From: Nanobdellota archaeon | Lineage (GTDB): Archaea > Nanobdellota > Nanobdellia > Woesearchaeales > GCA-2686295 | Reading direction: 5' to 3' | Assembly: GCA_018819065.1 (NCBI GenBank) | Contig: JAHJQL010000062.1 | Coordinates: forward strand, 1 to 56,488 | Length of the DNA stretch: 56,488 nucleotides | Shown here: positions 1 through 56,488 of the stretch, one piece after another | Position numbering within the stretch: the stretch's first letter is position 1 | How the letters are laid out: the number at the start of each line of letters is the position of its first letter | Position numbers and translations under genes: made by a program | Notes under the pieces: model-generated | The model's input: the letters and a program-made list of their open reading frames with translations, nothing else | Told to the model about the DNA's origin: nothing | Database searches by the model: none

Positions 1-188
1 CAATCGAGAGTAAAAGCTTAACAGCCCTTTCCAACAAGACTCTATTTCGAATAGAGTCTATTTGTGGGTTGAGCCGAATATTTGGCTCTCCCATAAAATT
101 CTATAAGAATAACGACTTAAAGTATTTATTGGATGAAGCCGGATTATCAAGTACTTTTGAATGTTATTTTAAAACGACTTGTTTTTGA
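1..188 (+). CDS. partial CDS (C-terminal end of a gene running off the window); product unknown
   Basis: Frame +3 is open from the window edge to TGA at 186-188 (...SRIFGSPIKFYKNNDLKYLLDEAGLSSTFECYFKTTCF*). It is missing from the ORF track only because it has no start codon in the window. The ...L..LL.EAG... ending weakly recalls SAM-methyltransferase C-termini. Confidence 0.3.
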   Translation, partial: IESKSLTALSNKTLFRIESICGLSRIFGSPIKFYKNNDLKYLLDEAGLSSTFECYFKTTCF

Positions 189-220
189 TTAAATTTTTAT
201 AATATCATTCTTTTATTGTT

Positions 221-544
221 TTGATGCTTAAAAAATATCAAAAGAAGTCTGATGATCAGTTGAAGATTGCACTTTTGCGTATTGATAAGTTGTTTTCTCT
301 GGCTGATGAAATGTTTGGAGAGGACCCTTCGTTTTCGGATAGATATGTCAAACTTGCAAGGACTATTGCCATGAAGTATAAGATTAGTTTGAAGTCTGAG
401 TATAAGAGGAGGTTTTGTAAGCATTGTTATAAGTATCTTAGGCCTGGAGTTAATTGTAGGGTTAGGACTGTTTCAGAGAAGCTTGTGTATTCTTGTTTTC
501 ATTGTAAGAAGTTTTCTCGTTTTTCATTGAAAAAAACAAAATAA
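221..544 (+). CDS. rnp4: RNase P protein component 4 (Rpp21/Rpr2 family, zinc ribbon)
   Basis: 107 aa. Helical N-half (LFSLADEMF, RYVKLARTIAMKY), then a CKHC..LRPGVNCRVR...CFHC zinc ribbon typical of archaeal Rpp21. Confidence 0.8.
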   Translation: MMLKKYQKKSDDQLKIALLRIDKLFSLADEMFGEDPSFSDRYVKLARTIAMKYKISLKSEYKRRFCKHCYKYLRPGVNCRVRTVSEKLVYSCFHCKKFSRFSLKKTK

Positions 545-762
545 TCACTAACAAATAGTAAAAAACCGAAAGATTTAAATAGTTGTTCTCCTGTTATTTA
601 ACTACTAACAAGGGGTTAAATAACTGCCACTTTGTTAAATAAGATATAAAATGGAACTAACAGAGCTAATCCAAGACCACAAAACTTCAAAAGAGATTAA
701 AAAAAAAATTAGTGAAGAGACAAAATATGAAGGGATGATTTGAATATAACAAGGAGATAAAA

Positions 763-903
763 ATGCCAGAACAACTATTCTTCGAAGAAGAAGAGGAGCT
801 AAAAAGAATAAGATCTTGCAACAGCAGAAAAAAAGACATAAATGACTTGAACAGAAAAGACCTCACAAAAAACGAAATGGATGAGATATTCTGCTCAAAT
901 TAG
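763..903 (+). CDS. small hypothetical ORF (46 aa)
   Basis: ATG at 763 with AAGGAG about 6 nt upstream. Product is MPEQLFFEEEEELKRIRSCNSRKKDINDLNRKDLTKNEMDEIFCSN*. It is below the ORF-track size cut-off and no family is recognised. Confidence 0.25.
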   Translation: MPEQLFFEEEEELKRIRSCNSRKKDINDLNRKDLTKNEMDEIFCSN

Positions 904-940
904 CAAAACCCTTTTAAATTAATTTCTTTTCTCAAAAGAC

Positions 941-1522
941 ATGAAACTGATAGGCTCAGGCGCTGAAGCACTAATATTTCTTGACGGAAAAAGAGTTATT
1001 AAGAAAAGAATTAAGAAAAACTATAGAATTGATGAGTTAGACTTGGCACTGAGAAAAAACAGAACAAGGACTGAAGCAAAGATCCTTGAAAAAATACCAG
1101 TCGACGCCCCAAAACTATTCAAAACAGACATGACAGAGACTCTGGAGATGGAATTTATTAGTGGGGAAAAAATTAGAGACGTTCTTGATCATAATCCTCT
1201 GCTAGCAAAGGAAATAGGACTAAAAACAAGTATTTTGCACGACGCTGGAATAATCCATGGAGACTTGACAACTTCAAACATGATTTTAAAAGGTGAAAAA
1301 ATATTCTTTATAGATTTTGGACTCTCATTTTTTTCTGAAAAAATTGAAGACAAAGCAGTTGACATACACCTTTTCAAGCAAGCATTAGAGAGCAAACACT
1401 ACAAAATATCAGATGAAGCATTCAAACACTTCTTGAACGGGTACAAACTCACTAAAGATTATGAGCAAATAATTCACCGTCTAAAAATAGTTGAATTAAG
1501 AGGTCGATACAAGAAAAAATGA
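941..1522 (+). CDS. bud32: Bud32/PRPK-type small protein kinase (KEOPS subunit)
   Basis: 193 aa. Motifs GAEALIF, catalytic HGDLTTSNMIL and IDFGLS. TTTAAAT box about 25 nt upstream of the ATG. The stop overlaps the next start (ATGATG). Confidence 0.85.
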   Translation: MKLIGSGAEALIFLDGKRVIKKRIKKNYRIDELDLALRKNRTRTEAKILEKIPVDAPKLFKTDMTETLEMEFISGEKIRDVLDHNPLLAKEIGLKTSILHDAGIIHGDLTTSNMILKGEKIFFIDFGLSFFSEKIEDKAVDIHLFKQALESKHYKISDEAFKHFLNGYKLTKDYEQIIHRLKIVELRGRYKKK

Positions 1523-3213
1523 TGTTACAAAGAACATTATCAACGCTGTTGCTGTTGATATTACTAGCTCCTTTTACCTTTGCAAAAACCGATAGCATAA
1601 AGCTACTGGCCATAAGTGGCTCTGACGGAGGAAAGGGAAGCATAGCTGACATTTACTTAGAGGTTAAACCTGGGAATGGCAACATATTCATAGACTCATT
1701 TCCATTAAGCAAACTAGACACTCAGATTTCGACAAGGTTTGCAAATCAAATAGCCTGCGACTTCTTAAAAGAAGACTGTGGCAAATATGATTTTTTCTAC
1801 ACAATAAGAGCCAAGGCAAGCATTGTTGGAGGTCCTAGCGCAGGCGGAGCAATAACAATACTAACAATAAGCGTGCTATCAGATTTAAAGCTGGATAAGA
1901 AAACCGTGATTACTGGAACTATCAACTCTGGTGGGCTCATAGGACCTGTAGCTGGTCTTAACGAAAAGATTGAAGCAGCCATTGAGAATAATTTTACAAC
2001 TATAATAATACCTAAATGGCAGTCCGACCTTAATTTATCAGAAATTGAAAAAATAAAACCTGAAGAAAAAATAAAAATTGTCAAAGTAAAAAATATAGAA
2101 GAGGCGTTATACTACTTTACTGGCAAGGATTTTTCAACAAAAGAAAATAATTTTAGTGTGCCAGAAACATATTCTCAAAAAATGAAGGAGGTTTCTCAGA
2201 TGCTCTGCGACAGGGCCTACCAAATAAGAAGCACAATAACTGATATTAATAATTCCTTATACAACATTTCTGAAAACTTCATAAACAAATCAATAGAGGC
2301 TGAAAAGAGAGAAGAATATTACTCTCGCGGCAGTTATTGTTTTTCAGCAAACATTAGGCTAAGAGAATTAGATTATCAAAATAAAAGCGAAGAAGATCTT
2401 ATGTTAATATATAATGATACAAGAAAAGAGTTGGAATTATTAAAAGGTAAGTTGAAGAAAGAAAATCTTAAAACGCTGTCTGATTTAGAGACTAATATAA
2501 TTGTTATTGAACGATTAAAGGATGCAGAGAAATATCTTGAAAGCACTCCTTATGATAATTTATCCGGCCACTTTCTTGCATACTCAAAAGAGAGGCTCTT
2601 TAGCGCGGTTGCATGGTCTGGGTTTTTTGATTTGAAAGGTAAAAGTATAGAGTTAGACGATATCCATCTAAGGACTGTCTGTTTAAAAAAAACTGCTGAG
2701 GCAGAAGAGAGAATTAATTATTTAGAATTATATCTTCCATCATTTATTGATAATATAAAGGATAGTTTGAAGGACGCTCTTGAAAGTTATTATGCTGAAG
2801 AGTACACTCAATGCATCTTTAAAGCCAGCAAGTCCAAAGCAGAGGCAGATATTCTCTTAACAATTCTTACAATTAGGGAAGATGAGTTGAAAAATGTTAT
2901 TCTTGAAAAGATTGAAGCCATAAAGAAGGTAATAAAAAAACTGGAGCCTGAAGGGATATTTCCAATTATTGGTTATAGCTATTATGAATACTCAAATTCA
3001 TTGATAGAAGATGATTTGATTTCAAGTGTGACTTTTGCCGAGTACTCTTTGGAGTTTAGCAGGTTAGACTTATATTTTCCATCAAAAAACAATTTCAAAG
3101 TTTATATAAGTAAAGAATTGATAGTTATTTTCATGTTTGGATTTTTGCTTGGATCATTAATCACTATGCTAACTTACGTGGTTGTGAAAAAGAAGAATAA
3201 AACGAGAAGATGA
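1519..3213 (+). CDS. membrane-anchored Lon-type (S16) protease-domain protein without AAA+ module
   Basis: 564 aa. N-terminal signal/TM (LLLLILLAPFTFAKT). Lon proteolytic motifs IVGGPSAGGAITI (Ser) and GLNEKIEAA (Lys). Long helical region, then a C-terminal TM (VIFMFGFLLGSLITMLTYVVV) followed by KKKNKTRR. Confidence 0.7.
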   Translation: MMLQRTLSTLLLLILLAPFTFAKTDSIKLLAISGSDGGKGSIADIYLEVKPGNGNIFIDSFPLSKLDTQISTRFANQIACDFLKEDCGKYDFFYTIRAKASIVGGPSAGGAITILTISVLSDLKLDKKTVITGTINSGGLIGPVAGLNEKIEAAIENNFTTIIIPKWQSDLNLSEIEKIKPEEKIKIVKVKNIEEALYYFTGKDFSTKENNFSVPETYSQKMKEVSQMLCDRAYQIRSTITDINNSLYNISENFINKSIEAEKREEYYSRGSYCFSANIRLRELDYQNKSEEDLMLIYNDTRKELELLKGKLKKENLKTLSDLETNIIVIERLKDAEKYLESTPYDNLSGHFLAYSKERLFSAVAWSGFFDLKGKSIELDDIHLRTVCLKKTAEAEERINYLELYLPSFIDNIKDSLKDALESYYAEEYTQCIFKASKSKAEADILLTILTIREDELKNVILEKIEAIKKVIKKLEPEGIFPIIGYSYYEYSNSLIEDDLISSVTFAEYSLEFSRLDLYFPSKNNFKVYISKELIVIFMFGFLLGSLITMLTYVVVKKKNKTRR

Positions 3214-3386
3214 TGATTAAAACCCTGGAAGATTCCAAGAAATGTGGAATCTTCCCGGGAAAAAGAGGTGAGCTTAATATTAAATTTAGAATAGCTATTT
3301 GAATCCTTTTTAAAAAAACCTCCCTTTGAATAATAATAGATATTGAATATCATATTTAAATATTTCGATTTTTTATTCATTTTAGA

Positions 3387-3914
3387 ATGGTAACAAATAA
3401 AAAATGTTTTGGATGCGGAAAAAAACCCATAATAAAGCTTAGCTACACTATAATAAAATACTGTAATGGATGCTTTGTGAGACTCATAGAAAAAAGGGTT
3501 AGAAAAGACATCAGAATAAATAAAAAGATTGGAAGGAATAAACAAATAAAGCTGTTAAATGATGGTTCGAAAGAATTTGAAGTAGCAGAAAAAATATTAA
3601 AAAACATATTTGGAGAGTTTGCAAATATAAAAAAAGTAAATAAAACTGACAAGGAAACATTAACACCAACCAATCTTGACAGGGAAGCAAGAATAAATCT
3701 TGAATCATACCTTCAAAACGAGAAAACACCAAAAAAAACTGGCAAACTAATCCTTAACAACGTTTTAGAGGAAGAAATAATCATCTTTTGCAAGATAAAA
3801 AGAATCAAAGCAGATAATAAAGAACCAAAAAACGATTTGCTTGAGTCAATAGAAAAAAAACACCCCGGGACAAAGTTTGGAATTGCAAAGAGCTTTGAAA
3901 AAATAATGAAATAA
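3387..3914 (+). CDS. zinc-ribbon protein, function unknown (termini faintly TtuA/Ncs6-like, no PP-loop)
   Basis: 175 aa. CFGCGKK...YCNGCF followed by RLIEKRVRKDIR. The C-terminus ...IEKKHPGTKFGIAKSFEKI resembles tRNA-thiolase ends, but no SGGxDS motif was seen. TTTAAATA lies 32 nt upstream of the ATG. Confidence 0.5.
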   Translation: MVTNKKCFGCGKKPIIKLSYTIIKYCNGCFVRLIEKRVRKDIRINKKIGRNKQIKLLNDGSKEFEVAEKILKNIFGEFANIKKVNKTDKETLTPTNLDREARINLESYLQNEKTPKKTGKLILNNVLEEEIIIFCKIKRIKADNKEPKNDLLESIEKKHPGTKFGIAKSFEKIMK

Positions 3915-4009
3915 ATTGAAAACAAACAACCCTACGGAAACAACAACGTTTGAAAAAACCTCTGTAATGATTAAAAAACTTAATAAACCTGAAAAAAATA
4001 ATAATTGAG

Positions 4010-4750
4010 ATGGTTAAGATAATAAAGACTGGTAGTTTCGGTTTAGCAGCATACATTAAGGGAAGTCGCAACTCTGAAAAATTAGCGCTAATACTGCCTG
4101 GAAGACTGGATACAAAAGATTATAAACATATAAAAAGCCATGTTAATTTTCTTGCAAAGAAAAACTATTTAGCAGTCTCTTTTGACCCTCCGGGCACGTG
4201 GGAGAGTTCTGGTGAAATCGCCTCGTATTCAATGACAAATTACCTTAAGTCGATAAACGAGCTCATTGAATATTTTGGCAACAAACAAACAGTACTCATA
4301 GGACATAGCCGCGGAGGCACCATGGCTATGCTTGCAGGCACGCAAAATGACCACGTTACACACATCATCTCAATAATGTCAAGACCATCACCAAGCCCGA
4401 TAAATAAGAATACAAAAGAAACAGGATTTGAGATTTCTTTCCGTGACACTCCTTCAGATGTAAAGAAGAAATTTCATCTGCCTCTGAATTACTTCATGGA
4501 TGCCCTAAAATACGACGTTACGAATGACATCTCTAAATGCAACAAACCAAAAATGTTCATTTTTGGTGCGAGGGATAAAATAATCAGTCCAGATATCGTA
4601 AAAGAAACTTATAAAAATGCTGCCGGACCAAAACAATTATTTGGGGTTGAATGCGATCATGATTATAGACTTCATCCGAAAATAATCAAAGAAATCAACA
4701 TCTTAATTTGGGAATTTCTTAAAAATAACAACTTGCAAACTCTCCGATAG
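4010..4750 (+). CDS. alpha/beta-fold hydrolase
   Basis: 246 aa. Nucleophile elbow GHSRGG, a later Asp (FGARDK) and a His region (ECDHDY). Confidence 0.75.
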   Translation: MVKIIKTGSFGLAAYIKGSRNSEKLALILPGRLDTKDYKHIKSHVNFLAKKNYLAVSFDPPGTWESSGEIASYSMTNYLKSINELIEYFGNKQTVLIGHSRGGTMAMLAGTQNDHVTHIISIMSRPSPSPINKNTKETGFEISFRDTPSDVKKKFHLPLNYFMDALKYDVTNDISKCNKPKMFIFGARDKIISPDIVKETYKNAAGPKQLFGVECDHDYRLHPKIIKEINILIWEFLKNNNLQTLR

Positions 4751-4848
4751 CTTACACACATCATGTTGTTATGGATGGTCATTGTCCGCATATATTCCGA
4801 AAATTCCTGCAAAGAGTTTATAAACATTTCATCCGCAGATTTTCTTTG

Positions 4849-5754
4849 ATGAAAAAACTCGTTTTTTTGCTGCTATTTATAATCTCAGGCTGCACGAAAG
4901 TGCCTTTTGAGGAAGGGTTTGTGGAACCTTATTTCTGCCCCACGAATAACTGCGAGGACATCATGATAAGATATTTGTCAAACGCTACAAGCGTCAAGTG
5001 TGCTTTTTACGATTTAAATCTTGAGAAATTAACTGCTGTTTTAAAGAATAAAGAAGCAGAAGTGCTTATTTTTGAAGATAACTATGAGGGCTTTGGAACA
5101 GCTGTTAAAAGCAAAGGATTGATGCACAACAAGTTCTGCATCTTAGATGAGAACCTTATTTTCACAGGTTCATTTAACCCAACAATTAACGGCAACTCAA
5201 AAAACAATAACAATATCGTGATTATACAATCCAAAGTCCTCGCAGAAAATTATCGTCGAGAGTTTCAAGAATTAAAAACTGGTGTAAATAGAAAAACTAA
5301 GAATAAAAAAATCATTTTTAATGGTTTTTTAGTGGAAAACTATTTTTGTCCAGATGATGGTTGTCAGAGGGAAGTTCTTGAAGAGCTAAAATCAGCTAAT
5401 GAGAGCATTTACTTCATGACGTTCTCATTTACAGACCAAAATATTGCTGAATTGCTGGTTGAAAAAAGCAAGCAAATTAATGTTAGAGGTGTTGTTGAGA
5501 AGCAAAGAATTAACATGCAGTACGAAGTGTTTCACTACTTAAATGATTCAAGTATAAATGTTGTTTTAGATAACAACCCTGCAATAATGCACCATAAAGT
5601 CTTCATAATAGACAACACAACAGTTATTACTGGAAGTTACAATCCGACGAAAAGCGGGAATGAAAGAAATGATGAAAACATCCTCATAATTCATGATGAA
5701 TATATAGCTAAACAGTTTTTAAAGGAATTTAACCAATTAACAATTTTAGAATAA
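4849..5754 (+). CDS. phospholipase D / HKD-family protein, predicted secreted lipoprotein
   Basis: Two HKD motifs (MHNKFCILD..GSFNPT and MHHKVFIID..GSYNPT). The internal ATG at 4849 gives [15 protein letters not shown], a signal peptide with a lipobox-like ISGC. The ORF-track start at 4771 adds 26 non-signal residues. Confidence 0.75.
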   Translation: MKKLVFLLLFIISGCTKVPFEEGFVEPYFCPTNNCEDIMIRYLSNATSVKCAFYDLNLEKLTAVLKNKEAEVLIFEDNYEGFGTAVKSKGLMHNKFCILDENLIFTGSFNPTINGNSKNNNNIVIIQSKVLAENYRREFQELKTGVNRKTKNKKIIFNGFLVENYFCPDDGCQREVLEELKSANESIYFMTFSFTDQNIAELLVEKSKQINVRGVVEKQRINMQYEVFHYLNDSSINVVLDNNPAIMHHKVFIIDNTTVITGSYNPTKSGNERNDENILIIHDEYIAKQFLKEFNQLTILE

Positions 5755-5802
5755 AACATTTCAAAAAACATTTAAACAACAGCCAATGTTATACTTTTTT
5801 TA

Positions 5803-6900
5803 ATGAACTTTTTTTTAGAAAAAAGAAAACCAGCTAAGCTTGTTCTTGAAGATTCTTCTGTTTTTCACGGATTTTCTTTTGGGTATGAAAGTTCTGCTAG
5901 CGGAGAGGTTGTTTTTAACACAGGAATGGTTGGCTATCCGGAGTCATTAACTGATCCATCCTATGAAGGACAAATTCTAGTTCTTACAAATCCAATCATA
6001 GGAAACTATGGAGTTCCAGGACTTGAAAGGGATGAAAACAAGTTATTGAAACACTTCGAATCTGATAAAATTCATATAAGAGGATTGGTTATTTCTGATT
6101 ACTCCCACAATTACAATCATTGGAATGCAAAAAAATCTCTTTCTGACTGGTTAATTGAAGAGAAAATAACAGGGATATTTGGAATTGATACAAGAGCCCT
6201 CACAAAAAAGATAAGGGAAAAAGGAGTTATGCTTGGCAAGATAGTGATTGATAAAGATACTCAAATCGAGGATCCAAACAAACTAAACCTAGTTTCAATC
6301 GTGTCAAGAAAAAATGTTATTAGACTTGGGACAGGCACTCTTAAGATTCTTGTTATTGACTGTGGAATAAAAAATAACATCATTCGAATGTTCTTAAAAA
6401 AGGATGTCTCATTAATAATTGTTCCTTGGAACTATGAAATCTTCAAAGAAGAATTTGATGCTATTTTCATATCTAACGGACCCGGAGATCCGGTTAGGTG
6501 TGTAGAAACGATTCAAAACATAAAACTTGCTATTCAAAAAGAGATTCCCGTGTTTGGAATTTGTTTAGGCCATCAAATTCTTGCTTTGGCAGCCGGAGCA
6601 AAAACGTACAAGTTAAAGTATGGTCACAGAAGTCAAAACCAACCTTGCATAGATACAGAAACCAACAGATGCTACATAACTCCACAAAATCATGGATACG
6701 CAGTTGATGAAAAAACTCTGCCTAAGAACTGGAAGGTTTGGTTTTACAATGCGAATGATAGCACAAATGAAGGTATAAAACATAACATCAAACCATTTAT
6801 GAGCGTTCAATTTCATCCTGAAGGGAAGTGTGGACCGCAAGATACTGATTTCTTGTTTGACAAGTTTATTGAGATGATAAATAAATCTAAAGAAAAATGA
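5803..6900 (+). CDS. carA: carbamoyl-phosphate synthase small (glutaminase) subunit
   Basis: 365 aa. CPSase small-chain N-domain plus a class I amidotransferase (GICLGHQ Cys, FHPE His). The stop overlaps the carB start (ATGA). Confidence 0.95.
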
Positions 6901-9900
6901 AAAAAGTTTTAATACTTGGATCAGGAGGCCTTTCAATAGGACAAGCAGGAGAGTTTGATTATAGCGGAAGTCAAGCTATTAAGGCATTAAAGGAAGAAAA
7001 TTTGCAAACAATATTGGTTAATCCTAACATTGCAACAATACAAACTTCCAGTGAATTCGCTGATAAAGTTTACTTTCTACCTGTAACATATCAATTCGTG
7101 AAAAAAATTATTGAAAAGGAAAAACCTGATGGAATACTTCTGAGTTTTGGAGGTCAAACCGCTTTAAATTGTGGCATAGAACTTTATAAAAAAGGTATTC
7201 TAAGAAAATTCGGTGTGAATGTTCTTGGCACACCTGTTGAAACAATCATTGCTACAGAAGATAGAGATTTATTTGTCAAAAAGTTAAAAGAAATAAATAT
7301 CAAAGTTCCTGATAGCATAGCTGTAACATCTATAAAAGAAGCAATCAACGCTGTTGAAAAAATTGGTTTTCCTGTTATTGTAAGGGGTGCTTATTCTCTT
7401 GGAGGGCTTGGTTCTGGTTTTGCCGAAAACAAAGAAGAATTAAAAAAACTTTCCAAGAAAGCATTAGCAACAAGTAGTCAAATTCTTATAGAGAAATCAT
7501 TGAAGGGTTGGAAAGAAGTAGAGTATGAAGTTGTAAGAGACTGCAAAGATAACTGTATAACGGTGTGTAACATGGAAAATGTTGATCCATTAGGAATTCA
7601 CACAGGAGAATCTATCGTTGTAGCTCCATCTCAAACATTAACAAATGATGAATATCATAAACTAAGAACAATATCTATAACTGTTATTAGACACTTAGGA
7701 ATCATAGGTGAGTGTAATATTCAATTCGCACTCGACCCTTACTCTGAAGATTATTGTGTTATTGAAGTTAATGCTCGTCTTTCACGAAGTAGCGCTCTTG
7801 CATCTAAAGCAACCGGTTATCCTTTGGCATTTGTTGCCGCAAAACTCAGTCTTGGAAAGAGCTTAACGGAGATAAAAAATGCTATTACCAAAGCTACATG
7901 TGCTTGTTTTGAGCCCAGTCTTGATTACATAACTCTCAAATTTCCAAAGTGGGATCTGGAGAAATTTAAAGCTGTTTCTAAAGTTATAGGCAGTTCCATG
8001 AAGAGTGTTGGTGAAGTCATGGCTATTGGAAGGACTTTTGAGGAGGTTCTTCAAAAAGCTATTCGAATGTCAAAAGAAAACTTCATCGGCCTTGTTGGAA
8101 ACAATATCTCTTTTCAAAATCTCAAAGAAGAATTAAGATTTCCTTCAGACATGCGTATATTCGCAGTGGCTAAAGCTATTGAAAAAGGAATGTCCCTTGA
8201 CAAAATAGCTCGTTTGACAAATATTGATAAGTGGTTTCTTCACAAAATCAAGAACATTGTTGAAGTAAACAAAGAACTTGCAAAATATAATATAAAAACA
8301 ATTCCAAAAGAACTTTTGAAACAAGCAAAAATGCTGGGTTTTTCAGATGCACAGATTGGAAAACAAATTATAAAGGAAAAAGTATCTCTGGATAAAAAGT
8401 CTTTGCGAGTAAGAAGACTTAGAAAAAGTAAAAAAATATTTCCTTTTATCAAACAAATTGATACTCTCGCCGGAGAATACCCTGCCAAGACTAATTACCT
8501 TTATCTTACTTACAATGGGTCAGAAGACGATATAACTATTCGAAACGATGAGTCTATTGTAATTCTTGGTAGTGGCGCCTACAAAATAGGTAACAGTGTG
8601 GAGTTTGACTGGTGTTGTGTAAACTGTACATTAACACTTTCTAAGCTTGGTTACAAAACTATAATGATAAACTACAATCCAGAAACCGTAAGTACTGACT
8701 ATGATATTTGTGACAGACTTTACTTTGAAGAATTAACATTGGAAAGAGTGCTAGATATTTATGAGAAAGAAAATCCTCAAGGTGTTGTGGTTTCTATGGG
8801 CGGCCAAATACCAAACAATCTTGCTTTAAGGCTTCATGAACAAAGAGTTAAAATTCTAGGAACTGCTCCTAAAAGTATTGATAACGCAGAGGACAGACAT
8901 AAGTTTTCAAAACTTCTCGACGAATTGAATGTTGATCAGCCTCCTTGGAAAGAGTTAACAAATATGAAGACTATAAAAAATGTTGCTGAAAAATTTGGTT
9001 ATCCTATACTAATAAGACCTTCATACATTCTAAGTGGCTCTGCGATGAGTGTTGCAAGCAATGAGGATGAATTAAAGAGATTTTTGAAGAAAGCATCGTT
9101 GATTTCGAAGGAACACCCTGTCGTCATCACAAAGTTCCTTACAGGCGCAAAAGAAATAGAAATTGATGCTGTTGCAAATAAAGGTGACATAATCTGCTAT
9201 GCTATTTCTGAACACGTTGAGAATGCTGGCGTTCATTCAGGTGATGCAACTCTCGTAACTCCTCCACAAAGGCTTTATCATGAAACTGTTAGAAGAATAA
9301 AAAAGATTACTAGGATGATTGCAAAGTCTCTTGATATTACCGGGCCATTTAACATACAGTACCTTGCAAAAGACAATGAGATTAAGGTTATTGAATGCAA
9401 TTTAAGGGCTTCAAGAAGCTTTCCTTTTGTATCGAAAGTCTACAATGTAAACTTCATCGATCTTGCAACAAGAGCAATCATGGGAAGACACGTTAGAAAA
9501 ATTCAGAACACATCATTTGACTTGGATTATGTGGGTGTGAAAGCTCCTCAATTCTCTTTTACAAGACTCAGAGGAGCTGATCCAATCTTAGGTGTAGAAA
9601 TGGCGTCTACTGGAGAAGTCGCTTGTTTTGGTGATGATATCTTTGAGGCATTTCTTAAAGCAATCTTATCAACTGGTTTTAAGATTCCAAAAAAATCAAT
9701 ATTGCTTTCAACAGGAACATTAAAAGAAAAAGGTGAATTCATTGAAAGTGCAAAAAAATTAGTATCGATGGGTTACAAACTATTTGCGACTAGTGGAACC
9801 TCAAAGTTTCTTGATAATCAAAAAATAAATAACACTTTGCTTCACTGGCCTCTTGAAGATAAAAAACCAAATGCACTGGATTATATAACAAATCTCAAGG

Positions 9901-10094
9901 TTGACCTCGTCATTAACATTCCAAAAAGCAATGAATCTGAAGAACTTTCTAATGATTATATAATAAGAAGGACTGCTGTTGATTTTTCAATACCTATAAT
10001 TACTAATATTAAATGTGCAAATCTTTTTGTTAAATCCATATCAAAGAAGAATGCAAAAGACCTTCAAATAAAGTCTTGGGATGAATATTTATAG
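6897..10094 (+). CDS. carB: carbamoyl-phosphate synthase large subunit
   Basis: 1065 aa. Duplicated ATP-grasp halves ([19 protein letters not shown] and [17 protein letters not shown]), an oligomerisation region and an MGS-like C-terminus. Confidence 0.95.
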
Positions 10095-10101
10095 AAGAAA
10101 T

Positions 10102-11130
10102 TTAGCTGCTCAATGTATGTATCGGTGGTTTAAATGGTTCTCGTTTGTAGTTGTTAACTGTTTTTGTGAACTCTTCTATTTTAGAAAACGCTGCTTGTGA
10201 TCCTTCTTTTTCTTCATATAATTCATAGAGCAAATAAGTTAAGGCTGCTTCTGTAGGTGGACACATTTGTCTGCCGTCAAACTTTATTTTTTGTTCTAAG
10301 CTTATCAGGTTTTTTGAGACTGGCTCTATTCCCAAAACATCTTCTTCTTTGAAGCCTTTTTTTCTTACGCTTTCTTGTTGTATGTTTTCTATTTCTCTGT
10401 AGTTTAGGCTAACTGAAAGTCTAGCCACTAACTCGGGTCGTGAATGTTTTGATCCTGCAAAATTTGTGTCAGCTATTAATGCAATCATATTTAGATTTTC
10501 TGGCTCAAAATAATTGTAGTCAAGTCCTGTTTCTTCCAAGATCTCTTGTAATAATGCTGCTGTTGAGTTTTCCCCCGCTTTTGGTCATCCTCCTGGTGAG
10601 TATAGCATTCCCGGATATACTGGTGTTTCTATTCCTCTTCTTGTCAACGGAATTAATCCGTCTCTTGATTCGAGTAGAACACTAACTCCAACACCTGCAT
10701 ATGGAAGTGGAAGATTCTTATCTTTAAACGCAGCCGCATATTCTGGATTGTAACAAGCTATCCATTCTGTGTAGCTTATCGGATGAACAAAAATATCAAC
10801 TTTCTGTTCTGAAAGATTTAATCCTACAAAAGTTACTGTTTTTCCTGCCCACATCTTCTTTTTTGAGGTTTTTACTTCAAAGAGTGCGTCTTCTTTTGTT
10901 TCTTCATCGAACTTGATTTCATAATTGTTTTTTGAGTTTATTTTTTCTAATGCTTCTTTTCTTTCTTCAAGTTTTGATAACCAAGTTGTTTTTCGAATCT
11001 TTGTTGCATATTCAGGTTCAAGTATTTCTCTTTCTACATAGACGAAGTTTACTTTGCTTGCAGGCATTCCTAAATACTCTATTGTATGCCAAGTATCTGT
11101 TTTTATATTTTTGAAATCTTGTTGCAGCAT
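10102..11130 (-). pseudogene. Nudix hydrolase with N-terminal extra domain, interrupted by a single in-frame TGA inside the Nudix box
   Basis: ORFs 10585..11130 and 10102..10539 are in the same frame. Reading through the TGA at 10585-10587 gives ...YSPGG*PKAGENSTAALLQEILEETGLDY. This is a complete Nudix box (G-x5-E-x7-[R->Q]E-I-x-EE-x-G-L) spanning the break. Confidence 0.7.
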
Positions 11131-11243
11131 GATATTTTAAGACTTGTTTTTGATTTTTAAATATTTCGATTTGGTTACTACTAACAAGTGATTTTAATTT
11201 TTGAATGACAAACTATTAAAACAAAACAAGATAATTTTCCCAC

Positions 11244-12149
11244 ATGAAACACAACATCAGTGTTACAGCAGTAATTATTAGCATATTCTTCCTCACTCAA
11301 ATTTTTGGTTTGTTCTTAGTAAAAGAAAACATTAGTTCAATAGAGCAGGTAAATGGAACAACCACCATCAATTTTGAAGAAACCAGTCTTGGACCAAGAC
11401 CAGATGTTTCTGGAGCAACATCATTCTTGTACATAGTGTTTGCAATTATCATAGGGACTGGTCTGCTGTTGTTGATAATGAAGTTTGGAAAGATGAACTT
11501 GTGGAAGATTTGGTTTTTTCTAGCGATATTCTTCTCTATAAGCATTGCTCTTGGTGTATTGATTGATTATACTCTTGCATTCTTCTTTGCATTCATACTT
11601 GCAGCGCTGAAGATGTTTAAGAAGAATGTGCTAATACACAATTTTACAGAGGTTTTAATGTATTCTGGACTCGCAGTTTTAGTTGTTCCTCTTTTTGACG
11701 TTTTTTGGATTTTCATGCTATTAATAGTAATATCAATTTATGACATGTACGCGGTCTGGAAGAGCAAGCACATGGTGAAAATGGCCAAGTTTCAGACTAA
11801 GAGCAAACTATTTGCAGGACTAATGGTTCCTTATGAAAAGAATAAAGGTCCAAAAATTAGTATGCCTTCAAAGCCAAGCTTAAAACAGACTGGCAAGGTT
11901 AGAAATGCCATACTTGGAGGCGGCGACGTTGCTTTTCCACTAATTTTCTCAGGCGTTGTAATGAAAGCTTTAATACTTGGTGGATTAACTCCTCAAATCG
12001 CTTTTTTCAAGGTCACAATTATTAGTGTGTTTGTAACCTTATCAATTCTTGGATTATTCGTTTTTGCAAAGAAGGATAAGTTTTACCCAGCAATGCCATT
12101 TGTTAGCGCTGGTTGTTTTTTGGGCTACTTATTAGTGTTAGCCATTTGA
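11244..12149 (+). CDS. presenilin/signal-peptide-peptidase-like intramembrane aspartyl protease (A22 family)
   Basis: 301 aa, multi-pass. Motifs appear in canonical order: YD (SIYDMYAV), GxGD (LGGGDVAFP) and PAL-like (YPAMPF). Confidence 0.8.
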   Translation: MKHNISVTAVIISIFFLTQIFGLFLVKENISSIEQVNGTTTINFEETSLGPRPDVSGATSFLYIVFAIIIGTGLLLLIMKFGKMNLWKIWFFLAIFFSISIALGVLIDYTLAFFFAFILAALKMFKKNVLIHNFTEVLMYSGLAVLVVPLFDVFWIFMLLIVISIYDMYAVWKSKHMVKMAKFQTKSKLFAGLMVPYEKNKGPKISMPSKPSLKQTGKVRNAILGGGDVAFPLIFSGVVMKALILGGLTPQIAFFKVTIISVFVTLSILGLFVFAKKDKFYPAMPFVSAGCFLGYLLVLAI

Positions 12150-12692
12150 AGGGTATAGCTTTCTAAACAAGAAGAATACTAAATTTATCAGCAAAAAAAA
12201 CGTTGTGGCTGCAAAAAGAGTGATGACATCCAAAGCCATGCCACTATATATTATAACTAGTAGCAAGTAAGCTATGATGTTGACTGCGAATATGCTTGAA
12301 AATGTGTAAGCGAATAGTTTTGGCCAAAAATGTGTGAAATTCAAGAGAAACATCATCATGCCTATAAATAACATTGATAGAACCAGTATGCTTGCCAAGA
12401 ATTCGTAACTACCTATTTTTATAAAAGAAACCATGTTCTTTTTGCTTAGAAAACGAAACAAATCAATAGATACAAATATCAACACTAAACTATTGGCAGT
12501 TACAGTGTTCCAGCCTTCTTCTTCTCTCTTGTGTTTAGTCCAGTATATCTCCATTAGAATTATGACTCCTATTACTGGTATGAGCATCCAAATCATGTCT
12601 GAGTTCTTAAATGGCTGGGTGAACAACTCAAAGAACCTGTGAAGTATAGGTGTGTGGTTTTGTTGAACATACCCTGCAGTTAATTCAATCAT
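12138..12692 (-). CDS. multi-pass membrane protein, hypothetical
   Basis: 184 aa with several hydrophobic helices and no recognised motif. Its 3' end overlaps the convergent presenilin-like gene by 12 nt. Confidence 0.5.
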   Translation of the reverse strand: MIELTAGYVQQNHTPILHRFFELFTQPFKNSDMIWMLIPVIGVIILMEIYWTKHKREEEGWNTVTANSLVLIFVSIDLFRFLSKKNMVSFIKIGSYEFLASILVLSMLFIGMMMFLLNFTHFWPKLFAYTFSSIFAVNIIAYLLLVIIYSGMALDVITLFAATTFFLLINLVFFLFRKLYPSNG

Positions 12693-12802
12693 AATATTAT
12701 TCTCTTAAAAAGCAGGTATTTAAAGTTTATCAAAAAGAGCGTGATGGTGCAGATAAATATTTAATGCACTAATAAAAAATTTTAAAACAAAGCATTATCT
12801 TG

Positions 12803-13612
12803 TTAAAAAGAGTCCAGTCTTTTTTGATTTATTGACGACGCGTATGATGTTGGGTTGACAGTCATACCGTCTCTTGCAGCAATTACTTGGCTCGGCGTTT
12901 TTTTTTGTATCTCCCTAGCTTCAAAAATGGGGTCGCCGTCTAGCATTTTTATTCCAAAGTGTGTTAGTATCGCTAGTTTTGGCTTTGTTTTCTCTAAAAA
13001 CTTAACAACGTCTTCTGTATTCATATGACCTTTTTCTGACAAGCCAAGAGGATTTTTACAATTGACTATTATAACGTCTGAATCTGCATGATCTTCAACT
13101 AGTTCTTTGCAGTATTCTGTATCTGATGTGTATGAGACTATGAACTTTTCTGTGTAGAACTTAAAACCTATTGATGTTTGTGTGTGCTTAGCGTTTGTTG
13201 CGACGATGTTTACATCGTTTACACCTATCTTCATGCCTGGTTTCATAGTTATGAATCTCTCCACTAATCCTTTGTGGTAGTTTGAGATGACTGGTTTTTC
13301 TGTTTCTGACCCGTGCAAGGTTTCTTCATCACACACTAATATTCCCCTCTTATCTATTCCTGAATAAGTCATCGCGGAGATTACTGAGTTGACATCGGAA
13401 GAATGGTTTAAGTGGTTGTGTGATACTAAAATGGCTGTTATCTCTCTAACATTTACGTCAAACTGCTTCATTCTTACTAACGCGCCTGGACCTGGGTCAA
13501 TCAAAAACACGCTTTCTCCAAACTTAAAGATTATCCCACCAGATGCTCTTAATTGTTTTCCGACAACTATTGAGTCTCCTCCAGTTCCTAGAAAGGTTAT
13601 AGAGCTATTCAT
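12803..13612 (-). CDS. metallo-beta-lactamase-fold hydrolase
   Basis: 269 aa. ITFLGTGG, LIDPGPG and SHNHLNHSSD (HxHxDH-like metal site), with later His/Asp residues. Confidence 0.75.
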   Translation of the reverse strand: MNSSITFLGTGGDSIVVGKQLRASGGIIFKFGESVFLIDPGPGALVRMKQFDVNVREITAILVSHNHLNHSSDVNSVISAMTYSGIDKRGILVCDEETLHGSETEKPVISNYHKGLVERFITMKPGMKIGVNDVNIVATNAKHTQTSIGFKFYTEKFIVSYTSDTEYCKELVEDHADSDVIIVNCKNPLGLSEKGHMNTEDVVKFLEKTKPKLAILTHFGIKMLDGDPIFEAREIQKKTPSQVIAARDGMTVNPTSYASSINQKRLDSF

Positions 13613-13691
13613 TGATTTTCCCCCCCTAAAAAAGTATGTTGTTCAAGATATTAATAAAATTTTCGTTTATTCACCATCATCAAGGGATATC

Positions 13692-13699
13692 TTTAAAAA
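13692..13699 (+). promoter_or_regulatory. TATA-like box for SRP RNA
   Basis: TTTAAAAA about 27 nt upstream of the GCUAGG start of the SRP RNA. Confidence 0.45.
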
Positions 13700-13719
13700 T
13701 CCGGTCGTCTTTTCGTTTA

Positions 13720-13986
13720 TTGCTAGGCTGGGTGGCTCATCCTCACCTGTTACCACAAACGGATGTCGGTGGAGCTGAAGCCTGAGGGGCGGCGTGACAC
13801 AAATTAAAGGTCTTAACTGGACCGTCGACGCCTTGTCCTCTAGGATCGTGATTTTTACGAACTGAGTCAGATCAGGAATGAAGCAGCTCTAAGAATTAAT
13901 CATGGTGCTTAGGGGGTTGCAGGGCTGAGGAAAAGTTAAGGGTGCTTTTAGTTTGCTGTTTTCGTCCACCTTCAGGCACGCACTTT
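13720..13986 (+). ncRNA. ffs: signal recognition particle RNA (archaeal 7S-type)
   Basis: Locally GC-rich island in AT-rich DNA. The 5' Alu-domain string GCUAGGCUGGGUGG...CACCUGUUACC.CAAAC...GCUGAAGCCUGAGGGGCGG matches my recollection of archaeal SRP RNA 5' ends. The helix-8 signature GUCAGAUCAGGAAUGAAGCAGC (GGAA tetraloop) is at about 13866-13887. The 3' CCUUCAGGC can pair with the 5' GCCUGAGG. A T-run at 13984-13990 follows. The ends are approximate. Confidence 0.8.
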
Positions 13987-14006
13987 TTTAAAAATTATAA
14001 GAATAT

Positions 14007-16856
14007 TTATTCTACAATTATCGCAGGTTTTCCTGGCAACGCTTGTTTTGACTTTTCATGTTGAGAACTTTCTGATTTTATCACTTCAATAGTTGCAACT
14101 TTGAATTCTTCTTTTAAGAATTCGGTGGCGTTCTTCAATGCTGTCAATTCCTCTTTTTGTGATGTTACTTCTTTGGGCATTTTCGACTGATCGTTGATTA
14201 GTTTTGGAACTAGACTAGCTATTTCTTTTCCGTATTCTTTTATCATCACTTTTCTTATTATTTCTCCAGCGTTCCTCGTTGTTTCAAGTTCTTTTTTGAT
14301 ATTTTTTATAAGTTCATATTTCCAATCGTCAGCAACTAATAATTGTATTTTCTTTGGTGTATTTAACTTTGCAAGCACAAGAACTTTTTTTATATCATTA
14401 ATTACTGTTTGTATCATATTTTCAGATGTGTTTAGTTCTGGTTTTATCTTTGAGTTTTCATATTCAGGCCATTTCTGTAGTGATATAAAATCTTTTTTTC
14501 CTATTGATTCCCAGGTTTCTTCACATATGTGCGGCGTAAAAGGTGTTAGCATTATTAGTTGTGCTTCTATTGCTTTATTCATGAGTTTCTTGTTTGGATT
14601 GTTGTTGCATCTTCTTAGATACCATCTAATTGTGCTTTGTAAGGAAAAATATATTTGTTGAATCGCCGAGCGAAACATTGTTTCTTCCATTAGTGTAGTT
14701 GCTTCTTTTATGATTTTATTTAATTCTGATTCAAACCAGTAATCTATTGGTTTTGTATCAATTCTTCCTTTATCATAGAATTCGTTGCAGAAGTTAAATA
14801 GACTTCCGAGTTTTCCAACCATTGAATTTGCAAATTCTGTCTCCCAGTTAGGATCATCAACTCCTTCTCCTCCTGAAAGCATTGTTATTCTTGAAACGTC
14901 AGCTGAGAATTTATCAACCATAACTCTTAATGGTATCATGTTTCCAAGACTTTTTGACATCTTTTCTCCGTCTATAACAACCCATCCGTTAACGCCTATT
15001 CCTTTTGGCCATTTATCTTTTGGAAAAATCGCTGCATGGTTGAAAAGAAAGAATGCGAGGTGATTTTGTATTAAGTCTTTTCCTGAATTTCTAAAGTCCA
15101 CGGGGTAGAAATATTCAAAGTTCTTCTTCATCTCTTCTACAACTTCTTTTTTGTCTAGAATTGGATTTTTCCCTTTGCCCAAGAATATGTAGTTGAATAA
15201 TTCATCATTCACTTTATTTGCAGGTATCTTTTTTATCAGGTGAGAGATTGTATAATATGCTAAGTATATGGTGCTGTCTGAGAGGCTTTCAATCACCCAT
15301 TTCTCATCCCAAGGAAGTCTTGTTCCAAGTCCTTCTTCCCTTGTGCAAGCCCATGCATGTAGCCAGTCAATCACGTATTCGAATTGAGATCTTGCTTTTT
15401 CAGGGTATAATCTTAGGTTATCTAGACATTTGTGGGTTATCTTCTTCCATTCAGAGTCTGCGTAGTTGATAAACCACTGGTCAGCAACTATTTTTACTGT
15501 GCTTGGTGTTAGACATCTGCAAACAACCCTTCCTGTCAAGTCATAAAAGAGTTCTATGATATTTGCTTTTAGTAATTCTTTCTTAATTATTTCTTGTGCT
15601 TCAGAAATCTTTACTCCTTCTAAATTCTTTGAAAAACCTTTCTTGTACAAATGCCCAAGTGTTGATTTTGTGAATGTTAACTTGTACAACTCTTTTTTTA
15701 TCTTTTCTAATTTTTCTCTTTCGTGCTGTGATTTGACATGATATTTATCTAAGAAGTGTTGTGCTGAATTTCCGCCAATCTCGGGAGTGTGAAATATCTC
15801 TATTGGTTTTATTGATTTTATCTCTTCAAGATTCAAGTTGTATTTCTGTATTATTCTATCGTTCTTCTGCAAGTCTTGCAAAGCTATTAAGTCATCTGCT
15901 GAGTCTGATGGAACTGAGTGAACCATTCCTGTTCCATAGTTAGAATCTAAAAACGTTGCTGGGAGGACTGGGATTTTTCTTCCTCCAAATGATTCGACTT
16001 TCTGACCTATTAAGTCTATCCCTTTTACGCTGCCAGTTCTTTGTAGGCTAAAATTCTGGTTTTTAAGTTTTTCAATCGTTTCTTCACCAACTATCCATTG
16101 CTCGTTTTTAGTTTTTATTTCCGCATATGATACTTCTGGATTGACATAGACATTGGTTATACCAAAAACAGTATCAGGTCTTAATGTTGCTGTGATTATT
16201 TTCCTACCGTCTTTTAGTGCAAACTTAAACAGGCAGAATTCTTGTGTTGTCTCTCCTTCACCTTCAGATCTTGCATGGTCACCCACCGCTCCGTTGCATT
16301 TAGGACACCAAACTACTGGAAAACTCCCCTTTATGCAGTATCCTTTTTCTTTTAATTTTCTGAATTGCCAGCCTATAAACTTATCATAGTGTGGATTTAG
16401 AGATGTTGTGTAAAACTCTCTTCTCCAATCAATAGAGACGCCCATTGATTTCCAGTCTTTTTTAAATTCTGGAGCAAAAAAATCTAGCCAGTGTTTGGGA
16501 TTTTCAAAAGCTTTGAGTTCGCTATCTTTAAAACCCATATCATGCATTATCTTTACTTGTTTTTGTTCTCTTTCTTTAACCCTTTTTGCAGCGTTCTCTA
16601 TCGGACTGCCTGTCGCATGCCATCCTTGCGGGAATAAAACGTTAAAGCCTTGCAACCGCTTAAATCTTGCCAGTGCTTCAACTCTCATTAAAGTGTATAG
16701 GTGGCCTATGTGTGGATAAGCGTTTATGTATGGATATGGAAAGTTTAGGAAGAATTTCTCTTTTTTCGAAGGATTAACTTCAAATATTTTTTGCAGTTCC
16801 CACTTCTTCTGCCATTTACTAGCGATTTTCTTCAAATCTATTTGTTTACTTTTCAT
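14007..16856 (-). CDS. leuS: leucyl-tRNA synthetase (archaeal/eukaryal type)
   Basis: 949 aa. HIGH (PHIGHLYT) and KMSKS (EKMSKSLGN) motifs, a CP1 editing region and an archaeal-type C-terminal domain. Confidence 0.95.
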   Translation of the reverse strand: MKSKQIDLKKIASKWQKKWELQKIFEVNPSKKEKFFLNFPYPYINAYPHIGHLYTLMRVEALARFKRLQGFNVLFPQGWHATGSPIENAAKRVKEREQKQVKIMHDMGFKDSELKAFENPKHWLDFFAPEFKKDWKSMGVSIDWRREFYTTSLNPHYDKFIGWQFRKLKEKGYCIKGSFPVVWCPKCNGAVGDHARSEGEGETTQEFCLFKFALKDGRKIITATLRPDTVFGITNVYVNPEVSYAEIKTKNEQWIVGEETIEKLKNQNFSLQRTGSVKGIDLIGQKVESFGGRKIPVLPATFLDSNYGTGMVHSVPSDSADDLIALQDLQKNDRIIQKYNLNLEEIKSIKPIEIFHTPEIGGNSAQHFLDKYHVKSQHEREKLEKIKKELYKLTFTKSTLGHLYKKGFSKNLEGVKISEAQEIIKKELLKANIIELFYDLTGRVVCRCLTPSTVKIVADQWFINYADSEWKKITHKCLDNLRLYPEKARSQFEYVIDWLHAWACTREEGLGTRLPWDEKWVIESLSDSTIYLAYYTISHLIKKIPANKVNDELFNYIFLGKGKNPILDKKEVVEEMKKNFEYFYPVDFRNSGKDLIQNHLAFFLFNHAAIFPKDKWPKGIGVNGWVVIDGEKMSKSLGNMIPLRVMVDKFSADVSRITMLSGGEGVDDPNWETEFANSMVGKLGSLFNFCNEFYDKGRIDTKPIDYWFESELNKIIKEATTLMEETMFRSAIQQIYFSLQSTIRWYLRRCNNNPNKKLMNKAIEAQLIMLTPFTPHICEETWESIGKKDFISLQKWPEYENSKIKPELNTSENMIQTVINDIKKVLVLAKLNTPKKIQLLVADDWKYELIKNIKKELETTRNAGEIIRKVMIKEYGKEIASLVPKLINDQSKMPKEVTSQKEELTALKNATEFLKEEFKVATIEVIKSESSQHEKSKQALPGKPAIIVE

Positions 16857-16877
16857 TTAATGGTTAATATTAAATAT

Positions 16878-16887
16878 GATTTAAATA
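16878..16887 (-). promoter_or_regulatory. TATA-like box upstream of leuS
   Basis: The minus strand reads TATTTAAATC, ending about 22 nt upstream of the leuS ATG (16856). This fits a leaderless or short-leader transcript. Confidence 0.4.
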
Positions 16888-16946
16888 CATTACGTTTAAT
16901 GTTAGAATGTGAGAAAAAATTAATGAAAAAAATAAGAAGATGTTTT

Positions 16947-17654
16947 TTAGTTTTCTCTTGGTGATACTGATGCTTTTATAACCTTGGTTGTGCAATCATT
17001 GTTTCCAGGTGCGCCGGATATTCCTGTGTAAACACTCATTGAAAGTGACGCGACGTACGTCTCTTTGCCTTTTCTGTCCTTGTATATTGCAACTTTTAGG
17101 TCTGACTCAGGGTCTATTTCAAGCCTCTGGTGGCCGCCAAACCATTCCAAAAGTCCTTTTAGGTCTCCGCTTATGGTGCCTGCGTTTTCATACTTTATTT
17201 TCTTATTAAACACTACTTGTGGTTCATCTCTTTGTATATCCCAGTTCGCGTCTATTATTGTTTTGTTAATGCAAAACGCGTCTATTTTGATTTCATATCT
17301 GAAGTCGTCATTTTTTCTTGACAGTGTGTCCATTAGCTCTGTAAATTTCATCGTTGTTGATAGCTCTAGTTTTGTACCATATAGAATCTTGTCAAGCAGC
17401 GACGCTCTTGGTATTTTCTCGTAGTTTGTCTGGTTTGAGACAAAGCATGCGTTTGTCTGGAAGTCGAGGCTAAGCCCATCACCAACCTTGTCTGTTTTTT
17501 CAAAAAGGTATGTCACTATGTCGCTGGTTTGGTTAAAATCCTTGCTTTCAGAGCATCTGACTCTCTCTTCTAAAAGCCAGTCTTTGTTATCATCAAGTAT
17601 TTTTTTCTTTAGTTCCTGAGTGTATGGTTGACCGTTTATCTTTGTTTTCTTCAT
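16947..17654 (-). CDS. hypothetical protein
   Basis: 235 aa soluble-looking ORF. AGGTGG Shine-Dalgarno-like element about 5 nt upstream and TTTATAAATAG further upstream. No family recognised. Confidence 0.5.
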   Translation of the reverse strand: MKKTKINGQPYTQELKKKILDDNKDWLLEERVRCSESKDFNQTSDIVTYLFEKTDKVGDGLSLDFQTNACFVSNQTNYEKIPRASLLDKILYGTKLELSTTMKFTELMDTLSRKNDDFRYEIKIDAFCINKTIIDANWDIQRDEPQVVFNKKIKYENAGTISGDLKGLLEWFGGHQRLEIDPESDLKVAIYKDRKGKETYVASLSMSVYTGISGAPGNNDCTTKVIKASVSPREN

Positions 17655-17862
17655 AAAACCACCTATTTTAACTACTCGTAAGTGATTACTATTTATAAAC
17701 TTTTCTAAAGAAATAATTATAAGTGAACTATAAACATAAATAAAAGTAAAAAATCAAAAAAAGAAATTTAGAACTTTTTAAAAATTTAATTTTTAATCAA
17801 ATGTTAGAAATTTAAGAATTAAAATTTCTTGAAAATTAGATTTTTAATCTAATATCAAAAAG

Positions 17863-18060
17863 TTAAAACTTTTTGAATTTTGCAGCTGTGTCTATCAAGT
17901 CAACGTGTCCTAATAATAGTGCTCTGCAGCAGTATCTTTCTAAGCCCATCAAGTCCAAGATTTTTTTTGGATCTTCGTTCTTTTTTAGTTTTTCTTGGAA
18001 GTCTTCCCAGAGGTGTCCTACTGGTTTTCCACAGCTCCAACATCTTATCGGAATAATCAT
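17863..18060 (-). CDS. rpoN: DNA-directed RNA polymerase subunit N (Rpo10/Rpb10)
   Basis: MIIPIRCWSCGKPVGHLWEDF...GLERYCCRALLLGHVDLID. The start is moved to the internal ATG at 18058-18060 (65 aa, canonical length), which removes the overlap with the rps9 coding sequence. Confidence 0.9.
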   Translation of the reverse strand: MIIPIRCWSCGKPVGHLWEDFQEKLKKNEDPKKILDLMGLERYCCRALLLGHVDLIDTAAKFKKF

Positions 18061-18067
18061 TTTTTGT

Positions 18068-18466
18068 TTACCTGTATGATTTTTGAGTTTTTGCTCTTGC
18101 TTGCCCATGACTATTTGGCTTTGAACATTCTTTTCGTCTGACATCTGCAACTAGTAGTTGTCTGTCATAGCCTATGAATAATTCTTTTAATCGTGAGTTG
18201 TGTTTTACCAATACTCGCCCAATTGCTAGTCTTGCAGCGTCTGCTTGGCTTATCACTCCTCCTCCTTTTACACTTACATTTATATCTACCTTATCAGTGT
18301 ATTCTTTTGCTAAAAACAATGGCTCTTGTATCTTGACTCTTGCTAGTTTTGGCTCGTAATTTTCTATGTGGATCTTATTTATCCTCACTATTCCTTTTCC
18401 TGGTTTTAGAGTGGCTCTAGCAATTGCTCTTTTTCTTTTTCCTGAGAAGTGTATTATTTTATTCAT
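18068..18466 (-). CDS. rps9: 30S ribosomal protein S9 (uS9)
   Basis: GKRKRAIARATL... through ...RAKTQKSYR at the C-terminus. The start at the internal ATG 18464-18466 abuts the L13 stop. Confidence 0.9.
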   Translation of the reverse strand: MNKIIHFSGKRKRAIARATLKPGKGIVRINKIHIENYEPKLARVKIQEPLFLAKEYTDKVDINVSVKGGGVISQADAARLAIGRVLVKHNSRLKELFIGYDRQLLVADVRRKECSKPNSHGQARAKTQKSYR

Positions 18467-18879
18467 AATGTTGCACCCATTGATTTGCATATCTCGTTTA
18501 CTGTCAAGTATTTTATGTTTGATAGTTTCTCAATGCTTGCTTCTTTTATAGTCTCTGGTTTTTTATCTTTTAGTTCTTCTGGCACCCCTACATAGCATTT
18601 TATATTTTTAAAAGCTGCTAATCCTCTTGGTTGCTTGTATGGCAACATTCCTCTGATTGTTCTTTTGACAAACTTGTCTGGTTGTCTTGGAAAGTATGGT
18701 CCAACTAATGGTGCTCCAAATTCTCTTTTTCGCCTATACGCTGCCATTAGCTTTTTCTTGTCTCCTGTTATTACTGCTTTTTCAGAGTTGATTATATCTA
18801 TTTGTTCTCCTTGCAGTGCTTTTTTTGCGATGAAGGTGCTCATTCTTCCAATGATTAGGTTTGTAGCGTCTATTATCAT
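18463..18879 (-). CDS. rpl13: 50S ribosomal protein L13 (uL13)
   Basis: 138 aa. IDATNLIIGRMSTFIAKKAL.G..I.I.N and MLPYKQPRG.AAFK.IK.Y.G.P. Confidence 0.9.
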   Translation of the reverse strand: MIIDATNLIIGRMSTFIAKKALQGEQIDIINSEKAVITGDKKKLMAAYRRKREFGAPLVGPYFPRQPDKFVKRTIRGMLPYKQPRGLAAFKNIKCYVGVPEELKDKKPETIKEASIEKLSNIKYLTVNEICKSMGATL

Positions 18880-18922
18880 TTTGAAATCACCATTTCAAAA
18901 TTCAAAAATTTTTGATTTTTGT

Positions 18923-19276
18923 TCATCCTAATATCCTCACTTTTTTTCCTTTTGGATTTCTTTTTAGGAGTTCTTGTATTGATATTGCTTCTCCTTTGGC
19001 TTTAATTTTTTCATATGCAGAGTCTGAGAACACGTATGCTGCCACAACCACTTTTTTTGTGATGTCGCCTGTTCCTAACACTTTTCCAGGGACAACTATT
19101 GTTTCGTCTGGTTTGGCGTATTTATCTATCTTGTACAAGTTAACAATTCTCTTGTTCCTGGTTGGTTTTTCAAGGTCTGTTGCGACTCTCTTCCAAATTT
19201 TTACATTGTTAACTATTGAATTCTTTTTGAGTTCGCTTACCAGTTGTGTTAGTTGTTCGTGTTTCAAAAGCTTCAC
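18923..19276 (-). CDS. rpl18e: 50S ribosomal protein L18e (eL18)
   Basis: 117 aa with a GTG start. IWKRVATDLEKPTRNKRIVNLYKIDKY...VVPGKVLGTG. It sits in the canonical position between rpoD and rpl13. Confidence 0.85.
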   Translation of the reverse strand: MKLLKHEQLTQLVSELKKNSIVNNVKIWKRVATDLEKPTRNKRIVNLYKIDKYAKPDETIVVPGKVLGTGDITKKVVVAAYVFSDSAYEKIKAKGEAISIQELLKRNPKGKKVRILG

Positions 19277-19288
19277 CTTTTTAAAATT

Positions 19289-19417
19289 TTGAAGTTCAAA
19301 AACTTTTTTTAGGTTTTTGATGCTTCATTTCTTGAAGTTCAAAAACTTTTTTTAGGTTTTTGATGCTTCATTTCTTGAAGTTCAAAAACTTTTTTTAGGT
19401 TTTTGATGCTTCAAATT
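19289..19417. repeat. perfect 43-bp tandem direct repeat, 3 copies
   Basis: Unit ttgaagttcaaaaactttttttaggtttttgatgcttcatttc starts at 19289, 19332 and 19375. Each unit contains a caaaaac/gtttttg inverted repeat. On the minus strand each unit contains a 10-codon mini-ORF, ATGAAGCATCAAAAACCTAAAAAAAGTTTTTGA. The array lies between the tRNA-Leu 3' end and the rpl18e start. Confidence 0.9.
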
Positions 19418-19448
19418 TGATTTCTCCGTTTGAGTTTGTAATTGTTAA

Positions 19449-19572
19449 TGCGAGGGACGGGATTTGAACCCGCGCAGCCACTAAGGCCTACGGCCCTCAA
19501 CCGTAGTCATTTGGTCTCAAAACGCTGATGACTTTTTAAAATCTTGATTTGACCAGGCTCTGACACCCTCGC
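19449..19572 (-). tRNA. tRNA-Leu (anticodon GAG) with a ~38-nt intron in the D-loop/D-arm (non-canonical position)
   Basis: Minus strand: acceptor GCGAGGG/CCCUCGC, T-arm GCGGG-UUCAAAU-CCCGU, anticodon arm UACGG-UUGAGGG-CCGUA (GAG with G37), long variable arm GGCCUUAGUGGCUGC, discriminator A. The D-arm UCAG-AGCCUGGUCAAA is separated from its 3' strand (A)UGA by about 38 extra nt (UCAAGAUUUUAAAAAGUCAUCAGCGUUUUGAGACCAAA). This insert contains GGUC/GACC and UCAA/UUGA helices flanked by AAA bulges. Confidence 0.75.
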
Positions 19573-19627
19573 ATAATTTTATTCATCTTTAATGATTCAT
19601 TATTGCGAATTAAAGCATCAAAAGCTT

Positions 19628-20368
19628 TTAGTTGGCTTTTAACAGTTTTGAAAGTTCTGTTAGTTTGTCAGTGAATATGTCTAGTGCTGTTGTAACCATT
19701 GTTTTACAGTCCATCTGACCCCATGATTCCACGTTAAATATGAAGTTTTCGTCGTTGTATTCTACTTTTAGTATTTCTTCGTTTACTCCTTCGCATGCGT
19801 CAACGAGGTTGTTTTGCAATATGCTTTTCTCATCTAGCTGTCCTTTCTTGTCAAATGCTTTTGGTGGGTACTTGTTTTTGAATTTTTCAAAATCTTTGTG
19901 TTTATTGTTTATTATTAGTGTTGATTCTTGAACGTAGTAAGCGGTTCCAGGGCTCCACTTCGTGTGTTCTGAGCCTATTCCAAGCATTGCTGTTGCTTCT
20001 AGTTGTAGCTCTTGTTTGTCTAGTAGCTTGACTATTGGCATATTTGGATATACTGGCTTGCATTTCTTGTCTGTCGTTTTTAGTTCTGAAGCATAAACAT
20101 ATCCTGGTCCTTTTGCTTTAATTGAAAATACTATTTTTGTCTTTTCATCCATGTTCGCATCAGTTTTTAATGGCAACAACCCTAATCTGTGGGCTATTAC
20201 TTCGTCATATAGTATAGAGTTGTTTTTTGAAAATGACACGTCTTCTATTGCTAGTGTTGGTACTTGTGCAATTATTAGTCTTCTTAAAGAGTTAACGTAT
20301 GCGTGGTCTATTCCTTTGACTAAGAAGCTCATCTTGTCTTTTCCTTTGGATAACAGTTTTACTTCCAT
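19628..20368 (-). CDS. rpoD: DNA-directed RNA polymerase subunit D (Rpo3)
   Basis: VKGIDHAYVNSLRRLIIAQVPTLAIEDV... The start is moved to the internal ATG at 20366-20368 (MEVKLLSKG), directly after the rps11 stop. Confidence 0.9.
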   Translation of the reverse strand: MEVKLLSKGKDKMSFLVKGIDHAYVNSLRRLIIAQVPTLAIEDVSFSKNNSILYDEVIAHRLGLLPLKTDANMDEKTKIVFSIKAKGPGYVYASELKTTDKKCKPVYPNMPIVKLLDKQELQLEATAMLGIGSEHTKWSPGTAYYVQESTLIINNKHKDFEKFKNKYPPKAFDKKGQLDEKSILQNNLVDACEGVNEEILKVEYNDENFIFNVESWGQMDCKTMVTTALDIFTDKLTELSKLLKAN

Positions 20369-20369
20369 T

Positions 20370-20768
20370 TTAGACTCTCCTTCCTCTTCTGCCGCCTTTC
20401 TTTCTGCAACCACCGTGTGGTATTGGAGTTACGTCTTCTATTAATCCTATTTTTAGTCCTTTTCTTGACAGTGCTCTTATTGCCGCTTGTGCACCTGGCC
20501 CAGGGTTCATTGGCCCGTTGTGGCCTCCTGGAGCTCTTATCTTTACGTGTAATCCATTTATGCCTTTATCTAAGCATACATCAGCGGCTTTTTTTGCTGC
20601 GTTCATAGCTGCTGTCGGACTTGATTCTAATCTGTGAGACTTAACTACTTGTCCACCACTTGTAAGGACTATTGTCTCTGTGCCTGTTATGTCTGTTATG
20701 TGTATGATTGTATTATTGTAGGATGAGAATATGTTTGCAAGTCCCCACCTGGTTGTGTCTCTAATCAT
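20370..20768 (-). CDS. rps11: 30S ribosomal protein S11 (uS11)
   Basis: 132 aa. [19 protein letters not shown], then ...[18 protein letters not shown] at the C-terminus. Confidence 0.9.
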
Positions 20769-21460
20769 TTTTTAGTCTCTCCTGCTTCTTTTTCAGGTTC
20801 TTTTTTTTGTGATTCTTCTTTTTTCTTTATGAGCGCTTCTTTTACTATTGCTTCTTCGTCTTCTGGAACTTCTTCAAATGCAACGACTTCTTCAGCAGAC
20901 ACTTGTTTTTTCTTGTCTTTCTTCTGCTGTTTTTCATCTTTTTTTAATTCTTCAAATCTCTCAGGGTGACTTGGGTTTGCTAGTGCGGAGTTTTGTGTAA
21001 ATCCTATCCTGTCTTCTTCGCCCGCTTTTACAAGGTATGATGGAACTGTTAATTTAGTCCCAGCCACTGTTATGTGCCGATGTATTATGAATTGTCTTGC
21101 TTGTTTTGTACTTCTCGCAAGGTTTTTCTTGTATAGAATTGTTTGTAATCTTCTCTCAAGGACATCTTTTACTTCTAATCCTAAGACTGAGTCTAGTTTC
21201 TGGTCTTGTTTTATGAGTCCTAGTGATAATAATTTTATTCTTAGCTGCTCTTTTTCTTTGTCTGCCTGTGCTCCGCTTTTAGCGTTTAGTTTTTTGACTT
21301 GCTCTTTTAGTCTTTTAAGAAATGATGTTGCAATCCATATCTCGGTCTTGTTTTTTAGTCCATACTCTTTTTTTAGCTCTATCTCCTGCAAAATCCTTGC
21401 TTTCTGCCAAGGATGTGATGGCGTGCTATACTTCTTCCGAATTTTTTTTGGGTCTCCCAT
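20765..21460 (-). CDS. rps4: 30S ribosomal protein S4 (uS4) with ~60-aa Lys/Glu-rich C-terminal extension
   Basis: [18 protein letters not shown]..., and an S4 RNA-binding domain ([30 protein letters not shown]). The tail [16 protein letters not shown]...[13 protein letters not shown] extends beyond the usual end. Confidence 0.9.
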
Positions 21461-21462
21461 TT

Positions 21463-21924
21463 TTACGTTTTAATAGTTGTTTTTTTCTTGACTCCTAATG
21501 AGCCTTTTCCTTTGTTCTTCCTAAAGTTTGACTTAGTTCTTTGTCCTCTTACAGGCAAGCCCCATTGGTGTCTAAATCCTTTGTAGGACTTTATTTTCTT
21601 TAGCATCTTGATATCATTGTCTTCTGTGAATTTTAAGTCTGGGCCGATTATGTGCTTGTCAAGTCCTGTTTCTGGGTCTTTTCGCCTGTTTAAAAGCCAT
21701 TCTGGCAGTCCTTTCTTGTCAATCTGGGTGACTGCTTCGTTTAGTTTTTCAACTTCATTGTCTGATAATGTTCCTGTTCGCTTGTTTTTATCAACGCTTA
21801 CTAAGTTGCAGACAGCGTTTGCCAGCATTAAGTGTATGCCCTTTATCTTTGTTAGTGCAAACATCACTTTTTTTCTGCCGTCTAAGTCAGTGCTTGCAAC
21901 CCTTACTAAGTGTTTAAATTCCAT
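21463..21924 (-). CDS. rps13: 30S ribosomal protein S13 (uS13)
   Basis: 153 aa. LVRVASTDLDGRKKVMFALTKIKGI and SYKGFRHQWGLPVRGQRTKSN. Confidence 0.9.
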   Translation of the reverse strand: MEFKHLVRVASTDLDGRKKVMFALTKIKGIHLMLANAVCNLVSVDKNKRTGTLSDNEVEKLNEAVTQIDKKGLPEWLLNRRKDPETGLDKHIIGPDLKFTEDNDIKMLKKIKSYKGFRHQWGLPVRGQRTKSNFRKNKGKGSLGVKKKTTIKT

Positions 21925-21955
21925 TTTATTTTTAACGACTTTTGAGAAATAGCTC

Positions 21956-21964
21956 TTAAATAAA
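21956..21964 (-). promoter_or_regulatory. TATA-like box of the S13-S4-S11-rpoD operon
   Basis: The minus strand reads GGTTTATTTAAGAG about 30-35 nt upstream of the rps13 ATG. Confidence 0.4.
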
Positions 21965-22061
21965 CCCTATGCGCTATTCACTCGGGCCGTGTTTTAACTC
22001 TTGGAAAAAAGAGTGGTTTATAAACTTTTTGAAAATTTTTCATTGATTATTCGTTGATAAA

Positions 22062-22071
22062 TTTTATATAT
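22062..22071 (+). promoter_or_regulatory. TATA-like box upstream of the first giant surface gene
   Basis: TTTTATATAT 33 nt upstream of the ATG at 22095, divergent from the r-protein operon promoter. Confidence 0.4.
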
Positions 22072-22094
22072 TATATGTGTTAATTTAATTATTA

Positions 22095-25000
22095 ATGTTT
22101 GAAAAGAGGGGTCAGTTCACTATCTTTGTAATCCTTGGGTTTGTCTTAGTGGTTGCTTTCGTGTTTCTTTTGTTTGTGCGAAGCTTCATATTTCAAGATA
22201 AGCTTCAGGCTGAGGCTCAAAGGACTGTTAATGAAGCAATTAAGAACACTCACATCGACTTATACGTTGAAAGTTGTCTTAACAGGGTTACTGACGACGC
22301 GGTTTACTTGTTAGGCTTGCAGGGGGGCGTTCTTTACAAGAGCCAGGGAGGAATCTACCCTGACCCTGAAGGTATTGGTAAGAATAACACCATCTACGTT
22401 AATGTCAGCGATCCTTACAATAACTCTTTTTATGGTTTTCTAAACATTTCACACGCAGTAGTTCCAAATCTAAATTATACTTGCATGTATATCAATGTGC
22501 CTTTTTATCCTTTTCCAAACACTAAGTTGGATGATATAATGGGTAAGTATGCCGAAGGATACTTTAACGTGACGAAAAATTGCAGTCGAGAATCAGGCGC
22601 CTTTGGCGTTTTTAACCTTTCAAAGCTTTGCAACCCCTATGGTACAAACAGGATTAATGTATCAGGGGAGGGGGGATTTCCATGCCCAGCAATTCATTAT
22701 GGAGAACTTACTGATAACTTAACCATTCAGCAACAACTAGAAGTGTACATTTCAAATAAAACAAGCGAATGTGTGAATTTCTCTATATTTGAAAATATAG
22801 GTTACAATATAACTATTATAAACAAACCAAACACCACGCTGACATTTGGAAAAGAAGGTTTTACAGTGCAGACAACATACCCGTTCAAAGTGAGGATTAA
22901 AGGCGAATCTAGAACTGCTTTTGCAGATTTTGAAGTTAGGAAAAAAATAATGTTAAAAGAACTATATAAATATCTATACAACTTAATAATGACAGAGTAC
23001 CAAGACTTATTCTTCGATATAGATCGGAAATATAAGTTCGAGACAGATTACAACCCTGCATATTCAATCATGAGATGGGACAACCCTTGTTTTCATTGCA
23101 GTGAAGGATACGGAAAATATGATAACCTATTCATAGTTATTGATAATCGAAGCGAGATAAGGGGAAAACCTTTAATATTCAACCTCGCGATAAAGAACAG
23201 GGTGCCTGCACTTGATTTTTACAGTACAGGAAACGCCGTTTATAACATAGTTGCTATGGAAGGTAGCCTCATAAATATAACACCATATGGAAAAGATCCT
23301 GATGAGACGCCTGAAAAATTATTCTACAATTATTCTGGCTGGAAAGAAGACTACGATGAATGGTTTAATGAAAGTTGTTGTGTAAAAATTAGTGGTGGTT
23401 GCAACGTTAATAATATTAAAACGTGCATGGTTTATAATGCAACTTTTAATAATAGTTGCTGTGCTATAACTTCTTCATGCTTGACTAATCCTTCTGTTTG
23501 TGTAATAATTAATTCTAAAAGCCCGCGTAATTGGTCTAATTCTGCTGATTATAAAAATAGCAAAATGAATGCAAGCTACAAAACAAATCGTTATGATATC
23601 GGACTACACCACCTTATTTTAAGCGTTGAGGATGAAGAAGGATTAAGGGATTTTCAAAACCTTTCAATAATAGTGTATGATATTCCAATACCAATACCAA
23701 ATGGTTCACATAACTACACTGACTCATTTCTAAACCATCAAAATGCATCCATAGAAGACAAATACATCTTATACTCTTTAAAATATTCAATTATGACAAA
23801 TATGACTGAGTTTGAATGGAATGATACAATAGAAGGATGGACTCATAAAACTTATCTTAACGAAACAATAATACCTGATGATATTATTGGTGCTCCTGCA
23901 GATATTATTGGCATAATAAATGATCAATTCACATTATTTAACAGATCTAAAAAAGAGTCAATACATAATCTTACATTAAAAGGAAAATATGATGACGCTG
24001 GTGATGATAAGTGGACAACTGGAAATCTGTTTCAAGTACAAGTAAATCTTTGTCTTCCACATAGAAATAAATCAACAGCTTCATATCCGTATAACAATCT
24101 AAGCAAGGATTTCTTTGTTGGATACAATTATTCAGGTATAGCTGACCCGTTCCAGGCAGATCATACATGCTGCGACGAAAACCACTATCCTACTGGCGAC
24201 AGTGGATATATTTACATGCCAAACACGACACTTTGCTTTAGCTATACAGAGTATGGAGACTTTAAGGCAATGAGAGCACGAGAGCAGATGTTTAATAAAT
24301 CTGGAAATGGTTTGCCAACTTCAATGGTCATTACCCCTCCAGGCACAAAATACACAGTCACAGGAAGAAACTTGTATAATGGACCACTTAACACCCAAAC
24401 AAATAATAACATAAACGACATCTTCAAAAGAGTCTTTGAAAGGTCTTGCTCAGGCGACAGAGGAAACATCTGCAACGGAAGCATAACAGAAACATTCATA
24501 CAACAAGAAGCTTGTGACCAAAATGGGATAGGTGTTACAGGTCAAAGTGAGACTTGCAGTGGACCAGGAATACCAAATGTGGGAAATTACATTGTAAAAA
24601 ATGAATCATTTACTTGTATTGATTATGCTCCGGGAAATAGCTTTGAAAAAGCGTATGGACTTAATAAGAGTGGCACAACAACAGCTGCAAATGGTACTTG
24701 TAATCAAAATAAAAAATGCTCTAAACCATCAAGTGTTGGTAGTGGTTATAAATCAAGTGGAGCATACTTATGTATTGGAACTTGCGACGGAGGTAGTTGT
24801 GGATATGCAAGAGACCAAGATTGTACTTGTAGCAAAAGCACTTGTGGTGCGGATTCTCTGTGTGATGGATTAAAAGCAACAGAACTTCCGAAACCACTAA
24901 ATAGGTGCTATGCAACTACTTATTATTTAAGTGAATGTAGCAAAAATAGTTGTCAACCTGTAAATGTACCAAGTCCAACATTTAAGTGTTCAGGAGCACT

Positions 25001-25379
25001 AGATTGTTCTTGTGATCCTAAATGTGATGGAAAAACAAGTGGTTATAATTTAGGATGTAATGCAAAAACAGGAGGAAAATCGTTTTTATTAGATGAATGT
25101 AGTACTGATGGAACTGTAAATGAAGAAACAACTTGTGCATCCCCAAGTTTAGGAACAGGATGTACAGGAGATTCACAATGTAATGAAAAAACTCCTGGTT
25201 ATAAATCTTGTATATCTGGAACAAAAAAAACTAATTGGATTTGTGATAACACTTGCAAATATATTGTTTATGGGGGAACCTGTCATATAGGATCATGTGG
25301 AGCTTCCTGTGAAACAAACGCTGATTGTACTGATCCTTCAAAACCAACTTGTAACCCAAATACTTGTGCTTGTGTTTAG
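22095..25379 (+). CDS. giant (1094 aa) pilin-like-signal surface protein with Cys-rich C-terminus
   Basis: The N-terminus MFEKRGQFTIFVILGFVLVVAFVFLLF is class III/pilin-like (basic tip, RG-Q, hydrophobic helix). There are very many N-x-S/T sequons. The last ~230 aa are packed with Cys (e.g. CIGTCDGGSCGYARDQDCTCSKSTCGADSLCDG, CETNADCTDPSKPTCNPNTCACV). Confidence 0.8.
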   Translation: MFEKRGQFTIFVILGFVLVVAFVFLLFVRSFIFQDKLQAEAQRTVNEAIKNTHIDLYVESCLNRVTDDAVYLLGLQGGVLYKSQGGIYPDPEGIGKNNTIYVNVSDPYNNSFYGFLNISHAVVPNLNYTCMYINVPFYPFPNTKLDDIMGKYAEGYFNVTKNCSRESGAFGVFNLSKLCNPYGTNRINVSGEGGFPCPAIHYGELTDNLTIQQQLEVYISNKTSECVNFSIFENIGYNITIINKPNTTLTFGKEGFTVQTTYPFKVRIKGESRTAFADFEVRKKIMLKELYKYLYNLIMTEYQDLFFDIDRKYKFETDYNPAYSIMRWDNPCFHCSEGYGKYDNLFIVIDNRSEIRGKPLIFNLAIKNRVPALDFYSTGNAVYNIVAMEGSLINITPYGKDPDETPEKLFYNYSGWKEDYDEWFNESCCVKISGGCNVNNIKTCMVYNATFNNSCCAITSSCLTNPSVCVIINSKSPRNWSNSADYKNSKMNASYKTNRYDIGLHHLILSVEDEEGLRDFQNLSIIVYDIPIPIPNGSHNYTDSFLNHQNASIEDKYILYSLKYSIMTNMTEFEWNDTIEGWTHKTYLNETIIPDDIIGAPADIIGIINDQFTLFNRSKKESIHNLTLKGKYDDAGDDKWTTGNLFQVQVNLCLPHRNKSTASYPYNNLSKDFFVGYNYSGIADPFQADHTCCDENHYPTGDSGYIYMPNTTLCFSYTEYGDFKAMRAREQMFNKSGNGLPTSMVITPPGTKYTVTGRNLYNGPLNTQTNNNINDIFKRVFERSCSGDRGNICNGSITETFIQQEACDQNGIGVTGQSETCSGPGIPNVGNYIVKNESFTCIDYAPGNSFEKAYGLNKSGTTTAANGTCNQNKKCSKPSSVGSGYKSSGAYLCIGTCDGGSCGYARDQDCTCSKSTCGADSLCDGLKATELPKPLNRCYATTYYLSECSKNSCQPVNVPSPTFKCSGALDCSCDPKCDGKTSGYNLGCNAKTGGKSFLLDECSTDGTVNEETTCASPSLGTGCTGDSQCNEKTPGYKSCISGTKKTNWICDNTCKYIVYGGTCHIGSCGASCETNADCTDPSKPTCNPNTCACV

Positions 25380-25463
25380 ATAATATCTCAATATAACTTC
25401 TTTTTCATGTGTCTTTTTTTCAAAAACTATATATAGGAGTAATATTCTTATCTTGTTAAAAAG

Positions 25464-28400
25464 ATGGTGCGGTTAGATTCGAAGTGGTTTTTGATAGTCT
25501 TTGTCTTAGTCTTATTCTTTATTAATAGCGGTTCTTCTTATGCTGCTGGAGAAGGTTGTTGTTGTTTTGACTTAAATTCTGATCCTGATGATCCTCATCA
25601 ACTAATTAGCCAAACAGTTTGTACTGCATTTGGCGGAATAAGTTTTCATCCGTTAATAATAGATAATGGTCTGTGTAGAAATCAATGTGTTCCTGTGTGT
25701 GATGTTAGTAAACGAAGTTGTGAACAAGCTGTTACTTGGTGTCAATGTGGAACTCAATTAATTGATGCTGACAGCCAATATTGTTGCGAGATGGAGTCGC
25801 AATTATTTTCTTCTAAAGATTTATGTACTGATTCTTGTGGTTCTTCTACACCTACTCACTTGTTGTATGGAACTGTCAAGGATACGTCTAATAATCCTAT
25901 TCTTGGAGCGTTTGTAAGGGTTGGTAGTGGTACTCCTGATCCATCAACAACAACTAATCTGTCTGGACATTATCGATTAACTGTTCCTCAAAGTCTTATC
26001 AGCGTTACTGCTGGAAAAACTCCTGGTTTTCTATCAAAAACCATTAATATTAATTTTTTTACTTCACAAGAGTATAACTTCGTTTTAAATGCTAGTTCAA
26101 CACAAACTTGTGGGCTTCCTAATAAGTGTTGTAACTCCACCCAAATATGTGTTAATAGTCAAGGATCTCTGGCTCAGTCTCTTGGTGCAAGGAATTGTAG
26201 TGTTGGTTGGAATTGTTATGAGAACTGTAGCTGTGTAGACATCTCTCTTCCTCCCGAGCAGTGTCTTCCTGGTTGTGACCACTTACATAATTCTATATGT
26301 GCGGCTGGTGTAAAAAAAAATTACAATTTAAATGATCCAGTTCAATACACTGAGTATTGTGCTGTTTGCACTGGTGATGCTGAATGTATTAACGAACCTT
26401 GCCTTAGCATAGGTGTTTGTGATGGTTTATGCAGCCCTAACTGTGACCCTGATGAAGATCCTGACTGTGGAAATAGTTGTAATTATGGTGGCAGTACTTC
26501 TTGGTGCAGTGGAGTTGGTGGTTTTATTTCACCAGTGAGTCCTCCGAATTATTCAGCACTAAACACAACTATTTATTGTAGTCATTGTACAAACCCAGGA
26601 CACCCCGAAACCTGTCCAACAACCATAATTGGTAGCAATACTTGTCAAAATAGTGTTTGGGATGCTGGGCGTGAACAGTGTGATAATACTTCTGCAAATC
26701 CAAATGGACCTTGTCCTTCTGGCGAGACTTGCGTTGGTTGTGAGTGTAAGGGTAACTGCACTTTAAGAGAGGCTCCAAAGGATTTGTTTGTTAAGAATGT
26801 TAAGAGGGAGCGAAAGATTAACCTTACATGGACCCTTGATGATCCCTTGTGCAATATTAGCATCAGTGAACAAACCATTCACAGATGTAAAGGGTTATCT
26901 ACTGATTGCAATGTTTTTCCAAGCACAAACTTTGTATCTATAAAAGAAAATATTCCTAATACTACAAGACAGCATAATGACACTGACAACATTGAAAACT
27001 CGACGTCTTATTGTTATGTTGTCTCTGCAATTTATGCTGATGGTGCTAGGCGTTCAAGCCTGCCAACTTGTGTTGGTACTGGCGTAGGTATCTGCATGGA
27101 TTACAACACACTATACCCTTCAAACCCAACCAGCATCTGCTATGATAATCATACAGCTACTTGCGATGATAACAACAGCATAAACACAATAACTAATTGT
27201 AATCCTTCTGCTGCTCCGGGTCGCTGCGTCCAATACCCTGATGATGCTGAGTGCAAGGGTGATGGCAACTGTCTTGACTGTAACAGCCTTTATGGAATGT
27301 TTTCTTACTTCACTCTAAGTGAAACTTATAGTTCAGAAAACTTCTTATGGGTTAATTACAGCTTTGAAGGAACTGCAGAGCTTCGTAGTTGCCGCTTATT
27401 AACTATCGATGATAATATATGCTATTTAGACACCACCACCACTAGCGTTGATGAAGTTGATAGGTGTATGAATGTCACTTCTTGTTATGATTATAAAGGA
27501 GAAGATGCTTGTTTTAGTGACAATTGTCATCTTAATACTTGCAGTTGGAAGAGTTTTAATTCAGAAACAAGTCTTGGTGTGTGTACTGAGACGAGCATTG
27601 ATAAGCAGAGGTGTGACTTGTGCACATCTGATAAGAACAATGTGTTCCCTTCCTGCAACAAGGACCTCTGTGAAACATTTGGTAATTGCTTTTATCACAA
27701 AGAGATTTTAACAAATAAATTTTTTTGTTCAAAGAATTCAGATATTAATTGTGAAAAATACACTGATAAAAAAGATTGTGTAAATAACAGTGATGTTTCT
27801 TTTGTCATTAATCACAGCGATAATTCTAACATTTCAACAAGCCAGGACTTCTTGGGTTTTGGTAAATGTAAATGGGATAATGGCAAGTGTTACAGGGATG
27901 CTGATGATAATTCGAATACTTTCCCAACCACTAACATAAAAAGGGACTGCCCCACCGGAGATTTGGTTTGCATGAAGGACTTTGGAAGTCCAAACACATC
28001 TTTAATGGTTGGGACAAACTTTAAGTCAGGGGCGAGGTTAAGGATAAATTATAATGTGAGAGATAAAAACGATTATTATCTTCCAAACGAATTAACCACT
28101 AAATATTGCATACTTAACAATACAGCAACAGAAACTTGTGGATATACCAACAGTAGCTCTTATGTTAATGCAACTGAACGTATTATTAAAAATGAATATG
28201 AGTACAAAACTGGATCTAATGATGATAATTATCCTCAAGTGTTAAAGTATTATTCTTATGATCCTGCTAAGAACTTAGAGGTTGTAAAGACTTTAAATTT
28301 CAATGTTGACAGAAAAAAACCTGTCCTTGACAATTTCTCTCACACAATTTCTTCAAGATTGTCAAATCTAAATAATGAAAATTCTTGGATTAGCGATTTA

Positions 28401-31400
28401 AATCTCTCGTTGACATTTCATGAAAATGTTACCTGCAACATTTCATTAGAGGAATCAGGTAATATTGTGCGTCAGCTCGAAAAGTTTTCTGGTGTGAACA
28501 CTTTTAACCTTTCATTCTTTGACTTGCATGATAGTAATTCTTACAAGTTGATACTAGACTGCTTTGATGATTACAACAACCCTTCAATAAACAGGTCTAT
28601 TGATTTAAGGGTTGAGGGTGATAAGAGTATAACTAATCCTTTACCTTTCCAAGAAAGATTCAATGTCACAACTGTGAATATCTCTGTTGAAACTCCTAAC
28701 GCGACAGGACCAGTTTATTGCAAGTATAGTACTGATAATAAGAAGTTTGCAGATATGAGCACTCCAATAAACATCCCAGTTCAGCACCGATTCCAGGGAA
28801 GCTTTACAGCGAGTAATAATAACAAGAACCACTCTGCAATTCTTATACTAGAAAACTCTGGCGTTTACCTCTTATACACTGCCTGTAACATTAGCTACCG
28901 CGACCCTCAGGGAAAAGAGTATTTTAAGGTTACTGAAGAAAATTTTGGTGACAGAATATTATTCTCTGTTGATTTGTTGCCACCTGTAACTTTGGTCAAC
29001 ACAACCTATCCAACACCAGAAAACGAAACTAGTTTTGAACCTTATTACCAGGATATAACCTTGAAGTTTAAATGCGCTGATATAAACAGGTATAGATCCG
29101 ACGATAATCATTTATGGTATATGAATATGTATGGTTGGAATGGCTCTTTTGGCTGCGGAAAAGTGTTTTTCTGCAACGTAACCGAAGGCCAAAATGATTG
29201 CTTCCCCTTAAAAAAGACAGACGACCCATACACGTTCAGCTTACGGTTCTCACAGCCTAAAATGCAGAATTACACAATCAAGTACTACTCTGTTGATGCT
29301 GGTGGAAACGCGCAAGCCACAAAAAGTAATATAATTAAGATTGACAACATACTAGCAAACTTGACTATGACTCTTAAAAAGAACGGCGCCATAGTTAGTG
29401 AGGTTGGTTATGGTGACTACGTAATCGATGTCGCATCTGATAAACCAATCGCAGCCATAACTAAGTTTGAGCTTAAAAAACCTGCTGCATTCACCGATAA
29501 TGTAAATGCTGTAATAAAAACTGTAGATATGGGTATTTCTGCAACTTATATAATACCTAATAATGCAACAAGCAGTAAACCTAAAGACAAGGCATTTTAT
29601 AATAACAATGATGGTCCTTTAAAGTTTGAAGTCTGGATAATTGACAGCCATCGTCTGGCATCTTCTAAGACTTTTAACTACACCTTTGATACTAGAAGAC
29701 CCGGCACACCCACTTTAGATCCTATATTTAAAGAAACAAATGAGGAAGGTTATCCTTTCAAGTACTCTTACAACAGTATAACTCTTGAAGATGGAACAGT
29801 TTATCCTGCAAAGACCTATTTTGTAAGAGACTCACAACTATTTGTAACAGGAACAACAGAGTTATCAACTAATCTTGGACTGGTTAGTTTATACTTGTTA
29901 AAAAGTGAGGATCCTGGTCTGTATCAAACAAACTTAAAGTATAATCAGACAAAGCAATCAAATAAGGGATCAGCAATAGAAACTGACAGCAAACAAACAA
30001 CATCTGACTTTTCAGCCGATAAAGGGGCAACTCAGATAAAGCTGCAAGGACAGCATCCTAACTGGGCGGCCGGCAAGTATATCACATTCTCTAAAGATGT
30101 TGGAAGAACAACTTATAATCACTTTGGAAAGTTTTACAGGATAACTAATAATGAATTTTTCGGACCTCAAAACCAAGAGACTAGAATAACATTTACACCA
30201 GGCTTAGAAACAAGCGTTGGAAGTAATCGTGATGTTTATCTTTATAATGAAAGTCACATGATTTACTGGTTTGGCATAAATATGAATACTGATTATAAAA
30301 ACCCGCCAGATAATAACAGTTACTTCTTAAGGGCTGGACTTCAAAATAAAAACGACTTCTCAGCTCTAACGATTAGTTATAACTTCTTCTTTGACAACAA
30401 AAAGCCAGACATACATCTAGTCACCCCTGCTTTTGGAGAAACACTTGTTAATGAACTACAACCTTTGAGTATTGAAATAAGAGAAGATGTTGTTGGCTCA
30501 GGAGTCAACAAAGACACTGTGAATTTATCAATCAAATATAATGACGGCGTCGAGAGCGTATACCGTGTCGATACTAATGGATTATTGTTAAGTTATGTGG
30601 GTGTTGAAAATAATGAGAGAAGATACCAATTAAATTATACTCCTAGCAGTCCTTGGGGACATGGAAATTATACCATAAAATTGTTCTTAGAGGATTACGC
30701 TGGAAACAGTTATGATGACCACGGATTGTTAAAGAGTTGCTACCCTTCAAAGGATGGTTGCTGTAATGACGCAGAAGACTCTGTGTGCGACCCTGACTGT
30801 GGACAAGACGCTGACGGAAGTTACATCTTTGGTAAGAGTGATCCTGACTGTCCAACAAATTGCAACTCCACAAGCGGTAACTGCTGTTTACTATTAACTG
30901 ACAATATTTGTGACGATGACTGCTATGACACATGGGATGTGGATTGCAGATGTAGTATTCCTGGTGCTTGTGATACTACAAATAACACTTGGTGTTATCA
31001 AGGAGGATGGATAAATAAAACTTCTGACGGCTCCAAAAAGTATTGTGATTTAGATGTTTGCGGAAATGAAGATCCTGATTGTTTCGATTGTGATAAAGAT
31101 CACGAAGGTGCCTGCAACACTCTAAATAACACTTGGTGCCACAACGTTTCAGGCGGATATTATTGGATTACTGAAGGTTACAATTTACAATGTGGACCTG
31201 TTGATAGTGATTGTCTGAGATTATACACTTACACTGCTTGCACTCAAAACTCTTGTGATGTCGAGAATCAGAAGGTTTGTTCAAACAGTTATTGGACTAA
31301 TCAAAACTATAGTGGCTTATGTAAGAGAAACGACTTCAGCTTCTATGAGTGCTTTGCTGGTGACTGTGACTTATTTAACAACTATGTCTGCTTAAACACA

Positions 31401-32996
31401 AACAGCTGGACTAACAGCAATTATTGCAGCAATTACATGTGTAACACTAAGGATTACAACTGTTATTCAACAACTAACACCTGCGTAAATGGTGTTTGCA
31501 ACACAGATGTAGAGTATTACTGCAGCAACAACGCATGGATAAACACAACCACAACATACAAGACTAATTGTGGCTCAAAAGACTATGATTACGGCTGCCC
31601 TGTATGTATAGATGAAAAGTGCGACATTGATAATAATGTTTGGTGTGTGAATGACGTGTGGACTGATAATTATTATTGTGACGTCAACGCGTGCCAAGGA
31701 CAAGACTCTGACTGTGGATCTTTATGTAGTGGAGGACTGACTCCTGACAACTGTTGCAATCCATCCGGCTTTAATGTGTGTGACCCTGATTGTACAGAAC
31801 TACAAGATTCTGATTGTCATGGTTGTACAGCTGCACAAGGTGATTGCTGTGTACCTTTAGATGATGATAAGTGTGACCCTGACTGCACAGTCATACCTGA
31901 TCCAAACTGTGCACCAGGGTGGGTTTTCAACGTTGATAAAGATGCTCCTTCAAAGCCAAACATAACTATGTACGGCGCAAACATGCAAATTGATCCAAGC
32001 AACAGAACTGTTGTGAACAACGCTCCTCAAAGGTTTGAGTTGGATTACACAAGAAGGAATAATGGCAGCATTGAAACCTTGAACTTGACTACGCCTATTG
32101 TTGAGATGTTAACACCTGCAAATATAGGTGTGACTTGTCAAAACACATCCTTAAGGAATGTGTTCTCATGTACATTCAATAAGACTTTGACAGAAGGTTT
32201 ATACACATTTAACACTAGCGCCAGAAAATACTTGCAAAATGGCAGTCTCGGTGGTAGAGGAGTCCATTTATTCACAGTATTTGTTGATTTAAACGCTCCA
32301 CAGTTTAATTTAACTAAGAGCACTAGCTTCATCAAACCCAACCAGCAGCTAACACTATTTGCCAATGTTACAAACACTGAGTACGACTTGATTGCTGAAA
32401 TAACTGTTGCAGGTCAGCAGTTTAGTCTCAATTCAAGTTACAGAACTGGTAGTGTTTATCAATTCGTCACTCCAGCTGATTTAAACTGGGGCTCTGAAGG
32501 AGAAAAAACTATATTATTCATCTTAAAAGACTATGCTGACAGGTCAACTCAAAAAACTACTAGTGTGACAGTTGATAACTCAACACCAGACATTACTATC
32601 ACAAATATCATATCTGAAATGATAATTATAACTAATCAAACAAACGCGACTGTTGGAACCAATGATACGAACACAGCCCAGCTAAACGTCACAATATTTG
32701 GCATCGTGTCTGAAAACACTAAAACATTATGTTATTATCAAGTGGGAGAAGGAGGTGTGCCTGAATGCTTATTAAGGTGTAGTATTGCTGGAGCAGGAGA
32801 CAACTGTATAGATGAGAACAACCAGTTCGAATTCCAAATAATAATGAATGTTGTTGGTGAATATAGTCAAGAGATTTGGAAAACTGCCATTTTAAGTGCA
32901 GAGAATTATGTCGGGTTGACTTACAGCTCATCATTATACTTGCTTTTGGATTTGGCTGCGCCAACACCGCCTGATATCAGCATTGCTTCTTCATAA
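25464..32996 (+). CDS. giant (2510 aa) secreted Cys-rich surface protein
   Basis: Sec-type signal (FLIVFVLVLFFINSGSSYA-AGE). Cys-rich N-terminal ~480 aa. Carboxypeptidase-regulatory-like beta-sandwich segment (YGTVKDTSNNPILGAFVRVG...GHYRLTVP, about 25860-26050). Long beta-rich, sequon-rich middle. Cys-module array at 30738-31910. The stop overlaps the next start (TAATG). Confidence 0.85.
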   Translation: MVRLDSKWFLIVFVLVLFFINSGSSYAAGEGCCCFDLNSDPDDPHQLISQTVCTAFGGISFHPLIIDNGLCRNQCVPVCDVSKRSCEQAVTWCQCGTQLIDADSQYCCEMESQLFSSKDLCTDSCGSSTPTHLLYGTVKDTSNNPILGAFVRVGSGTPDPSTTTNLSGHYRLTVPQSLISVTAGKTPGFLSKTININFFTSQEYNFVLNASSTQTCGLPNKCCNSTQICVNSQGSLAQSLGARNCSVGWNCYENCSCVDISLPPEQCLPGCDHLHNSICAAGVKKNYNLNDPVQYTEYCAVCTGDAECINEPCLSIGVCDGLCSPNCDPDEDPDCGNSCNYGGSTSWCSGVGGFISPVSPPNYSALNTTIYCSHCTNPGHPETCPTTIIGSNTCQNSVWDAGREQCDNTSANPNGPCPSGETCVGCECKGNCTLREAPKDLFVKNVKRERKINLTWTLDDPLCNISISEQTIHRCKGLSTDCNVFPSTNFVSIKENIPNTTRQHNDTDNIENSTSYCYVVSAIYADGARRSSLPTCVGTGVGICMDYNTLYPSNPTSICYDNHTATCDDNNSINTITNCNPSAAPGRCVQYPDDAECKGDGNCLDCNSLYGMFSYFTLSETYSSENFLWVNYSFEGTAELRSCRLLTIDDNICYLDTTTTSVDEVDRCMNVTSCYDYKGEDACFSDNCHLNTCSWKSFNSETSLGVCTETSIDKQRCDLCTSDKNNVFPSCNKDLCETFGNCFYHKEILTNKFFCSKNSDINCEKYTDKKDCVNNSDVSFVINHSDNSNISTSQDFLGFGKCKWDNGKCYRDADDNSNTFPTTNIKRDCPTGDLVCMKDFGSPNTSLMVGTNFKSGARLRINYNVRDKNDYYLPNELTTKYCILNNTATETCGYTNSSSYVNATERIIKNEYEYKTGSNDDNYPQVLKYYSYDPAKNLEVVKTLNFNVDRKKPVLDNFSHTISSRLSNLNNENSWISDLNLSLTFHENVTCNISLEESGNIVRQLEKFSGVNTFNLSFFDLHDSNSYKLILDCFDDYNNPSINRSIDLRVEGDKSITNPLPFQERFNVTTVNISVETPNATGPVYCKYSTDNKKFADMSTPINIPVQHRFQGSFTASNNNKNHSAILILENSGVYLLYTACNISYRDPQGKEYFKVTEENFGDRILFSVDLLPPVTLVNTTYPTPENETSFEPYYQDITLKFKCADINRYRSDDNHLWYMNMYGWNGSFGCGKVFFCNVTEGQNDCFPLKKTDDPYTFSLRFSQPKMQNYTIKYYSVDAGGNAQATKSNIIKIDNILANLTMTLKKNGAIVSEVGYGDYVIDVASDKPIAAITKFELKKPAAFTDNVNAVIKTVDMGISATYIIPNNATSSKPKDKAFYNNNDGPLKFEVWIIDSHRLASSKTFNYTFDTRRPGTPTLDPIFKETNEEGYPFKYSYNSITLEDGTVYPAKTYFVRDSQLFVTGTTELSTNLGLVSLYLLKSEDPGLYQTNLKYNQTKQSNKGSAIETDSKQTTSDFSADKGATQIKLQGQHPNWAAGKYITFSKDVGRTTYNHFGKFYRITNNEFFGPQNQETRITFTPGLETSVGSNRDVYLYNESHMIYWFGINMNTDYKNPPDNNSYFLRAGLQNKNDFSALTISYNFFFDNKKPDIHLVTPAFGETLVNELQPLSIEIREDVVGSGVNKDTVNLSIKYNDGVESVYRVDTNGLLLSYVGVENNERRYQLNYTPSSPWGHGNYTIKLFLEDYAGNSYDDHGLLKSCYPSKDGCCNDAEDSVCDPDCGQDADGSYIFGKSDPDCPTNCNSTSGNCCLLLTDNICDDDCYDTWDVDCRCSIPGACDTTNNTWCYQGGWINKTSDGSKKYCDLDVCGNEDPDCFDCDKDHEGACNTLNNTWCHNVSGGYYWITEGYNLQCGPVDSDCLRLYTYTACTQNSCDVENQKVCSNSYWTNQNYSGLCKRNDFSFYECFAGDCDLFNNYVCLNTNSWTNSNYCSNYMCNTKDYNCYSTTNTCVNGVCNTDVEYYCSNNAWINTTTTYKTNCGSKDYDYGCPVCIDEKCDIDNNVWCVNDVWTDNYYCDVNACQGQDSDCGSLCSGGLTPDNCCNPSGFNVCDPDCTELQDSDCHGCTAAQGDCCVPLDDDKCDPDCTVIPDPNCAPGWVFNVDKDAPSKPNITMYGANMQIDPSNRTVVNNAPQRFELDYTRRNNGSIETLNLTTPIVEMLTPANIGVTCQNTSLRNVFSCTFNKTLTEGLYTFNTSARKYLQNGSLGGRGVHLFTVFVDLNAPQFNLTKSTSFIKPNQQLTLFANVTNTEYDLIAEITVAGQQFSLNSSYRTGSVYQFVTPADLNWGSEGEKTILFILKDYADRSTQKTTSVTVDNSTPDITITNIISEMIIITNQTNATVGTNDTNTAQLNVTIFGIVSENTKTLCYYQVGEGGVPECLLRCSIAGAGDNCIDENNQFEFQIIMNVVGEYSQEIWKTAILSAENYVGLTYSSSLYLLLDLAAPTPPDISIASS
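30738..31910 (+). repeat. protein-level Cys-module array inside the 2510-aa ORF
   Basis: Two CC-x6/7-CD[PD]DC...D[PV]DC units (CCNDAEDSVCDPDC..SDPDC; CCLLLTDNICDDDC..WDVDC). Then six ~35-aa units of the form C[DN]xxNNxWC...W[TI]Nx..YC....C...DxDC (e.g. GACDTTNNTWCYQGGWINKT..YCDLDVCGNEDPDC; EKCDIDNNVWCVNDVWTDNYYCDVNACQGQDSDC). Then two more CC..CDPDC units (CCNPSGFNVCDPDCTELQDSDC; CCVPLDDDKCDPDCTVIPDPNC). Confidence 0.8.
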
Positions 32997-35900
32997 TGAA
33001 GAAAATATTTTTTTTATTAGCATTAATAATACTAAGCAAGCTAGTTGCATCGCTAGTTTTTTATGATACAAAACCACTTTTAACAACAAACGAGTCTCGT
33101 CCAAACATAATAGTTTCTTACAATGAAAGTGTAACAATAAGTGGCTACAACTTCACAAAAGAAGGTGTTAATTATCAGCTTGCAAAAACAACTTCCGACA
33201 ATAAAGTGTTTTATTTTACCTCTAATAACCGATTAGGAGAAGGACTTTATAATTTCACTATAAGTGCAAAAGATCTTATAGGCAACAAACGAGTAGTTTA
33301 CCAGCCAATACAAATCAATCCCCCTTACATGAAGATTTGGGTTTCCTCGCCGCCTCATGGAGCTTCCAGCACTGCCCCTTTTGACGCTGTCATTGCAAGT
33401 GAAGATGACGCTGTTTGCAGATATGCATTTACTGATAATGGAATTAATTTTAACATGTACAGTTACACGTTTAATCCTGAAAGTCCAAGGCAACATACTA
33501 TTCTGGGTGTTACAAATCCACCCATAGAACTATTCTTGGTATCTCCTGATAGTGGTGCGCGATACAAAAACATATATGTTGCGTGCAACGACACATCAGG
33601 CATTATACACCCTGGAAATGTTACTTTGCAATACGACCCAACACTGCCAGAAATAACCCAAATCTTAAATCCTGTAACTGTTAATGATGTTGAAAGCCCT
33701 TTTGCAACACTAAACATAACAACAAACGACCGGACTATTTGCAGCTATAAAGAAAATGGTGTTGTAAACAACTTTCCAGGATATAACCCGGCTGATATTT
33801 CAACTTACAAAAAAAACCACGGACAATACTTGAATTTTTCATCACTGGCCAAAAGACCAATTCCTCACAAATTCAATGTGGAAACTTTTGAGTATGAAGT
33901 AACTTGCACAAACCTTGCAAGTCTAAGTACAACCGCTCAAAAAGTCATATTAACTGTTGCTTTTGAAGAATCATTCAGCATTCAAATGAGCAGACCAAAG
34001 CCAATTACAAATGCAAACCCCGTTTTTTTTGAGATAAAAACTAGTGTACAAACACCTGGTGGTTGCAAATACGCTCAAGGAACAAATAGTGTTTGGGATA
34101 AAAGTTTTACCAGCAATATAGCAAATCAAGTGTATATAGTTAGTCTTGGAGCTTTAAATGAAGGAATACACCAATATGAGGTTATGTGCACTTCTAGTTA
34201 TGATACTAAAACTAATAATTTCACATTCAGAGTTGACAAGACTCCACCTCAAAACGTCACATTGACTGTTAATGACCCTTCTTGTTCTTTGACAAAGGTT
34301 GAAGGAGTGGTAACTGCTGTTGATAACCACCAAATAGATTATTATAGTTACACTGTGACAAATGAGAATAACACGCTGGTTGCAAATGGCAATACTACTA
34401 ACGGGATTATATCTAAGAGTGTTAACTTGGCTGAAAATACAACTTACAGGGTTAATGCTAAAGCTATTGACAAGGCTGGAAACGCGGCTGATGCTCCTGC
34501 TGTCACGTTCTTGGCTGCTAGCAACACAGGCATCGTTTGTGACAAAACTAAACCAACAACGAGCATCTCAGTAAATCAGACTATTGACGGTGCAAAAGTC
34601 AAGGTTAATTGTCTTGATTCGGGCTCTGGCTGTAAAGACCGGTTTGATTATGGACTGTCCAATCAGTCAAACAATTGTGCATTATCAAACGGGCACAACT
34701 TAAATGAATCAGTATTGTTAATTCAAAATAGTTATTTCTGCTGGACTGTCTATGATTTAAACAATAATAATGCGAGCGGAGTACAACTCGTAACTTATAA
34801 TCTGCATTGCTTTAATGAAATAAATGATCAGGGTGAAACAGGAATAGACTGCGGAGGACCATGCCCTGCTTGTGATGAAAATGCATCTTGTACAAACAAT
34901 TCTGATTGTATAAGTAAGAACTGTCAAAACGGTGTTTGTGTTGCTGCCAATTGCACTGATGGTATAAAGAATCAGGGAGAAACAGGAATAGACTGCGGAG
35001 GACCATGCACATCATGCAACCTACCACCACACTGCACAAACAACATACTAGACTTTGACGAAGAAAGAATAGACTGCGGAGGAATAGAATGCAACCCATG
35101 CACAGAACTACCACCACACTGCACAAACAACATACTAGACTTTGACGAAGAAAGAATAGACTGCGGAGGAATAGAATGCAACCCATGCACAGAACTACCA
35201 CCACACTGCACAAACAACATACTAGACTTTGACGAAAGCGACATCGACTGCGGAGGACTAGAATGTAACCCATGCACAATAGGAGACACATGCAACAACA
35301 ACTCAGACTGCGACAGCAGAATATGCACAAACGGAATATGCACACAAGCAAGCTGCACTGACTTAATACAAAACCAAGGAGAAACAGGAATAGACTGCGG
35401 AGGACCAAACTGCGCAGAGTGCGACCCAGCAATAAAACTAATAAATCCTCCGTTTGGTGTTTCTAAAACAAGGAAATTTGATTTTAAAATACAAACAATT
35501 GACATTGCAACCTGCAGATATGCATGGGATAACTATCCAAACTTTGATCAGTACATTCCTATGAGTGGAGTACAATATATTCATGAGAAAAAAGATTTTG
35601 AACTGGGCGACTTATCTGAAGTTGATTATCCAATCTATGTCAAGTGCAAATTAGAAGATCAAACAATTATTAGTAAGACATTCTTATTATCATGGGACCC
35701 AACACCACCAATCATAACTGACGCGTATCTTGACCACAGTGATGGAAAAGAGCCACCCACAATAACAGATTACCCACTTAATACAAACATAATAATAAAA
35801 ACAGATGACGACACTAGATGCAGATATTCCGAAAACGAAAACACCGCATTTGCTTCGATGACGAAGTTTAACGGATATGATACTACACCATTATTCAGCA

Positions 35901-38869
35901 ATACAAATACTGAGTTATTCAACAACCTACAAAACAAGAGAACATACAATTATTACTTCCAGTGTGAAAATGGAGCTGGAGACGCTTCATCAAAAAGAAA
36001 AGTTGAGTTCAAAGTTGATACTGACGCAGCATCTGAAATAACAATACTAGAACCAACGAAGAAAATAAGCACTGCCAATGTTAAATTCAAAATAAAAACC
36101 AACAAGCAATCCTCAAATTGCAAATACGGAAGTACACAACCAGCAACAACTGCTATGACTAAAGTTGACTCTTACAATTTTGAATCAAATATAATCTCCC
36201 TGCCTGAAAAAGAACACACTTACTATTTTGAATGTCTAACCACAAGTGGACCGGCAAAAGAGAGCTACACGTTCACAGTAGACTTATCACCACCAACAAC
36301 ACCTGTTGTAGATGATGGAATAATGTCTGTATCAACAACGAACTTAGCAGCGAAATGGGAATCAATCGATTCATTAAGTGACATAACATTGTATTCATAC
36401 GCTATTGGTTCAAGCAAAGGAAATATTAACATAAAAAATTGGACAAACACCATTGATAGCACAACCACAGCAACCCAACTCAGACTCGTTAATAAAGAAA
36501 CATATTACTGGGCTGTAAAGGCAAAAAATGAGCTTGGTCTGTGGAGTCTCATAGGTCTCAGCAATGGTGTAATCATTAACATTTCAGAGTCAGCTCCTGA
36601 ACATTGCTCAAATGGAGAGTTAGACGCTGATGAAGCAAGGATTGACTGTGGAGGAAACGACTGTGTGGCGTGTCCGCCTATCGCAGATCATTGTTCAAAC
36701 AACATCAAGGATTCAGATGAAGAAGATGTTGATTGCGGTGGCTATGATTGTAGAGCGTGTGATATAGGAAAAGAGTGCACAAATAATTCTGGTTGTATCA
36801 GTAGAAAATGTATTAACAATGTTTGTGTACCTTCTACATGCGATGACGGAATTCAAAATCAGGGAGAACTAGATGTTGACTGTGAGGGACCTTGCCTATT
36901 GAAGTGCTCTATTGACGAACATTGCAGCAATGAAATACGTGACTTTGACGAAGAAAGAGTAGACTGCGGAGGAAATGACTGTGGTATCTGTCCTGACTTA
37001 CCCGCACATTGCAAGAATAATATTAAAGATTTGGATGAAACAGATTTGGATTGTGGTGGAAAAGACTGTAATCCATGTACTCCGGGAAAACAATGTACAA
37101 TCAACTCAGAATGTACAAGCAATTTATGCATTGATTATATTTGCACTCAACCTGTTTGCTTTGATGGTGTTCAGAACCAAGGAGAAACGGATGTAGACTG
37201 TGGAGGACCATGTGGTTCATGTGATGCGTTACATTGTTTTAACAAGATACTTGACTTTGACGAACAAAGAGTAGACTGTGGAGGAAACGACTGTTCTGCT
37301 TGCCCTCAACCACCACCAGCACACTGCCTAAACGGAATACAAGATCTAGATGAAGGAAGCACTGACTGCGGAGGATTAGACTGTGACCCTTGCGAAGGAG
37401 GCAAAACCTGCTATGTAAACTCTGATTGTGATAGTAGATTATGCATTGATGGAATATGTAAAAGCGCAACGTGTGAAGATGTAATACAAAACCAAGGAGA
37501 AACAGGAATAGACTGCGGAGGCATAAATTGTAATGGTTGCTCAATAGGCTTTGCTTGTCAAAAGAATTCTGACTGTTTATCAAATAAGTGTTCTAGTGGA
37601 TTATGCATTGAGAATGAAGATCTTGACTCTGATGGTGATGGAATGCCAGATGACTGGGAAATACTTTATGGACTAGACCCAAACGATCCAACAGATGCTA
37701 ACGGAGATCTTGATGGTGACGGCTTTACAAACTTAGAAGAGTACCTTGCAGGAACAGACCCAACAGATCCAAACAGTTACCCTCAAGATTCTGATGGTGA
37801 TGGAATGCCTGATTATTGGGAGAATAAGTATGGTTTGAATCCAAATGACCCTTCTGATGCAAATAAGGATCTTGATGGTGATGGCTTTACAAACTTAGAA
37901 GAATACCTTGCAGGAACAGACCCAACAGATCCAAATAGTTATCCTCAAGGTAAATCTAACTTGCTTGCTTGGATATTCATCATTTTAGGAGTCTTGCTTG
38001 CTGGTGGAGGAAGTTTATATTTGTTTGTCATAAAGAAGAATTTGACTATAAAACAAGCGATTAATGTCAGTCCTTCAGATGAATTGGTCGGTCATGAAAA
38101 GTCTTTGAGTCTAAAGTCTAGAATTTTAACTCAAAAAGACAAGGCTTTAATCGCTGCTCAAAATTTATTTAGGAGAAGGGTAAGAGCGCAGAAAAAGGAA
38201 AGAAAGAAAGTACTAAGCGAATTCAAAGAGGAAGAAGATACTGCTAAGCCTTTAGAAAATAAAGAACTTTTAAGAACAACAATTACTCGACCAACTAAGA
38301 AGCAAGAAAAGTCTAAAGAACCACTTGAAAAAATTGTTGAACAAGAAGAGGAAGCGCCTGATGAGAAGAAGAGTGAAGGTGATGTTTTTAAGGAATTAGA
38401 AGAGATGAGCAAAGGGATTAGCGATGAAGAGACTCAAGAGGAAGCACCTTTGAAAAAAAGTGTTTCTAAGGACAAAAAGAGTGGTAAGCAAAGAAAAGCC
38501 AAACAAGATGATGAAGGATTCATAGACTTAACGAAAGAAAACATTTCTGATGAAGATGATGATGACGAAACAAATGATGTGTTTAAGAAGCTTGCTGACA
38601 TGACTGATAATTCTCATGAGGATGTGAAAAAAGCGATAAAGAAGGATGATGTTACAAGTGATGATGTGTTAAAAGTGTTTGAGGATGTGGAGTCAAAGGA
38701 TGATATAGACCCTGACGTCTTAAAAGATGCTATGTCTGTGCTTCTTAAAAAAGGCCACTTAACAGGGCAGATAGTCGCTGAGGTGTTGTTTGGATTCTTA
38801 GACCGTAACCTTCTAACTAAAAAAGATGTGTCTGACATCTTAAAAGAGTTAGATCTTGCCAAGAAGTAA
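32996..38869 (+). CDS. giant (1957 aa) type-I membrane-anchored surface protein with Ig/FN3-like modules, Cys-knot repeats, TSP3-like Ca-binding repeats and a ~280-aa cytoplasmic tail
   Basis: Signal peptide MKKIFFLLALIILSKLVAS. Repeated ~100-aa modules each carry a C[RK]Y motif (AVCRYAF, GGCKYAQ, ATCRYAW, TRCRYSE, SNCKYGS). FN3-like segment at about 36290-36580. Two arrays of DCGG Cys modules. Two DxDxDG repeats. TM helix LLAWIFIILGVLLAGGGSLYLFVI (about 37960-38030). K/E/D-rich tail to the stop. Confidence 0.85.
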   Translation: MKKIFFLLALIILSKLVASLVFYDTKPLLTTNESRPNIIVSYNESVTISGYNFTKEGVNYQLAKTTSDNKVFYFTSNNRLGEGLYNFTISAKDLIGNKRVVYQPIQINPPYMKIWVSSPPHGASSTAPFDAVIASEDDAVCRYAFTDNGINFNMYSYTFNPESPRQHTILGVTNPPIELFLVSPDSGARYKNIYVACNDTSGIIHPGNVTLQYDPTLPEITQILNPVTVNDVESPFATLNITTNDRTICSYKENGVVNNFPGYNPADISTYKKNHGQYLNFSSLAKRPIPHKFNVETFEYEVTCTNLASLSTTAQKVILTVAFEESFSIQMSRPKPITNANPVFFEIKTSVQTPGGCKYAQGTNSVWDKSFTSNIANQVYIVSLGALNEGIHQYEVMCTSSYDTKTNNFTFRVDKTPPQNVTLTVNDPSCSLTKVEGVVTAVDNHQIDYYSYTVTNENNTLVANGNTTNGIISKSVNLAENTTYRVNAKAIDKAGNAADAPAVTFLAASNTGIVCDKTKPTTSISVNQTIDGAKVKVNCLDSGSGCKDRFDYGLSNQSNNCALSNGHNLNESVLLIQNSYFCWTVYDLNNNNASGVQLVTYNLHCFNEINDQGETGIDCGGPCPACDENASCTNNSDCISKNCQNGVCVAANCTDGIKNQGETGIDCGGPCTSCNLPPHCTNNILDFDEERIDCGGIECNPCTELPPHCTNNILDFDEERIDCGGIECNPCTELPPHCTNNILDFDESDIDCGGLECNPCTIGDTCNNNSDCDSRICTNGICTQASCTDLIQNQGETGIDCGGPNCAECDPAIKLINPPFGVSKTRKFDFKIQTIDIATCRYAWDNYPNFDQYIPMSGVQYIHEKKDFELGDLSEVDYPIYVKCKLEDQTIISKTFLLSWDPTPPIITDAYLDHSDGKEPPTITDYPLNTNIIIKTDDDTRCRYSENENTAFASMTKFNGYDTTPLFSNTNTELFNNLQNKRTYNYYFQCENGAGDASSKRKVEFKVDTDAASEITILEPTKKISTANVKFKIKTNKQSSNCKYGSTQPATTAMTKVDSYNFESNIISLPEKEHTYYFECLTTSGPAKESYTFTVDLSPPTTPVVDDGIMSVSTTNLAAKWESIDSLSDITLYSYAIGSSKGNINIKNWTNTIDSTTTATQLRLVNKETYYWAVKAKNELGLWSLIGLSNGVIINISESAPEHCSNGELDADEARIDCGGNDCVACPPIADHCSNNIKDSDEEDVDCGGYDCRACDIGKECTNNSGCISRKCINNVCVPSTCDDGIQNQGELDVDCEGPCLLKCSIDEHCSNEIRDFDEERVDCGGNDCGICPDLPAHCKNNIKDLDETDLDCGGKDCNPCTPGKQCTINSECTSNLCIDYICTQPVCFDGVQNQGETDVDCGGPCGSCDALHCFNKILDFDEQRVDCGGNDCSACPQPPPAHCLNGIQDLDEGSTDCGGLDCDPCEGGKTCYVNSDCDSRLCIDGICKSATCEDVIQNQGETGIDCGGINCNGCSIGFACQKNSDCLSNKCSSGLCIENEDLDSDGDGMPDDWEILYGLDPNDPTDANGDLDGDGFTNLEEYLAGTDPTDPNSYPQDSDGDGMPDYWENKYGLNPNDPSDANKDLDGDGFTNLEEYLAGTDPTDPNSYPQGKSNLLAWIFIILGVLLAGGGSLYLFVIKKNLTIKQAINVSPSDELVGHEKSLSLKSRILTQKDKALIAAQNLFRRRVRAQKKERKKVLSEFKEEEDTAKPLENKELLRTTITRPTKKQEKSKEPLEKIVEQEEEAPDEKKSEGDVFKELEEMSKGISDEETQEEAPLKKSVSKDKKSGKQRKAKQDDEGFIDLTKENISDEDDDDETNDVFKKLADMTDNSHEDVKKAIKKDDVTSDDVLKVFEDVESKDDIDPDVLKDAMSVLLKKGHLTGQIVAEVLFGFLDRNLLTKKDVSDILKELDLAKK
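34808..35422 (+). repeat. DCGG Cys-module array 1 (protein level)
   Basis: Six units of C.N....[DG]E..IDCGG..C..C (e.g. CFNEINDQGETGIDCGGPCPAC; HCTNNILDFDEERIDCGGIECNPC). They are interleaved with two units of C.NNSDC.S..C.NG.C. Confidence 0.85.
35021..35281 (+). repeat. 87-bp in-frame tandem repeat: 2 perfect copies plus a third diverged copy
   Basis: Copies start at 35021, 35108 and 35195. Copies 1 and 2 are identical over all 87 nt (LPPHCTNNILDFDEERIDCGGIECNPCTE). Copy 3 is identical for the first 42 nt and then diverges (..DESDIDCGGLECNPCT). Confidence 0.95.
36605..37606 (+). repeat. DCGG Cys-module array 2 (protein level)
   Basis: Nine DCGG-type units and four C..NS.C.S..C....C units. 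They are arranged as a recurring super-unit: [D.DE unit][D.DE unit][NS.C unit][NQGE unit]. Confidence 0.85.
37625..37948 (+). repeat. 162-bp (54-aa) tandem duplication encoding thrombospondin-type-3-like Ca-binding repeats
   Basis: DSDGDGMPDDWEILYGLDPNDPTDANGDLDGDGFTNLEEYLAGTDPTDPNSYPQ followed by DSDGDGMPDYWENKYGLNPNDPSDANKDLDGDGFTNLEEYLAGTDPTDPNSYPQ. The 3' halves are nearly identical at the nucleotide level. Confidence 0.9.
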
Positions 38870-38892
38870 ATCTACAAAAAAAAATCATAAGT

Positions 38893-38900
38893 TTTAAATC
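38893..38900 (+). promoter_or_regulatory. TATA-like box upstream of the pilin-like gene run
   Basis: TTTAAATC about 30 nt upstream of the ATG at 38925. Confidence 0.4.
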
Positions 38901-38924
38901 TATTAAAGTTTTTAGATGTTATAA

Positions 38925-39404
38925 ATGAGAAAAGGACAGATACACCAAGTGTTCATCTACATACTAACTATAATCGTTGTTGGCTTGATACTCTTGATTG
39001 GTTACAAGTCTTTTGGCGGGATAATGAAGAAGGGCTGCGACGTTGAAAAAGCAACTTTTAAATCAACGCTTGAATCTTACATCTCAAAGTACAGCAGTTA
39101 CGGCTCTTTTCACATGGAACCATTAAAAGCTCCTTGTGCTTATCAGCAGATATGCTTTGTCAGCAGCGAAAAGATAGGAGACTCAGGGTTTGATAGCTCA
39201 AACGAAATCATCAAAAGTAGTGTAAAAGAAAGTATTAAAAATAATATTTTCATAGTCAAGGATGTCACAGACGCGATAGGTTTTAATGAAAAAATAGTCG
39301 TTGATAACACAGGCGGAATTGTTTGTATAAATAATACTAATGGTTATTTCAGGGTTAATTTTGAAGGCCTTGGAAGAAACGTATCGATTTCTGGTGTTAG
39401 CTAA
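38925..39404 (+). CDS. class III signal peptide (type IV pilin-like) protein
   Basis: 159 aa. MRKGQ-IHQVFIYILTIIVVGLILLIGY. Confidence 0.75.
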   Translation: MRKGQIHQVFIYILTIIVVGLILLIGYKSFGGIMKKGCDVEKATFKSTLESYISKYSSYGSFHMEPLKAPCAYQQICFVSSEKIGDSGFDSSNEIIKSSVKESIKNNIFIVKDVTDAIGFNEKIVVDNTGGIVCINNTNGYFRVNFEGLGRNVSISGVS

Positions 39405-39405
39405 A

Positions 39406-40404
39406 GTGAAAAAAGGACAGATAGAAATACAGTTTAACTGGATATTTATATTCATAGTTGGAGTTATAATACTAATATTCTTCTTATTCGTGATTAGGTC
39501 TCAGACTAAAAGCGCAGACATTGAATTAGCAGGTGACATTATAAAGAATTTAGACACTGTTGTTAAGAGTGCCCAGACGACTGTTGATGCTGAAAAAATT
39601 ATTGCTATGCCAAACGTTAAGATATCATTTATCTGCGAGCCAGACACAAACATTTCTTTTTACGACCTTGGAAACGGGGTAAAAAAAGATACTCCTTACG
39701 ACATCATTTTTTCTCAAGAAAAACTCTCAGGATACGAGCTTATAAGCTGGACTCAAAGCTGGGACGTGCCTTTTAGAATTGCTACTTTTCAATACTTAAC
39801 AACAAAGAGAGCACAGTTTATCATAGTCAACGACACAGGCACTTTTGCCGAAGAACTAAACAAGTCACTTCCAAAAGGGATGAACAAATTATTCATCAAC
39901 CCAAACGACAACATAGTTGATAACAATTATGATTATTATAAAATAATAGAGTTTGACGGGTCCAAACACACTGGAGACAAACCGACTAAAAATGTTCACA
40001 AAATAATCATACATATTAATTCTGGACAAAGCACGATAGACTCTTATGGAACCGTGAAATTCGATGAACCAGACGTCCCAATAATAAACTTTGTCAAAAA
40101 AGCTTCTTTGTTTGGAGCAATATTCTCAGAGGACGCAGACTTTTACAACTGCACCATGAACAAGGCCTTTGACCGCTTTGAGATTTTAATGAAACTTCAG
40201 CATAACAGAACTGGAGAAATCAAAGACAAGTTACCAGCCGAAATGGCATCTTGCAGGAATATTTTTATTGTTAGTGGGAGTGATATGGACAGTTTATCAT
40301 CAAAAAAATTAGTTGATGCTGCAAACATATTTGAAGGCTCAAAAAAGATAATGCGAGCCAATGAAAACCTAATCAGAGGGAAGAACTGTCCTTTGATATA
40401 CTAA
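39406..40404 (+). CDS. class III signal peptide (pilin-like) protein
   Basis: A GTG start at 39406, 2 nt after the previous stop, gives (M)KKGQ-IEIQFNWIFIFIVGVIILIFFLFVI. The ORF-track start at 39340 overlaps the previous gene and lacks a signal. Confidence 0.7.
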   Translation: MKKGQIEIQFNWIFIFIVGVIILIFFLFVIRSQTKSADIELAGDIIKNLDTVVKSAQTTVDAEKIIAMPNVKISFICEPDTNISFYDLGNGVKKDTPYDIIFSQEKLSGYELISWTQSWDVPFRIATFQYLTTKRAQFIIVNDTGTFAEELNKSLPKGMNKLFINPNDNIVDNNYDYYKIIEFDGSKHTGDKPTKNVHKIIIHINSGQSTIDSYGTVKFDEPDVPIINFVKKASLFGAIFSEDADFYNCTMNKAFDRFEILMKLQHNRTGEIKDKLPAEMASCRNIFIVSGSDMDSLSSKKLVDAANIFEGSKKIMRANENLIRGKNCPLIY

Positions 40405-40407
40405 ACT

Positions 40408-40896
40408 ATGAAAAAGAAAGCTCAGATGCAGATGGGAGAATCAATAGCGATAATAGTTATAGTTCTTCTTTTAATAGTCGGCAGCATGGTCTTCTACGCC
40501 AAGATAAAAGCAGCGTCAATTGGTGAGAAGAAATCATTGTTTCAAGAGCTTGACGTGATCAAACTGTCGCAAGTAGCATACGGCCTCTCAGAGGTTCAGT
40601 GCTCGTTTGCAGAAGTAAGTGATTATGGCTGCATTGACATCTTAAAGTTTACATACCTCTCAAACTTGATAAACACTAGCTCTGGTAAGACTTATTTTTA
40701 TTACAGGGAGTTGTTTGGAACCTCAAAAATCTACCTTAAGAGCATCAACAACACTGGAGGAGTGACTTATTATGAGCTTTATCATAACAAGAGGAACTCA
40801 ACAGGCAATTCAAGCACTTTCATGCCAACAATAATATACAACCCAATAACTGGGCATAACACTTTTGGGATTTTAACAGTTGTTAAATATGACTAG
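40408..40896 (+). CDS. class III signal peptide (pilin-like) protein
   Basis: 162 aa. MKKKAQMQMGESIAIIVIVLLLIVGSMVFY (KA-Q variant). Confidence 0.7.
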   Translation: MKKKAQMQMGESIAIIVIVLLLIVGSMVFYAKIKAASIGEKKSLFQELDVIKLSQVAYGLSEVQCSFAEVSDYGCIDILKFTYLSNLINTSSGKTYFYYRELFGTSKIYLKSINNTGGVTYYELYHNKRNSTGNSSTFMPTIIYNPITGHNTFGILTVVKYD

Positions 40897-41371
40897 GAAA
40901 AAAGGACAAATGGAGATAATGGGATTAATAGTTATAGTGGTATTGTTAGCGCTTTCAATGTTCTTCGTTGTGATATTTAAAACTACTCAGCCAAAAAAGG
41001 AGATTCAAAAGTCTTTTAGCGATGATCAACTAGCATCAAAGTTTCTTATAACAACATTAAAAACTAGCGCTGGTTGTCGGGATTACACGATTGAAAGCTT
41101 AATACAGGACTGCGCCACTGACAGGAGGATAAGTTGCAACGGCGTTGACTCCTGTGAGTTTGTCAAGAACACCACAAAAGTATTTGTCAATGAAACGTTT
41201 GTCAAGTATAATAGCAAGTACAACTTCACGATAGAAAACCTTCCAACTGTAAACATTACATTCTCCGATTCCTGCAGTCCAAAAAACATTAACCGAGACC
41301 TCGCATGGCAGCCACTAACACTCTACCCCCACCATGGAACTGTCATTGTAAAGATATACATCTGCAAATAA
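40889..41371 (+). CDS. class III signal peptide (pilin-like) protein
   Basis: ATG at 40889 gives MTRKKGQ-MEIMGLIVIVVLLALSMFFVVIF. It overlaps the previous stop by 8 nt. Confidence 0.75.
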   Translation: MTRKKGQMEIMGLIVIVVLLALSMFFVVIFKTTQPKKEIQKSFSDDQLASKFLITTLKTSAGCRDYTIESLIQDCATDRRISCNGVDSCEFVKNTTKVFVNETFVKYNSKYNFTIENLPTVNITFSDSCSPKNINRDLAWQPLTLYPHHGTVIVKIYICK

Positions 41372-41419
41372 AAATTTTTGCGAAACTTTTTTATAATCAA
41401 GAACACAAAGTTTTTCTAC

Positions 41420-41527
41420 ATGGGCGAAGCAATTTTAGAATCATTTAAGACTTACTTAGTTGTTGCAGCAATGATTCTCTTGCTACTGTTCATAGTAGTT
41501 TTTGGAATTTTAAGGAGGGGTTTTTGA
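41420..41527 (+). CDS. small single-TM protein (35 aa), hypothetical
   Basis: MGEAILESFKTYLVVAAMILLLLFIVVFGILRRGF*. A TATA-like TTTTTATAAT lies about 28 nt upstream. The stop overlaps the next ATG (TGATG). It is below the ORF-track cut-off. Confidence 0.4.
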   Translation: MGEAILESFKTYLVVAAMILLLLFIVVFGILRRGF

Positions 41528-42372
41528 TGAATAAAAAAGGAATGAGCCAGGCGGTACTGCTTTTTTTTATAATAATACTAGTCTCAGCGGTTGTTATCTT
41601 TATATTTGTAGGTCAACTTCAAGGAGCAGTTCATAAAGGCAACAGAGGTGCGTCTTGCTTGACTTCAATGACTCTAAGAAGCCATACAACATCAGAAGAC
41701 TTACTTGTTAGAACATTTGAGGGAACAAATGAGTTCTGCCCAAAATATCAAGTCACTTTTTATAAAAAATACGCGGAGATAAAATTAAAAGACAAGACTT
41801 TTGACAAGATAAAATATGATGAACTAACAAGTGAGAAAGTAAACGAGATAATTGCTGAAGAAATGAGGTATTGCTGGGCACAGTTTGGAGGTGGAAAACT
41901 AGATGCTTTTTGGCTTCCTGAAACAATCTTTCAAAAATATGTTCCGTTCTTTGGAAAAGCATCAAACGATGCCATTGGTTGCAGAGTTTGCTCTGAAATA
42001 AGTTTAGTTTTAGAAGATGTAAATACTAAAAGTAATTTTACAGGTTTGAGACAATACTTAAAAAAACATGATATAACAAAAAAGATACAAAAAGAAGGTG
42101 AAAAAGGAACATACTACTCATACCTTGCAGAGCACGAGCAAGGATGTGGAGATTATGTTGGTGGAGAAAACTGCTGGGAAGAATTCGCTAAGGATGATGA
42201 AGTAATGATAAACACAAGCTTAAGCATAGATCCAAACGAAGCATATCTTGTTGTTTTTATCAGAAAAAACATAAAACAGAACGAAGGCGTGATGAACACA
42301 TATCTAATATCACAAGATTTGATGGATTGGTATAATGAAGAAGAAACCTGTAAGCCATTGCCGTTCATCTAA
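41527..42372 (+). CDS. class III signal peptide (pilin-like) protein, paralog of 42377..43249
   Basis: MNKKGM-SQAVLLFFIIILVSAVVIFIFV. It shares MR.CW..., C..C and FT... blocks with the next ORF. Confidence 0.7.
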   Translation: MNKKGMSQAVLLFFIIILVSAVVIFIFVGQLQGAVHKGNRGASCLTSMTLRSHTTSEDLLVRTFEGTNEFCPKYQVTFYKKYAEIKLKDKTFDKIKYDELTSEKVNEIIAEEMRYCWAQFGGGKLDAFWLPETIFQKYVPFFGKASNDAIGCRVCSEISLVLEDVNTKSNFTGLRQYLKKHDITKKIQKEGEKGTYYSYLAEHEQGCGDYVGGENCWEEFAKDDEVMINTSLSIDPNEAYLVVFIRKNIKQNEGVMNTYLISQDLMDWYNEEETCKPLPFI

Positions 42373-42376
42373 GAAA

Positions 42377-43249
42377 ATGAGAAAAGGAACGCTGCTTCAA
42401 GAATACAACTTAGGAGTTATTCTTCTAGTAGTCACAATTTTAGTAATAATAATATTCTTCACAGCAACAGCCAAGCAAACAGATAAATCAATAGAAGAAA
42501 GCGAATGCCACAAACAAGTAGTTGCTCATGTCCAAGCATTAAAACTCTCAAACAGTGAGTATGCAACAGAGATTAAATGCCCGATAATATTTGAAACCTT
42601 AAAAGAAAAAAAGGAAAAAGAGATAAAACAAGCGCTTGCAGAGAGGATGAGGAAGTGCTGGTATAACTGGCAGGAAGGAAATGCAAATTTATTCACAGGA
42701 AAAGGGGTTTACTGTCATCCTTGCTATATTCTTAATTTTGAACATGATAACGTTGAAATCAAAGACTTCACAAAGTTCCTCATAGAAACGACCGTGCCCA
42801 ACAAAGATTATAAATACATACAATACTTAACAGGCACAACAAACAATGAAGATTTCAAAGCAGAAAAACTGTCACAAAATCCCAAAATAAGAAGTTCAAC
42901 ATCTGATTTTAACACAAAAACTTCGAAAGTAATCTTGTTTTATTACATCAAAGATTCTGATAAGATAAAAGAATTTTGGGGAACAGCGAAAAGTACTTTT
43001 GAAGGAGCAGCAATAGGCACTGTAGGGGGTGCTGTTCTTGGTGGTGTTGCTGGATCAGTCTTTGGACCAGCAGGTATTGTTGTTGGTGTAAAAATTGGCG
43101 CAACAGTAGGAGCACTCGCAGGAGCATTCATAGCCGGAACATTTGCCGATGATTATCCATTGTGGTTATCCTATGTTTTATTAAGAGAATACAACGAAGA
43201 TAAATTAAAAGAACTAGGCTGTGAAACTGCTCCCGCAAAACAAAATTAA
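42377..43249 (+). CDS. class III signal peptide (pilin-like) protein with C-terminal glycine-zipper segment
   Basis: The internal ATG at 42377 gives MRKGT-LLQEYNLGVILLVVTILVIIIFF. The C-terminal segment is GAAIGTVGGAVLGGVAGSVFGPAGIVVGVKIGATVGALAGAFIAGTF (about 42995-43140). Confidence 0.7.
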   Translation: MRKGTLLQEYNLGVILLVVTILVIIIFFTATAKQTDKSIEESECHKQVVAHVQALKLSNSEYATEIKCPIIFETLKEKKEKEIKQALAERMRKCWYNWQEGNANLFTGKGVYCHPCYILNFEHDNVEIKDFTKFLIETTVPNKDYKYIQYLTGTTNNEDFKAEKLSQNPKIRSSTSDFNTKTSKVILFYYIKDSDKIKEFWGTAKSTFEGAAIGTVGGAVLGGVAGSVFGPAGIVVGVKIGATVGALAGAFIAGTFADDYPLWLSYVLLREYNEDKLKELGCETAPAKQN

Positions 43250-43280
43250 TAAATAGAAGGAAACAAATTTGATTTAAGTT

Positions 43281-43430
43281 ATGACTAAAAAAATGTTTAA
43301 TAAGAAAGGTGAAGAAATTTCAGAATTAATGAAGTGGTTGCTATTTATAGTCATTTTAGTGACGTTAGTACTTATAATTTGGATGACACAAAAAGGTTTA
43401 TCAATTAAAAGTATATTTCCGTTTTTTTAA
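43281..43430 (+). CDS. mini class III signal-only ORF (49 aa)
   Basis: MTKKMFNKKGE-EISELMKWLLFIVILVTLVLIIW... It shares the MFNKKG start with the ORF at 44139 and is below the ORF-track cut-off. Confidence 0.4.
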   Translation: MTKKMFNKKGEEISELMKWLLFIVILVTLVLIIWMTQKGLSIKSIFPFF

Positions 43431-43431
43431 G

Positions 43432-44052
43432 ATGAAAAAAGGACAAATAAATAAGTTGGGAAAAATTTTGTTGGCACTTGCACTTTTAATAATTATAATT
43501 ATTGCCGTAGTTTTAAAACTACCATCTATTGTCAAAGGTATAAAAGAGATGACTGATTCAAACAAGCCAAAAGAGTTATCAACAGATTGTGAAAATGAAG
43601 CCTTAGCATTGCCTGAACAGATAGAAGGCTGTTTTGACTCAGGAAGCTACGATTTAGCAGTTGAAAAAGCGGAAAAATTCCTAAAAGAGAATCCAGATGA
43701 TAAAACAATTGTCGCTGCAAAGATGCACAACTTCATTTCTTGGTCATACATTGAAATGGATACTGCTAAATACGGCGAAAAAATCATGAAGAACGCTAAA
43801 AAAGCAAAAGAGTTATCATATGATTTAAATGAAGAAGGTACAAGTGAATATATACGTGCTTTAGAAGCTATTTTAGAGTATAGTTATAGAGAATTTAAAA
43901 AATTAAAACCAGCACTTAAAGTTAATAAACCAAGAGGAATTTTTAGATCTTACTGGCAAAGTTATAAAGAAATGTATAGAACTCAAGCAACCCCTTATGA
44001 TCAAAAAAATTTAGAAACACAAAAAGATTTGGACAAGTCTTTAAACCCATAA
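43432..44052 (+). CDS. class III signal peptide (pilin-like) protein with helical (TPR-like?) body
   Basis: 206 aa. MKKGQ-INKLGKILLALALLIIIIIAVV. The remainder is predicted helical by eye. Confidence 0.65.
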   Translation: MKKGQINKLGKILLALALLIIIIIAVVLKLPSIVKGIKEMTDSNKPKELSTDCENEALALPEQIEGCFDSGSYDLAVEKAEKFLKENPDDKTIVAAKMHNFISWSYIEMDTAKYGEKIMKNAKKAKELSYDLNEEGTSEYIRALEAILEYSYREFKKLKPALKVNKPRGIFRSYWQSYKEMYRTQATPYDQKNLETQKDLDKSLNP

Positions 44053-44138
44053 AACCTCAGCCATACTTGAAATTTACAAAAAATTTATATAGTAATTACT
44101 CCATTTTTTAATAAGCTTAATATGAGGTGTTAATGAAA

Positions 44139-44396
44139 ATGTTTAATAAAAAAGGTCAAGGAATAAGTATTAACGTGATTATAATTGCAGCAATAGCACT
44201 TCTGGTCCTGGTAATTTTATCAGTTCTTTTGATTAGAAGTGGAGGAAACGTTGTTACAGGAACATCATGTGCAGGTGTAGGTGGAACTTGCAGTTCTTCA
44301 TGCTCAGATTTATCTGAAGGAACAAAGATATACTCCCCACATCCAACCGCGAAATGCACAGATTCCAACGATAAATGTTGCATAATCCTTGGATAA
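44139..44396 (+). CDS. mini-pilin with 6-Cys C-terminal knot (array member 1)
   Basis: GAGGTG Shine-Dalgarno-like element 9 nt upstream. MFNKKGQ-GISINVIIIAAIALLVLVILSVLLI. Head is C-x6-C-x3-C-x17-C-x6-CC. Confidence 0.75.
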   Translation: MFNKKGQGISINVIIIAAIALLVLVILSVLLIRSGGNVVTGTSCAGVGGTCSSSCSDLSEGTKIYSPHPTAKCTDSNDKCCIILG

Positions 44397-44400
44397 AAAA

Positions 44401-44658
44401 ATGATTAAAAACAAAAAAGGAGACATAAGCATCAGCGTCATAATCATGATTGCAATAGGCCTTTTAGTGTTGATAGTGATTGCAATTCTGATATTTAGGT
44501 CTGGTCAAAGCGCATCAAGTGGAACTAGTTGCATATCAAAAGGTGGCGTTTGCAAGCAAACCTGTGAGGTTGGCCACGCCATAGGCACCGCTGGAATGTA
44601 TGGTTGTAACACTGAGACTTGCTGTAGCCCGGTAAAAAGGGATGATTGGGGAACATAA
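44401..44658 (+). CDS. mini-pilin with 6-Cys C-terminal knot (array member 2)
   Basis: MIKNKKGD-ISISVIIMIAIGLLVLIVIAILIF. Head is C-x6-C-x3-C-x13-C-x4-CC. Confidence 0.75.
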   Translation: MIKNKKGDISISVIIMIAIGLLVLIVIAILIFRSGQSASSGTSCISKGGVCKQTCEVGHAIGTAGMYGCNTETCCSPVKRDDWGT

Positions 44659-44915
44659 TGTATAAAAAAGGCGAAATATCAACTTCAACAATGATATACA
44701 TAGGTTTAGGACTCCTAGTATTAATACTAGGGGCTATAATGATTTCAAAAGCTTATAGAAACAGTCAACAAGTAAACAGCAACTGTGGTCTCGTAGATAA
44801 AAACTCTAAATGTCAACCACAGAAATGTCCAGAAGATCAATCAGCAATAGGATTTTGCCCTGACAAATCATCATCACCAGAAGAAAAATATTATTGTTGT
44901 AAAACTAGTGGTTGA
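44658..44915 (+). CDS. mini-pilin with 6-Cys C-terminal knot (array member 3)
   Basis: MYKKGE-ISTSTMIYIGLGLLVLILGAIMI. Head is C-x8-C-x4-C-x9-C-x12-CC. The start overlaps the previous stop (TAATG). Confidence 0.75.
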   Translation: MYKKGEISTSTMIYIGLGLLVLILGAIMISKAYRNSQQVNSNCGLVDKNSKCQPQKCPEDQSAIGFCPDKSSSPEEKYYCCKTSG

Positions 44916-44916
44916 A

Positions 44917-45216
44917 ATGGTTAAAACTAATAAAAAAGGACTAACAATGGACATGTTTGGAAAAGTTGTGCTTATGGTCATTGTAGTTCTTGTTGGAATA
45001 GCTATAGCATTAAAGATAGGTCCCACAGTATCTAAAGGAGAGGAAACTTTTTCTTGTGGCAACACTGGTAATATGTCTAATGGGACTTGTGTAGAAAACA
45101 AAGCCAAATGCCAAGAATTAGGAGGCTTCTCCAGAGGACTTGACAAGGGTTGTAGCAGTTCAACTAAAACAGACGACCCACAGAAACCTTACTGTTGTGA
45201 AATACCTAAATCATGA
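44917..45216 (+). CDS. mini-pilin with 6-Cys C-terminal knot (array member 4)
   Basis: MVKTNKKGL-TMDMFGKVVLMVIVVLVGIAIAL. Head is C-x10-C-x6-C-x13-C-x13-CC. Confidence 0.7.
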   Translation: MVKTNKKGLTMDMFGKVVLMVIVVLVGIAIALKIGPTVSKGEETFSCGNTGNMSNGTCVENKAKCQELGGFSRGLDKGCSSSTKTDDPQKPYCCEIPKS

Positions 45217-46691
45217 TGAAAAAAGGCGAAATTAGTCTTCTGGTAACACTTACAATCACAGTCATATTTTTAATACTAGTTTTCATCGTGACGTTAAAGT
45301 TAATCGGACCATTGCTTTGGAATGAAAAAAACAGCGTGTCTTACGAGAACTATAAACTATTAACAACAGCAGTAGAAAGTGTGACGAAGTCAAAGATGAA
45401 TACTTCAATGCAAAAAATGGTTCTTCAATTAGAGCCAGGATTTGACATAATAGCATTTGACCCTGGAGAGGGTAAGATAAAAACAGACATACCAAAGTGG
45501 CTGGTTTTTAAAGAAGCATCACGTGATAGACCTGATGAATGTGAAACAAATAAAGGTTGTCTATGCATATATAAAGGTGGATCGGTTATTGAATGCAAAA
45601 GCTTTGAAAAAACTTATTTTTTTAGTGAACTTAATAGTGATATGATTAGTCAAAGTATGGGAGAAGAAAAAAAAACTCACACTCTTAGTTCTTATAAATA
45701 TGAAGGAATCATGTTTTTTGGAGATTTAGAATTAGCATTATTAGCAATAATATCTGTTGATTCAACTCTTTTTGGTGTTCAACCAATGTATGTAGAGAAT
45801 TACAGGGATAAAGGCAATAATTACGTGTTGATTTCTAATCTCAACAACAAGCTCTTAAAAAGATTTAAGATGATTAGTAAATGCCCAACAGATAAGTCTG
45901 ATGGAGGCTGTAATAAATATCAGCATTATGATGAAGTATTTAACTTAACAGATAGTAATGGTAAGATTGATTATTTTGTTTGTAAATTCAATGAGAAGAG
46001 TGAAAAATGTGTGAATAAAAGCATAGAACTATGCGCACCTGGAATGATAGATTGGGAGTGTGCGTGTGGAGATACTGCTTATGAATTTGGAATGTGTATT
46101 AATGAAGGGTATTATGATGCAGATATTAGCAGTGAGTACTGTTTCATAAACAAGTTTGATGAATCGTCTACTTGTAAAACTTATGAAGATGGATCTGATG
46201 CTGAGCAAAATAAGTATGCATGTACATTCAACCGTTGTGGTGTTAAAGATAAGTGTTATTGGAACAATGATGATTGTGAAGCTTGTGAGCAGACTTGTTT
46301 GTGCAAAGACTATGGGGGTAAAGATGGTTGGATTAGATTCATTGATCCATGCGACTGTGACAAAGACAAAAAACCCCTCGACACAGATGACTGTTTAAAT
46401 TGTCAAAACGAAATAAAGAAAGACTGTAAGAACTACCTTTCAGAAAATCAATGCATAAAAAATGGGTGTTTCGTAAGCGTTATATATTCAAACCAACAAA
46501 CCGGATCAACACCGTCTATCAAAGGTTGTATACCTGAATATTCAGGAAATGAATATAAACAGTGTGTCAATTGTTTGGAAAGTTGTGATTGTAAAGATTA
46601 TGTTAACGCAAAAATGAAGATGTTAGATCTTTGTGATTGTGACAAGGATAGACTAATAGGTGAATCTGAAACAGCAGATGGATGTCAGTAA
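45213..46691 (+). CDS. class III signal peptide (pilin-like) protein with Cys-rich C-terminal half
   Basis: 492 aa. MMKKGE-ISLLVTLTITVIFLILVFIV. The C-terminal ~200 aa have many Cys, including two C.CKDY...D.CDCDKD units. Confidence 0.75.
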   Translation: MMKKGEISLLVTLTITVIFLILVFIVTLKLIGPLLWNEKNSVSYENYKLLTTAVESVTKSKMNTSMQKMVLQLEPGFDIIAFDPGEGKIKTDIPKWLVFKEASRDRPDECETNKGCLCIYKGGSVIECKSFEKTYFFSELNSDMISQSMGEEKKTHTLSSYKYEGIMFFGDLELALLAIISVDSTLFGVQPMYVENYRDKGNNYVLISNLNNKLLKRFKMISKCPTDKSDGGCNKYQHYDEVFNLTDSNGKIDYFVCKFNEKSEKCVNKSIELCAPGMIDWECACGDTAYEFGMCINEGYYDADISSEYCFINKFDESSTCKTYEDGSDAEQNKYACTFNRCGVKDKCYWNNDDCEACEQTCLCKDYGGKDGWIRFIDPCDCDKDKKPLDTDDCLNCQNEIKKDCKNYLSENQCIKNGCFVSVIYSNQQTGSTPSIKGCIPEYSGNEYKQCVNCLESCDCKDYVNAKMKMLDLCDCDKDRLIGESETADGCQ

Positions 46692-46747
46692 TTAGTTAAA
46701 TGTTCTTTTCAAAAATTATTTAAACCTTTATATCAACTTTTTTGTTC

Positions 46748-47620
46748 ATGAATAAAAGAGGAGATGAAAAGCTTAGCAAAAAGCTTACTTTCTACGCATT
46801 CATATTTATATTGGTTGCAATAGTTATACTGTCAGTCTTTAGGTTTATAGGAAACACGCTAGACGACACCACTTTTTGGCGTGGATACTATGCCAAGGAT
46901 GCTGGTTTAATGATTAGTGCTGGTGAAACTGGAAGAGGTGTTTTTGAGCTTAGTTATAACACAAAAAAAGCTGAGAAACCACTCGTTTTCAATCTTAAAA
47001 TTAATAACGAAGTTGAAATCTATGATCACGACCCAAATGCAAAGACTAAACAAAGCTCCACATTCAAGTTCATAGGTGATAAAAAAATAAAAATTGAGCC
47101 TGCGGAGATAATATCAACTTTCTTCAACATATATATTGATGATAAAAAAGTCAACGCCAGCAAAGAAGCAATTAAAAAAGATAGTTGCCCATCCATAGAT
47201 ACAAAAGCAACCCTGATTAGCAATATAAAAATATATGTTGATTCAGATGACAAATTTAAAAATTTTGAAAACTTGTTAATTAATGATTTAAAAATAAGTG
47301 GATTTAAGATTGCAAACAGTAAATATGAGAGTGATATAGATTTAGCATTAATTTTGGCTAATAGTTCAACAAACACTCTATCATTTTTTTATGAACACAC
47401 TCCCAGGAAGAGCGAGAAGATAAGTTGCATCATAAAAAATAAACTGGTTGAAAAATACCCTGACAAATATTCTTATTACAAGATTAACAAGATAGATTAT
47501 AACTCGAAGTGGTGGTTTGCACTCTCAAAATCAAATGTCGGGTTGGTGTTTGAAATCAACGAATTGACTGACGACGCGATTTTATTAATTGGAGACTCGG
47601 TGGAGGAATATTATGGATGA
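46748..47620 (+). CDS. N-terminally anchored protein, weak class III-like signal
   Basis: MNKRGD-EKLSKKLTFYAFIFILVAIVILSVF. TATA-like TTATTTAAA about 30 nt upstream. Confidence 0.6.
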   Translation: MNKRGDEKLSKKLTFYAFIFILVAIVILSVFRFIGNTLDDTTFWRGYYAKDAGLMISAGETGRGVFELSYNTKKAEKPLVFNLKINNEVEIYDHDPNAKTKQSSTFKFIGDKKIKIEPAEIISTFFNIYIDDKKVNASKEAIKKDSCPSIDTKATLISNIKIYVDSDDKFKNFENLLINDLKISGFKIANSKYESDIDLALILANSSTNTLSFFYEHTPRKSEKISCIIKNKLVEKYPDKYSYYKINKIDYNSKWWFALSKSNVGLVFEINELTDDAILLIGDSVEEYYG

Positions 47621-48107
47621 AGCTGGTGAAGGCGAGGGTAAGTGGCTGCTTGAGATGATTCCAAAACTAATATTCCTTGGAATAGCAATAACTGTGATAA
47701 TAGTGTTTACCGCACTTTTCATCATGAATAACTTAAGAACTGATGATTTGGAGATTGACGTCTTTTTAAACAAACTAATATATTCTAAAAACACCATATC
47801 ATACTATGATTCTATGACTGGAAGGACTTACCTTGGAATAATCGACCCAAACAAACTAACAGAGAAAAACTTAAACGAATCAATGGAGTATAACGGTACT
47901 ATGTACGCTGCAAAGATAACCCTTGGAAGCCAAGAAGCTTACTATTTAAAATCAAGGTATCTAAACCTTGAAGGACTGGCCAAAGCAAAAATTAAAGGTC
48001 CAGGAGGGGCAGATTACAGGTTTAAAAAATTTGAAGTTGGAGTGATGGATAACAACGTCTTAAGAACAGAGACTATTAAGATTGAAATGATAAAGGCAAG
48101 AACATGA
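47613..48107 (+). CDS. N-terminally anchored small protein, hypothetical
   Basis: GGAGG about 8 nt upstream of the ATG at 47613. MDEAGEGEGKWLLEMIPKLIFLGIAITVIIVFTALFI. There is no [KR]G-Q tip. It overlaps the previous stop. Confidence 0.55.
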   Translation: MDEAGEGEGKWLLEMIPKLIFLGIAITVIIVFTALFIMNNLRTDDLEIDVFLNKLIYSKNTISYYDSMTGRTYLGIIDPNKLTEKNLNESMEYNGTMYAAKITLGSQEAYYLKSRYLNLEGLAKAKIKGPGGADYRFKKFEVGVMDNNVLRTETIKIEMIKART

Positions 48108-48643
48108 TTAAAGGCAAAAAAGGGCAAGAAATGATTGTTGACATATTCTCATATTTATTATTCATAATAATAATTTTAACATTCATAATCTTACTGTTTC
48201 ACCAAGAAAAAGAAACCAGAAAGAACATCGCAACAGGCGTAAGAGCTGATTTTTACGAGACCAGACTCTTAATACTCATGAGACAACCAATCACTGGGAC
48301 TTATCAAACATTTGCGGAGATGATTATTGATTCACCATATAATGATTATAAAAAAGATTTTGTTTCAAAAGAAATAACAAACACTTTTGACAAAGAATGG
48401 GGTGAATGGTGGGACTTTACAGTATACACTCAAAAACCATTAGGAAGAGAACAAAAAAAATGGGATACTGGTTATAGCTTTACTGGACAAGCAGCTGTTA
48501 ATATCTTAAAAAACTTTATCGCCATGGCAGTAGGAAGCAAAATACCACTACCCTTATCTTATCCTGTTGAAATTTCAGTAACTCTTCCAGGTCATAACAA
48601 CGAAAATATAATTGTGAAATTCAGATATTGGATGATTGCATAG
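48104..48643 (+). CDS. class III signal peptide (pilin-like) protein
   Basis: 179 aa. MIKGKKGQ-EMIVDIFSYLLFIIIILTFIILLF. ATGA overlap with the previous gene. Confidence 0.7.
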   Translation: MIKGKKGQEMIVDIFSYLLFIIIILTFIILLFHQEKETRKNIATGVRADFYETRLLILMRQPITGTYQTFAEMIIDSPYNDYKKDFVSKEITNTFDKEWGEWWDFTVYTQKPLGREQKKWDTGYSFTGQAAVNILKNFIAMAVGSKIPLPLSYPVEISVTLPGHNNENIIVKFRYWMIA

Positions 48644-48653
48644 GTATAAAAAA

Positions 48654-51600
48654 ATGAATAAGAAAGGACAAATATTTGTGTTGATGATTTCGATATTCAT
48701 GGGAATAGCATTATTCACCATATTCATAAGTTTAAATAACAAATACTCTGCGGCAAGAGTAGCCAGCACAAGCATAGGCAGTAGTGCATCAGCAGTGATT
48801 AACACTTATCAAAAACAAGAAGCAGCACTGCTCTACCTTGACTTATCAGCACAGCAAGCGCTTCAAAAAAGCCTGTATGACCTTGGAGAAAACGGTGGCT
48901 TTGACCTCGCAGAATGCGGAAGTTCAATATACCCACTATGGAACACCCACGACAAGAACTGCATCCCAGACTATGAAGAAAACCTAAAAAAACTCTTCAA
49001 GCCAGAACTTGAAAACAGAACAAGCAAATTTAATGATGTACAATTTGCAAAAGACTACGAATTCACTGTAAATCCCTCTAACGGACAAGTCGAAATAATG
49101 GGGTTGACTAGTGAGAAGATAACACTCGCGGTTGCTAAAGACTCCAAAGTAAAGCAAGTAACTTCTTCACAAACAACTGGACAACTACAAACAACATACA
49201 AACTTTATGAGTCAGTAAAAAACAAAGTTAATACTTTTGACTCAACAATCCAAGAAGCTGCAAAGAAATACGATCTCCCACCAACAGTACTCAAAGCACA
49301 AATCGCTGTAGAATCTAGCGGAGATCCGAAAATCATTAATCATCTTGGATGTGCAGGTCTTGGCCAGTTTTGTACAATCAGCGGAACGGCACAACAATAT
49401 TTCGGAACAAATAACGTTGTAGTCATAGAAAAGGAGCCTAAATGTCAAAAAACAGGTAATTTTTACAAATGTGATACAACAATATACTCTAAAGACGATC
49501 GTTTTGTTCCCGCAAAGATGATTGAAGCACAAGCAAAATATCTCAAAGAATTATCTGACAGGTATAAAAAAAAAGGATACACAGATTACTTTGCATTTGG
49601 CCTCGCAGCTTATAACAGAGGAGCCGGAAATATTGATAACGATATAATTAAAACCGGCAAGGATGACCCTTCGTGGGCAGATATTTCTCTTGTTTCCGGA
49701 TTTCCTGTTGAAGCAAAAAATTATGTCCCAAAAATAAATGAATACAACCTTCAATGGGGAGAGGGCGGAAAGGATATAAGTCTTGGATATGGATATATTG
49801 GAGGGTACGATGCAGTGATTGGCACTTTTGAATTCGAGCAAAACTTCAAAGCAACGGAAGGCTACAACTTAACAGTTTATGAAGAGCTTAAAACGTTTGT
49901 CAAAGACGCGCTTAGAGACTGTGATAACGCCGTTGATGATTGCATAGAGATTAAAAGAACAGATTTTAACTCAAAACACAGCGAACAAATTGTTTATATG
50001 AGTGATTGCGAGGAAGGAACTACTAAAATTCTTTATGACTTTGCAGAGAATATAATTGATTGCGGAGACACTACTAGTGATAATTGTAAGTGCAAGGTTA
50101 ATGAGGATTATAGTGCTTCAACAGTTGCTTCGATTCAGGGAAAATATCTTTTCTCTGCAAAATTTCACGAGTTCAAGTTTGGTGGAGGTACAAATCTTGA
50201 TCAAAAACCAATACATTGGGTGAACGACCTTAACAACACCTTTAACAAATCTTTTGAAGATGAGATGAACAGGATAATTGATTCCTTTGAAGAGAATACA
50301 GGGGTTGAAATCGCAATTATAAGCATCCAGTCTACCAGTGATATAGAGAATGAAGGTAAAAGCTTTTTTAATTATTGGGGTGTTGGAAAGAAAGATGAGA
50401 AGAATGGGATACTAATCATCGTATCGACAAATCCAGAAGCGTCAACTATCATACTTGGTGAAGGATTAAACAAAATCATAACAAACGATGTGCTTTCTCA
50501 AATGAAAACAAAATTAGCATCCAGCCTAAGTAACAAAAAGGTTGAGGTTGGAATTACAGAAGTGGTCAACACAATAATTACGAAAGTCAAGACTAAGTAT
50601 GAAGAGGAAGACTTTAAAAAAAAGTCTCCTGAGAGATACGACCTTGAACTTAAAGGAGATAAAGATTTAATTAGTGTGAAAGCAAAGACTTACCACATCA
50701 ACTGGTTGCCTTTGACTAAAAATCAATATGGATACAGCTACTCATTTTTTTATAAGGATACTGGTAAGTTTGACTTTGCAAGCATTAAATTCATAGACAA
50801 ACAAGGGGGAGTGCATGAAATTTCTAATTTTAAAAACCTTTCCCTGCTAAAGAAAAAAGATAATTTTTCATTCATAATGAGCAATGATAATGGAAAAGTA
50901 ATGAATGAGACTAATGAAGAAATAACCCCTCCAAGTGACAACTGCGAACCTGCAAAGAGCATATTTAGGATGTGTCTGAAAACCAATAATAAACTGCCAG
51001 TGATGGAGGATAATAAGTTACAATATAAAGAATCAAAGATAAAATTCGCACTTAACCTGATTGACAAGGTTCCACCAGAAAAAGCAGAGAACTTAGAGTT
51101 TGTGTGGCTATCTGACATACAAAGGGTGTTGATAACTTGGGAAGAGAAAAAGACAGTAGACATGGCTACTTATTATGAAATATTCTACTCAGACAAAGCG
51201 TTCACTACGCCAACCACTAATCTTTGGCTTGCAACAGTCTATAAAAAGGTTAATATAACTGGTAATTCAAGTTACGACCGATTAAGAGAAGGAAAATCAG
51301 GCAATCCACCAGTGCAACCAATCACTCCTAACATACCAACGTCTCCAGTCACACCACCAACAGCTGATGACGAAGATGCAGATAAACTAAGTACAGTGGT
51401 TGATAACTTCGTTGATACTTCACAAAGTGATCCTAACTCGCCAAGCAACCTTCTTAAAATACTTCATAACAACACTTTATACTTTGAAGACCCTCAAACA
51501 GGAAAACCTCATTATAGAAAATATTATTTACTAATTAAAAAAGACTCAATAATCCAAGAAGCTGATAAATCAAAAACAAACCTAGAATACCACTTTGGAA

Positions 51601-52178
51601 TTGTTGGATCAGATAAATATGGAAACAAAATCATTGAAAAGATAGAAATATTAAAAATACCAATCTCAAACTTGTGCGGAGCAGTAGTTGAGTACGCTAA
51701 AGAATATATAGGAACAGGCTACATTCCCAAACGAGAATTTTATAATGGATGGAGTATCTGCAAAGCAAGTGACGCGAATAAAAGATTATGTAGGACTCAA
51801 TGCGGATCTTTTGTCACAAATGCTTTTAGATACGCACCAGATACGGGATTAACAGACTCAGAGTTACCAAAAGGTGATGGAAGTAAAAAATGTGCTGGAC
51901 CAAATGTAAAGTACCGTTTTTCAAATTCTGAAGAGCTACAACCAGGAGACATATTCTCTGTGATTGGAGGCGAAGGCCACACAGGAATATATATTGGTGT
52001 GGGAACTTTAAGCGATAAAGCACAAAATAAAAACTGTTTCTTAAAATTCACTCCTGACAACAATGGTGAACAAGTCTTCATACATTCTATAGAGCCTGTT
52101 TGTTATAATACTTTAGAACAACTAGAAACAATGGGATACAAAATTAATCGCTATTGTAGAGTTAATGCTTGCGCTTGA
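48654..52178 (+). CDS. pilin-like-signal multidomain cell-wall hydrolase: lytic transglycosylase (SLT) + TPM domain + FN3-like + NlpC/P60 peptidase
   Basis: MNKKGQ-IFVLMISIFMGIALFTIFISL. SLT motifs AVESSGDP, GLGQF and AAYNRGAGN. TPM motifs GVEIAIISIQS...NGILIIVS...IILGEGL. Pro-rich linker. NlpC/P60 motifs QCGSFVTNAF...GHTGIYIG...FIHS. Confidence 0.85.
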   Translation: MNKKGQIFVLMISIFMGIALFTIFISLNNKYSAARVASTSIGSSASAVINTYQKQEAALLYLDLSAQQALQKSLYDLGENGGFDLAECGSSIYPLWNTHDKNCIPDYEENLKKLFKPELENRTSKFNDVQFAKDYEFTVNPSNGQVEIMGLTSEKITLAVAKDSKVKQVTSSQTTGQLQTTYKLYESVKNKVNTFDSTIQEAAKKYDLPPTVLKAQIAVESSGDPKIINHLGCAGLGQFCTISGTAQQYFGTNNVVVIEKEPKCQKTGNFYKCDTTIYSKDDRFVPAKMIEAQAKYLKELSDRYKKKGYTDYFAFGLAAYNRGAGNIDNDIIKTGKDDPSWADISLVSGFPVEAKNYVPKINEYNLQWGEGGKDISLGYGYIGGYDAVIGTFEFEQNFKATEGYNLTVYEELKTFVKDALRDCDNAVDDCIEIKRTDFNSKHSEQIVYMSDCEEGTTKILYDFAENIIDCGDTTSDNCKCKVNEDYSASTVASIQGKYLFSAKFHEFKFGGGTNLDQKPIHWVNDLNNTFNKSFEDEMNRIIDSFEENTGVEIAIISIQSTSDIENEGKSFFNYWGVGKKDEKNGILIIVSTNPEASTIILGEGLNKIITNDVLSQMKTKLASSLSNKKVEVGITEVVNTIITKVKTKYEEEDFKKKSPERYDLELKGDKDLISVKAKTYHINWLPLTKNQYGYSYSFFYKDTGKFDFASIKFIDKQGGVHEISNFKNLSLLKKKDNFSFIMSNDNGKVMNETNEEITPPSDNCEPAKSIFRMCLKTNNKLPVMEDNKLQYKESKIKFALNLIDKVPPEKAENLEFVWLSDIQRVLITWEEKKTVDMATYYEIFYSDKAFTTPTTNLWLATVYKKVNITGNSSYDRLREGKSGNPPVQPITPNIPTSPVTPPTADDEDADKLSTVVDNFVDTSQSDPNSPSNLLKILHNNTLYFEDPQTGKPHYRKYYLLIKKDSIIQEADKSKTNLEYHFGIVGSDKYGNKIIEKIEILKIPISNLCGAVVEYAKEYIGTGYIPKREFYNGWSICKASDANKRLCRTQCGSFVTNAFRYAPDTGLTDSELPKGDGSKKCAGPNVKYRFSNSEELQPGDIFSVIGGEGHTGIYIGVGTLSDKAQNKNCFLKFTPDNNGEQVFIHSIEPVCYNTLEQLETMGYKINRYCRVNACA
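49236..49680 (+). other. SLT-type lytic transglycosylase domain (approximate bounds)
   Basis: LKAQIAVESSGDPKII (Glu codon 49311-49313), AGLGQF and GLAAYNRGAGNID. Confidence 0.75.
50240..50620 (+). other. TPM-domain (approximate bounds)
   Basis: FEDEMNRIIDSFEENTGVEIAIISIQSTSDIENEGKSFFNYWGVGKKDEKNGILIIVSTNPEASTIILGEGLNKIITND. Confidence 0.65.
51690..52160 (+). other. NlpC/P60 cysteine peptidase domain (approximate bounds)
   Basis: AVVEYAKEYIGTGY..., catalytic-type Cys in QCGSFV (51801-51803), LQPGDIF, His in GHTGIYIG (51978-51980), then FIHS. Confidence 0.75.
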
Positions 52179-52235
52179 TAACAACAAACTTTTTAAAGGT
52201 TTAACCACCATCAAAATATAGGGGGAATAATATTT

Positions 52236-53339
52236 ATGATTACCATACCTTTAGCTGATATTAAATCTAAAATTAAGGAACAAAAAGGACTTTCTGATGA
52301 GGATATTAAGAAGAGAATAAAAGCTAAGCTTGAACAACTATCAGGGCTTATTTCTGAAGAGGGGGCAGCTCACATAATCGCTAATGAGCTTGGTGTAAAG
52401 CTCATTCCAAGTGGTGAAAAGATAAGTGTAAAAAACATCCTTGCAGGCATGAGAAACGTTGAAGTAACTGGCAAAGTTACTAGAAAGTTCGAGGTAAGAG
52501 AATTTTCTAAAGGAGAGAGAACAGGAAAGGTTGCTAACTTAATGGTTTCTGACGAGACTGGTTTTATAAGAGTAGTTTTTTGGAATGACCAGACAAAGAA
52601 GTTTGACGAGATAAAAGAAGGCGACATCGTAAAGATTCAGAACGGATATGTAAGAGAGAATAATGGTCGAAAAGAGATTCACTTAAATGACCAGGCAGGA
52701 ATAACAATTAATCCAGAGGGTGTTGTTGTCAAGGATGTAAAAGAATCAGTCCAGCGAAAGAAGCTTTCAGAGTTAAAAGAGGGAGATGACAACGTAGAGG
52801 TTATTGCAACAATAGTTCAAGTGTTTGACTTAAGATTCTTCGAAATTGATTCTGAAACTGGTAGAAGGGTCATAGAGAAAGAGGGAAAGTTTTACCTTGG
52901 AGAAAAAGAAGTTACGAATCCTACGTATGGCTACGTGCTAAACATTTTTTTAGATGATGGAACTGAGAATATTAGGACTGTTCTTTGGAAGAACCAGATA
53001 CAAAACCTTCTTGGACTAAGCAACGAGGAAATACTAAAATTTAAGAGTCAACCTGCAAACTTTGAACCTTTAAAGACTGAACTTTTAGGGATGATTGTCA
53101 AAGTTGTTGGAAGAACAAACTTAAACCAAGCTTTTGACAGGCTAGAATTGGTTGCAAACCTCATTTATAGAGACGTTGACCCTGAAGAAGAGATAAAAAA
53201 TCTAAAGAAAGAGTCTAAGCCAGAGCCAAAAATCCAAAAGAAAGAAGAAGCACCAGATAAAGATGATGAAAAAGAAAGTAATACTTCAGAGGATGATGGG
53301 TTTCTTTCAATAGAAGACTTGGAAGACATAGACAGATAA
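52236..53339 (+). CDS. rpa: replication protein A-like ssDNA-binding protein (multiple OB folds, acidic tail)
   Basis: 367 aa. N-terminal helical domain, then OB-fold strings NVEVTGKVTRKFEVREFSK..GKVANLMVSDETGFIRVVFWNDQ and VEVIATIVQVFD. Acidic C-terminus ...SEDDGFLSIEDLEDIDR. Confidence 0.8.
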   Translation: MITIPLADIKSKIKEQKGLSDEDIKKRIKAKLEQLSGLISEEGAAHIIANELGVKLIPSGEKISVKNILAGMRNVEVTGKVTRKFEVREFSKGERTGKVANLMVSDETGFIRVVFWNDQTKKFDEIKEGDIVKIQNGYVRENNGRKEIHLNDQAGITINPEGVVVKDVKESVQRKKLSELKEGDDNVEVIATIVQVFDLRFFEIDSETGRRVIEKEGKFYLGEKEVTNPTYGYVLNIFLDDGTENIRTVLWKNQIQNLLGLSNEEILKFKSQPANFEPLKTELLGMIVKVVGRTNLNQAFDRLELVANLIYRDVDPEEEIKNLKKESKPEPKIQKKEEAPDKDDEKESNTSEDDGFLSIEDLEDIDR

Positions 53340-53356
53340 ATTCTACAAAACAATCT

Positions 53357-53803
53357 TTATAAAAGGATTATTGCAAGATATACGTTGCACAACACAAGTA
53401 TTAAGTCTATCACTAATTCAAAAAGTCCTCCACTAACAAAAAAACCCTTTATTCTCCTATCAAACCAGAAAATAGAAACACCCCTCTTAGTAAAAGAGTC
53501 CAAAACTAAGTGAAAAAAAGCCCCTCCAAAAAATGCCAACGCATAAACAAATCCAAAAAAGAGATACAAAAGCAAAGAAAAAAAGACTGTTGGATACAAT
53601 GAATGAAAAAATCCCCTATGAGAAAAGAGCCAAGAAACAACCTTGACTTTTCGACCAATAATAGACGACGACTCGTCAATGTCAGGAAAAAGAGAGCCAA
53701 GCAAAACTAAAGCGACAAACAAAAAAGTGTACTCTATAAAAAAAATGTTTAAAGCTAACAAAGACAAAAGCAGTCCAAACAACAAGTGAGTCCTCCCAAG
53801 CAT
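53357..53803 (-). CDS. membrane-bound metal-dependent hydrolase, YdjM/DUF457-like
   Basis: 148 aa. MLGRTHLLFG..., FPDIDE, HRGFFHS and HLVLDSFTKRGV. Confidence 0.7.
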   Translation of the reverse strand: MLGRTHLLFGLLLSLLALNIFFIEYTFLFVALVLLGSLFPDIDESSSIIGRKVKVVSWLFSHRGFFHSLYPTVFFSLLLYLFFGFVYALAFFGGAFFHLVLDSFTKRGVSIFWFDRRIKGFFVSGGLFELVIDLILVLCNVYLAIILL

Positions 53804-53856
53804 AAATATTCAAAATATAAAAAAGATTTATAAAATTTGATATTAAATAAGTATTT

Positions 53857-54762
53857 GTGAAGACATTACTCATAATAAACCCAAAAGCAGGAATACAAAA
53901 AAAGAAGCTAGGTGAATTAAAGGAAAAACTATTTTTAGAAGAAGAAAATCAGTTAGAACGGGAAATAAAAACTTTTTTTGAAAAACACAAATTACACCTC
54001 GATATAAAAAGAACAAAAAAAGCAGGCGACGCAACAAGAATAGCGAAGACATCAAAAGATTACGATGCAATAATAGCAGCCGGAGGCGACGGCACTGTAA
54101 ATGAAGTGATAAACGGGCTTGAAAACTATGAAACAAAAATAGGCATAATCCCCCTTGGCTCTGAAAACGTGATGGCAAAAGAGCTAAAAATACCCTTAAA
54201 AGTCAAACGCGCCTGTGAAATCATCATAAAAGGAAAAACAAAAGACGTAGATGTTGGATTAGCAAACAAGAAGAAGTTCTTATTCGTATCAGGAATAGGC
54301 TTTGATGCAAATGCGATCACAAATGTGCAGCCAAAAATAAAACAAATACTAGGAAAACACTCTTACGCAGTAGCCGCTCTAAAGACACTCTTTGAACATA
54401 ACCCTGAAGAACTAATAATCACAATAAACAAAAAAGAAGTTGTAAAAGGATATTTTGTCATAATAAGCAACACGAAGAGATATGGTGGAAAGCTAATGCT
54501 GACACCAGATGCTGAATTAGATGATGGATTCTTAGATTTATGCGTTTTCAAAAATAAAGATATCTGGAGCATGATAAAATACTTGCTAAGCGCTCGAGCA
54601 GGACAGATAAAAAAGATAAAAGACATAGAACATTATAAGATAAAAACAGCACACATAAAATCAAAGAAAAAAGTGTTGTTTCACACAGATGCAGAGATAG
54701 GAGGCACAACACCTGTAAATATAAAAGTTCTCCCTCGACAAATAAAACTAATAGTTCCATAA
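53857..54762 (+). CDS. diacylglycerol-kinase-family lipid kinase (YegS/BmrU-like)
   Basis: 301 aa with a GTG start. LIINPKAG, IIAAGGDGTVNEVINGL and IGIIPLGSENVMAKEL. Confidence 0.85.
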   Translation: MKTLLIINPKAGIQKKKLGELKEKLFLEEENQLEREIKTFFEKHKLHLDIKRTKKAGDATRIAKTSKDYDAIIAAGGDGTVNEVINGLENYETKIGIIPLGSENVMAKELKIPLKVKRACEIIIKGKTKDVDVGLANKKKFLFVSGIGFDANAITNVQPKIKQILGKHSYAVAALKTLFEHNPEELIITINKKEVVKGYFVIISNTKRYGGKLMLTPDAELDDGFLDLCVFKNKDIWSMIKYLLSARAGQIKKIKDIEHYKIKTAHIKSKKKVLFHTDAEIGGTTPVNIKVLPRQIKLIVP

Positions 54763-54907
54763 CACTGGACACTGGACAACTTTGCGCAGAGTATATAAAC
54801 AACCAAAAAATAACACTATTGTTGCAAAACTGCAACGCCCCGACTCTTAGCTCAAAAAAAAGCTAGGGGTTGAAATAAAAAGCGAAAAGCAATCGGAGGC
54901 GATTGAA

Positions 54908-55195
54908 ATGGAAAAAATAGGAAAAAAAGTTAGTTCTGGGAATAACACCCCATACAAAAAGTTTAGAGCTGGCGCAATAGTCGCGACAGTCTGGGAAAAC
55001 GAAAACACCAACAAAGAAGGCCAAAAAATAGCCTATAAAACTGTTTCTTTTGAAAGAAGCTACAAAGACAAGAATGATAATTGGCAGACAACCAACAGCT
55101 TAAGAACAAACGACTTACCAAAAGCAATACTAGTTCTTACAAAAGCATTTGAGCTCTTGTCGTTGTCAGACAACGGTTCAAGCGAGGAAGACTAA
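54908..55195 (+). CDS. small conserved-looking protein with acidic tail; possible PC4/YdbC-like ssDNA-binding fold (weak)
   Basis: 95 aa. GGAGG Shine-Dalgarno-like element 7 nt upstream. ...KFRAGAIVATVWENE..GQKIAYKTVSFERSYKDKNDNWQTTNSLRTNDLPKAILVLTKAFELL...SSEED. It lies between the RPA and radA genes. Confidence 0.6.
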   Translation: MEKIGKKVSSGNNTPYKKFRAGAIVATVWENENTNKEGQKIAYKTVSFERSYKDKNDNWQTTNSLRTNDLPKAILVLTKAFELLSLSDNGSSEED

Positions 55196-55304
55196 ACCCC
55201 TTCCTCAAAAAAAAGTTTTTCGACAACAAACGAAGAAAACTCGAAAAGAACAGCCAAATCTTTATTAATAATAAGATAATAAACAAAAGAAAGGTGGTAT
55301 TATA

Positions 55305-56312
55305 ATGAAAGAAGAAAAAATAAAAGAAGAAAAAACTCAAGAAGTCCAAATTACAAAAAAAGAACCAAAACAAACTCAAAAAAAAGAAAAAATAATAGAA
55401 GACCTGCCAGGCGTTGGCGCAGCAACCGCTGAGAAGCTCAGAGCCGTAGGCTATGACAACTTCTTAAAAATAGCAGTCTCATCTCCTGGAGAACTCATAG
55501 AAATTGCAGGTGTTGGCGAACCAGTTGCAAGAAAGATGATTCAAGCTGCAAGAGACAGCCTTGAAATGGGCTTTCAAACAGGCGCAGACCTTCTAAAAAA
55601 GAGAGAAACACTAATCAGGATAACTACTGGAAGCAAGAACTTTGATGATATAATGGGTGGAGGGTTTGAAACGTGTGCCATTACTGAATGCTTTGGAGCG
55701 TATGGAAGCTCAAAGACACAAATAGCGCATCAATTAGCAGTCAACTGCCAAGCAAAAGACCCTGACGCAGTAGCAGTTTACATAGACACAGAAAACACAT
55801 TCAGGCCTGAAAGGATAAAGCAAATGGCAGAAGGACAAAAATTAAACCCTGAAAAAATACTTAAAAACGTAAAAGTTGCACGAGCCTTCAACTCTGACCA
55901 CCAAATGCTGCTCGCAGAAAAAGTAGAGAGCTTAATAAAGCAAGGTATGAAAGTGCAAGTCTTGATTGTTGATTCTTTAACAGCTCATTTCAGAGCAGAA
56001 TTCATTGGAAGAGGAACACTCGCCGAACGTCAACAAAAACTAAATAAGCACATGCACACACTCGCAAAGCTTGCAGACATGTATAATTTATGTGTATACG
56101 TCACTAACCAAGTAATGTCAAAACCAGACCAGTTCTTTGGTGACCCAACAGAAGCAATTGGCGGACACGTAGTTGCCCACAACAGCACGTTTAGGATTTA
56201 TCTGAGGCGTGGAAAGAAAGGAACAAGAGTTGCAAAGCTTGTAGACGCGCCAAATCTTCCAGATGCAGAAGCGATATTTAACATCAACGATTCTGGACTA
56301 AGCGACTTATAA
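55305..56312 (+). CDS. radA: DNA repair and recombination protein RadA
   Basis: 335 aa. K/E-rich ~30-aa N-terminal tip, HhH (DLPGVGAATAEKLRAVGY), Walker A (GAYGSSKTQ), Walker B (VLIVDSL), then ...GGHVVAHNSTFRIYLRRGK. Confidence 0.95.
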   Translation: MKEEKIKEEKTQEVQITKKEPKQTQKKEKIIEDLPGVGAATAEKLRAVGYDNFLKIAVSSPGELIEIAGVGEPVARKMIQAARDSLEMGFQTGADLLKKRETLIRITTGSKNFDDIMGGGFETCAITECFGAYGSSKTQIAHQLAVNCQAKDPDAVAVYIDTENTFRPERIKQMAEGQKLNPEKILKNVKVARAFNSDHQMLLAEKVESLIKQGMKVQVLIVDSLTAHFRAEFIGRGTLAERQQKLNKHMHTLAKLADMYNLCVYVTNQVMSKPDQFFGDPTEAIGGHVVAHNSTFRIYLRRGKKGTRVAKLVDAPNLPDAEAIFNINDSGLSDL

Positions 56313-56353
56313 AAATAAATAATTTATTTTTTCTATTTTTAGTTAAAAATTAG

Positions 56354-56488
56354 TCAAGTACATAAGTAATGGGACAAGTTGAGTTTAAAAAGATGGTTGT
56401 CTAAAAATTGTTCTATGGCTTCTTGCATATCTTCTATTTTTTTGTAATGTGTTGAATTTGTAACGTTTGCACGAGTTATTTTCCAGCA
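56354..56488 (-). CDS. partial CDS (C-terminal 44 codons), possibly an IS630/Tc1-like DDE transposase end
   Basis: The minus frame is open from the window edge: CWKITRANVTNSTHYKKIEDMQEAIEQFLDNHLFKLNLSHYLCT*. The W..[IL]...V.N..[FY]....[ED]...AI..FL pattern resembles transposase C-termini. The evidence is weak and the ORF is truncated. Confidence 0.35.
   Translation of the reverse strand, partial: CWKITRANVTNSTHYKKIEDMQEAIEQFLDNHLFKLNLSHYLCT

Follow-up and report, generated by a model that had tools for sequence, protein, structure and literature searches.

The window, by which we mean the whole 56,488-nt stretch of Nanobdellota archaeon DNA analysed here, carries at 22095-52178 a block of about 30 kb with about 21 genes, all of them on the plus strand, to which every coordinate below refers. 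Three giant Cys-rich proteins (W1 to W3) come first and are followed by 18 co-directional ORFs, which are W4 to W19 and two mini-ORFs, the last ORF ending at 52178. W2 and W3 are joined by a TAATG overlap, and overlaps of the ATGA or TGATG type are found at other junctions. The first-pass annotation had described this array of giants and same-strand ORFs with tiny or negative spacers, including the coupling of W2 and W3, and it was borne out.

W1 (22095-25379, 1094 aa) is a pilin-like giant whose class III-like N-terminus, MFEKRGQFTIFVILG..., consists of KRGQ and a hydrophobic helix. A conserved N-domain of about 400 aa is followed by a C-terminal extension rich in Cys and sequons. W1 homologs with 39-43% identity lie directly upstream of W2 in three related loci (L009-L011), and the homologs in distant loci are shorter (about 400 aa). 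W2 (25464-32996, 2510 aa) is Cys-rich and adhesin-like, with a Sec signal and a weak CarboxypepD_reg match; aa 789-1751 and aa 2154-2510 are core regions kept in relatives. W3 (32996-38869, 1957 aa), the start of which overlaps the W2 stop, has a Sec signal, N-terminal Ig-like domains, 15 DCGG-type Cys modules and four TSP3 repeats, then a TM segment (aa 1654-1676) and a cytoplasmic tail whose end is conserved. Export signals had been claimed for all three giants; those of W2 and W3 are of Sec type, and W1 has the class III-like N-terminus instead.

The Cys content is 5.1% in W1, 6.0% in W2 and 5.2% in W3 against 1.2% in the flank proteins, and the residues are clustered in repeat blocks such as the DCGG-type modules of W3, which matches the extreme content in repeated modules noticed at first. 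The abundance of sequons claimed for all three was found in W1 (40 observed, 15 expected from composition) and W2 (73 and 43), but W3, with 27 against 24 expected, shows no enrichment.

Small pilin-like proteins and their N-termini

There are four conserved pilin-like proteins directly after the giants: W4 (38925-39404; N-terminus [KR][GAS]Q[IL]xxQ[VI]FIY), W5 (39406-40404; K[GA]x[FI]E[IV]QFNW, with a likely GTG start in an ORF that opens at 39340), W6 (40408-40896; K[AG]Q[IM]Q[MI]GE[ST]IA) and W7 (40880-41371; K[GAS]Q[MT]E[IM][ML]GL). The AF2 model of W5 (pLDDT 93, pTM 0.85) predicts a 54-residue N-terminal helix and then a globular head, and so a pilin-like architecture. Foldseek detected no structural relatives of the head, either pilin-like or viral, and the W5 family of 2163 representative clusters at 50% identity is unannotated. 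This confidently modelled fold is apparently new.

A 35-aa mini-ORF with a single TM (41420-41527) precedes W8 (41524-42372), a pilin-like protein with eight Cys and 36-48% identity to relatives. W9 (42335-43249; likely start 42377, MRKGTLL) is pilin-like with a glycine zipper at its C-terminus. It is followed by a 49-aa mini pilin-like ORF (43281-43430), NKKGEEISELMKWLLF..., whose position is occupied in relatives by a single-TM ORF of 40-45 aa. W10 (43432-44052) combines a KKGQ pilin-like N-terminus with a helical domain, and across relatives its position is kept but its sequence is not. W11 (44127-44396), W12 (44389-44658), W13 (44646-44915) and W14 (44908-45216) are four tandem pilin-like proteins of 89-102 aa with six Cys each (44127-45216 together), and are candidate major subunits. 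The pilin-like W15 (45213-46691) has 492 aa and 7.3% Cys. W16 (46742-47620), also pilin-like and with a weak Amidase_3 match in one ortholog, opens a conserved end module, W16 to W19, in which W17 (47589-48107; likely start 47613) has an N-terminal TM and W18 (48104-48643) is pilin-like with KKGQE.

Defined strictly, as [KR][GAS] followed within 11 residues by an uncharged hydrophobic window of 18 residues, the motif occurred in 14 of 19 ORFs of the block and in none of the 28 ORFs outside it (Fisher p = 3.4e-8). Inspection by eye added W10, W14 and the 49-aa mini-ORF, so that 16 of the 18 small ORFs, and the giant W1, have a [KR][GA] plus hydrophobic helix N-terminus, the number first reported; W17 and the 35-aa mini-ORF are without the KG motif. 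Each gene family has its own invariant motif right after [KR][GAS], conserved across distant genomes in 13-21 orthologs per family; position -1 is G, A or S, and position +1 is mostly Q. The form [KR][GA]Q is present in W1, W4-W7, W10, W11, W18 and W19, whose orthologs retain the Q, and the EppA-processed Epd pilins of Methanococcus have the same sites (PMC4371748). Judged from these motifs, the N-termini have the appearance of genuine class III (type IV pilin-like) signals, as had been proposed.

The terminal protein W19

W19 (48636-52178; likely start 48654, MNKKGQIF) is a modular pilin-like protein, in which a KKGQ and helix carrier is followed by functional domains. SLT, the domain of family 1 lytic transglycosylases, lies at aa 204-342 (nt 49245-49661; PF01464, E 8e-12, 45.3 bits with cut-off 21.3), and the translation shows its catalytic Glu-Ser motif as AVESSG, together with GLGQF and AAYNRGAGN. 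TPM lies at aa 529-648 (nt 50220-50579; PF04536, E 1e-20, 74 bits with cut-off 22.1) and was found also in ortholog P0002. Thus two parts of the SLT, TPM and NlpC/P60 fusion claimed at first stand above their cut-offs. The third, an NlpC/P60-like C-terminus at about nt 51795-52019, is a weak match (PF00877, Pfam E 0.016, 15.6 bits, below the cut-off of 23), as are NCBIfam RipC (E 0.14) and PDB CwlO (E 1.1) in the same part. QCGSFV with the candidate Cys, and GHTGIY and FIHS with the candidate His, are kept in P0002, the sole ortholog with this region.

SLT begins at aa 193-211 and ends at aa 303-339 in all five other W19 orthologs scanned, and ortholog P0004 has Peptidase_M23 at aa 208-307 in its place. 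The enzyme module is exchangeable on a carrier that is itself conserved. This in-place exchange strengthens the earlier reading of W19 as a probable murein hydrolase.

Conservation, peptidase and assembly genes

Woesearchaeota belong to DPANN and are placed in Nanoarchaeota by GTDB. W4 to W7 were colinear in all 25 loci examined, from about 20 Woesearchaeota/Nanoarchaeota MAGs, so the genes are not scattered in relatives. Within the window's clade the full W1-W19 order is invariably flanked by the S13 ribosomal operon on one side and the RPA gene on the other, and at least six species share this place on the chromosome. Identity between relatives is 25-60% for the cluster proteins and 58-77% for RPA. 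The locus had been said to match no described archaeal appendage, and our profile and structure searches found none that it matches.

No assembly ATPase, platform protein or A24 prepilin peptidase is encoded in the window, in agreement with the first reading. At least 12 other Woesearchaeota genomes, the complete chromosome OY970338.1 among them, have an A24 (FlaK-like) class III signal peptidase gene that divergently adjoins the cluster start, and JACPMS01, JACPBQ01 and JAGVXP01 each hold the cluster and the A24 peptidase in one MAG. D20 and G87-D88 are invariant in this family, which matched Arc_PepC with E 9e-12 and, in a profile search, FlaK (3S0X) with E 3e-4; sometimes the peptidase is fused to a glycosyltransferase. 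The large contigs of the window's clade (up to 1.07 Mb) are not among the peptidase matches listed.

Using motif regex and tblastn/phmmer with E. coli HofB and HofC as queries, we found no PilB/ArlI ATPase (PF00437) in the window or about 120 related loci (1.88 Mb), and no HofC-like match to a PilC/ArlJ platform (PF00482) at E<=1 in the same set. Filament assembly is therefore spoken of here only conditionally. DPANN genomes are said to be without type IV pilus components (10.1101/2020.05.14.094862).

Proposed apparatus and its alternatives

We give about an even chance to the reading that the locus is a vertically inherited, Woesearchaeota-specific cluster for a class III signal-dependent, pilin-like surface apparatus that bears a hydrolase. 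W1 and W4-W7 would be five conserved minor-pilin-like proteins, each distinguished by an N-terminal helix that does not vary; the tiny disulfide-rich W11-W14 may be the main subunits; and W8-W10 and W15-W18 would be further accessory pilin-like proteins. W2 and W3 may act as Sec-exported adhesin-like giants, W3 being anchored through its C-terminal TM and cytoplasmic tail. In the window's clade, the N-terminal carrier of W19 would present the lytic transglycosylase, TPM and a probable NlpC/P60 endopeptidase. From sequence we infer that a FlaK/EppA-like A24 peptidase may cut the short basic leader after the G or A of [KR][GA]Q, that the processed helices would assemble as a short fibre, or as a pseudopilus-like bundle rooted in the membrane, with the adhesins and the hydrolase, and that this structure might bind a bacterium and open its peptidoglycan locally, for attachment, access or scavenging. 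Counting against this reading are the missing ATPase and platform matches in the loci searched, the published statement on DPANN genomes, the lack of any match to curated pilin models, a W5 head without pilin-like neighbours, the absence of the window's clade from the peptidase matches listed, and distant lineages whose cluster seems to be without the hydrolase.

Because the conserved block joins adhesin-like giants, pilin-like proteins and a wall-cutting enzyme, it offers a testable candidate for the means by which tiny uncultured Woesearchaeota attach to or attack bacteria. The earlier interpretation as a composite surface fibre or adhesion organelle is partly supported. In its fullest form, as a hitherto unrecognised Woesearchaeota pilin-based contact organelle with its own subunit families, a dedicated A24 peptidase, no canonical PilB/PilC motor, and an exchangeable SLT or M23 murein hydrolase and giant adhesins at its tip, the idea is tentative and we consider it unlikely. 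If true, an archaeon would act with it across domains, attaching to bacterial cells and breaching them.

It is also possible, if rather unlikely, that the proteins are trimmed by the A24 peptidase and stay helix-rooted in the membrane as a non-filamentous complex, like the bindosome or an envelope layer, displaying adhesins and hydrolase. That no ATPase or platform was found near the cluster or the peptidase in the 1.88 Mb of loci, that T4P machinery is claimed to be missing in DPANN (10.1101/2020.05.14.094862), and that W3 and W9 have additional membrane anchors are all consistent with it. Class III signals occur on non-pilus Sulfolobus binding proteins (PMC4371748; 10.64898/2026.04.22.720090), and the bindosome resembles the cluster in its large functional proteins with such signals, in a "functionalised" type IV filament system. 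However, the bindosome itself requires its own PilB/PilC pair, the BasE/F ATPase and platform (PMC4371748), and its cargo is sugar-binding proteins instead of hydrolases or adhesins. The 76-aa mature W11-W14 and the strictly conserved helix sequences of W4-W7 also resemble packing subunits, not mere anchors.

We regard it as improbable that W19 remodels the archaeon's own wall, since archaea are not known to make murein, or that it works on its own as an antibacterial or scavenging exoenzyme, placed by chance beside an unrelated pilin-like operon. For the latter speak the W16-W19 module that stands alone in GCA_023266675, distant lineages in which the cluster seems to lack W19 (L035), and the bacteria-killing peptidoglycan hydrolases that exist in archaea and are prominent in Nanoarchaeota (PMC12352652). 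Yet W19 shares the N-terminus of KKGQ and a helix, its ORF and that of W18 have 8 nt in common, and the order W16-W17-W18-W19 is kept even with the M23 variant.

It is quite doubtful that the N-termini are uncleaved signal anchors of type II envelope membrane proteins, with KG as a positive-inside feature. Curated pilin models (Pfam including PF04021, and NCBIfam) match no protein of the block, PF04021 (Class_IIIsignal) giving no match at E<=1 to 5, and the peptidase is missing from the window, as this explanation would have it; against it are the [KR][GAS]Q, which some 16 unrelated families have at one constant position and none of 28 other ORFs has, and the A24 gene that recurrently adjoins the cluster.

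The single-strand block with giants and wall hydrolases, which gave the locus its earlier name "island", might recall a mobile island, prophage or viral tail-like element, but this reading can hardly be right and was rejected, given the fixed S13-RPA position, the colinearity in relatives, a GC content like that of the flanks, a scan of the genes that showed no integrase, repeat or tRNA borders, and a W5 without viral structural neighbours.

Among known systems, the Epd pilus of Methanococcus maripaludis (archaeal TFF "system 1", which a few DPANN reportedly have) can be compared with the proposed surface apparatus. Both have [KR][GA]Q sites with Gln at +1, a single locus that holds a variety of pilin-like genes, and adhesin-like accessory proteins; Epd has a dedicated larger A24 peptidase, and relatives of our locus have the A24 gene beside the cluster. 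Unlike Epd, with its ATPase EpdL and platforms EpdJ/K, our locus showed neither, gave no PF04021/DUF361 match or detectable homology to Epd genes, and has giant Cys-rich proteins and a murein hydrolase.

Four or five minor pilin-like proteins beside giant adhesin genes, one of them (W5) much larger, also recall the tip complexes of T4aP and T2SS (FimU-PilVWX with PilY1; GspH-I-J-K). By analogy, this fixed set suggests a priming or tip complex that may present an adhesin. The two differ in having no sequence or fold similarity and in belonging to different domains of life: Pfam, NCBIfam, PDB and Foldseek revealed no similarity to Gsp pseudopilins (GspG-K), and GspE/F-like genes were absent from the window and related loci. 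Saccharibacteria (CPR) are likewise ultrasmall episymbionts that use pilin-based structures for host binding, but theirs is a complete, experimentally proven bacterial T4P machinery, whereas ours is read from genes and without motor genes.

W19 resembles modular type IV pilins (Streptococcus sanguinis PilB, and many in CPR bacteria), in which a pilin-like carrier is fused to functional modules, and its effector (SLT or M23) is exchangeable on a conserved carrier. Those pilins are described in bacteria with the IPR012902 motif, while W19 is archaeal and known here from sequence; the survey of them does not mention a peptidoglycan-hydrolase modular pilin. W19 belongs to a class noticed earlier, the large SLT-domain proteins of Woese-/Pacearchaeota (fam00969, module 98; AR20; Lake A MAGs), which are specific to the smallest of these archaea and are believed to bind bacterial walls or to degrade them (PMC8204110, PMC9723730). 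The papers on them treat the enzyme alone, without its operon; in the texts searched the pilin-like N-terminus, the operon of about 20 genes, the A24 linkage and the M23 swap are not described. One related locus (L007) is from Woesearchaeota bin.69, which by name alone may be the "Bin 69" of PMC9723730.

Gene layout and giant proteins of the island

The DNA of the window belongs to an archaeal chromosome and has a GC content of about 35%. It carries a ribosomal operon on the minus strand (S13, S4, S11, an RNA polymerase Rpb3/RpoD-like subunit, L13 and S9), genes for LeuRS and carbamoyl-phosphate synthase upstream, and genes for an RPA-like OB-fold protein and a DAGK-like protein downstream. 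The island ORFs were recovered at the same coordinates as in the first-pass annotation: the giant genes W1 (22095-25379), W2 (25464-32996) and W3 (32996-38869), then W4-W19 (38925-52178), all on the plus strand, and two mini-ORFs (41420-41527 and 43281-43430). W4-W19 and the mini-ORFs make up the 18 downstream ORFs counted there, and the tight or overlapping junctions it described are present as TAATG at W2/W3 and as ATGA-type overlaps at W14/W15 and W17/W18. AT-rich spacers at 38869-38925, 41371-41524, 44052-44127 and 46691-46742 hold the TATA-like boxes TTTTAAAT, TTTTTTATAAT, TTTATATA and TTTATATC, close to where such boxes had been proposed, which at 35% GC cannot be distinguished from chance occurrences.

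Cysteine makes up 5.1-6.0% of W1-W3 against 1.2% of the flank proteins, and is clustered in repeat blocks, such as the 15 DCGG-type modules of W3. All three had been described as rich in N-x-S/T sequons. This holds for W1 (40 observed, 15 expected from composition) and W2 (73 against 43), but W3 (27 against 24) does not exceed its composition. W2 and W3 carry Sec-type signals, while the N-terminus of W1 is pilin-like as in the smaller island ORFs. W3 has the layout of a type I membrane protein, with a TM segment and a highly charged cytoplasmic tail of about 280 aa (aa 1654-1957; window 37955-38869). The last ~66 residues of this tail are conserved (53% in L008:2013-2213, a related locus), and the tail could couple the surface structure to the cell interior.

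Pilin-like N-termini and the linked peptidase

A strict rule for pilin-like N-termini was satisfied by 14 of the 19 island ORFs and by none of the 28 other ORFs (p = 3.4e-8). W10, W14 and the 49-aa ORF are also pilin-like by eye; W17 and the 35-aa ORF have no such N-terminus. Directly after the basic tip comes a family-specific motif, which is kept within each family: K[RS][GS]Q[FIV]T[IM]F in W1, [KR][GAS]Q[IL]xxQ[VI]FIY in W4, K[GA]x[FI]E[IV]QFNW in W5, K[AG]Q[IM]Q[MI]GE[ST]IA in W6 and K[GAS]Q[MT]E[IM][ML]GL in W7. The Epd pilins of Methanococcus are processed by EppA at the sites RAQI, KGQV, KGQL and KGQI (PMC4371748). G, A or S at -1 with Q at +1, the pattern of most of the island motifs, is the signature of these EppA-processed pilins. 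Curated pilin HMMs did not match any island protein. Besides its N-terminal helix, W9 has a C-terminal glycine-zipper segment (aa 220-267; window 42995-43135) with weak Gly-zipper Pfam matches, and may span the membrane twice or oligomerise within it.

In L035/L036 (Woesearchaeota RIFCSPHIGHO2_02_FULL_36_13), a gene divergent from the cluster start encodes an 887-aa protein, whose N-terminal domain resembles the A24 prepilin peptidases (D20 and AGDGKLF; Arc_PepC match, E 9e-12) and is fused to a PMT_2 glycosyltransferase (E 5e-10). The protein has at least 123 homologs, mainly in Woesearchaeota and Nanoarchaeota. PF01478 and/or PF06819 occur in many of the homologs listed, and the names prepilin peptidase, FlaK or CpaA are attached to some. 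The family profile matches FlaK (3S0X) across both catalytic Asp residues (E 3e-4), and D20, G87, D88 and K90 are invariant or nearly so. The peptidase is likewise divergent from the cluster in L039 and L040. In 12 of the 82 peptidase loci retrieved (80 from GTDB genomes and these two), one of them the complete chromosome OY970338.1, the opposite strand carries W1/W2/W3 homologs immediately upstream. The MAGs JACPMS01 and JACPBQ01 carry both cluster and peptidase. No member of the window's own clade was seen among the best 80 or 120 peptidase matches.

The peptidase stands in a conserved module (L036:1-9714, L039:10001-21101, L040:10001-21230, L097:9989-13353) with an HxsD-like gene (PF27806), a small ORF, a radical SAM/SPASM enzyme and an uncharacterised protein of ~105 aa. 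Its neighbours in the 82 clustered loci include the radical SAM enzyme (69 loci), the HxsD-like gene (65 loci) and the ~105-aa protein (48 loci). Often there is also a PMT_2 glycosyltransferase (fused to the peptidase in L036), together with sugar-nucleotide genes, a neighbourhood suggesting that the substrates may undergo peptide or glycan modification. Between peptidase and first cluster gene lies a ribbon-helix-helix-like ORF of 45-48 aa (MTRINIE.DD.LHKK...; L035:172-318; L040:9566-9703, minus strand), possibly a regulator of cluster transcription.

The window encodes, 10 kb upstream of the island (11244-12149, plus strand), a GxGD intramembrane protease of the presenilin/SPP family (PF06550, E 6e-13; GGGD at aa 225). 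Presenilin/SPP enzymes cut type II-oriented helices, and the pilin-like N-termini have the same orientation as SPP substrates. As a surrogate prepilin peptidase this protease was rejected, being a member of A22 rather than A24 and lacking evidence of linkage.

Proposed surface apparatus and predicted murein hydrolase

The best-supported reading, which we hold with moderate confidence, is a pilin-like surface apparatus that depends on class III signals. W1 and W4-W7 would be its minor-pilin-like components and W11-W14 its small candidate main subunits. Together with accessory proteins, the apparatus would present the giant adhesins W2 and W3 to bacterial cells and display W19, a modular pilin-hydrolase, to them. 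By processing motif and pilin multiplicity, the Epd pilus (TFF system 1) comes closest among known systems; by logic, the bacterial minor-pilin/PilY1 tip complexes and modular pilins do.

The fibre model is weakest on the motor, which is absent at these loci. Motif regexes and tblastn/phmmer searches with HofB and HofC from E. coli detected no T2SSE-type ATPase or T2SSF-type platform in the window, in line with the first-pass annotation, nor in related loci totalling 1.88 Mb; none was found near the cluster or near the peptidase. Since the ATPase and platform protein by which membership of the TFF superfamily was tested are not found in the locus, that membership is not established. One paper states T4P components to be missing in DPANN (10.1101/2020.05.14.094862), and a 2026 census places TFF systems 1 and 4A in a few DPANN and some Nanoarchaeota. 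The chief rival keeps the same processed proteins and places them in a membrane-rooted, non-filamentous complex, which we consider unlikely. Less likely are simple signal anchors, in which the conserved N-termini described here would serve only to hold the proteins in the membrane.

The SLT (E 8e-12) and TPM (E 1e-20) domains proposed for W19 are solid; support for the proposed NlpC/P60 domain is weak and comes from three independent sub-threshold matches to the same family and from conserved Cys/His motifs. An AF2 model of full-length W19 from a 4-sequence alignment reached a pLDDT of 34.8. An unrelated exoenzyme is also a less likely explanation of W19, whose orthologs have in common a KKGQ plus helix N-terminus and an N-terminal region of ~160 aa. 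SLT starts at aa 193-211 and ends at aa 303-342 in W19 and in all five other SLT-bearing orthologs. In the ortholog P0004 (GCA_023266675), Peptidase_M23 takes its place at aa 208-307, with W16-W17-W18 still preceding and RPA still following. That two unrelated murein-hydrolase folds use one slot argues for the cutting of bacterial peptidoglycan as the selected function.

The class of the terminal enzyme is the part already known. Large SLT proteins were noted in AR20, in Lake A MAGs and as fam00969, which belongs to a Woese-/Pacearchaeota-specific module of 51 families (PMC8204110, PMC9723730); 'bin.69' of L007 is possibly the same as Lake A Bin 69 of PMC9723730. Nanoarchaeota are rich in peptidoglycan hydrolases (PMC12352652). 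In the literature searched, neither the operon with its class III signals nor the peptidase linkage nor the SLT/M23 swap was found described, and W19 would be the first archaeal peptidoglycan hydrolase to sit on a pilin-like carrier.

Few uncultured archaea are as abundant as the Woesearchaeota and Pacearchaeota, which are reported to be without type IV pilus components. The cluster is a concrete and widespread set of candidate contact genes with a linked processing peptidase, and its predicted enzymatic module is specific for bacterial peptidoglycan. It gives testable parts for how Woesearchaeota may contact bacteria, and makes the proposal of some DPANN as episymbionts or predators of bacteria directly testable.

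Inheritance and protein families of the cluster

Related loci were recovered by alignment-based searches (a single-protein W19 locus search of GTDB genomes gave none) and come almost exclusively from MAGs titled Candidatus Woesearchaeota, Nanoarchaeota or Nanoarchaeia. Gene-by-gene BLAST showed that the gene order matches in L001, L002 and L005-L008; the scattered arrangement that the first reading named as a refuting outcome was not seen. W1, W2 and W3 are conserved in L009-L011, where the r-protein operon abuts the W1 side, and RPA follows the W19 ortholog in L001, L002 and L008. A mobile element, whether island or prophage, is less likely and was rejected because the chromosomal position is conserved. 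The cluster proteins are 25-60% identical, against 58-77% for RPA, which marks the cluster as fast-evolving and vertically inherited rather than mobile.

In Woesearchaeota at greater distance a core remains, made up of a Cys-rich ~800-1500-aa protein, a ~400-aa W1-like protein, one W3-like giant, W4, W5, W6, W7, small W12-like pilins, W8 and W9, and all 25 retrieved loci with at least three of W4-W7 are colinear. Many of the contigs with the cluster or the peptidase (L018, L024-L026, L042, L048 and others; P0008) bear the titles 'uncultured Methanosarcinales archaeon' (binchicken MAGs), 'Bacteroidota bacterium', 'Parcubacteria' or 'Desulfobacteraceae'; mislabelling or misbinning of DPANN contigs is the probable cause. 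In two Zodletone MAGs of Woesearchaeota (L013:16403-19400, L014:13480-16300), the W7 homolog is followed at short distance, after a single short ORF on the opposite strand, by an ABC-type ATPase (GSSGSGKTT) and a membrane protein of 587-675 aa.

The cluster contributes several protein families with apparently new folds. An exhaustive W5 profile search gave 2163 representative clusters, 1156 of them at E<=1e-30 and all full-length; this puts the family above 2,100 clusters at 50% sequence identity, and all named matches are annotated 'hypothetical protein'. The AF2 model of W5 is confident (pLDDT 93.2, pTM 0.85) and has a continuous helix at residues 3-56 that leads into a beta-rich domain and then a helical bundle, a predicted architecture like that of pilins. 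Foldseek against PDB and viral structures (BFVD) gave no neighbour at E<0.001, and PDB profile searches with the W5 and W16 families gave no match, including none for an Amidase_3 relationship of W16. An Amidase_3 (N-acetylmuramoyl-L-alanine amidase) match was found in one of seven W16 orthologs (L002:8046-8963, E 1e-5) and in none of the other six. A second domain for murein binding or cleavage, in degenerate form, may be present in W16 (window 46742-47620).

Follow-up and report, generated by a model that had tools for sequence, protein, structure and literature searches.

The locus analyzed here raises the question of what is built by a run of genes whose products begin like type IV prepilins and which has no assembly genes beside it. 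The window (the whole stretch of 56,488 nucleotides that was analyzed) is archaeal and of Woesearchaeales-type DPANN origin, based on an Archaea_SRP RNA and on homologues named Woesearchaeota or Nanoarchaeota, and it comes from a tiny, probably symbiotic archaeon. The cluster extends over ∼30 kb (22095-52178, + strand) and consists of 21 co-directional genes, 17 of which encode a pilin-type N-terminus. Judged from sequence, it appears reasonably probable that these genes supply the structural components of a surface organelle resembling a type IV filament, with the genes for its motor and leader peptidase lying in another part of the genome. From the 17 products with pilin-type signals, a filament is probably assembled at the cell surface, with which the archaeon would grip or attack other cells.

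Cluster genes and their N-termini

The window was scanned in six frames, on both strands, for a start followed by [KR][KR][GA] and a hydrophobic stretch. The motif, M-x(0-5)-[KR][KR]-[GA], precedes a hydrophobic stretch of 17-19 residues with a mean Kyte-Doolittle hydropathy of 2.5-3.6, and its 17 matches all lie on the + strand inside 22095-52178, with none elsewhere on either strand. Counted by gene, it is present in 17/21 cluster genes versus 0/∼27 other window genes (Fisher p = 1.4e-9). All 16 N-termini quoted in the sequence-only reading were located (motif starts 38925, 39406 (GTG), 40408, 40889, 41527, 42377, 43293, 43432, 44139, 44401, 44658, 44917, 45213/45216, 46748, 48104, and 48654), as was the one quoted at 22095, MFEKRGQFTIFV. 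The hydrophobic stretch, put at ∼20 aa in that reading, follows every motif, and the motif start differs from the longest-ORF start in 11-12 ORFs, in keeping with the "at least nine" claimed. The smallest protein had been given as 49 aa, which is incorrect; it is 45 aa. The cluster genes are listed below, with the proposed cut marked by a slash and related loci designated by L numbers.

22095..25379, +, first cluster gene, 1094 aa; MFEKRG/QFTIFVILGF, class III-like; C-terminal half Cys-rich
25464..32996, +, giant surface protein, 2510 aa; ordinary Sec-type N-terminus, CarboxypepD_reg-like domain; syntenic counterpart in L005, L009, L011
32996..38869, +, giant surface protein, 1957 aa; Sec-type signal, Cys-rich repeats, TSP3 repeats, C-terminal membrane anchor and charged tail
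38925..39404, +, ORF1, first in a conserved set of four neighboring pilin-like genes, 159 aa; MRKG/QIHQVFIYIL; orthologues in L005, L006, L009
39406..40404, +, ORF2, marker family of the cluster, 332 aa; GTG start; KKG/QIEIQFNWIF
40408..40896, +, ORF3, 162 aa; MKKKA/QMQMGESIAIIV; Q[IM]QMGES-type N-terminus seen again in 28 loci
40889..41371, +, ORF4, 160 aa; MTRKKG/QMEIMGLIVIVV; 8-nt overlap with ORF3; QMEIMG-type N-terminus seen again in 38 loci
41378..41527, +, single-pass membrane protein, 49 aa; no KKG motif
41527..42372, +, pilin-like gene, 281 aa; MNKKG/MSQAVLLFF; Cys residues in ectodomain
42377..43249, +, pilin-like gene, 290 aa; MRKG/TLLQEYNLGVILL; glycine-zipper segment at C-terminus
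43293..43430, +, head-less pilin-like gene, 45 aa; MFNKKG/EEISELMKWLLFIV; leader and helix only; syntenic counterparts of 40-55 aa in L005, L009, L010, L011
43432..44052, +, pilin-like gene, 206 aa; MKKG/QINKLGKILLALA; ectodomain helical-looking by eye
44139..44396, +, small Cys-rich protein 1, 85 aa; MFNKKG/QGISINVIIIAAIALLVLVIL; six-Cys head
44401..44658, +, small Cys-rich protein 2, 85 aa; MIKNKKG/DISISVII
44658..44915, +, small Cys-rich protein 3, 85 aa; MYKKG/EISTSTMIY
44917..45216, +, small Cys-rich protein 4, divergent family member, 99 aa; MVKTNKKG/LTMDMFGKVVLMV
45213..46691, +, pilin-like gene, 491/492 aa; M(M)KKG/EISLLVTLTITV; large Cys-rich ectodomain; syntenic counterparts of 437-505 aa in L005 and L009
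46748..47620, +, pilin-like gene, 290 aa; MNKRG/DEKLSKKLTFYAFIFIL, the MNKRG kept in L005 and L009; charged stretch between motif and helix
47589..48107, +, membrane protein, 172 aa; acidic N-terminus, not class III-like
48104..48643, +, pilin-like gene, 179 aa; MIKGKKG/QEMIVDIFSYLLFIII
48654..52178, +, last cluster gene, 1174 aa; MNKKG/QIFVLMISIF, the MNKKGQ kept in orthologues; SLT residues 198-336, TPM 523-642

The genes at 41378 and 47589 are small membrane proteins inside the run and lack the KKG motif. The 22095 protein has no Pfam domain by Pfam search, and its family of 27 homologues has invariant Q7 and T9. BLASTP detects a weak similarity between the 41527 and 42377 proteins, and the latter matches Gly-zipper_YMGG at E 5e-4, which is below the Pfam cut-off.

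Cluster order and content are conserved across the order, with the same gene order in L005, L006, L009, L010, and L011, and relatives of ORF2 are found in 141 species genomes. Full-length loci (i.e., those extending the whole 10 kb downstream of ORF2) have 10-18 N-termini with the motif on the cluster strand versus 0-4 on the other. In the pooled related loci, where 776 N-termini come from the cluster strand and 46 from the control strand, K or R occupies position -3 in 74% versus 15% (p = 6e-16) and Q occupies +1 in 47% versus 4%, a 12-fold difference (p = 6e-10). Homologue sets for the small Cys-rich family (A6) and the ORF2 family were gathered by HMM, without use of the motif. Within A6, -2 is K or R in 70/71 and -1 is G or A in 71/71 (58 G and 13 A), in support of the proposal that the N-termini behave like class III (prepilin-type) signals; +1 is Q, E, or D. 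The -1 residue is G, A, or S in 19/19 ORF2 homologues, S occurring once, and an alignment of the family (36 homologues) reveals KK[GAS] followed by IQFNWIF and four invariant Cys. In these motif-independent homologues, conservation begins at or after the proposed cut while the leader varies from 3 to 12 aa. The AlphaFold2 model of ORF2 (pLDDT 89) has a pilin-like architecture, combining an N-terminal helix of 54 residues with a beta region and a helical bundle; a search of the PDB returned no fold match to it and no solved pilin. Curated pilin and class III models (Pfam PF04021, PF07790, and NCBIfam) gave no match to any member at E up to 1. In addition, the 5-9 residues directly past the proposed cut show more polarity than their counterparts in classic archaeal pilins. 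The missing matches to pilin models and folds and this polarity count against a filament.

The small Cys-rich family

Four tandem paralogues of 85-99 aa (44139-45216) are strong candidates for the major pilin. The earlier statement that the mature domains are mutually dissimilar does not extend to 44139, 44401, and 44658, which are paralogues (44401 versus 44139, BLASTP E 9e-14), with 44917 related more weakly; the family profile's top match is P0068, the entry for 44917. The family comprises 1551 clusters at 50% identity and is near-invariant from +3 on, the hydrophobic stretch being its most conserved part. Because of this size and the almost invariant hydrophobic N-terminus, the family has the features to be expected in a filament subunit. 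The best single candidate appears to be 44139, whose AlphaFold2 model (pLDDT 79.5) places a 35-residue helix (7-41) ahead of three strands; 43293, only 45 aa long and lacking a head, is another. The sequence-only reading had favored many minor subunits or pilin-tethered cargo over one major pilin. The large enzyme-bearing members do fit tethered cargo; the 44139-45216 paralogues, the 1551 clusters, and the almost invariant N-terminus argue against the lack of a major pilin.

The six-cysteine heads appear to resemble beta-defensins. The spacing in 44139 is C-x6-C-x3-C-x17-C-x6-CC, and the pattern shared with the beta-defensin fold (vertebrate beta-defensins, big defensins, tick carboxypeptidase inhibitor) is C-x6-C-x3/4-C-x9-17-C-x5/6-CC, along with GG ahead of Cys2. 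Searched against the PDB, the head-domain profile returned the beta-defensin fold in 12/13 matches (tick carboxypeptidase inhibitor, E 1.4e-4), hhalign aligned all six Cys (P 1.7e-4), and Foldseek with the small protein gave only three matches, hBD3 and mBD8 among them; the match scores are all below family cut-offs. Big defensins likewise join a hydrophobic N-terminal part to a beta-defensin head, but the present proteins come from an archaeon and carry the head on a pilin-type helix. The likeness may be due to convergence.

Wall hydrolases with a pilin-type signal

The 48654 protein matches Pfam SLT (E 8e-12) and TPM (E 1e-20), and its C-terminus is weakly NlpC/P60-like, with weak RipC and NlpC/P60 hints. 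Class III-like proteins of related clusters carry SLT (four proteins), Amidase_2, NLPC_P60, and PT-HINT. Its predicted domains identify 48654 as the Woesearchaeotal "large lytic transglycosylase" already described, in this case with a putative pilin-type signal, and is of the same type as the "large murein-like lytic transglycosylase" of Woesearchaeota and Pacearchaeota (fam00969, Module 98; Castelle et al. 2021; Vigneron et al. 2022), for which the available portions of these papers propose bacterial walls as the target. By term search, the word "pili" does not occur in the available text of Castelle et al. 2021. Neither a pilin-type signal on a lytic transglycosylase nor the location of its gene as the last in a conserved cluster of pilin-like genes appears in the available portions of the published descriptions, Castelle et al. 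2021 and Vigneron et al. 2022 among them. A related locus, L019, comes from a MAG named "bin.69", a name that Vigneron et al. use as well.

A filament model, known systems, and alternatives

We infer both leader cleavage and filament assembly from the genes' sequences. The precursors would insert in the membrane with the N-terminus inside, an A24-family prepilin peptidase would clip them after G or A, and a PilB/PilC-type ATPase and platform pair would polymerize the mature helices, with motor and peptidase presumably encoded outside the cluster region. The peptidase may have an EppA-like specificity because about half of the proteins have Q at +1 and many others E or D; the mixed +1 residues (Q, E, D, M, T, and L), set against EppA's need for Q, count against this explanation. 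The filament body would consist of the abundant 80-aa proteins, with their near-invariant helix and small beta-defensin-like head. The 22095, 45216, and SLT-TPM (48654) products would be displayed on the filament or beside it, and the two Sec-exported giant proteins would act as adhesins. Adjacent, mutually dissimilar pilin-like genes in conserved order form the bacterial minor-pilin sets FimU-PilVWX and GspHIJK. By analogy, ORF1-4, four genes in conserved order with one much larger (ORF2, 332 aa), could be a priming or tip set, a role proposed with no sequence or fold match to the bacterial sets.

Pfam and NCBIfam searches found no pilus ATPase, platform, or A24 peptidase among window ORFs of ≥90 aa. 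In 86 related loci, the 10 kb around ORF2 likewise contain none of these genes. The reported absence of assembly genes in cis is real, but it is less unusual than had been implied because Haloferax and Methanococcus also have pilin genes unlinked from assembly genes (PMC4371748; PMC4858521). In one lineage, L010, an A24-related gene adjoins the cluster divergently; this link is that of a precomputed annotation (Arc_PepC match), and the readable 82-aa fragment gave no A24 match. The archaeal type IV filament "system 1", that of the Epd pili and EppA-dependent pilins, has been reported in some DPANN archaea (preprint 10.64898/2026.04.22.720090).

Among known systems, the suggested comparison with EppA substrates was borne out in that the KGQ[IVL] pattern of Methanococcus was found; EpdB-E are cut at KGQV, KGQL, or KGQI (PMC4371748). 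The Epd pili of Methanococcus maripaludis share a very short basic leader ending in K-G before Q-[IVL], many different pilin-like genes in one locus, and a major pilin with little or no globular head. Unlike this cluster, the Epd locus also encodes its own ATPase, a pair of platform proteins, and EppA as peptidase; moreover, PF04021/DUF361 has no match here, +1 Q is found in only about half of the members, and the heads (six-Cys knot, SLT, others) are unrelated. The PilA1-6 genes of Haloferax volcanii are likewise not located with pilB/pilC and are paralogues with an almost identical hydrophobic domain (PMC4371748), but they are dispersed single genes without +1 Q or a Cys-knot head.

The alternatives differ in how far they depart from this filament. 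Class III processing without a long filament, in which a short pseudopilus or bindosome-like array holds enzymes and adhesins at the surface, is unlikely but has some merit. Most members have large, unrelated ectodomains, motor genes are absent in cis, and in the Sulfolobales bindosome, functional ectodomains such as sugar-binding proteins are fused to pilin-type N-termini, their genes unlinked from assembly genes (preprint 10.64898/2026.04.22.720090). The sugar-binding proteins of that array, however, are encoded beside ABC transporters; the genes here are gathered in a single 30-kb cluster, and their cargo consists of wall hydrolases along with Cys-rich domains of unknown nature. Moreover, the near-invariant helix, tandem copies, and 1551 clusters of the small family are the pattern of a polymerizing subunit. 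We consider it quite unlikely that the N-termini are uncleaved signal anchors, with a positive-inside KK patch, of type II membrane proteins in a lineage-specific cell coat. The lack of pilin model matches and of a peptidase in cis, and the polar residues after G, would agree with this, yet a plain anchor needs no small -1 residue, conservation starts at the proposed cut whereas leader length varies, and the +1 Q enrichment over the control strand also speaks against it. It is highly improbable that signal peptidase I removes these N-termini as ordinary Sec signal peptides: the basic N-terminus and hydrophobic stretch fit, but the n-region is just 3-7 aa, an A-x-A-type site is absent past the hydrophobic stretch, and in the small family no part is better conserved than that stretch. 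Predicted Sec signals of the source genome are exemplified by the giant neighbors 25464 and 32996, whose N-termini are not class III-like.

A further alternative concerns the enzymes. In bacteria, type IV systems frequently include a lytic transglycosylase of their own, and pilus and secretion loci use such an enzyme for wall passage. SLT and the other hydrolases could similarly remodel the archaeon's own wall polymer, or that of an archaeal host, for filament passage, and a weak NCBIfam match of 48654 to a flagellar-assembly lytic transglycosylase would be in line with this. We judge this improbable. To our knowledge, archaea do not make murein, and SLT, Amidase_2, and NlpC/P60 are three murein-specific enzyme classes that recur as tethered domains; the available portions of published work also favor bacterial targets. 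Because murein hydrolases are tethered here in an archaeon that would have no murein of its own, they suggest that the filament-like organelle attaches to the wall of a bacterial partner and makes local openings in it.

Prepilin-like N-termini along a single gene run

The sequence-only reading had listed 16 KKG-type N-termini and one more on the product of gene 22095, and all of them were found in the window sequence. When the start is set just upstream of the motif, each of the 17 proteins begins with M-x(0-5)-[KR][KR]-[GA] and continues into a hydrophobic stretch. A six-frame, rule-based scan for this pattern, which stood in for FlaFind, PilFind and SignalP, returned 17 matches, all of which fall within 22095-52178 on the + strand, and none elsewhere in the window. 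Counted by gene, the motif is carried by 17 of the 21 genes of the cluster versus 0 of ∼27 other window genes (p = 1.4e-9); the small membrane proteins at 41378 and 47589, which lie within the run, lack KKG. It had also been claimed that the motif start differs from the longest-ORF start in at least nine genes, and the longest ORF indeed begins further upstream in 11 to 12. For roughly a dozen cluster genes, longest-ORF gene calling thus conceals the class III-like signal. The features discussed below are the following, where single numbers are gene start positions.

11244-12149, + strand, presenilin-type (PSH/SPP) protease
13716-13987, archaeal SRP RNA
19449-19572, - strand, Rfam tRNA match
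ending at 21924, - strand, ribosomal-protein operon
22095, + strand, first cluster gene, 1094 aa
32996-38869, + strand, 1957-aa protein with Cys-rich repeats
38925-41371, + strand, ORF1-4, starting at 38925, 39406, 40408 and 40889
42377-43249, + strand, class III-like protein
43293, + strand, head-less protein of 45 aa
44139-45216, + strand, four tandem genes for paralogues of 85-99 aa (the small family)
45216, + strand, large protein of 491 aa
48654, + strand, last cluster gene, SLT-TPM enzyme
52236, RPA-like gene

The window is of archaeal origin. In addition to the SRP RNA, it contains genes for archaeal-type ribosomal proteins and RNA polymerase subunits, RadA, and an RPA-like protein, its G+C content is ∼35%, and the gene layout of its first 3.3 kb is identical to that of a contig of assembly GCA_018828865.1. 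In the databases, homologues of the cluster proteins go under the names Woesearchaeota, Nanoarchaeota or DPANN. The cluster is flanked by the opposite-strand ribosomal-protein operon and by the RPA-like gene. All of its genes are co-directional with intergenic gaps of -32 to +86 nt and thus look like one or a few operons.

Three further features of the window were recorded. The Rfam tRNA match spans 124 nt at 32.6 bits, ARAGORN found no tRNA in the window, and the element is probably an intron-containing archaeal tRNA. The 1957-aa protein contains numerous Cys-rich repeats that are nearly identical (...CTNNILDFDEERIDCGGIECNPCTELPPH...) and four calcium-binding TSP3 repeats, as well as a C-terminal membrane anchor and a ∼300-aa tail rich in Lys, Glu, and Asp. 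Lastly, the product of 42377-43249 also has a glycine-zipper segment (GAAIGTVGGAVLGGVAGSVFGPAGIVVGVKIGATVGALAGAFIAG) at its C-terminus and, judged from its sequence, may be anchored or oligomerising at both ends.

Processing site, membrane anchor and missing assembly genes

The N-termini could mark a peptidase processing site or a plain membrane anchor. A short basic n-region with K or R at -2 is present in 17 of 17 window proteins, and the residue at -1, immediately before the proposed cut, is G in 16 and A in one. The hydrophobic stretch after the cut has a hydropathy of 2.5-3.6, with a core that begins 3-9 residues past the cut, and the architecture is helix-first, with modelled N-terminal helices at residues 7-60 of ORF2 and 7-41 of the 44139 product. 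Since the scanner imposes [KR][GAS], the informative evidence lies in the positions that were not imposed and in the homologue sets gathered by HMM. Among 776 pooled N-termini, -3 is K or R in 74% versus 15% on the control strand (p = 6e-16) and +1 is Q in 365 (47%) versus 4% (p = 6e-10), while the leader is mostly 4-6 aa long. In the window, Q is found at +1 in 8 of 17 proteins by the automatic scan and in 9 of 17 if 48104 is read with the cut between KKG and Q. The remaining +1 residues, pooled and in the window, are E, D, M, T or L.

The profile-collected sets are independent of the scanner rule. In the small-family alignment (n = 71), K or R is found at -3 in 69 and at -2 in 70 sequences, -1 is G in 58 and A in 13, and +1 is Q, E or D. 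The 25 residues after +1 are nearly invariant, and the leader varies in both sequence and length (3-12 aa). The ORF2 family alignment has K or R at -2 in 19 of 19 sequences and reads KK[G/A/S], then x-I-x-I-Q-F-N-W-I-F. An invariant small residue at -1 and conservation that begins at the junction are predicted by a processing site and are not required of a plain anchor. Moreover, the cluster motif equals the cleavage motif of the Epd pilins of Methanococcus maripaludis, which the prepilin peptidase EppA cuts at KGQV, KGQL or KGQI (PMC4371748). On the side of the anchor, the PF04021 (DUF361) profile, which covers the QxSxExxxL region, gave no match at E up to 1 with the window members and 41 small-family members, and no cluster protein matched a pilin, archaellin or class III model in Pfam or NCBIfam. 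Because these curated models were unmatched and about half of the proteins lack Q at +1, the proteins are filed as class III-like by rule and not as DUF361 members. Taken together, we consider it probable that the cluster N-termini are prepilin-type signals.

The claim that assembly genes are absent in cis was borne out, as Pfam and NCBIfam searches with all window ORFs of 90 aa or more detected neither a secretion ATPase nor a platform protein nor an A24 peptidase. Likewise, 1.5 Mb of related loci contained no ORF combining the PilB/FlaI-type ATPase motifs Walker A (G..G[SAC]GK[ST]T) and GE[IVLM]R, and the polytopic membrane ORFs of these loci belong to unrelated families (M50-like, SpoIIM-like, presenilin-like and transporters). 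The sole intramembrane protease in the window is the presenilin-type enzyme (PF06550, E 6e-13; NCBIfam, E 4e-18), located 11 kb upstream of the cluster. Presenilin-type proteases and prepilin peptidases share the GxGD protease clan. Two related loci have similar genes on the - strand: L048 encodes a Pfam-confirmed presenilin-type protease at ∼14759, ∼4 kb downstream of ORF2, and L055 has a 320-aa, 8-TM ORF at ∼14706 whose presenilin-type likeness consists of size and position only. However, an occurrence within 10 kb in 2 of 86 loci is approximately the frequency expected by chance in genomes of 1-2 Mb, and the presenilin-type protease, which had been considered as the leader peptidase, was therefore rejected as linkage evidence.

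Two other sets of genes were considered as peptidases. An 887-aa gene of one Woesearchaeota lineage, which adjoins the cluster and is transcribed away from it (L010 1-28 and L094 1-258, - strand), has precomputed matches to PMT_2 and to Arc_PepC, annotated as the archaeal A24 peptidase C-terminal domain. The first 82 residues of the L010 gene have no Pfam or PDB match and contain SYEDIKEGKIRNKY, which we take to resemble the first catalytic-Asp region of A24 peptidases. In L027, L028, and L030, four to five tandem paralogous genes (185-202 aa, ∼5 TM) lie beside the cluster on the - strand at ∼7-16 kb. A representative of the L028/L030 type has a weak DUF5684 match and that of L027 has no Pfam match; with no A24 match, these genes were rejected as small peptidases. 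Pilin genes unlinked from assembly genes are known in Haloferax and Methanococcus (PMC4371748, PMC4858521) and type IV filament systems have been reported in some DPANN (preprint 10.64898/2026.04.22.720090), which makes it reasonable to suppose that the cluster would use an unlinked motor.

Conservation and candidate filament subunits

The cluster and its gene order are conserved. ORF2 (39406-40404), which served as the marker family, has 36 database homologues, and with each species represented by one genome, relatives were found in 141 genomes, from which 80 loci were retrieved. Loci that reach 10 kb downstream of ORF2 have 10-18 motif-bearing N-termini on the cluster strand versus 0-4 on the other. 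Five ORF2-homologue neighbourhoods share an order of two to three giant proteins, genes of ∼160, 330, 165, and 155 aa, and then a series of small to medium-sized genes. The SLT protein ends the cluster in close relatives and is followed by the same RPA, YdjM, DAGK, and RadA genes; in further relatives the upstream flanks consist of housekeeping genes. No prior description of the cluster as pilin-like was found in the open-access literature.

ORF1-4 are adjacent, mutually dissimilar, pilin-like genes whose N-termini recur in 10-77 loci. The ORF2 model (pLDDT 89) combines an N-terminal helix of 54 residues with a beta region and a helical bundle, and four Cys are invariant in its family; a Foldseek search of the model against the PDB returned nothing below E 0.45 and thus no solved structural relative. 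Bacterial type IV systems contain minor-pilin sets, and by analogy we infer that ORF1-4 would be a priming or tip set.

The sequence-only reading had favored many minor subunits or tethered cargo over one major pilin. Its observation of a dense run of signals stands, but its interpretation is only partly right, as a strong candidate for a major subunit exists in the small family. The small-family profile gathered 1551 clusters at 50% identity from a library of 1.8 billion proteins, nearly all of 78-100 aa. In the alignment of 71 sequences, the mature N-terminus, (Q/E/D)(G)-[LI]-S-[MI]-N-V-I-I-I-A-A-I-A-L-L-V-L, varies hardly at all. The 43293 product, which has syntenic counterparts in L005, L009, L010, and L011, is a second major-subunit candidate and recalls the head-less Epd and Tad-type pilins (preprint 10.64898/2026.04.22.720090). 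The large members are the products of 22095, with Q7 and T9 invariant in its family, 45216, and 48654.

The head of the small family resembles beta-defensins. Six Cys are present in 37 of 41 members, with a dominant spacing of C-x6-C-x3-C-x11-17-C-x5-6-CC and GG before Cys2; the beta-defensin consensus is C-x4-8-C-x3-5-C-x9-13-C-x4-7-CC, and the third loop of the heads is often longer than in this consensus. A head-only profile searched against all PDB sequences gave 13 matches at E up to 10, 12 of which have the beta-defensin fold. The best was tick carboxypeptidase inhibitor (TCI, E 1.4e-4), and the others include spheniscin, human beta-defensins 1, 3, and 106, mouse beta-defensin 8, platypus DLP-1, and gallinacin-11. 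The top match of the full-length profile was horseshoe-crab big defensin (E 0.0095). An hhalign comparison of the head with a small beta-defensin alignment, three sequences of which were entered by hand, aligned all six Cys (P 1.7e-4, probability 49%). For a few members, Pfam gave sub-threshold matches to Defensin_beta (0.0075), Defensin_beta_2 (0.067), and Inhibitor_I68 (0.02), and the small family had no significant match to curated defensin models. The AlphaFold2 model of 44139 (pLDDT 79.5; head 65-82) places three short strands after a helix; the beta-defensin fold itself combines a three-stranded sheet with C1-C5, C2-C4, and C3-C6 disulfides. A Foldseek search of the model against the PDB returned only a sea-anemone peptide, hBD3, and mBD8, at a non-significant E of 3.8-8.4, with E of 7-8 for the two defensins. 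The likeness is consistent across methods and weak in each, and it may represent convergence on a common knot. Trans-defensins have been placed in animals only (PMC11561630), and true homology of the small family to defensins appears unlikely.

We give equally little credence to the proposal that the small subunits are true beta- or big-defensin relatives polymerised through the pilin helix into an antibacterial "defensin filament". If it were true, prokaryotes would have their first trans-defensin-type domains, and such a filament, together with pilin-tethered murein hydrolases (SLT, amidase, and NlpC/P60), would enable Woesearchaeota to attach to bacterial cells and to open them. Class III export would then explain how the many archaeal peptidoglycan hydrolases without a Sec or Tat signal are delivered. 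Regardless, it is worth flagging that the ∼80-aa proteins with defensin-like heads form a very large family recognised by no curated model.

Wall hydrolases and a proposed filament

Enzyme domains are present on the large proteins. The 48654 product combines SLT and TPM domains, with SLT (GH23; PF01464, residues 198-336) scoring 45 bits versus a cut-off of 21.3 and hence above the Pfam gathering score, and its orthologues keep the MNKKGQ start. Its C-terminus is NlpC/P60-like, although the matches behind this assignment are weak (E 1 and E 0.14). Related clusters supplied 70 large class III-like proteins, of which four contain SLT and one each Amidase_2, NLPC_P60, and PT-HINT; the PT-HINT pretoxin domain is typical of polymorphic toxins.

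From earlier work, large SLT proteins are a known distinctive feature of Woesearchaeota and Pacearchaeota, and bacterial walls have been proposed as their target (PMC8204110; PMC9723730). One of these papers singled out a block of 51 lineage-specific families of unknown function along with large lytic transglycosylases and posed the question of a life on bacteria for some of these archaea (PMC8204110). The passages of PMC8204110, PMC9723730, and PMC12352652 concerned contain no pilin-type signal and no mention of the cluster, and by term search "pili" is absent from the Castelle paper (PMC8204110). The transglycosylase is now linked to a conserved, syntenic pilin-type cluster. In a survey of archaeal peptidoglycan hydrolases, a Sec or Tat signal was recognised in only 32% (PMC12352652); the class III-like signal offers a candidate export route for such enzymes.

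The cluster is a motor-less supercluster of pilin-type proteins that extends across the lineage and combines wall-hydrolase cargo with a candidate major-subunit family so far unrecognised. In the model that we propose, an A24 peptidase encoded elsewhere would cleave the leaders and an unlinked ATPase-platform pair would polymerise the subunits, such that the small Cys-knot protein would form the filament body, ORF1-4 would act as the tip or priming set, and the large proteins would be displayed. We lean toward this filament model as a whole; a bacterial target for the displayed proteins is a more tentative proposal. Woesearchaeota and Pacearchaeota are tiny, abundant, and uncultured, and their partners and mode of attachment are the question to which the cluster speaks. 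It provides a testable model, in which the subunits of a type IV filament and its enzyme cargo would be exported by one common signal.

Several minor observations were made in the related loci. In a close relative, an IS200-type Y1 transposase (L008 9358-9822 and L009 18935-19399, - strand) separates the SLT gene from the last of the small pilin-like genes. Within the cluster of another, a 955-aa STT3/PMT_2 oligosaccharyltransferase-like gene (L013 21897-24764) hints that cluster proteins are glycosylated. Many cluster-bearing MAGs (L018, L022-L024, and others; binchicken and SRP co-assemblies) bear the title "uncultured Methanosarcinales archaeon", with isolated cases of "Candidatus Binatia bacterium" and "Bacteroidota bacterium"; such titles are likely placeholder or wrong taxonomic labels.

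Follow-up and report, generated by a model that had tools for sequence, protein, structure and literature searches.

A tandem array of minimal type IV pilin-like genes with defensin-like six-cysteine heads, probably part of a surface filament or apparatus of Woesearchaeota-type archaea

Archaeal type IV pilin-like proteins, such as those processed by EppA or PibD in Methanococcus and Sulfolobus, share a basic leader ending in [KR]-[GA], a Q or E at position +1 and a hydrophobic helix, and are built as lollipops in which this helix carries a head with a beta-sandwich or alpha-beta-roll fold. Their operons hold several pilin genes, and the mature proteins may be very small, tiny major pilins being known. 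In bacterial type IVa pilins, a single disulfide in the D-region steadies the exposed C-terminal part of a larger alpha-beta head. Class III signals in archaea also target surface proteins that do not form filaments, including the sugar-binding proteins of the archaeal bindosome.

Beta-defensins follow the consensus C-x(4-8)-C-x(3-5)-C-x(9-13)-C-x(4-7)-CC. Their cysteines pair as C1-C5, C2-C4 and C3-C6, and trans-defensins are held to be exclusive to animals, while in big defensins a beta-defensin-like domain is attached to a hydrophobic N-terminal one (PMC7203481). The tick carboxypeptidase inhibitor (TCI) is built of two beta-defensin-like repeats, while the rusticalin-like proteins of ascidians, corals and placozoans combine Cx6Cx6-7Cx8Cx7CC repeats, described as beta-defensin/TCI-like, with a peptidoglycan peptidase (PMC6339383).

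Here, we describe four array genes whose products unite a pilin-like N-terminus with a six-cysteine head. We consider it probable that they are co-transcribed, minimal type IV pilin-like genes with defensin-like heads, para1 encoding the major subunit of a host-attachment filament or apparatus. Within the window, i.e., the whole 56,488-nt stretch of DNA that was analysed, the four genes occupy positions 44139-45216 of the plus strand: para1 (44139..44396, 85 aa, head C-x6-C-x3-C-x17-C-x6-CC), para2 (44401..44658, 85 aa, head C-x6-C-x3-C-x13-C-x4-CC), the fast-evolving para3 (44658..44915, 85 aa, head C-x8-C-x4-C-x9-C-x12-CC) and para4 (44917..45216, 99 aa, head C-x10-C-x6-C-x13-C-x13-CC), the most divergent member. 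A 4-nt gap separates para1 from para2, para2 and para3 overlap by 1 nt (TAATG), para3 and para4 lie 1 nt apart, and the para4 stop overlaps the next gene (45213) by 4 nt (ATGA); judged from sequence, the four genes are translationally coupled. An earlier note on this DNA had read the region as four back-to-back genes with overlapping or abutting stops and starts, which the ORF coordinates and junctions bear out, and the cysteine spacings it gave for all four heads agree exactly with the translations (loops 6-3-17-6-0, 6-3-13-4-0, 8-4-9-12-0 and 10-6-13-13-0 for para1 to para4).

A TATA-box-like TTTATATA at 44084..44091 (plus strand) follows an A-rich BRE-like stretch and lies 48 nt ahead of the ATG at 44139. 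Of 72 related loci, 64 have (A)AAATTTATATA or TTTAAATA at a similar distance before their first mini-pilin; the TTTATATA element is the probable promoter of the mini-pilin array. A Shine-Dalgarno-like GAGGTG (44124..44129, plus strand) follows 9 nt upstream of the same ATG, and nearly all of the loci listed keep it ahead of their para1 ortholog. Para1 has further in-frame starts at 44133 and 44127; the Shine-Dalgarno spacing favours 44139 (MFNKKG...), where the homologs begin too. Minus-strand shadow ORFs at 44156-44383 and 44874-45146 were ruled out because the conserved frames are those of the plus strand. Upstream, a headless mini-pilin-like ORF of 49 aa (43281..43430, plus strand), which begins MTKKMFNKKGEE, has the N-terminus of the array proteins and consists of leader and helix, just as the earlier note had it, and it contains no cysteine; most related loci likewise have a zero-cysteine class-III-signal ORF of 40-55 aa directly before the array.

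A conserved pilin-like gene cluster of ~30 kb, present in 77 Woesearchaeota/Nanoarchaeota species genomes, holds the array at a constant position. In contrast to archaeal type IV pilin-like proteins, the mini-pilin family is restricted to Woesearchaeota/Nanoarchaeota-type DPANN, the 77 species-level loci and the homologs being labelled Woesearchaeota, Nanoarchaeota, Nanobdellota or DPANN; the window also contains an archaeal SRP RNA. A common class-III-type N-terminus recurs in about 17 genes from 22095 to 52178. Among them, six plus-strand genes at 38925..43249 (159, 354, 162, 163, 282 and 304 aa), each with a [KR]-G/A and hydrophobic N-terminus, form a conserved cluster core that matches no Pfam or NCBIfam family and has same-order orthologs in L001, L004, L007, L018, L029 and most other loci. 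Directly downstream of the array and translationally coupled to para4 lies the gene for a 492-aa class-III-signal protein with 36 cysteines (45213..46691, plus strand), which has no Pfam family and whose orthologs, of 385-576 aa and 20-40 cysteines, follow the array in related loci. The last gene of the cluster (48636..52178, plus strand), whose orthologs also end the cluster in related loci, encodes an 1180-aa class-III-signal protein with N-terminus MNKKGQIFVLMISIF and Pfam SLT (7.7e-12) and TPM_phosphatase (1.4e-20) domains; large SLT proteins of this kind are already known in Woesearchaeota and Pacearchaeota (PMC8204110, PMC9723730). The cluster further holds two giant cysteine-rich surface proteins with Sec-type N-termini, which are not built of the six-cysteine module, as the head HMM finds none in them.

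The array ORFs are real, conserved genes. Of 237 para1 homologs found, 118 of the 120 listed have exactly six cysteines in the same order with a CC end, and the same number of cysteines is present in 194 of 241 mini class-III-signal ORFs from the 80 related loci and the window, so that the framework picked out from the four heads is conserved in orthologs and chance ORFs are ruled out by conservation. Each head packs 6 cysteines into ~45 aa (~13%), and housekeeping proteins of the window contain ~1.2-1.5% cysteine (LeuRS 11/949, CPSase 16/1065). Across the family, the modal loops are x6, x3-6, x10-13 and x5-6, and a glycine stands at position -2 of C2 in 240 of 316 modules.

Conservation within the cluster is highest for para1, which is 76, 67, 72, 62 and 59% identical to its orthologs, every other cluster protein lying at 25-58%. 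Its dN/dS is 0.16 against L004, with dN 0.06 in the nearly invariant helix NVIIIAAIALLVLVIL and 0.27 in the head, a measure that is informative for para1 alone (dS about 1), para2, para3 and the neighbours being saturated; by it, para1 is under purifying selection. Para2 is 52% identical to para1 over 54 aa (BLASTP, E 8e-16), 42-54% identical to its orthologs, and matched by the head HMM at 5e-9. Para3 and para4 have no homology to the other paralogs detectable by BLASTP, and the head HMM matched only para1 and para2 among all window ORFs. With orthologs picked from related loci by position, para3 is 39% identical to its L004 counterpart and para4 27-32% identical to its own; a word-based search returned one close homolog of para3 among 5.8 billion proteins, and for para4 the query itself only. 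When heads alone were compared with the family by hhalign, the para3 group scored a probability of 79.5% (P 1.5e-5), and the para4 group one of 35% (P 4e-4). The four paralogs of the earlier note are thus confirmed by pairwise BLASTP for para1 and para2, whereas the case for para3 and para4 as family members is built on positional orthology, common architecture and this profile-profile comparison of heads. Iterative full-length HMM searches from para3 and para4 merged nearly all mini-pilins and were not counted, since the shared helix drives the merging. The array varies from 1 to 5 copies between genomes and conservation drops steeply from para1 to para4, which supports the proposed diversification of disulfide-rich pilin heads by tandem duplication; by these comparisons, para2 to para4 evolve progressively faster.

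The pilin-like architecture is common to the whole family. All four paralogs start with M..KKG followed by a hydrophobic run of ~20 aa, and the layout of [KR]KG tip, hydrophobic helix and head that had been read from the letters holds in all four translations. In 114 of 120 listed homologs, a class III (type IV prepilin-like) signal is present: [KR] stands at -2, position -1 is G (89) or A (25), and +1 is Q (96) or E (17). Most leaders measure 4-6 aa, and the hydrophobic run spans 20-25 aa. AlphaFold predicts a helix at 7-41 and a beta-sheet head for para1 (pLDDT 79.5) and a helix at 9-37 with three strands for para3 (pLDDT 74.5), at 91-95 in the helix and 61-83 in the head, so that both models present the lollipop layout of an extended N-terminal helix and a globular head. 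The near-universal signal and these models support the earlier view of the array products as disulfide-rich pilin heads on helices.

No pilin family model matched the array proteins at E<=1 in Pfam or NCBIfam, the full-length profile matched no pilin or archaellin among solved structures, and, scanned against Pfam and NCBIfam together with their pilin-like neighbours, the array proteins fell into no family; DUF948 (E 0.094) and other weak matches were set aside, as they fall on the hydrophobic helix. The label “pilin” therefore rests on signal motif, architecture and neighbourhood. In comparison with archaeal type IV pilin-like proteins, the mini-pilin head is a single module of 40-55 aa, with three putative disulfides, instead of a beta-sandwich or alpha-beta roll; it also differs from the D-region of bacterial type IVa pilins, which has an unrelated fold and no CC doublet. 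Literature searches on Woesearchaeota/DPANN pilins, on beta-defensins with pilins and on the trans-/beta-defensin fold in archaea or prokaryotes turned up no description of the family, which is also absent from a 2026 survey of type 4 filament systems in archaea.

The mini-pilin cluster also differs from archaeal type IV pilin-like systems in having no adjoining assembly genes: the window contains no pilus assembly ATPase, platform protein or prepilin peptidase, and no T2SSE Walker A or A24 GxGD motif occurs in ORFs of at least 120 aa from the window or from the 80 related loci with their 10-kb flanks. This absence, together with that of any matching pilin family model, would suit an arrangement comparable to the bindosome, in which the class III signal delivers and anchors cysteine-rich recognition modules and the larger cluster proteins in a membrane- or S-layer-spanning complex that forms no filament. 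That ~17 very different proteins, enzymes included (SLT), carry the same N-terminus likewise suggests a general anchoring or sorting device. We nevertheless regard such an arrangement as unlikely, although it is the most serious of the alternatives. The conservation of the para1 helix is better suited to tight helix-helix packing in a polymer than to a lone anchor, the predicted strong promoter and Shine-Dalgarno sequence of para1 are those of an abundant structural subunit, and the same head occurs on T4SS pilin domains elsewhere. Besides, the pilin genes of some archaeal type 4 filament systems lie apart from the machinery genes (bioRxiv 10.64898/2026.04.22.720090).

On the filament or apparatus reading, each protein would be made with a basic leader of 4-8 residues ending in K-G; a class III signal (prepilin) peptidase, whose gene would lie elsewhere in the genome, would cut this leader off and expose a hydrophobic helix that begins with Q, E or D. 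The helix would anchor the protein in the membrane and most likely pack into the core of a thin filament, leaving as the sole exposed part a head of 40-55 residues that has a GG-x-C turn leading to C2 and closes with CC-[IV]-P. Para1, the most conserved cluster protein and the one with its own BRE/TATA promoter and GAGGTG ribosome-binding site, is probably the major subunit, which favours the structural-subunit option of the earlier note; tandem duplication may have supplied para2 to para4 as minor or alternative subunits. The protein at the third position in sister genomes carries the module followed by a cysteine-rich extension of 300-600 aa (module plus long extension at L001, L007, L018, L029, L031 and L038), which suggests that the module is a pilin-proximal base displaying larger adhesive parts; elsewhere, two modules stand in tandem within one protein (L028:13045, L053:13312). 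The cluster as a whole would likely encode a surface filament or apparatus that attaches to a host and breaches its wall, the host probably being a bacterium with peptidoglycan.

Natural cysteine losses suggest how the disulfides may pair. P0026, L021:10004 and L017:1787 have lost C3 along with C6, and L055:12899, as compared with its six-cysteine ortholog L057:12917, has lost C2 along with C4, leaving C1-C5 as the remaining pair; four more four-cysteine forms are compatible with this scheme. From this handful of variants, drawn from different subfamilies, we infer a 1-5, 2-4, 3-6 pairing for the head, i.e., that of beta-defensins.

Likeness to beta-defensins extends to the sequence profile and the predicted fold. 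All four heads have the beta-defensin order of cysteines and the CC end; the loops of para2 fit the beta-defensin ranges, those of para3 fit except loop 4 (12), and para1 in loop 3 (17) and para4 (10-6-13-13) fall outside. Searched against PDB sequences, the head-only profile matched the C-terminal domain of TCI best (E 2.3e-6), followed by hBD-106 (0.0022), hBD-1 (0.012), helianthamide (0.024), DLP-1 (0.038), mBD-8 (0.047) and a big defensin (0.07), the PDB defensins lying at E 2e-3 to 0.2, and 24 of the 26 matches at E<=10 are, judged by name, beta-defensin-fold proteins. Conversely, Pfam Defensin_beta (PF00711) matched 20 of 83 heads, with a best E of 8.3e-5, Defensin_beta_2 matched 8, Inhibitor_I68 7 and Defensin_3 3, none of the heads reaching the curated thresholds of the defensin families; no window protein had a Pfam defensin match at E<=1. 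Foldseek against the PDB placed platypus DLP-2 (TM 0.55) and mouse beta-defensin 8 (TM 0.48) on top for one model and human alpha-defensin HNP4 (TM 0.67) for another, all target-normalised and with defensin E-values of 2.3-5.7, which are not significant; a shared cysteine framework can bias cysteine-rich profiles, the amino-acid term of Foldseek and the AlphaFold training set alike, and the likeness may be convergent.

The heads thus share with beta-defensins and big defensins (PF00711, PF13841, Defensin_3, Defensin_big, DLPs, helianthamide) the order of cysteines and the glycine before C2, and would also share a small antiparallel sheet, as predicted here, and the putative pairing given above; the helix-plus-head layout of the mini-pilins is comparable to the hydrophobic N-domain and beta-defensin-like domain of big defensins. 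The head may accordingly adopt or closely mimic the beta-defensin (trans-defensin) fold. Where the earlier note had offered the defensin resemblance as a pattern match only, the pattern stands and the likeness goes beyond it, through two-way profile matches, fold matches and the putative pairing; its word “knotted” was ill chosen, as the beta-defensin fold is not a cystine knot, and a cystine-knot (ICK) fold for the heads was rejected, the Toxin_12 matches being weak (best E 0.033). A further possibility, tentative and somewhat doubtful, is that the module truly belongs to the trans-defensin (beta-defensin) superfamily as a prokaryotic representative.

A defensin-like framework with matching profiles and folds, a co-encoded peptidoglycan-degrading SLT protein and the fast diversification of para3 and para4, which resembles arms-race evolution, might also point to an antimicrobial or toxic peptide, released or presented at the surface to kill or permeabilise neighbouring cells. 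The charge of the heads argues against antimicrobial peptides: net values for the C1..C6 core average -2.8, with 6% of cores positive and none reaching +3, in contrast to antimicrobial defensins, which the literature describes as cationic. Besides being anionic, the heads are fused to a pilin helix where beta-defensins are free, secreted peptides; they are joined covalently to 35 hydrophobic-helix residues, no conserved second processing site was seen, and strong purifying selection acts on para1, the member that looks most abundant. The released-peptide option of the earlier note is thus disfavoured, and an antimicrobial role seems very unlikely.

The match to TCI, together with the seven I68-matching heads, raises by analogy the idea that mini-pilins are protease (carboxypeptidase) inhibitors. 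TCI (I68; 1ZLH, 2K2Z) shares C-x-G-K-G-G-x-C and G-Q-K-C-C-V with the heads beyond the cysteines themselves. The similarity concerns the C-terminal TCI domain only, and TCI is a two-domain, soluble animal inhibitor lacking a pilin helix, whereas mini-pilins have one domain behind a hydrophobic helix. An inhibitory tail should be conserved, yet the C-termini of the mini-pilins beyond the CC vary in length and sequence; as the neighbourhood gives no pointer to proteases either, inhibition is hardly to be expected. Equally remote is the idea that the six cysteines bind Zn or Fe without forming disulfides, as would suit the anoxic water in which many DPANN live and a sub-threshold NCBIfam rubredoxin-like match of para3 (E 0.0015, 18 bits against a cutoff of 45), because cysteines are lost in specific pairs (C3+C6, C2+C4) and not in fours, extra ones also come in pairs (eight-cysteine forms in L005, L008 and L011), the spacing, GG-x-C and CC features suit a disulfide fold, and the head domain is extracellular.

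The view that the uncultivated Woesearchaeota-type archaea prey on bacteria or attach to them has drawn on their large lytic transglycosylase proteins (PMC8204110, PMC9723730). The array, with a probable major subunit and variable minor ones, would belong to a conserved surface apparatus that is specific to these archaea, is genetically linked to those proteins and may bind the host or its cell wall. In this sense, para1 is a small, concrete and presumably abundant protein at which antibodies, proteomics or cryo-ET could be aimed. In Archaea, these heads are the first candidates for a beta-defensin-like domain, and if a structure confirms them, the claim of an animal-exclusive origin of trans-defensins (PMC7203481) would need revising and the origin of beta-defensins could be tested against prokaryotic relatives. 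If the module does belong to the superfamily, the beta-defensin fold would be an ancient extracellular module, possibly cell-wall-binding and not exclusively animal in origin, displayed on filaments by ultra-small episymbionts and later made by animals into cationic host-defence peptides, the big-defensin architecture remaining as a faint echo of the pilin arrangement. A three-disulfide module of 45 residues that tolerates large loop variation and is, as proposed, displayed on a polymer would also be an attractive engineering scaffold.

Outside the array, an exhaustive protein search with a head-only alignment of window and search-derived sequences found the six-cysteine module fused to T4SS pilin domains (P0137, P0189), GH25 (P0123) and NlpC/P60 (P0137); the T4SS-type pilins with the module look bacterial, possibly CPR. 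Its presence on peptidoglycan hydrolases (GH25, NlpC/P60), and the SLT protein encoded alongside the array, parallel the joining of repeat and peptidase in rusticalin-like proteins, which are secreted animal proteins with no pilin part. In P0124, the module occurs with a dockerin and a class III signal, and it is also found in multi-repeat, lipoprotein-like proteins and, as 25 repeats, in a shrimp protein.

Four small genes lie side by side on the forward strand at 44139-45216, and they are genuine, conserved genes. Para1 (44139-44396), para2 (44401-44658) and para3 (44658-44915) each encode 85 aa and para4 (44917-45216) encodes 99 aa; para1 and para2 are separated by 4 nt, para2 and para3 overlap in TAATG, para3 and para4 are separated by a single nucleotide, and para4 overlaps the next gene, at 45213, in ATGA, so that the four genes are translationally coupled. 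Each protein has an M..KKG start, a hydrophobic run of ~20 aa and a six-Cys head of 45-55 aa, in which Cys makes up ~13% of the residues, compared with ~1.2-1.5% in the housekeeping proteins of the window. The loops between the Cys measure 6-3-17-6-0 in para1, 6-3-13-4-0 in para2, 8-4-9-12-0 in para3 and 10-6-13-13-0 in para4. ORF reading and translations thus bear out the four-ORF array of the earlier note, with identical Cys spacings, as well as its headless 49-aa ORF (43281-43430, forward strand), which has the N-terminus of the array proteins, that is, leader and helix, with no Cys and no head. A headless mini-pilin of 40-55 aa recurs at this position in most related loci from other genomes (e.g., 9102-9230 in locus L001), and it may be a subunit that primes, caps or spaces a filament, or else a regulatory peptide.

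A search of 5.8 billion proteins returned 237 para1 homologs at E<=1, whose names, where given, are all "hypothetical" except for one DUF948 label. The Cys framework proposed earlier is conserved among them, with exactly six Cys in the order C-C-C-C-CC in 118 of the 120 para1 homologs among the matches listed. A scan covering one genome per species placed the family in 77 genomes, all of Woesearchaeota, Nanoarchaeota or Nanobdellota type, and the homologs are labeled DPANN, Woesearchaeota or Nanoarchaeota. Among the carriers of the cluster are genomes that are complete or nearly so, such as OY970338.1 (1.84 Mb) and CAZJXP010000001.1 (0.97 Mb). Several loci (L004, L009, L011, L012, L016 and others) come from TPA metagenome bins titled "uncultured Methanosarcinales archaeon" though carrying the Woesearchaeota-type cluster, and a Bacteroidota bin is given as the source of one protein, P0008; taxonomic mislabeling or binning errors are the probable cause. 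Gene order is conserved in the related loci (approximate aa/Cys), beginning with 160/4C, 330/4C, 165/2C, 160/6C, 280/8C and 300/6-8C, followed by the headless ORF of ~47 aa and one to five six-Cys mini-pilins, then a 400-580-aa protein with 20-40 Cys, 285/2C, 180/0C and a final protein of 750-1140 aa. Among the signal-bearing mini ORFs of 80 related loci plus the window, 194/241 have exactly six Cys. The mini-pilin family is absent from Pfam, NCBIfam and the literature searched.

In the explanation that we consider the best, and somewhat probable overall, para1-4 would be type IV pilin-like subunits reduced to a minimum, each with a beta-defensin-like head held by three disulfides. Para1 would be the major subunit and para2-4 diversifying minor ones, all belonging to a conserved surface apparatus of Woesearchaeota that is linked to a lytic transglycosylase. 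Such a pilin would be of known type apart from its unprecedented head. The N-terminal motif of the para1 family is, as read from its residues, an archaeal class III (prepilin-like) signal: it occurs in 114/120 listed homologs, with K or R at -2, G (89) or A (25) at -1, and Q (96) or E (17) at +1, a leader mostly of 4-6 residues and a hydrophobic run of 20-25 residues. AlphaFold models show a long N-terminal helix (pLDDT 91-95) topped by a small head.

The main alternative, that these proteins are displayed at the surface as anchored, non-filamentous subunits, is unlikely but deserves the most weight among the rivals, and it draws on the absence of pilus assembly genes within 10 kb of the array in any of 80 loci and of any match to a curated pilin model in Pfam or NCBIfam. 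Nor does the window hold a pilus ATPase, a platform protein or a prepilin peptidase, and the full-length profile matched no solved pilin among PDB sequences. Pilin and machinery loci can be split in archaeal type 4 filament systems (bioRxiv 10.64898/2026.04.22.720090), and type IV-pilin-like genes and pili are on record in ultra-small prokaryotes; therefore, the missing machinery is a local feature and not decisive. We infer that the mini-pilins form filaments.

The division of labor proposed for the pilin-like subunits is reflected in their conservation. Para1 is the best-conserved protein of the cluster, with 76, 67, 72, 62 and 59% identity to its orthologs in five loci, against 25-58% for the other cluster proteins; compared with the closest locus, its dN/dS is 0.16, with a dN of 0.06 in the helix and 0.27 in the head. 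Ortholog identity is about 42-54% for para2 (dN 0.41), 39% or undetectable for para3 (dN 0.77) and 27-32% or undetectable for para4. A TATA-like box (TTTATATA, 44084-44091, forward strand), with an A-rich stretch upstream, precedes para1, and a GAGGTG at 44124-44129 on the same strand lies 9 nt before its ATG; a TATA-like element is found upstream of the first mini-pilin in 64/72 loci, and GAGGTG in nearly all loci printed. The conservation of para1, its own TATA-like box and GAGGTG, and the faster change of para2-4 are what one would expect if a major subunit, made in abundance, headed a set of minor or variable ones.

Whether para3 and para4 belong to the same family is less evident from direct comparison, as pairwise BLASTP fails to connect them with it and the head HMM, run against the window, matches only para1 and para2. 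Head-only profile-profile comparison with the family gives a probability of 79.5% (P 1.5e-5) for the para3 group and 35% (P 4e-4) for the para4 group. Together with the conserved array position, the shared helix and Cys order, and the para3 model, these scores argue for a common origin by tandem duplication, the case being weaker for para4. In several sister loci, the third array position is held by a 360-690-aa protein that opens with the array helix and six-Cys module and runs on into a long Cys-rich stretch, and in two loci two modules stand in tandem within one protein (the 12-Cys ORFs L028:13045 and L053:13312, each with two complete modules behind one pilin helix). By these architectures, the module is an autonomous domain, predicted to be able to act as the base of larger displayed parts.

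Taken over 316 unique modules, the most frequent loop lengths are 6 / 3 (also 6) / 11 / 5-6; a Gly precedes C2 by two residues in 240 of the modules and by three in 200, and the consensus is xxxxC-xxx-GG-x-C-xxx-C...C-xxxxx-CC-x-P. The earlier note had presented the defensin likeness as a pattern match, and the evidence now goes further, since profile, fold and Cys-loss map point the same way. A head-only profile of 83 heads, searched against 177,635 PDB sequences, found as its best match the C-domain of tick carboxypeptidase inhibitor (TCI; E 2.3e-6, 31 bits), with matching residues beyond the Cys; TCI is itself a pair of beta-defensin-like repeats (PMC6339383). Further matches were beta-defensin 106 (E 0.0022), another human beta-defensin (0.0025), beta-defensin 1 (0.012), helianthamide (0.024), DLP-1 (0.038), mBD-8 (0.047) and big defensins (0.07-1.5), and, judged by names, 24 of the 26 matches at E<=10 are beta-defensin-fold proteins. 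In the opposite direction, Pfam models matched the 83 heads as Defensin_beta (20, best 8.3e-5), Defensin_beta_2 (8), Inhibitor_I68 (7), Defensin_3 (3), Defensin_int (2), Myotoxins (2) and Defensin_big (1). All defensin matches lie under the curated thresholds, and profiles of this kind are dominated by Cys columns. The para1 model (pLDDT 79.5) combines a short helix with strands, and its only plausible Foldseek matches in the PDB are platypus DLP-2 (target-normalized TM 0.55) and mouse beta-defensin 8 (0.48), while the para3 model (pLDDT 74.5, three strands) has human alpha-defensin HNP4 as its top match (target-normalized TM 0.67, rmsd 2.9 Å, 17% identity); the E-values of these defensin matches, 2.3-5.7, are not significant, Foldseek scores amino acids besides structure, and AlphaFold training included defensins.

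Natural Cys losses, drawn from different subfamilies, point to the disulfide map. Three 4-Cys proteins (P0026, L021:10004 and L017:1787) lack C3 and have CY in place of CC, so that C3 would pair with C6, and in L055:12899 the C2 and C4 of its 6-Cys ortholog L057:12917 are replaced by S and Y, respectively, so that C2 would pair with C4, leaving C1-C5; in four further 4-Cys forms, C4 is missing and the CC is retained. The resulting predicted map, 1-5/2-4/3-6, is the beta-defensin pairing (PMC7203481). Three 8-Cys para1 orthologs (L005:10010, L008:10010 and L011:2023), in which C2 has become CC and a further Cys follows C3, imply a fourth disulfide. Framework, profiles in both directions, fold and Cys-loss map are compatible with homology and convergence alike; that the module is a true prokaryotic branch, which would place it within the trans-defensin superfamily, seems to us possible but doubtful.

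The earlier note also considered released or tethered peptides with antimicrobial or toxin function, an option that is now disfavored and that we regard as improbable: the C1..C6 core is anionic (mean net charge -2.8, median -3), positive values occur in only 6% of modules and stay below +3, and the head stays joined to the hydrophobic helix, all of which argues against a released cationic peptide. Peptidase inhibition and metal binding are both very improbable.

The head module extends beyond the DPANN mini-pilins. A profile of heads alone, assembled from sequences of the window and of the searches, retrieved 80 proteins at E<=0.001 from 1.84 billion representative proteins, about half of them single-module mini-pilins of 78-104 aa and the remainder mostly multi-repeat, with a class-III-like N-terminus on at least 31/72 new module proteins and no Pfam family for the module in those scanned. 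Module repeats are fused to a GH25 muramidase (P0123), to VWA (P0126) and, behind a class III signal, to dockerin (P0124), and lipoprotein-like, Asp/Gly-rich, bacterial-looking proteins also carry the module (P0127, P0128, P0141, P0152, P0158 and others). P0137 (438 aa) and P0189 (227 aa) join two to three repeats to a T4SS pilin domain (VirB2/TrbC-like, PF18895), P0137 additionally carrying an NlpC/P60 peptidoglycan hydrolase, and by their predicted domains they are a different filament system bearing the same head. Animal rusticalin shows the same pairing with a peptidoglycan hydrolase (PMC6339383). These unions with filament subunits and peptidoglycan hydrolases, the rusticalin pairing, and the SLT domain encoded in the cluster suggest that the module may bind cell-wall material. 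Another module protein, P0122 (XP_068250204.1, 1606 aa, from the shrimp Palaemon carinicauda), has 25 stretches matching the six-Cys head profile; no Pfam family matches it at E<=0.01, and its annotation as "neurogenic locus notch homolog protein 2-like" is probably wrong.

The array sits within a forward-strand gene run at 22095-52178, ~17 genes of which start with [KR]-G/A and a hydrophobic segment. At the head of the cluster are two giant secreted proteins, extremely rich in Cys and with Sec-type N-termini, one of 2510 aa with 150 Cys (25464-32996) and one of 1957 aa with 102 Cys, TSP3 repeats and an Ig-like domain (32996-38869); a head HMM run against the window ORFs did not find the six-Cys module in either, and homologous giants of about 2100 aa and about 120 Cys occur in related loci such as L019, L020 and L053. 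A 304-aa pilin-like protein (42335-43249), conserved across related loci (about 290-310 aa, 6-9 Cys), carries a glycine-zipper segment in its C-terminus (weak Gly-zipper_YMGG match, E 5.5e-4) and could therefore be anchored at both ends. Translationally coupled to para4 is a pilin-like protein of 492 aa (45213-46691) that has 36 Cys and belongs to no Pfam family, and whose repeats, C-x-C-K-D-Y...D-x-C-D-C-D-K-D, resemble Ca-binding or thrombospondin-type-3 repeats. The last cluster gene (48636-52178) encodes a 1180-aa protein with an SLT lytic transglycosylase domain (E 7.7e-12) and a TPM domain (E 1.4e-20), and its N-terminus, MNKKGQIFVLMISIF, is a pilin-type class III signal. Large SLT proteins of Woesearchaeota and Pacearchaeota are known and have been read as tools against bacterial walls (PMC8204110, PMC9723730). 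Pilin-type signals and mini-proteins go unmentioned in both papers, so the pilin-type N-terminus appears to be previously unnoted, as does the fixed place of the protein closing the pilin-like cluster.

The window, with a G+C of ~35%, also contains an archaeal SRP RNA, and its archaeal housekeeping genes include those for RadA, RPA, LeuRS, ribosomal proteins and Rpr2, a subunit of RNase P. A tRNA matched by Rfam at 32.6 bits and not called by ARAGORN spans 124 nt on the reverse strand (19449-19572) and is probably an intron-containing archaeal tRNA.

Follow-up and report, generated by a model that had tools for sequence, protein, structure and literature searches.

A probable modular pilin bearing murein hydrolase domains is encoded at the end of a pilin-like operon in an archaeon

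Large extracellular murein lytic transglycosylases of Woesearchaeota and Pacearchaeota have been described and read as enzymes that attack bacterial walls (PMC8204110, 2021; Vigneron et al. 2022, PMC9723730; PMC10936187), and PMC8204110 and PMC9723730 refer to earlier reports of such proteins by Rinke 2013 and Castelle 2015. In 2025, killing of bacteria by archaeal peptidoglycan hydrolases was demonstrated experimentally for Woldo and Danwoldo of Halogranum (PMC12352652). Modular type IV pilins are established in bacteria, PilB and PilC of Streptococcus sanguinis being examples (Raynaud et al. 2021, PMC8179133). Phage tails and secretion systems likewise place a glycan cutter, a peptide cutter or both on a delivery device that touches the target cell.

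Herein, we analysed a gene in a stretch of 56,488 nucleotides (GCA_018819065.1, JAHJQL010000062.1:1-56488), referred to as the window. Its product shares the protein family, the SLT domain and the anti-murein interpretation with the transglycosylases of Woesearchaeota and Pacearchaeota, but a pilin-type signal, a pilin operon, a carrier module and extra peptidase domains, all features of the protein here, are absent from the papers on those enzymes; the words 'pili' and 'pilin' do not occur in PMC8204110 or PMC9723730. The preprint on archaeal type IV filaments (TFF) leaves transglycosylases, peptidoglycan and hydrolases unmentioned. With Woldo and Danwoldo the protein has in common that an archaeal enzyme of modular build, with catalytic and accessory domains, faces bacterial murein. 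Those proteins are soluble, Sec/Tat-secreted and haloarchaeal, with M23 or glucosaminidase plus PG-binding domains, and only Sec and Tat signals, with no mention of class-III signals, are reported for them (PMC12352652), whereas the present protein has a pilin-type N-terminus, comes from the DPANN and joins SLT to NlpC/P60. As in the bacterial modular pilins, a pilin-type signal and helix bear a bulky module, the gene is part of a pilin operon, and varied modules occur on one carrier. It differs from them in being archaeal, in its K-G|Q-type signal, in matching neither IPR012902 nor a Pfam pilin model, and in bearing murein hydrolases rather than adhesins on a carrier that is a candidate pilin fold. 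SLT of T7 gp16, baseplate NlpC/P60 of diffocin and phi812, and Tse1/Tae1 of T6SS are among the profile and Foldseek matches, but this homology is confined to the catalytic domains, and genes for a contractile or secretion apparatus were not found in the window.

The open reading frame runs uninterrupted on the plus strand for 1174 amino acids plus stop. Either TTG at 48636 or ATG at 48654 could serve as start, and the frame ends at 52178 without an internal stop. The ATG gives MNKKGQ..., agrees with how homologues begin (for example P0003, MNKKGQV), and lies 10 nt from the stop codon of the upstream gene. Upon re-reading of the sequence, the order of domains and the positions of motifs and catalytic codons were as the original prediction had placed them. 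The features are as follows.

48654-52178, plus strand: whole gene, comprising pilin-type N-terminus, carrier, SLT, Cys-rich middle domain, TPM, beta-rich/FN3-like region, Pro-rich linker and NlpC/P60-like domain
48654-48668, plus strand: class-III-type signal M-N-K-K-G, predicted to be cut after Gly5 with Gln6 as the new N-terminus
48669-48734, plus strand: hydrophobic helix QIFVLMISIFMGIALFTIFISL, aa 6-27
48654-49163, plus strand: conserved N-terminal carrier module of about 170 aa
49245-49664, plus strand: SLT domain (family 1 lytic transglycosylase, GH23), aa 198-337
49311-49313, plus strand: catalytic residue Glu220, codon GAA, within the E-S motif
49815-50168, plus strand: Cys-rich 'middle' domain, aa 388-505
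50220-50579, plus strand: TPM domain (PF04536), aa 523-642
51069-51293, plus strand: FN3-like stretch (VPPEKAENLEFVWLSD...YYEIFYSD)
51306-51359, plus strand: Pro-rich linker PPVQPITPNIPTSPVTPP, read from the sequence
51666-52175, plus strand: divergent NlpC/P60-superfamily (C40-like) cysteine peptidase/amidase domain, aa 1005-1174
51801-51803, plus strand: predicted catalytic Cys1050 (TGC) in QCGSFV
51978-51980, plus strand: predicted catalytic His1109 (CAC) in GHTGIYIG
52083-52085, plus strand: predicted third triad residue His1144 (CAT) in FIHS

Read directly from the sequence, the N-terminus places Lys at -2, Gly at -1 and Gln at +1 ahead of a stretch of 21 hydrophobic residues. This layout, MNKKG|QIFVLMISIFMGIALFTIFISL, comprises the basic N-region, the [KR]-[GA] motif and the hydrophobic stretch of a class III signal. 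K4, G5 and Q6 are invariant in family alignment A1, and [KR][GAS] with a hydrophobic stretch was found in 109 of 126 family representatives (position -1: G in 54, A in 38, S in 17). The pilin-like N-terminus that had been proposed is of class-III type, and its K-K-G-Q motif is held in common with about 17 neighbouring genes. No A24 prepilin peptidase gene was found within the window; the ORF at 11244-12149 encodes a presenilin-type SPP (A22), not an A24 enzyme. The carrier module carries YLD..GG..CG..WN..C motifs, combines helices with a three-stranded sheet, and is common to members with different enzymes. A structure model (pTM 0.44) placed a helix at aa 3-32, interrupted by a low-confidence loop at aa 30-39; helices spanning 43-79 and 107-123 come next and, at 136-161, three strands. 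The carrier module matched neither the Pfam pilin models nor the pilins of the PDB.

The SLT assignment was confirmed. PF01464 was matched at aa 198-336 with an E-value of 7.7e-12 and 45.2 bits (cut-off 21.3), and by all 16 homologues scanned (best 1.1e-20). The profile retrieved MltC from the PDB at 2.9e-16, together with MltF, Slt70, MltE and T7 gp16. The alignment brought the ES, GLMQ and AYNGG motifs into register; the corresponding motifs here are AVESSGDP (E220-S221), GLGQF (49356-49370) and AAYNRGAGN (49605-49631). Glu220, predicted as catalytic, fell on the E-S motif in the alignment to MltC, MltF and Slt70, and E220, S221, Q238, Y320 and N321 are invariant in family alignments A1 and A3. 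The SLT region was modelled with a pLDDT of 83-96, and Foldseek returned MltE, Slt, MltC and MltF with probability 1.00 and a target-normalised TM of up to 0.67; the domain is thus modelled with a goose-lysozyme-like alpha-helical fold.

The C-terminal domain had been predicted to be NlpC/P60. Scanned alone, it scored 16.3 bits against PF00877, below the cut-off of 23, and was for this reason classed as a divergent domain within the NlpC/P60 superfamily rather than as a member of PF00877. Profile, model and fold search upheld the superfamily assignment. Among 23 homologues, the domain matched NLPC_P60 in 13 and CHAP in 8 (E<=0.1), and the 15 PDB sequences retrieved by the family profile at E<=1 were nearly all NlpC/P60-type peptidoglycan hydrolases or cysteine peptidases. 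The AF2 model (pLDDT 90.2, pTM 0.88) predicts the papain-like alpha+beta fold of NlpC/P60 hydrolases; ranks 1-28 of the Foldseek search were without exception murein hydrolases of the NlpC/P60 fold, among which the single-domain chains gave a target-normalised TM of 0.71-0.76. The proposed catalytic residues are conserved in the homologues, Cys1050 in 22 of 23 sequences and His1109 and His1144 in all 23. Cys1050 aligned with the Cys of 7cfl and CwlO, and His1109 with the His of 6biq, 7cfl and CwlO. Owing to an insertion of about 22 residues ahead of it, His1144 is a predicted counterpart of the canonical third His.

Several further parts lie between the two enzymes. The Cys-rich middle domain has invariant Cys423, 430, 452, 470, 478 and 480 in the family alignments and gave no match in the Pfam scan. 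The TPM domain lies well above the curated Pfam cut-off (E 1.4e-20; 74 bits against 22.1), as expected from the original prediction, and directly matched the TPM proteins 7tbr, 5anp and 2kw7 of the PDB. Among 150 representatives, a TPM insertion in the carrier family, and with it the combination SLT+TPM+NlpC/P60, was seen in this protein and P0002 only. We know of no role for TPM in wall lysis. For the FN3-like stretch, with ENLEFVWLSD at 51087, the assignment is suggested by a 13-sequence profile (A4) that matched FN3-containing PDB chains only, and weakly (4.5e-4 to about 1; best 5jip, E 4.5e-4); Pfam gave no match at E<=10.

The gene ends a run of about 17 pilin-like genes, identified by the K-K-G-Q motif and a hydrophobic helix in the neighbouring ORFs. 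The features of the cluster are as follows.

22095-25379, plus strand: first ORF of the cluster with a class-III signal (N-terminal sequence MFEKRGQ...), 1094 aa
25464-38869: two giant Sec-signal, adhesin-like surface proteins, after the preceding ORF
38925-48643, plus strand: about 15 upstream ORFs running in the same direction, the majority with [KR][KR]G[QEDLM] and a hydrophobic helix at the N-terminus
44133-45216, plus strand: four tandem small Cys-rich pilin-like paralogues inside this run

Ten loci of other assemblies (L001-L007 and L088-L090; L002 comes from the Woesearchaeota 'bin.69' MAG) have the gene as the final or penultimate member of the same pilin-like operon. These operons hold 10-17 pilin-like genes, one of them small and a candidate major pilin, with an N-terminus that hardly varies between the loci. 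An independent ENA contig (L007) has the identical order of pilin operon, this gene, RPA-like gene, DAG kinase and RadA, and similar orders were found in six MAGs of Woesearchaeota or Nanoarchaeota. A pilus ATPase or platform gene was found neither in the window nor in the 10-kb flanks of the related loci.

The window carries archaeal markers, namely RadA, RPA and archaeal ribosomal proteins, and its RadA is 76-79% identical to that of Woese- and Nanoarchaeota MAGs with the same gene; judged by these sequences, the source is a Woesearchaeales (DPANN) archaeon. The family comprises 272 representatives at E<=1e-10, among them P0003 and P0004, annotated as lytic transglycosylase/SLT and coming from Woesearchaeota and Nanoarchaeota. 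The family is large, old and spread across the DPANN, and the gene lies in an operon whose synteny is conserved. Elsewhere in the family the same carrier is joined to a glucosaminidase-like domain, to a classic NlpC/P60 domain or to Amidase_2+M23+SLT. Every enzyme type joined to the carrier is a murein hydrolase, with up to three different lytic domains per member.

SLT enzymes cleave the MurNAc-GlcNAc bonds of murein non-hydrolytically, yielding 1,6-anhydroMurNAc products, and NlpC/P60 enzymes cut murein stem peptides; archaea make no murein. Given that the organism is archaeal, bacterial murein is the likeliest substrate, in line with the bacterial-wall target originally proposed. We consider it probable that the gene encodes a 'modular pilin' of a Woesearchaeales archaeon, displayed on the surface and equipped with more than one murein-hydrolysing enzyme. 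A prepilin peptidase would cut the signal at K-K-G|Q, and the hydrophobic helix and the carrier of about 170 aa would anchor the protein, either in the membrane or in a fibre that resembles a type IV pilus and is made of the pilin-like products of the same operon, most likely at the fibre tip. The ectodomain would attack the bacterial sacculus, with SLT cutting MurNAc-GlcNAc via Glu220 and the NlpC/P60-like domain cutting stem peptides or the amide link via Cys1050, His1109 and His1144, while the Cys-rich, TPM, beta/FN3-like and Pro-rich parts may be spacers or binding modules. The outcome may be a local breach in the wall of a bacterial partner or prey, for attachment or feeding. To our knowledge, no host is known for this lineage.

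The same enzymes may act without a filament, the class-III N-terminus being a membrane anchor or sorting signal and the hydrolase working only where cell and bacterium touch. The 'bindosome' of Sulfolobus, in which sugar-binding proteins have class-III signals, offers a parallel for such an anchor; the carrier has no detected pilin fold or pilin family, an ectodomain of about 1150 aa would be awkward inside a fibre, and the assembly ATPase was not found nearby. We regard this arrangement as less likely than the modular pilin, given the conserved terminal position of the gene in an operon of pilin-like genes with a candidate major pilin, and given that the tips of bacterial pili accommodate bulky modular pilins (PMC8179133).

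Scavenging concerns the ecological role and is compatible with either anchoring mode: the surface enzyme would digest murein debris or dead bacteria and so provide a fermentative archaeon of reduced genome with amino sugars and peptides, and no living wall would be breached. Recycling of cellular compounds by DPANN has been proposed from genomes (PMC9723730), and a glycan cutter paired with a peptide cutter should solubilise sacculi efficiently. We judge this role improbable, however, as a pilin/adhesion operon with giant adhesin-like proteins better fits contact-dependent action, and catabolic genes for the 1,6-anhydro-muropeptides that SLT yields were not seen in the window.

A dedicated SLT is common in bacterial type IV pilus and secretion loci, and the gene here lies in a pilus-like operon, so that the enzyme might open the organism's own (pseudo)murein for the passage of the pilus. 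This appears very improbable: the organism is archaeal and murein synthesis genes were not found in the window; SLT chemistry requires the C6-OH of MurNAc, which the talosaminuronic acid of pseudomurein does not have; and the enzyme is itself pilin-anchored in a family whose members have up to three lytic domains, excessive for gap-making.

Least credible of all is that the gene arose by misassembly, or by contamination with bacterial sequence that was joined to archaeal DNA. SLT, NlpC/P60 and TPM domains are typically bacterial, but in tetranucleotide composition the gene correlates with the remainder of the window at r = 0.96, a value near the top among the segments, and shows no break. GC content is uniform along the window, the gap between the upstream stop and the start of the gene is 10 nt, and the gene order recurs on the independent contig and similarly in the six MAGs, so that this reading is refuted as far as sequence data go. 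Recent horizontal acquisition is likewise not supported, given the age and breadth of the family and its conserved syntenic operon.

The novelty first suggested has to be narrowed. Wall-cutting transglycosylases of these archaea are already published (PMC8204110, PMC9723730, PMC10936187), as is killing by archaeal enzymes (PMC12352652), and the proteins themselves are thus known; the fusion to a class-III signal seems unreported. For the link to the pilus operon, the K-K-G|Q signal with its carrier, and the recombination of enzymes on this carrier, we found no earlier report. What appears new here is that wall-cutting archaeal proteins are tied to a pilus operon. Tentatively, Woesearchaeales and related DPANN archaea could possess a conserved type-IV-pilus-like apparatus with a carrier pilin as its terminal subunit, bearing interchangeable 'warheads' (SLT, glucosaminidase, NlpC/P60, M23, amidase), and the operon could be a filament-borne, cross-domain wall-breaching device. 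If so, the exchange of effectors on an unchanging carrier would recall polymorphic toxin systems, and a large part of this archaeal radiation would be contact-dependent parasites or predators of bacteria.

The hydrolase gene is an unbroken ORF on the + strand that runs from 48636 (TTG) or 48654 (ATG) to 52178. Since MNKKGQIF... agrees with the N-termini of homologues and the stop codon of the preceding gene lies 10 nt upstream, ATG 48654 is likely the true start. The motifs and codons named in the original prediction were all found where it had placed them, and the main features of the ORF are as follows.

Features located on the hydrolase ORF
49311-49313, + strand: codon GAA of Glu220
51087, + strand: start of the FN3-like stretch
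51306-51359, + strand: Pro-rich linker
51801-51803, + strand: codon TGC of Cys1050
51978-51980, + strand: codon CAC of His1109
52083-52085, + strand: His1144 codon of the FIHS motif

Promoter and terminator scans near the 3' end of the gene gave nothing exceeding chance.

The protein had been proposed to combine an SLT lytic transglycosylase with TPM, FN3-like, and NlpC/P60 parts. Pfam assigned SLT to aa 198-336 (45.2 bits; cut-off, 21.3) and TPM to aa 523-642 (74 bits; cut-off, 22.1), and the score of the latter bears out the TPM identity. Queried alone against the PDB with phmmer, the SLT region returned noise only, and a 16-sequence profile was required. The profile of aa 1-510 matched MltC (2.9e-16), then MltF, Slt70, MltE, and phage T7 gp16, and the E-S, G-L-M-Q, and A-Y-N-G-G motifs lined up with those of solved lytic transglycosylases, including the catalytic Glu. 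Residues Glu220, Ser221, Gln238, Tyr320, and Asn321 were invariant across homologues. The SLT region of the AF2 model had a pLDDT of 83-96, and a Foldseek search with it retrieved MltE, Slt, MltC, and MltF. Collectively, this evidence confirms the SLT identity. For the FN3-like stretch, a 13-sequence profile matched FN3 domains only, weakly (best, 4.5e-4), and no Pfam match was obtained. The TPM insertion (50220-50579) lies between the Cys-rich and beta-rich domains and, among the best 150 representatives of the family, was seen in the hydrolase and P0002 only.

The original prediction is at its weakest for the C-terminal domain. NlpC/P60 was absent from the Pfam scan of the whole protein, and the isolated C-terminus scored 16.3 bits against Pfam NlpC/P60, under the cut-off of 23; homologous C-terminal domains were therefore gathered and aligned. 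The C-terminal 174 aa found no match in a word-indexed protein database, where the identical fragment was missed too, so an exhaustive search of representatives was used instead. This yielded 34 homologous C-terminal domains, 23 of which were aligned; the predicted catalytic Cys was present in 22 of the 23, and both His were invariant. The resulting profile matched 15 PDB sequences at E<=1 (best, 1.2e-4). Almost all are hydrolases of the NlpC/P60 type or cysteine peptidases related to these, and the Cys and the first His aligned with theirs. The AF2 model of the domain had a pLDDT of 90.2, and Foldseek ranks 1-28 were without exception NlpC/P60-fold murein hydrolases, including C. difficile autolysins, MepS, CwlO, the T6SS enzyme Tse1, and diffocin and phage baseplate enzymes (target-normalised TM of 0.71-0.76 for single-domain chains). 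An insertion of ~22 residues precedes the predicted third catalytic residue. Given the conserved Cys/His/His, the PDB profile, the AF2 model, and the Foldseek matches, the domain is predicted to be a divergent member of the NlpC/P60 superfamily (hereafter C40-like). The proposed assignment thus agrees with the fold, the profile, and the aligned catalytic Cys and first His, but not with the Pfam score.

The exhaustive search with the hydrolase returned 3558 representatives at E<=1e-3, with 272 at E<=1e-10, and hydrolase domains were mapped onto the best 150 of the 3558, all from within the family. These share a constant N-terminal module of ~170 aa, the carrier module, which comprises the signal, a helix, and YLD..GG..CG..WN..C motifs; [KR][GAS] followed by a hydrophobic stretch was present in 109 of the 126 representatives in which the module is N-terminal. 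The Pfam scan found no family in aa 1-199 or aa 333-522, and no pilin family in 16 homologues. Foldseek matches of the 510-aa model were swamped by SLT and are thus silent on the carrier module. A Cys-rich 'middle' domain at 49815-50168, with six invariant Cys (423, 430, 452, 470, 478, and 480), occurs in most family members; its model confidence was only moderate, and it had no family or structure match.

Among the best 150 representatives, the carrier was joined to SLT, to the C-terminal C40-like domain, or to both, the SLT+C40 pairing being confined to the hydrolase and P0002. Glucosaminidase-like or classic NlpC/P60 sequences occupy the same slot in other members, and all identifiable enzymes on the carrier are murein hydrolases. 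Two distant members in the same operon position were also observed: P0018 (L089 10001-13750) has Amidase_2, Peptidase_M23, and SLT on the carrier, and P0016 (L090 10001-15412) has a classic NlpC/P60-like sequence and the C40-like domain.

Upstream of the hydrolase gene, nearly all ORFs of 38925-48643 (+ strand) start with [KR][KR]G[QEDLM] followed by ~20 hydrophobic residues. The ORF at 22095 starts with the same motif and a hydrophobic stretch, and the single further match in the rest of the window was a spurious minus-strand ORF. The arrangement of pilin-like run and hydrolase was also found in six MAG loci (L001-L006), in the P0002 locus (L007), and in three loci of distant members (L088-L090), with the hydrolase gene in the final or penultimate position. 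The loci contain a small pilin-like gene whose N-terminus, KKGQGISINVIIIAAIALLVLVIL, is almost constant between loci. The small pilin-like ORF had neither a PDB relative nor a Pfam match. Four tandem Cys-rich pilin-like paralogues of 85-99 aa lie at 44133-45216; the first (44133-44396) has an N-terminus of ~35 aa, KKGQGISINVIIIAAIALLVLVILSVLL, that is near-identical in distant Woese- and Nanoarchaeota MAGs, and this paralogue is a candidate for the major pilin of a DPANN-specific filament. Genes for a pilus ATPase, platform, or A24 peptidase were found neither in the 56-kb window nor in the flanks of the compared loci; the membrane protease at 11244-12149 belongs to the presenilin-type signal-peptide peptidases (PF06550) and is not of the A24 prepilin type. 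Between the ORF at 22095, the first with a class-III signal, and the pilin run lie two giant ORFs of 2510 and 1957 aa (25464-38869), with Sec-type signals, CarboxypepD_reg, bacterial TSP3 repeats, and Big_13, and with a lower tetranucleotide correlation to the remaining window (0.82-0.86); they may be adhesins of the same apparatus.

The hydrolase is an archaeal ectoprotein, membrane- or filament-anchored, with intact predicted glycan-cleaving and peptide/amide-cleaving sites, both of kinds that act on bacterial murein, and its gene is co-transcribed with pilin-like genes. A prepilin peptidase would cut the signal after Gly5, the carrier would either enter a type-IV-like fibre, at its tip, or be kept as a pilin-like membrane anchor, and the hydrolase would locally open the sacculus of a bacterial partner. 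Filament delivery is unproven, and the main rival explanation keeps the same enzymology without a filament and has the class-III signal do no more than anchor or sort the protein. Scavenging would fit both ways of anchoring. For an archaeon, a role in remodelling its own wall is very unlikely.

It is also very unlikely that the gene stems from chimerism. Archaeal ribosomal protein genes lie upstream in the window, and an RPA-like OB-fold gene, a YegS-type kinase, and RadA lie downstream of the hydrolase gene. The RadA is 76-79% identical to those of Woesearchaeota/Nanoarchaeota MAGs, and two of its best three relatives have a hydrolase homologue on the same contig (L008, JBDRCD010000009; L010, JACNFY010000025). 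GC was uniform along the window, and the tetranucleotide profile of the hydrolase gene correlated with that of the remaining window at 0.96, so that the proposed continuity check revealed no compositional break at the gene. L007, an independent ENA contig, carries P0002 (1449 aa), the closest homologue with the full architecture, in the order pilin-like operon, hydrolase, OB-fold gene, kinase, and RadA. An RPA-like OB-fold gene was seen after the pilin operon in the distantly related DPANN contigs L007, L088, and L090, and RadA also follows in L007 and L088; this synteny, which in the window concerns the stretch 52236-56312, is unusually stable for such divergent genomes. An assembly chimera is excluded so far as sequence alone permits, given the continuous composition and conserved synteny. 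Recent horizontal transfer was rejected on the same two grounds and because the family is large and diversified.

We know of no Woesearchaeota or Pacearchaeota with a cultured host. The original prediction of an enzyme aimed at bacterial murein was right, but its core idea had already been published: large extracellular murein-like lytic transglycosylases of Woese- and Pacearchaeota have been explicitly read as acting on bacterial walls (PMC8204110, PMC9723730, PMC10936187). The sole support of the published case for attack on bacteria is the presence of the SLT domain. Bacteria-killing archaeal peptidoglycan hydrolases have been demonstrated, in a survey that gives Sec and Tat signals only (PMC12352652), and bacteria are known to have modular pilins (PMC8179133). 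A 2026 preprint on archaeal type-IV-filament machineries mentions neither transglycosylase, peptidoglycan, nor hydrolase. We found no literature report joining Woesearchaeota or Pacearchaeota to both transglycosylase/murein and pilin/pili, and none linking Woesearchaeota with NlpC. The pilin-type carrier is absent from the literature found on these proteins, in agreement with the suggestion that the class-III-signal fusion is new; the carrier itself seems to be new, as do the place of the gene in the operon and the swapping of hydrolase modules. Once the enzyme is placed last in a conserved pilin operon, on a carrier recombined with several murein hydrolases, a loose annotation becomes a concrete, testable apparatus. 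Surveys of archaeal peptidoglycan hydrolases that report only Sec/Tat signals would miss this class-III delivery class, and the hydrolase operon speaks to the question of whether any archaeon depends on bacteria.
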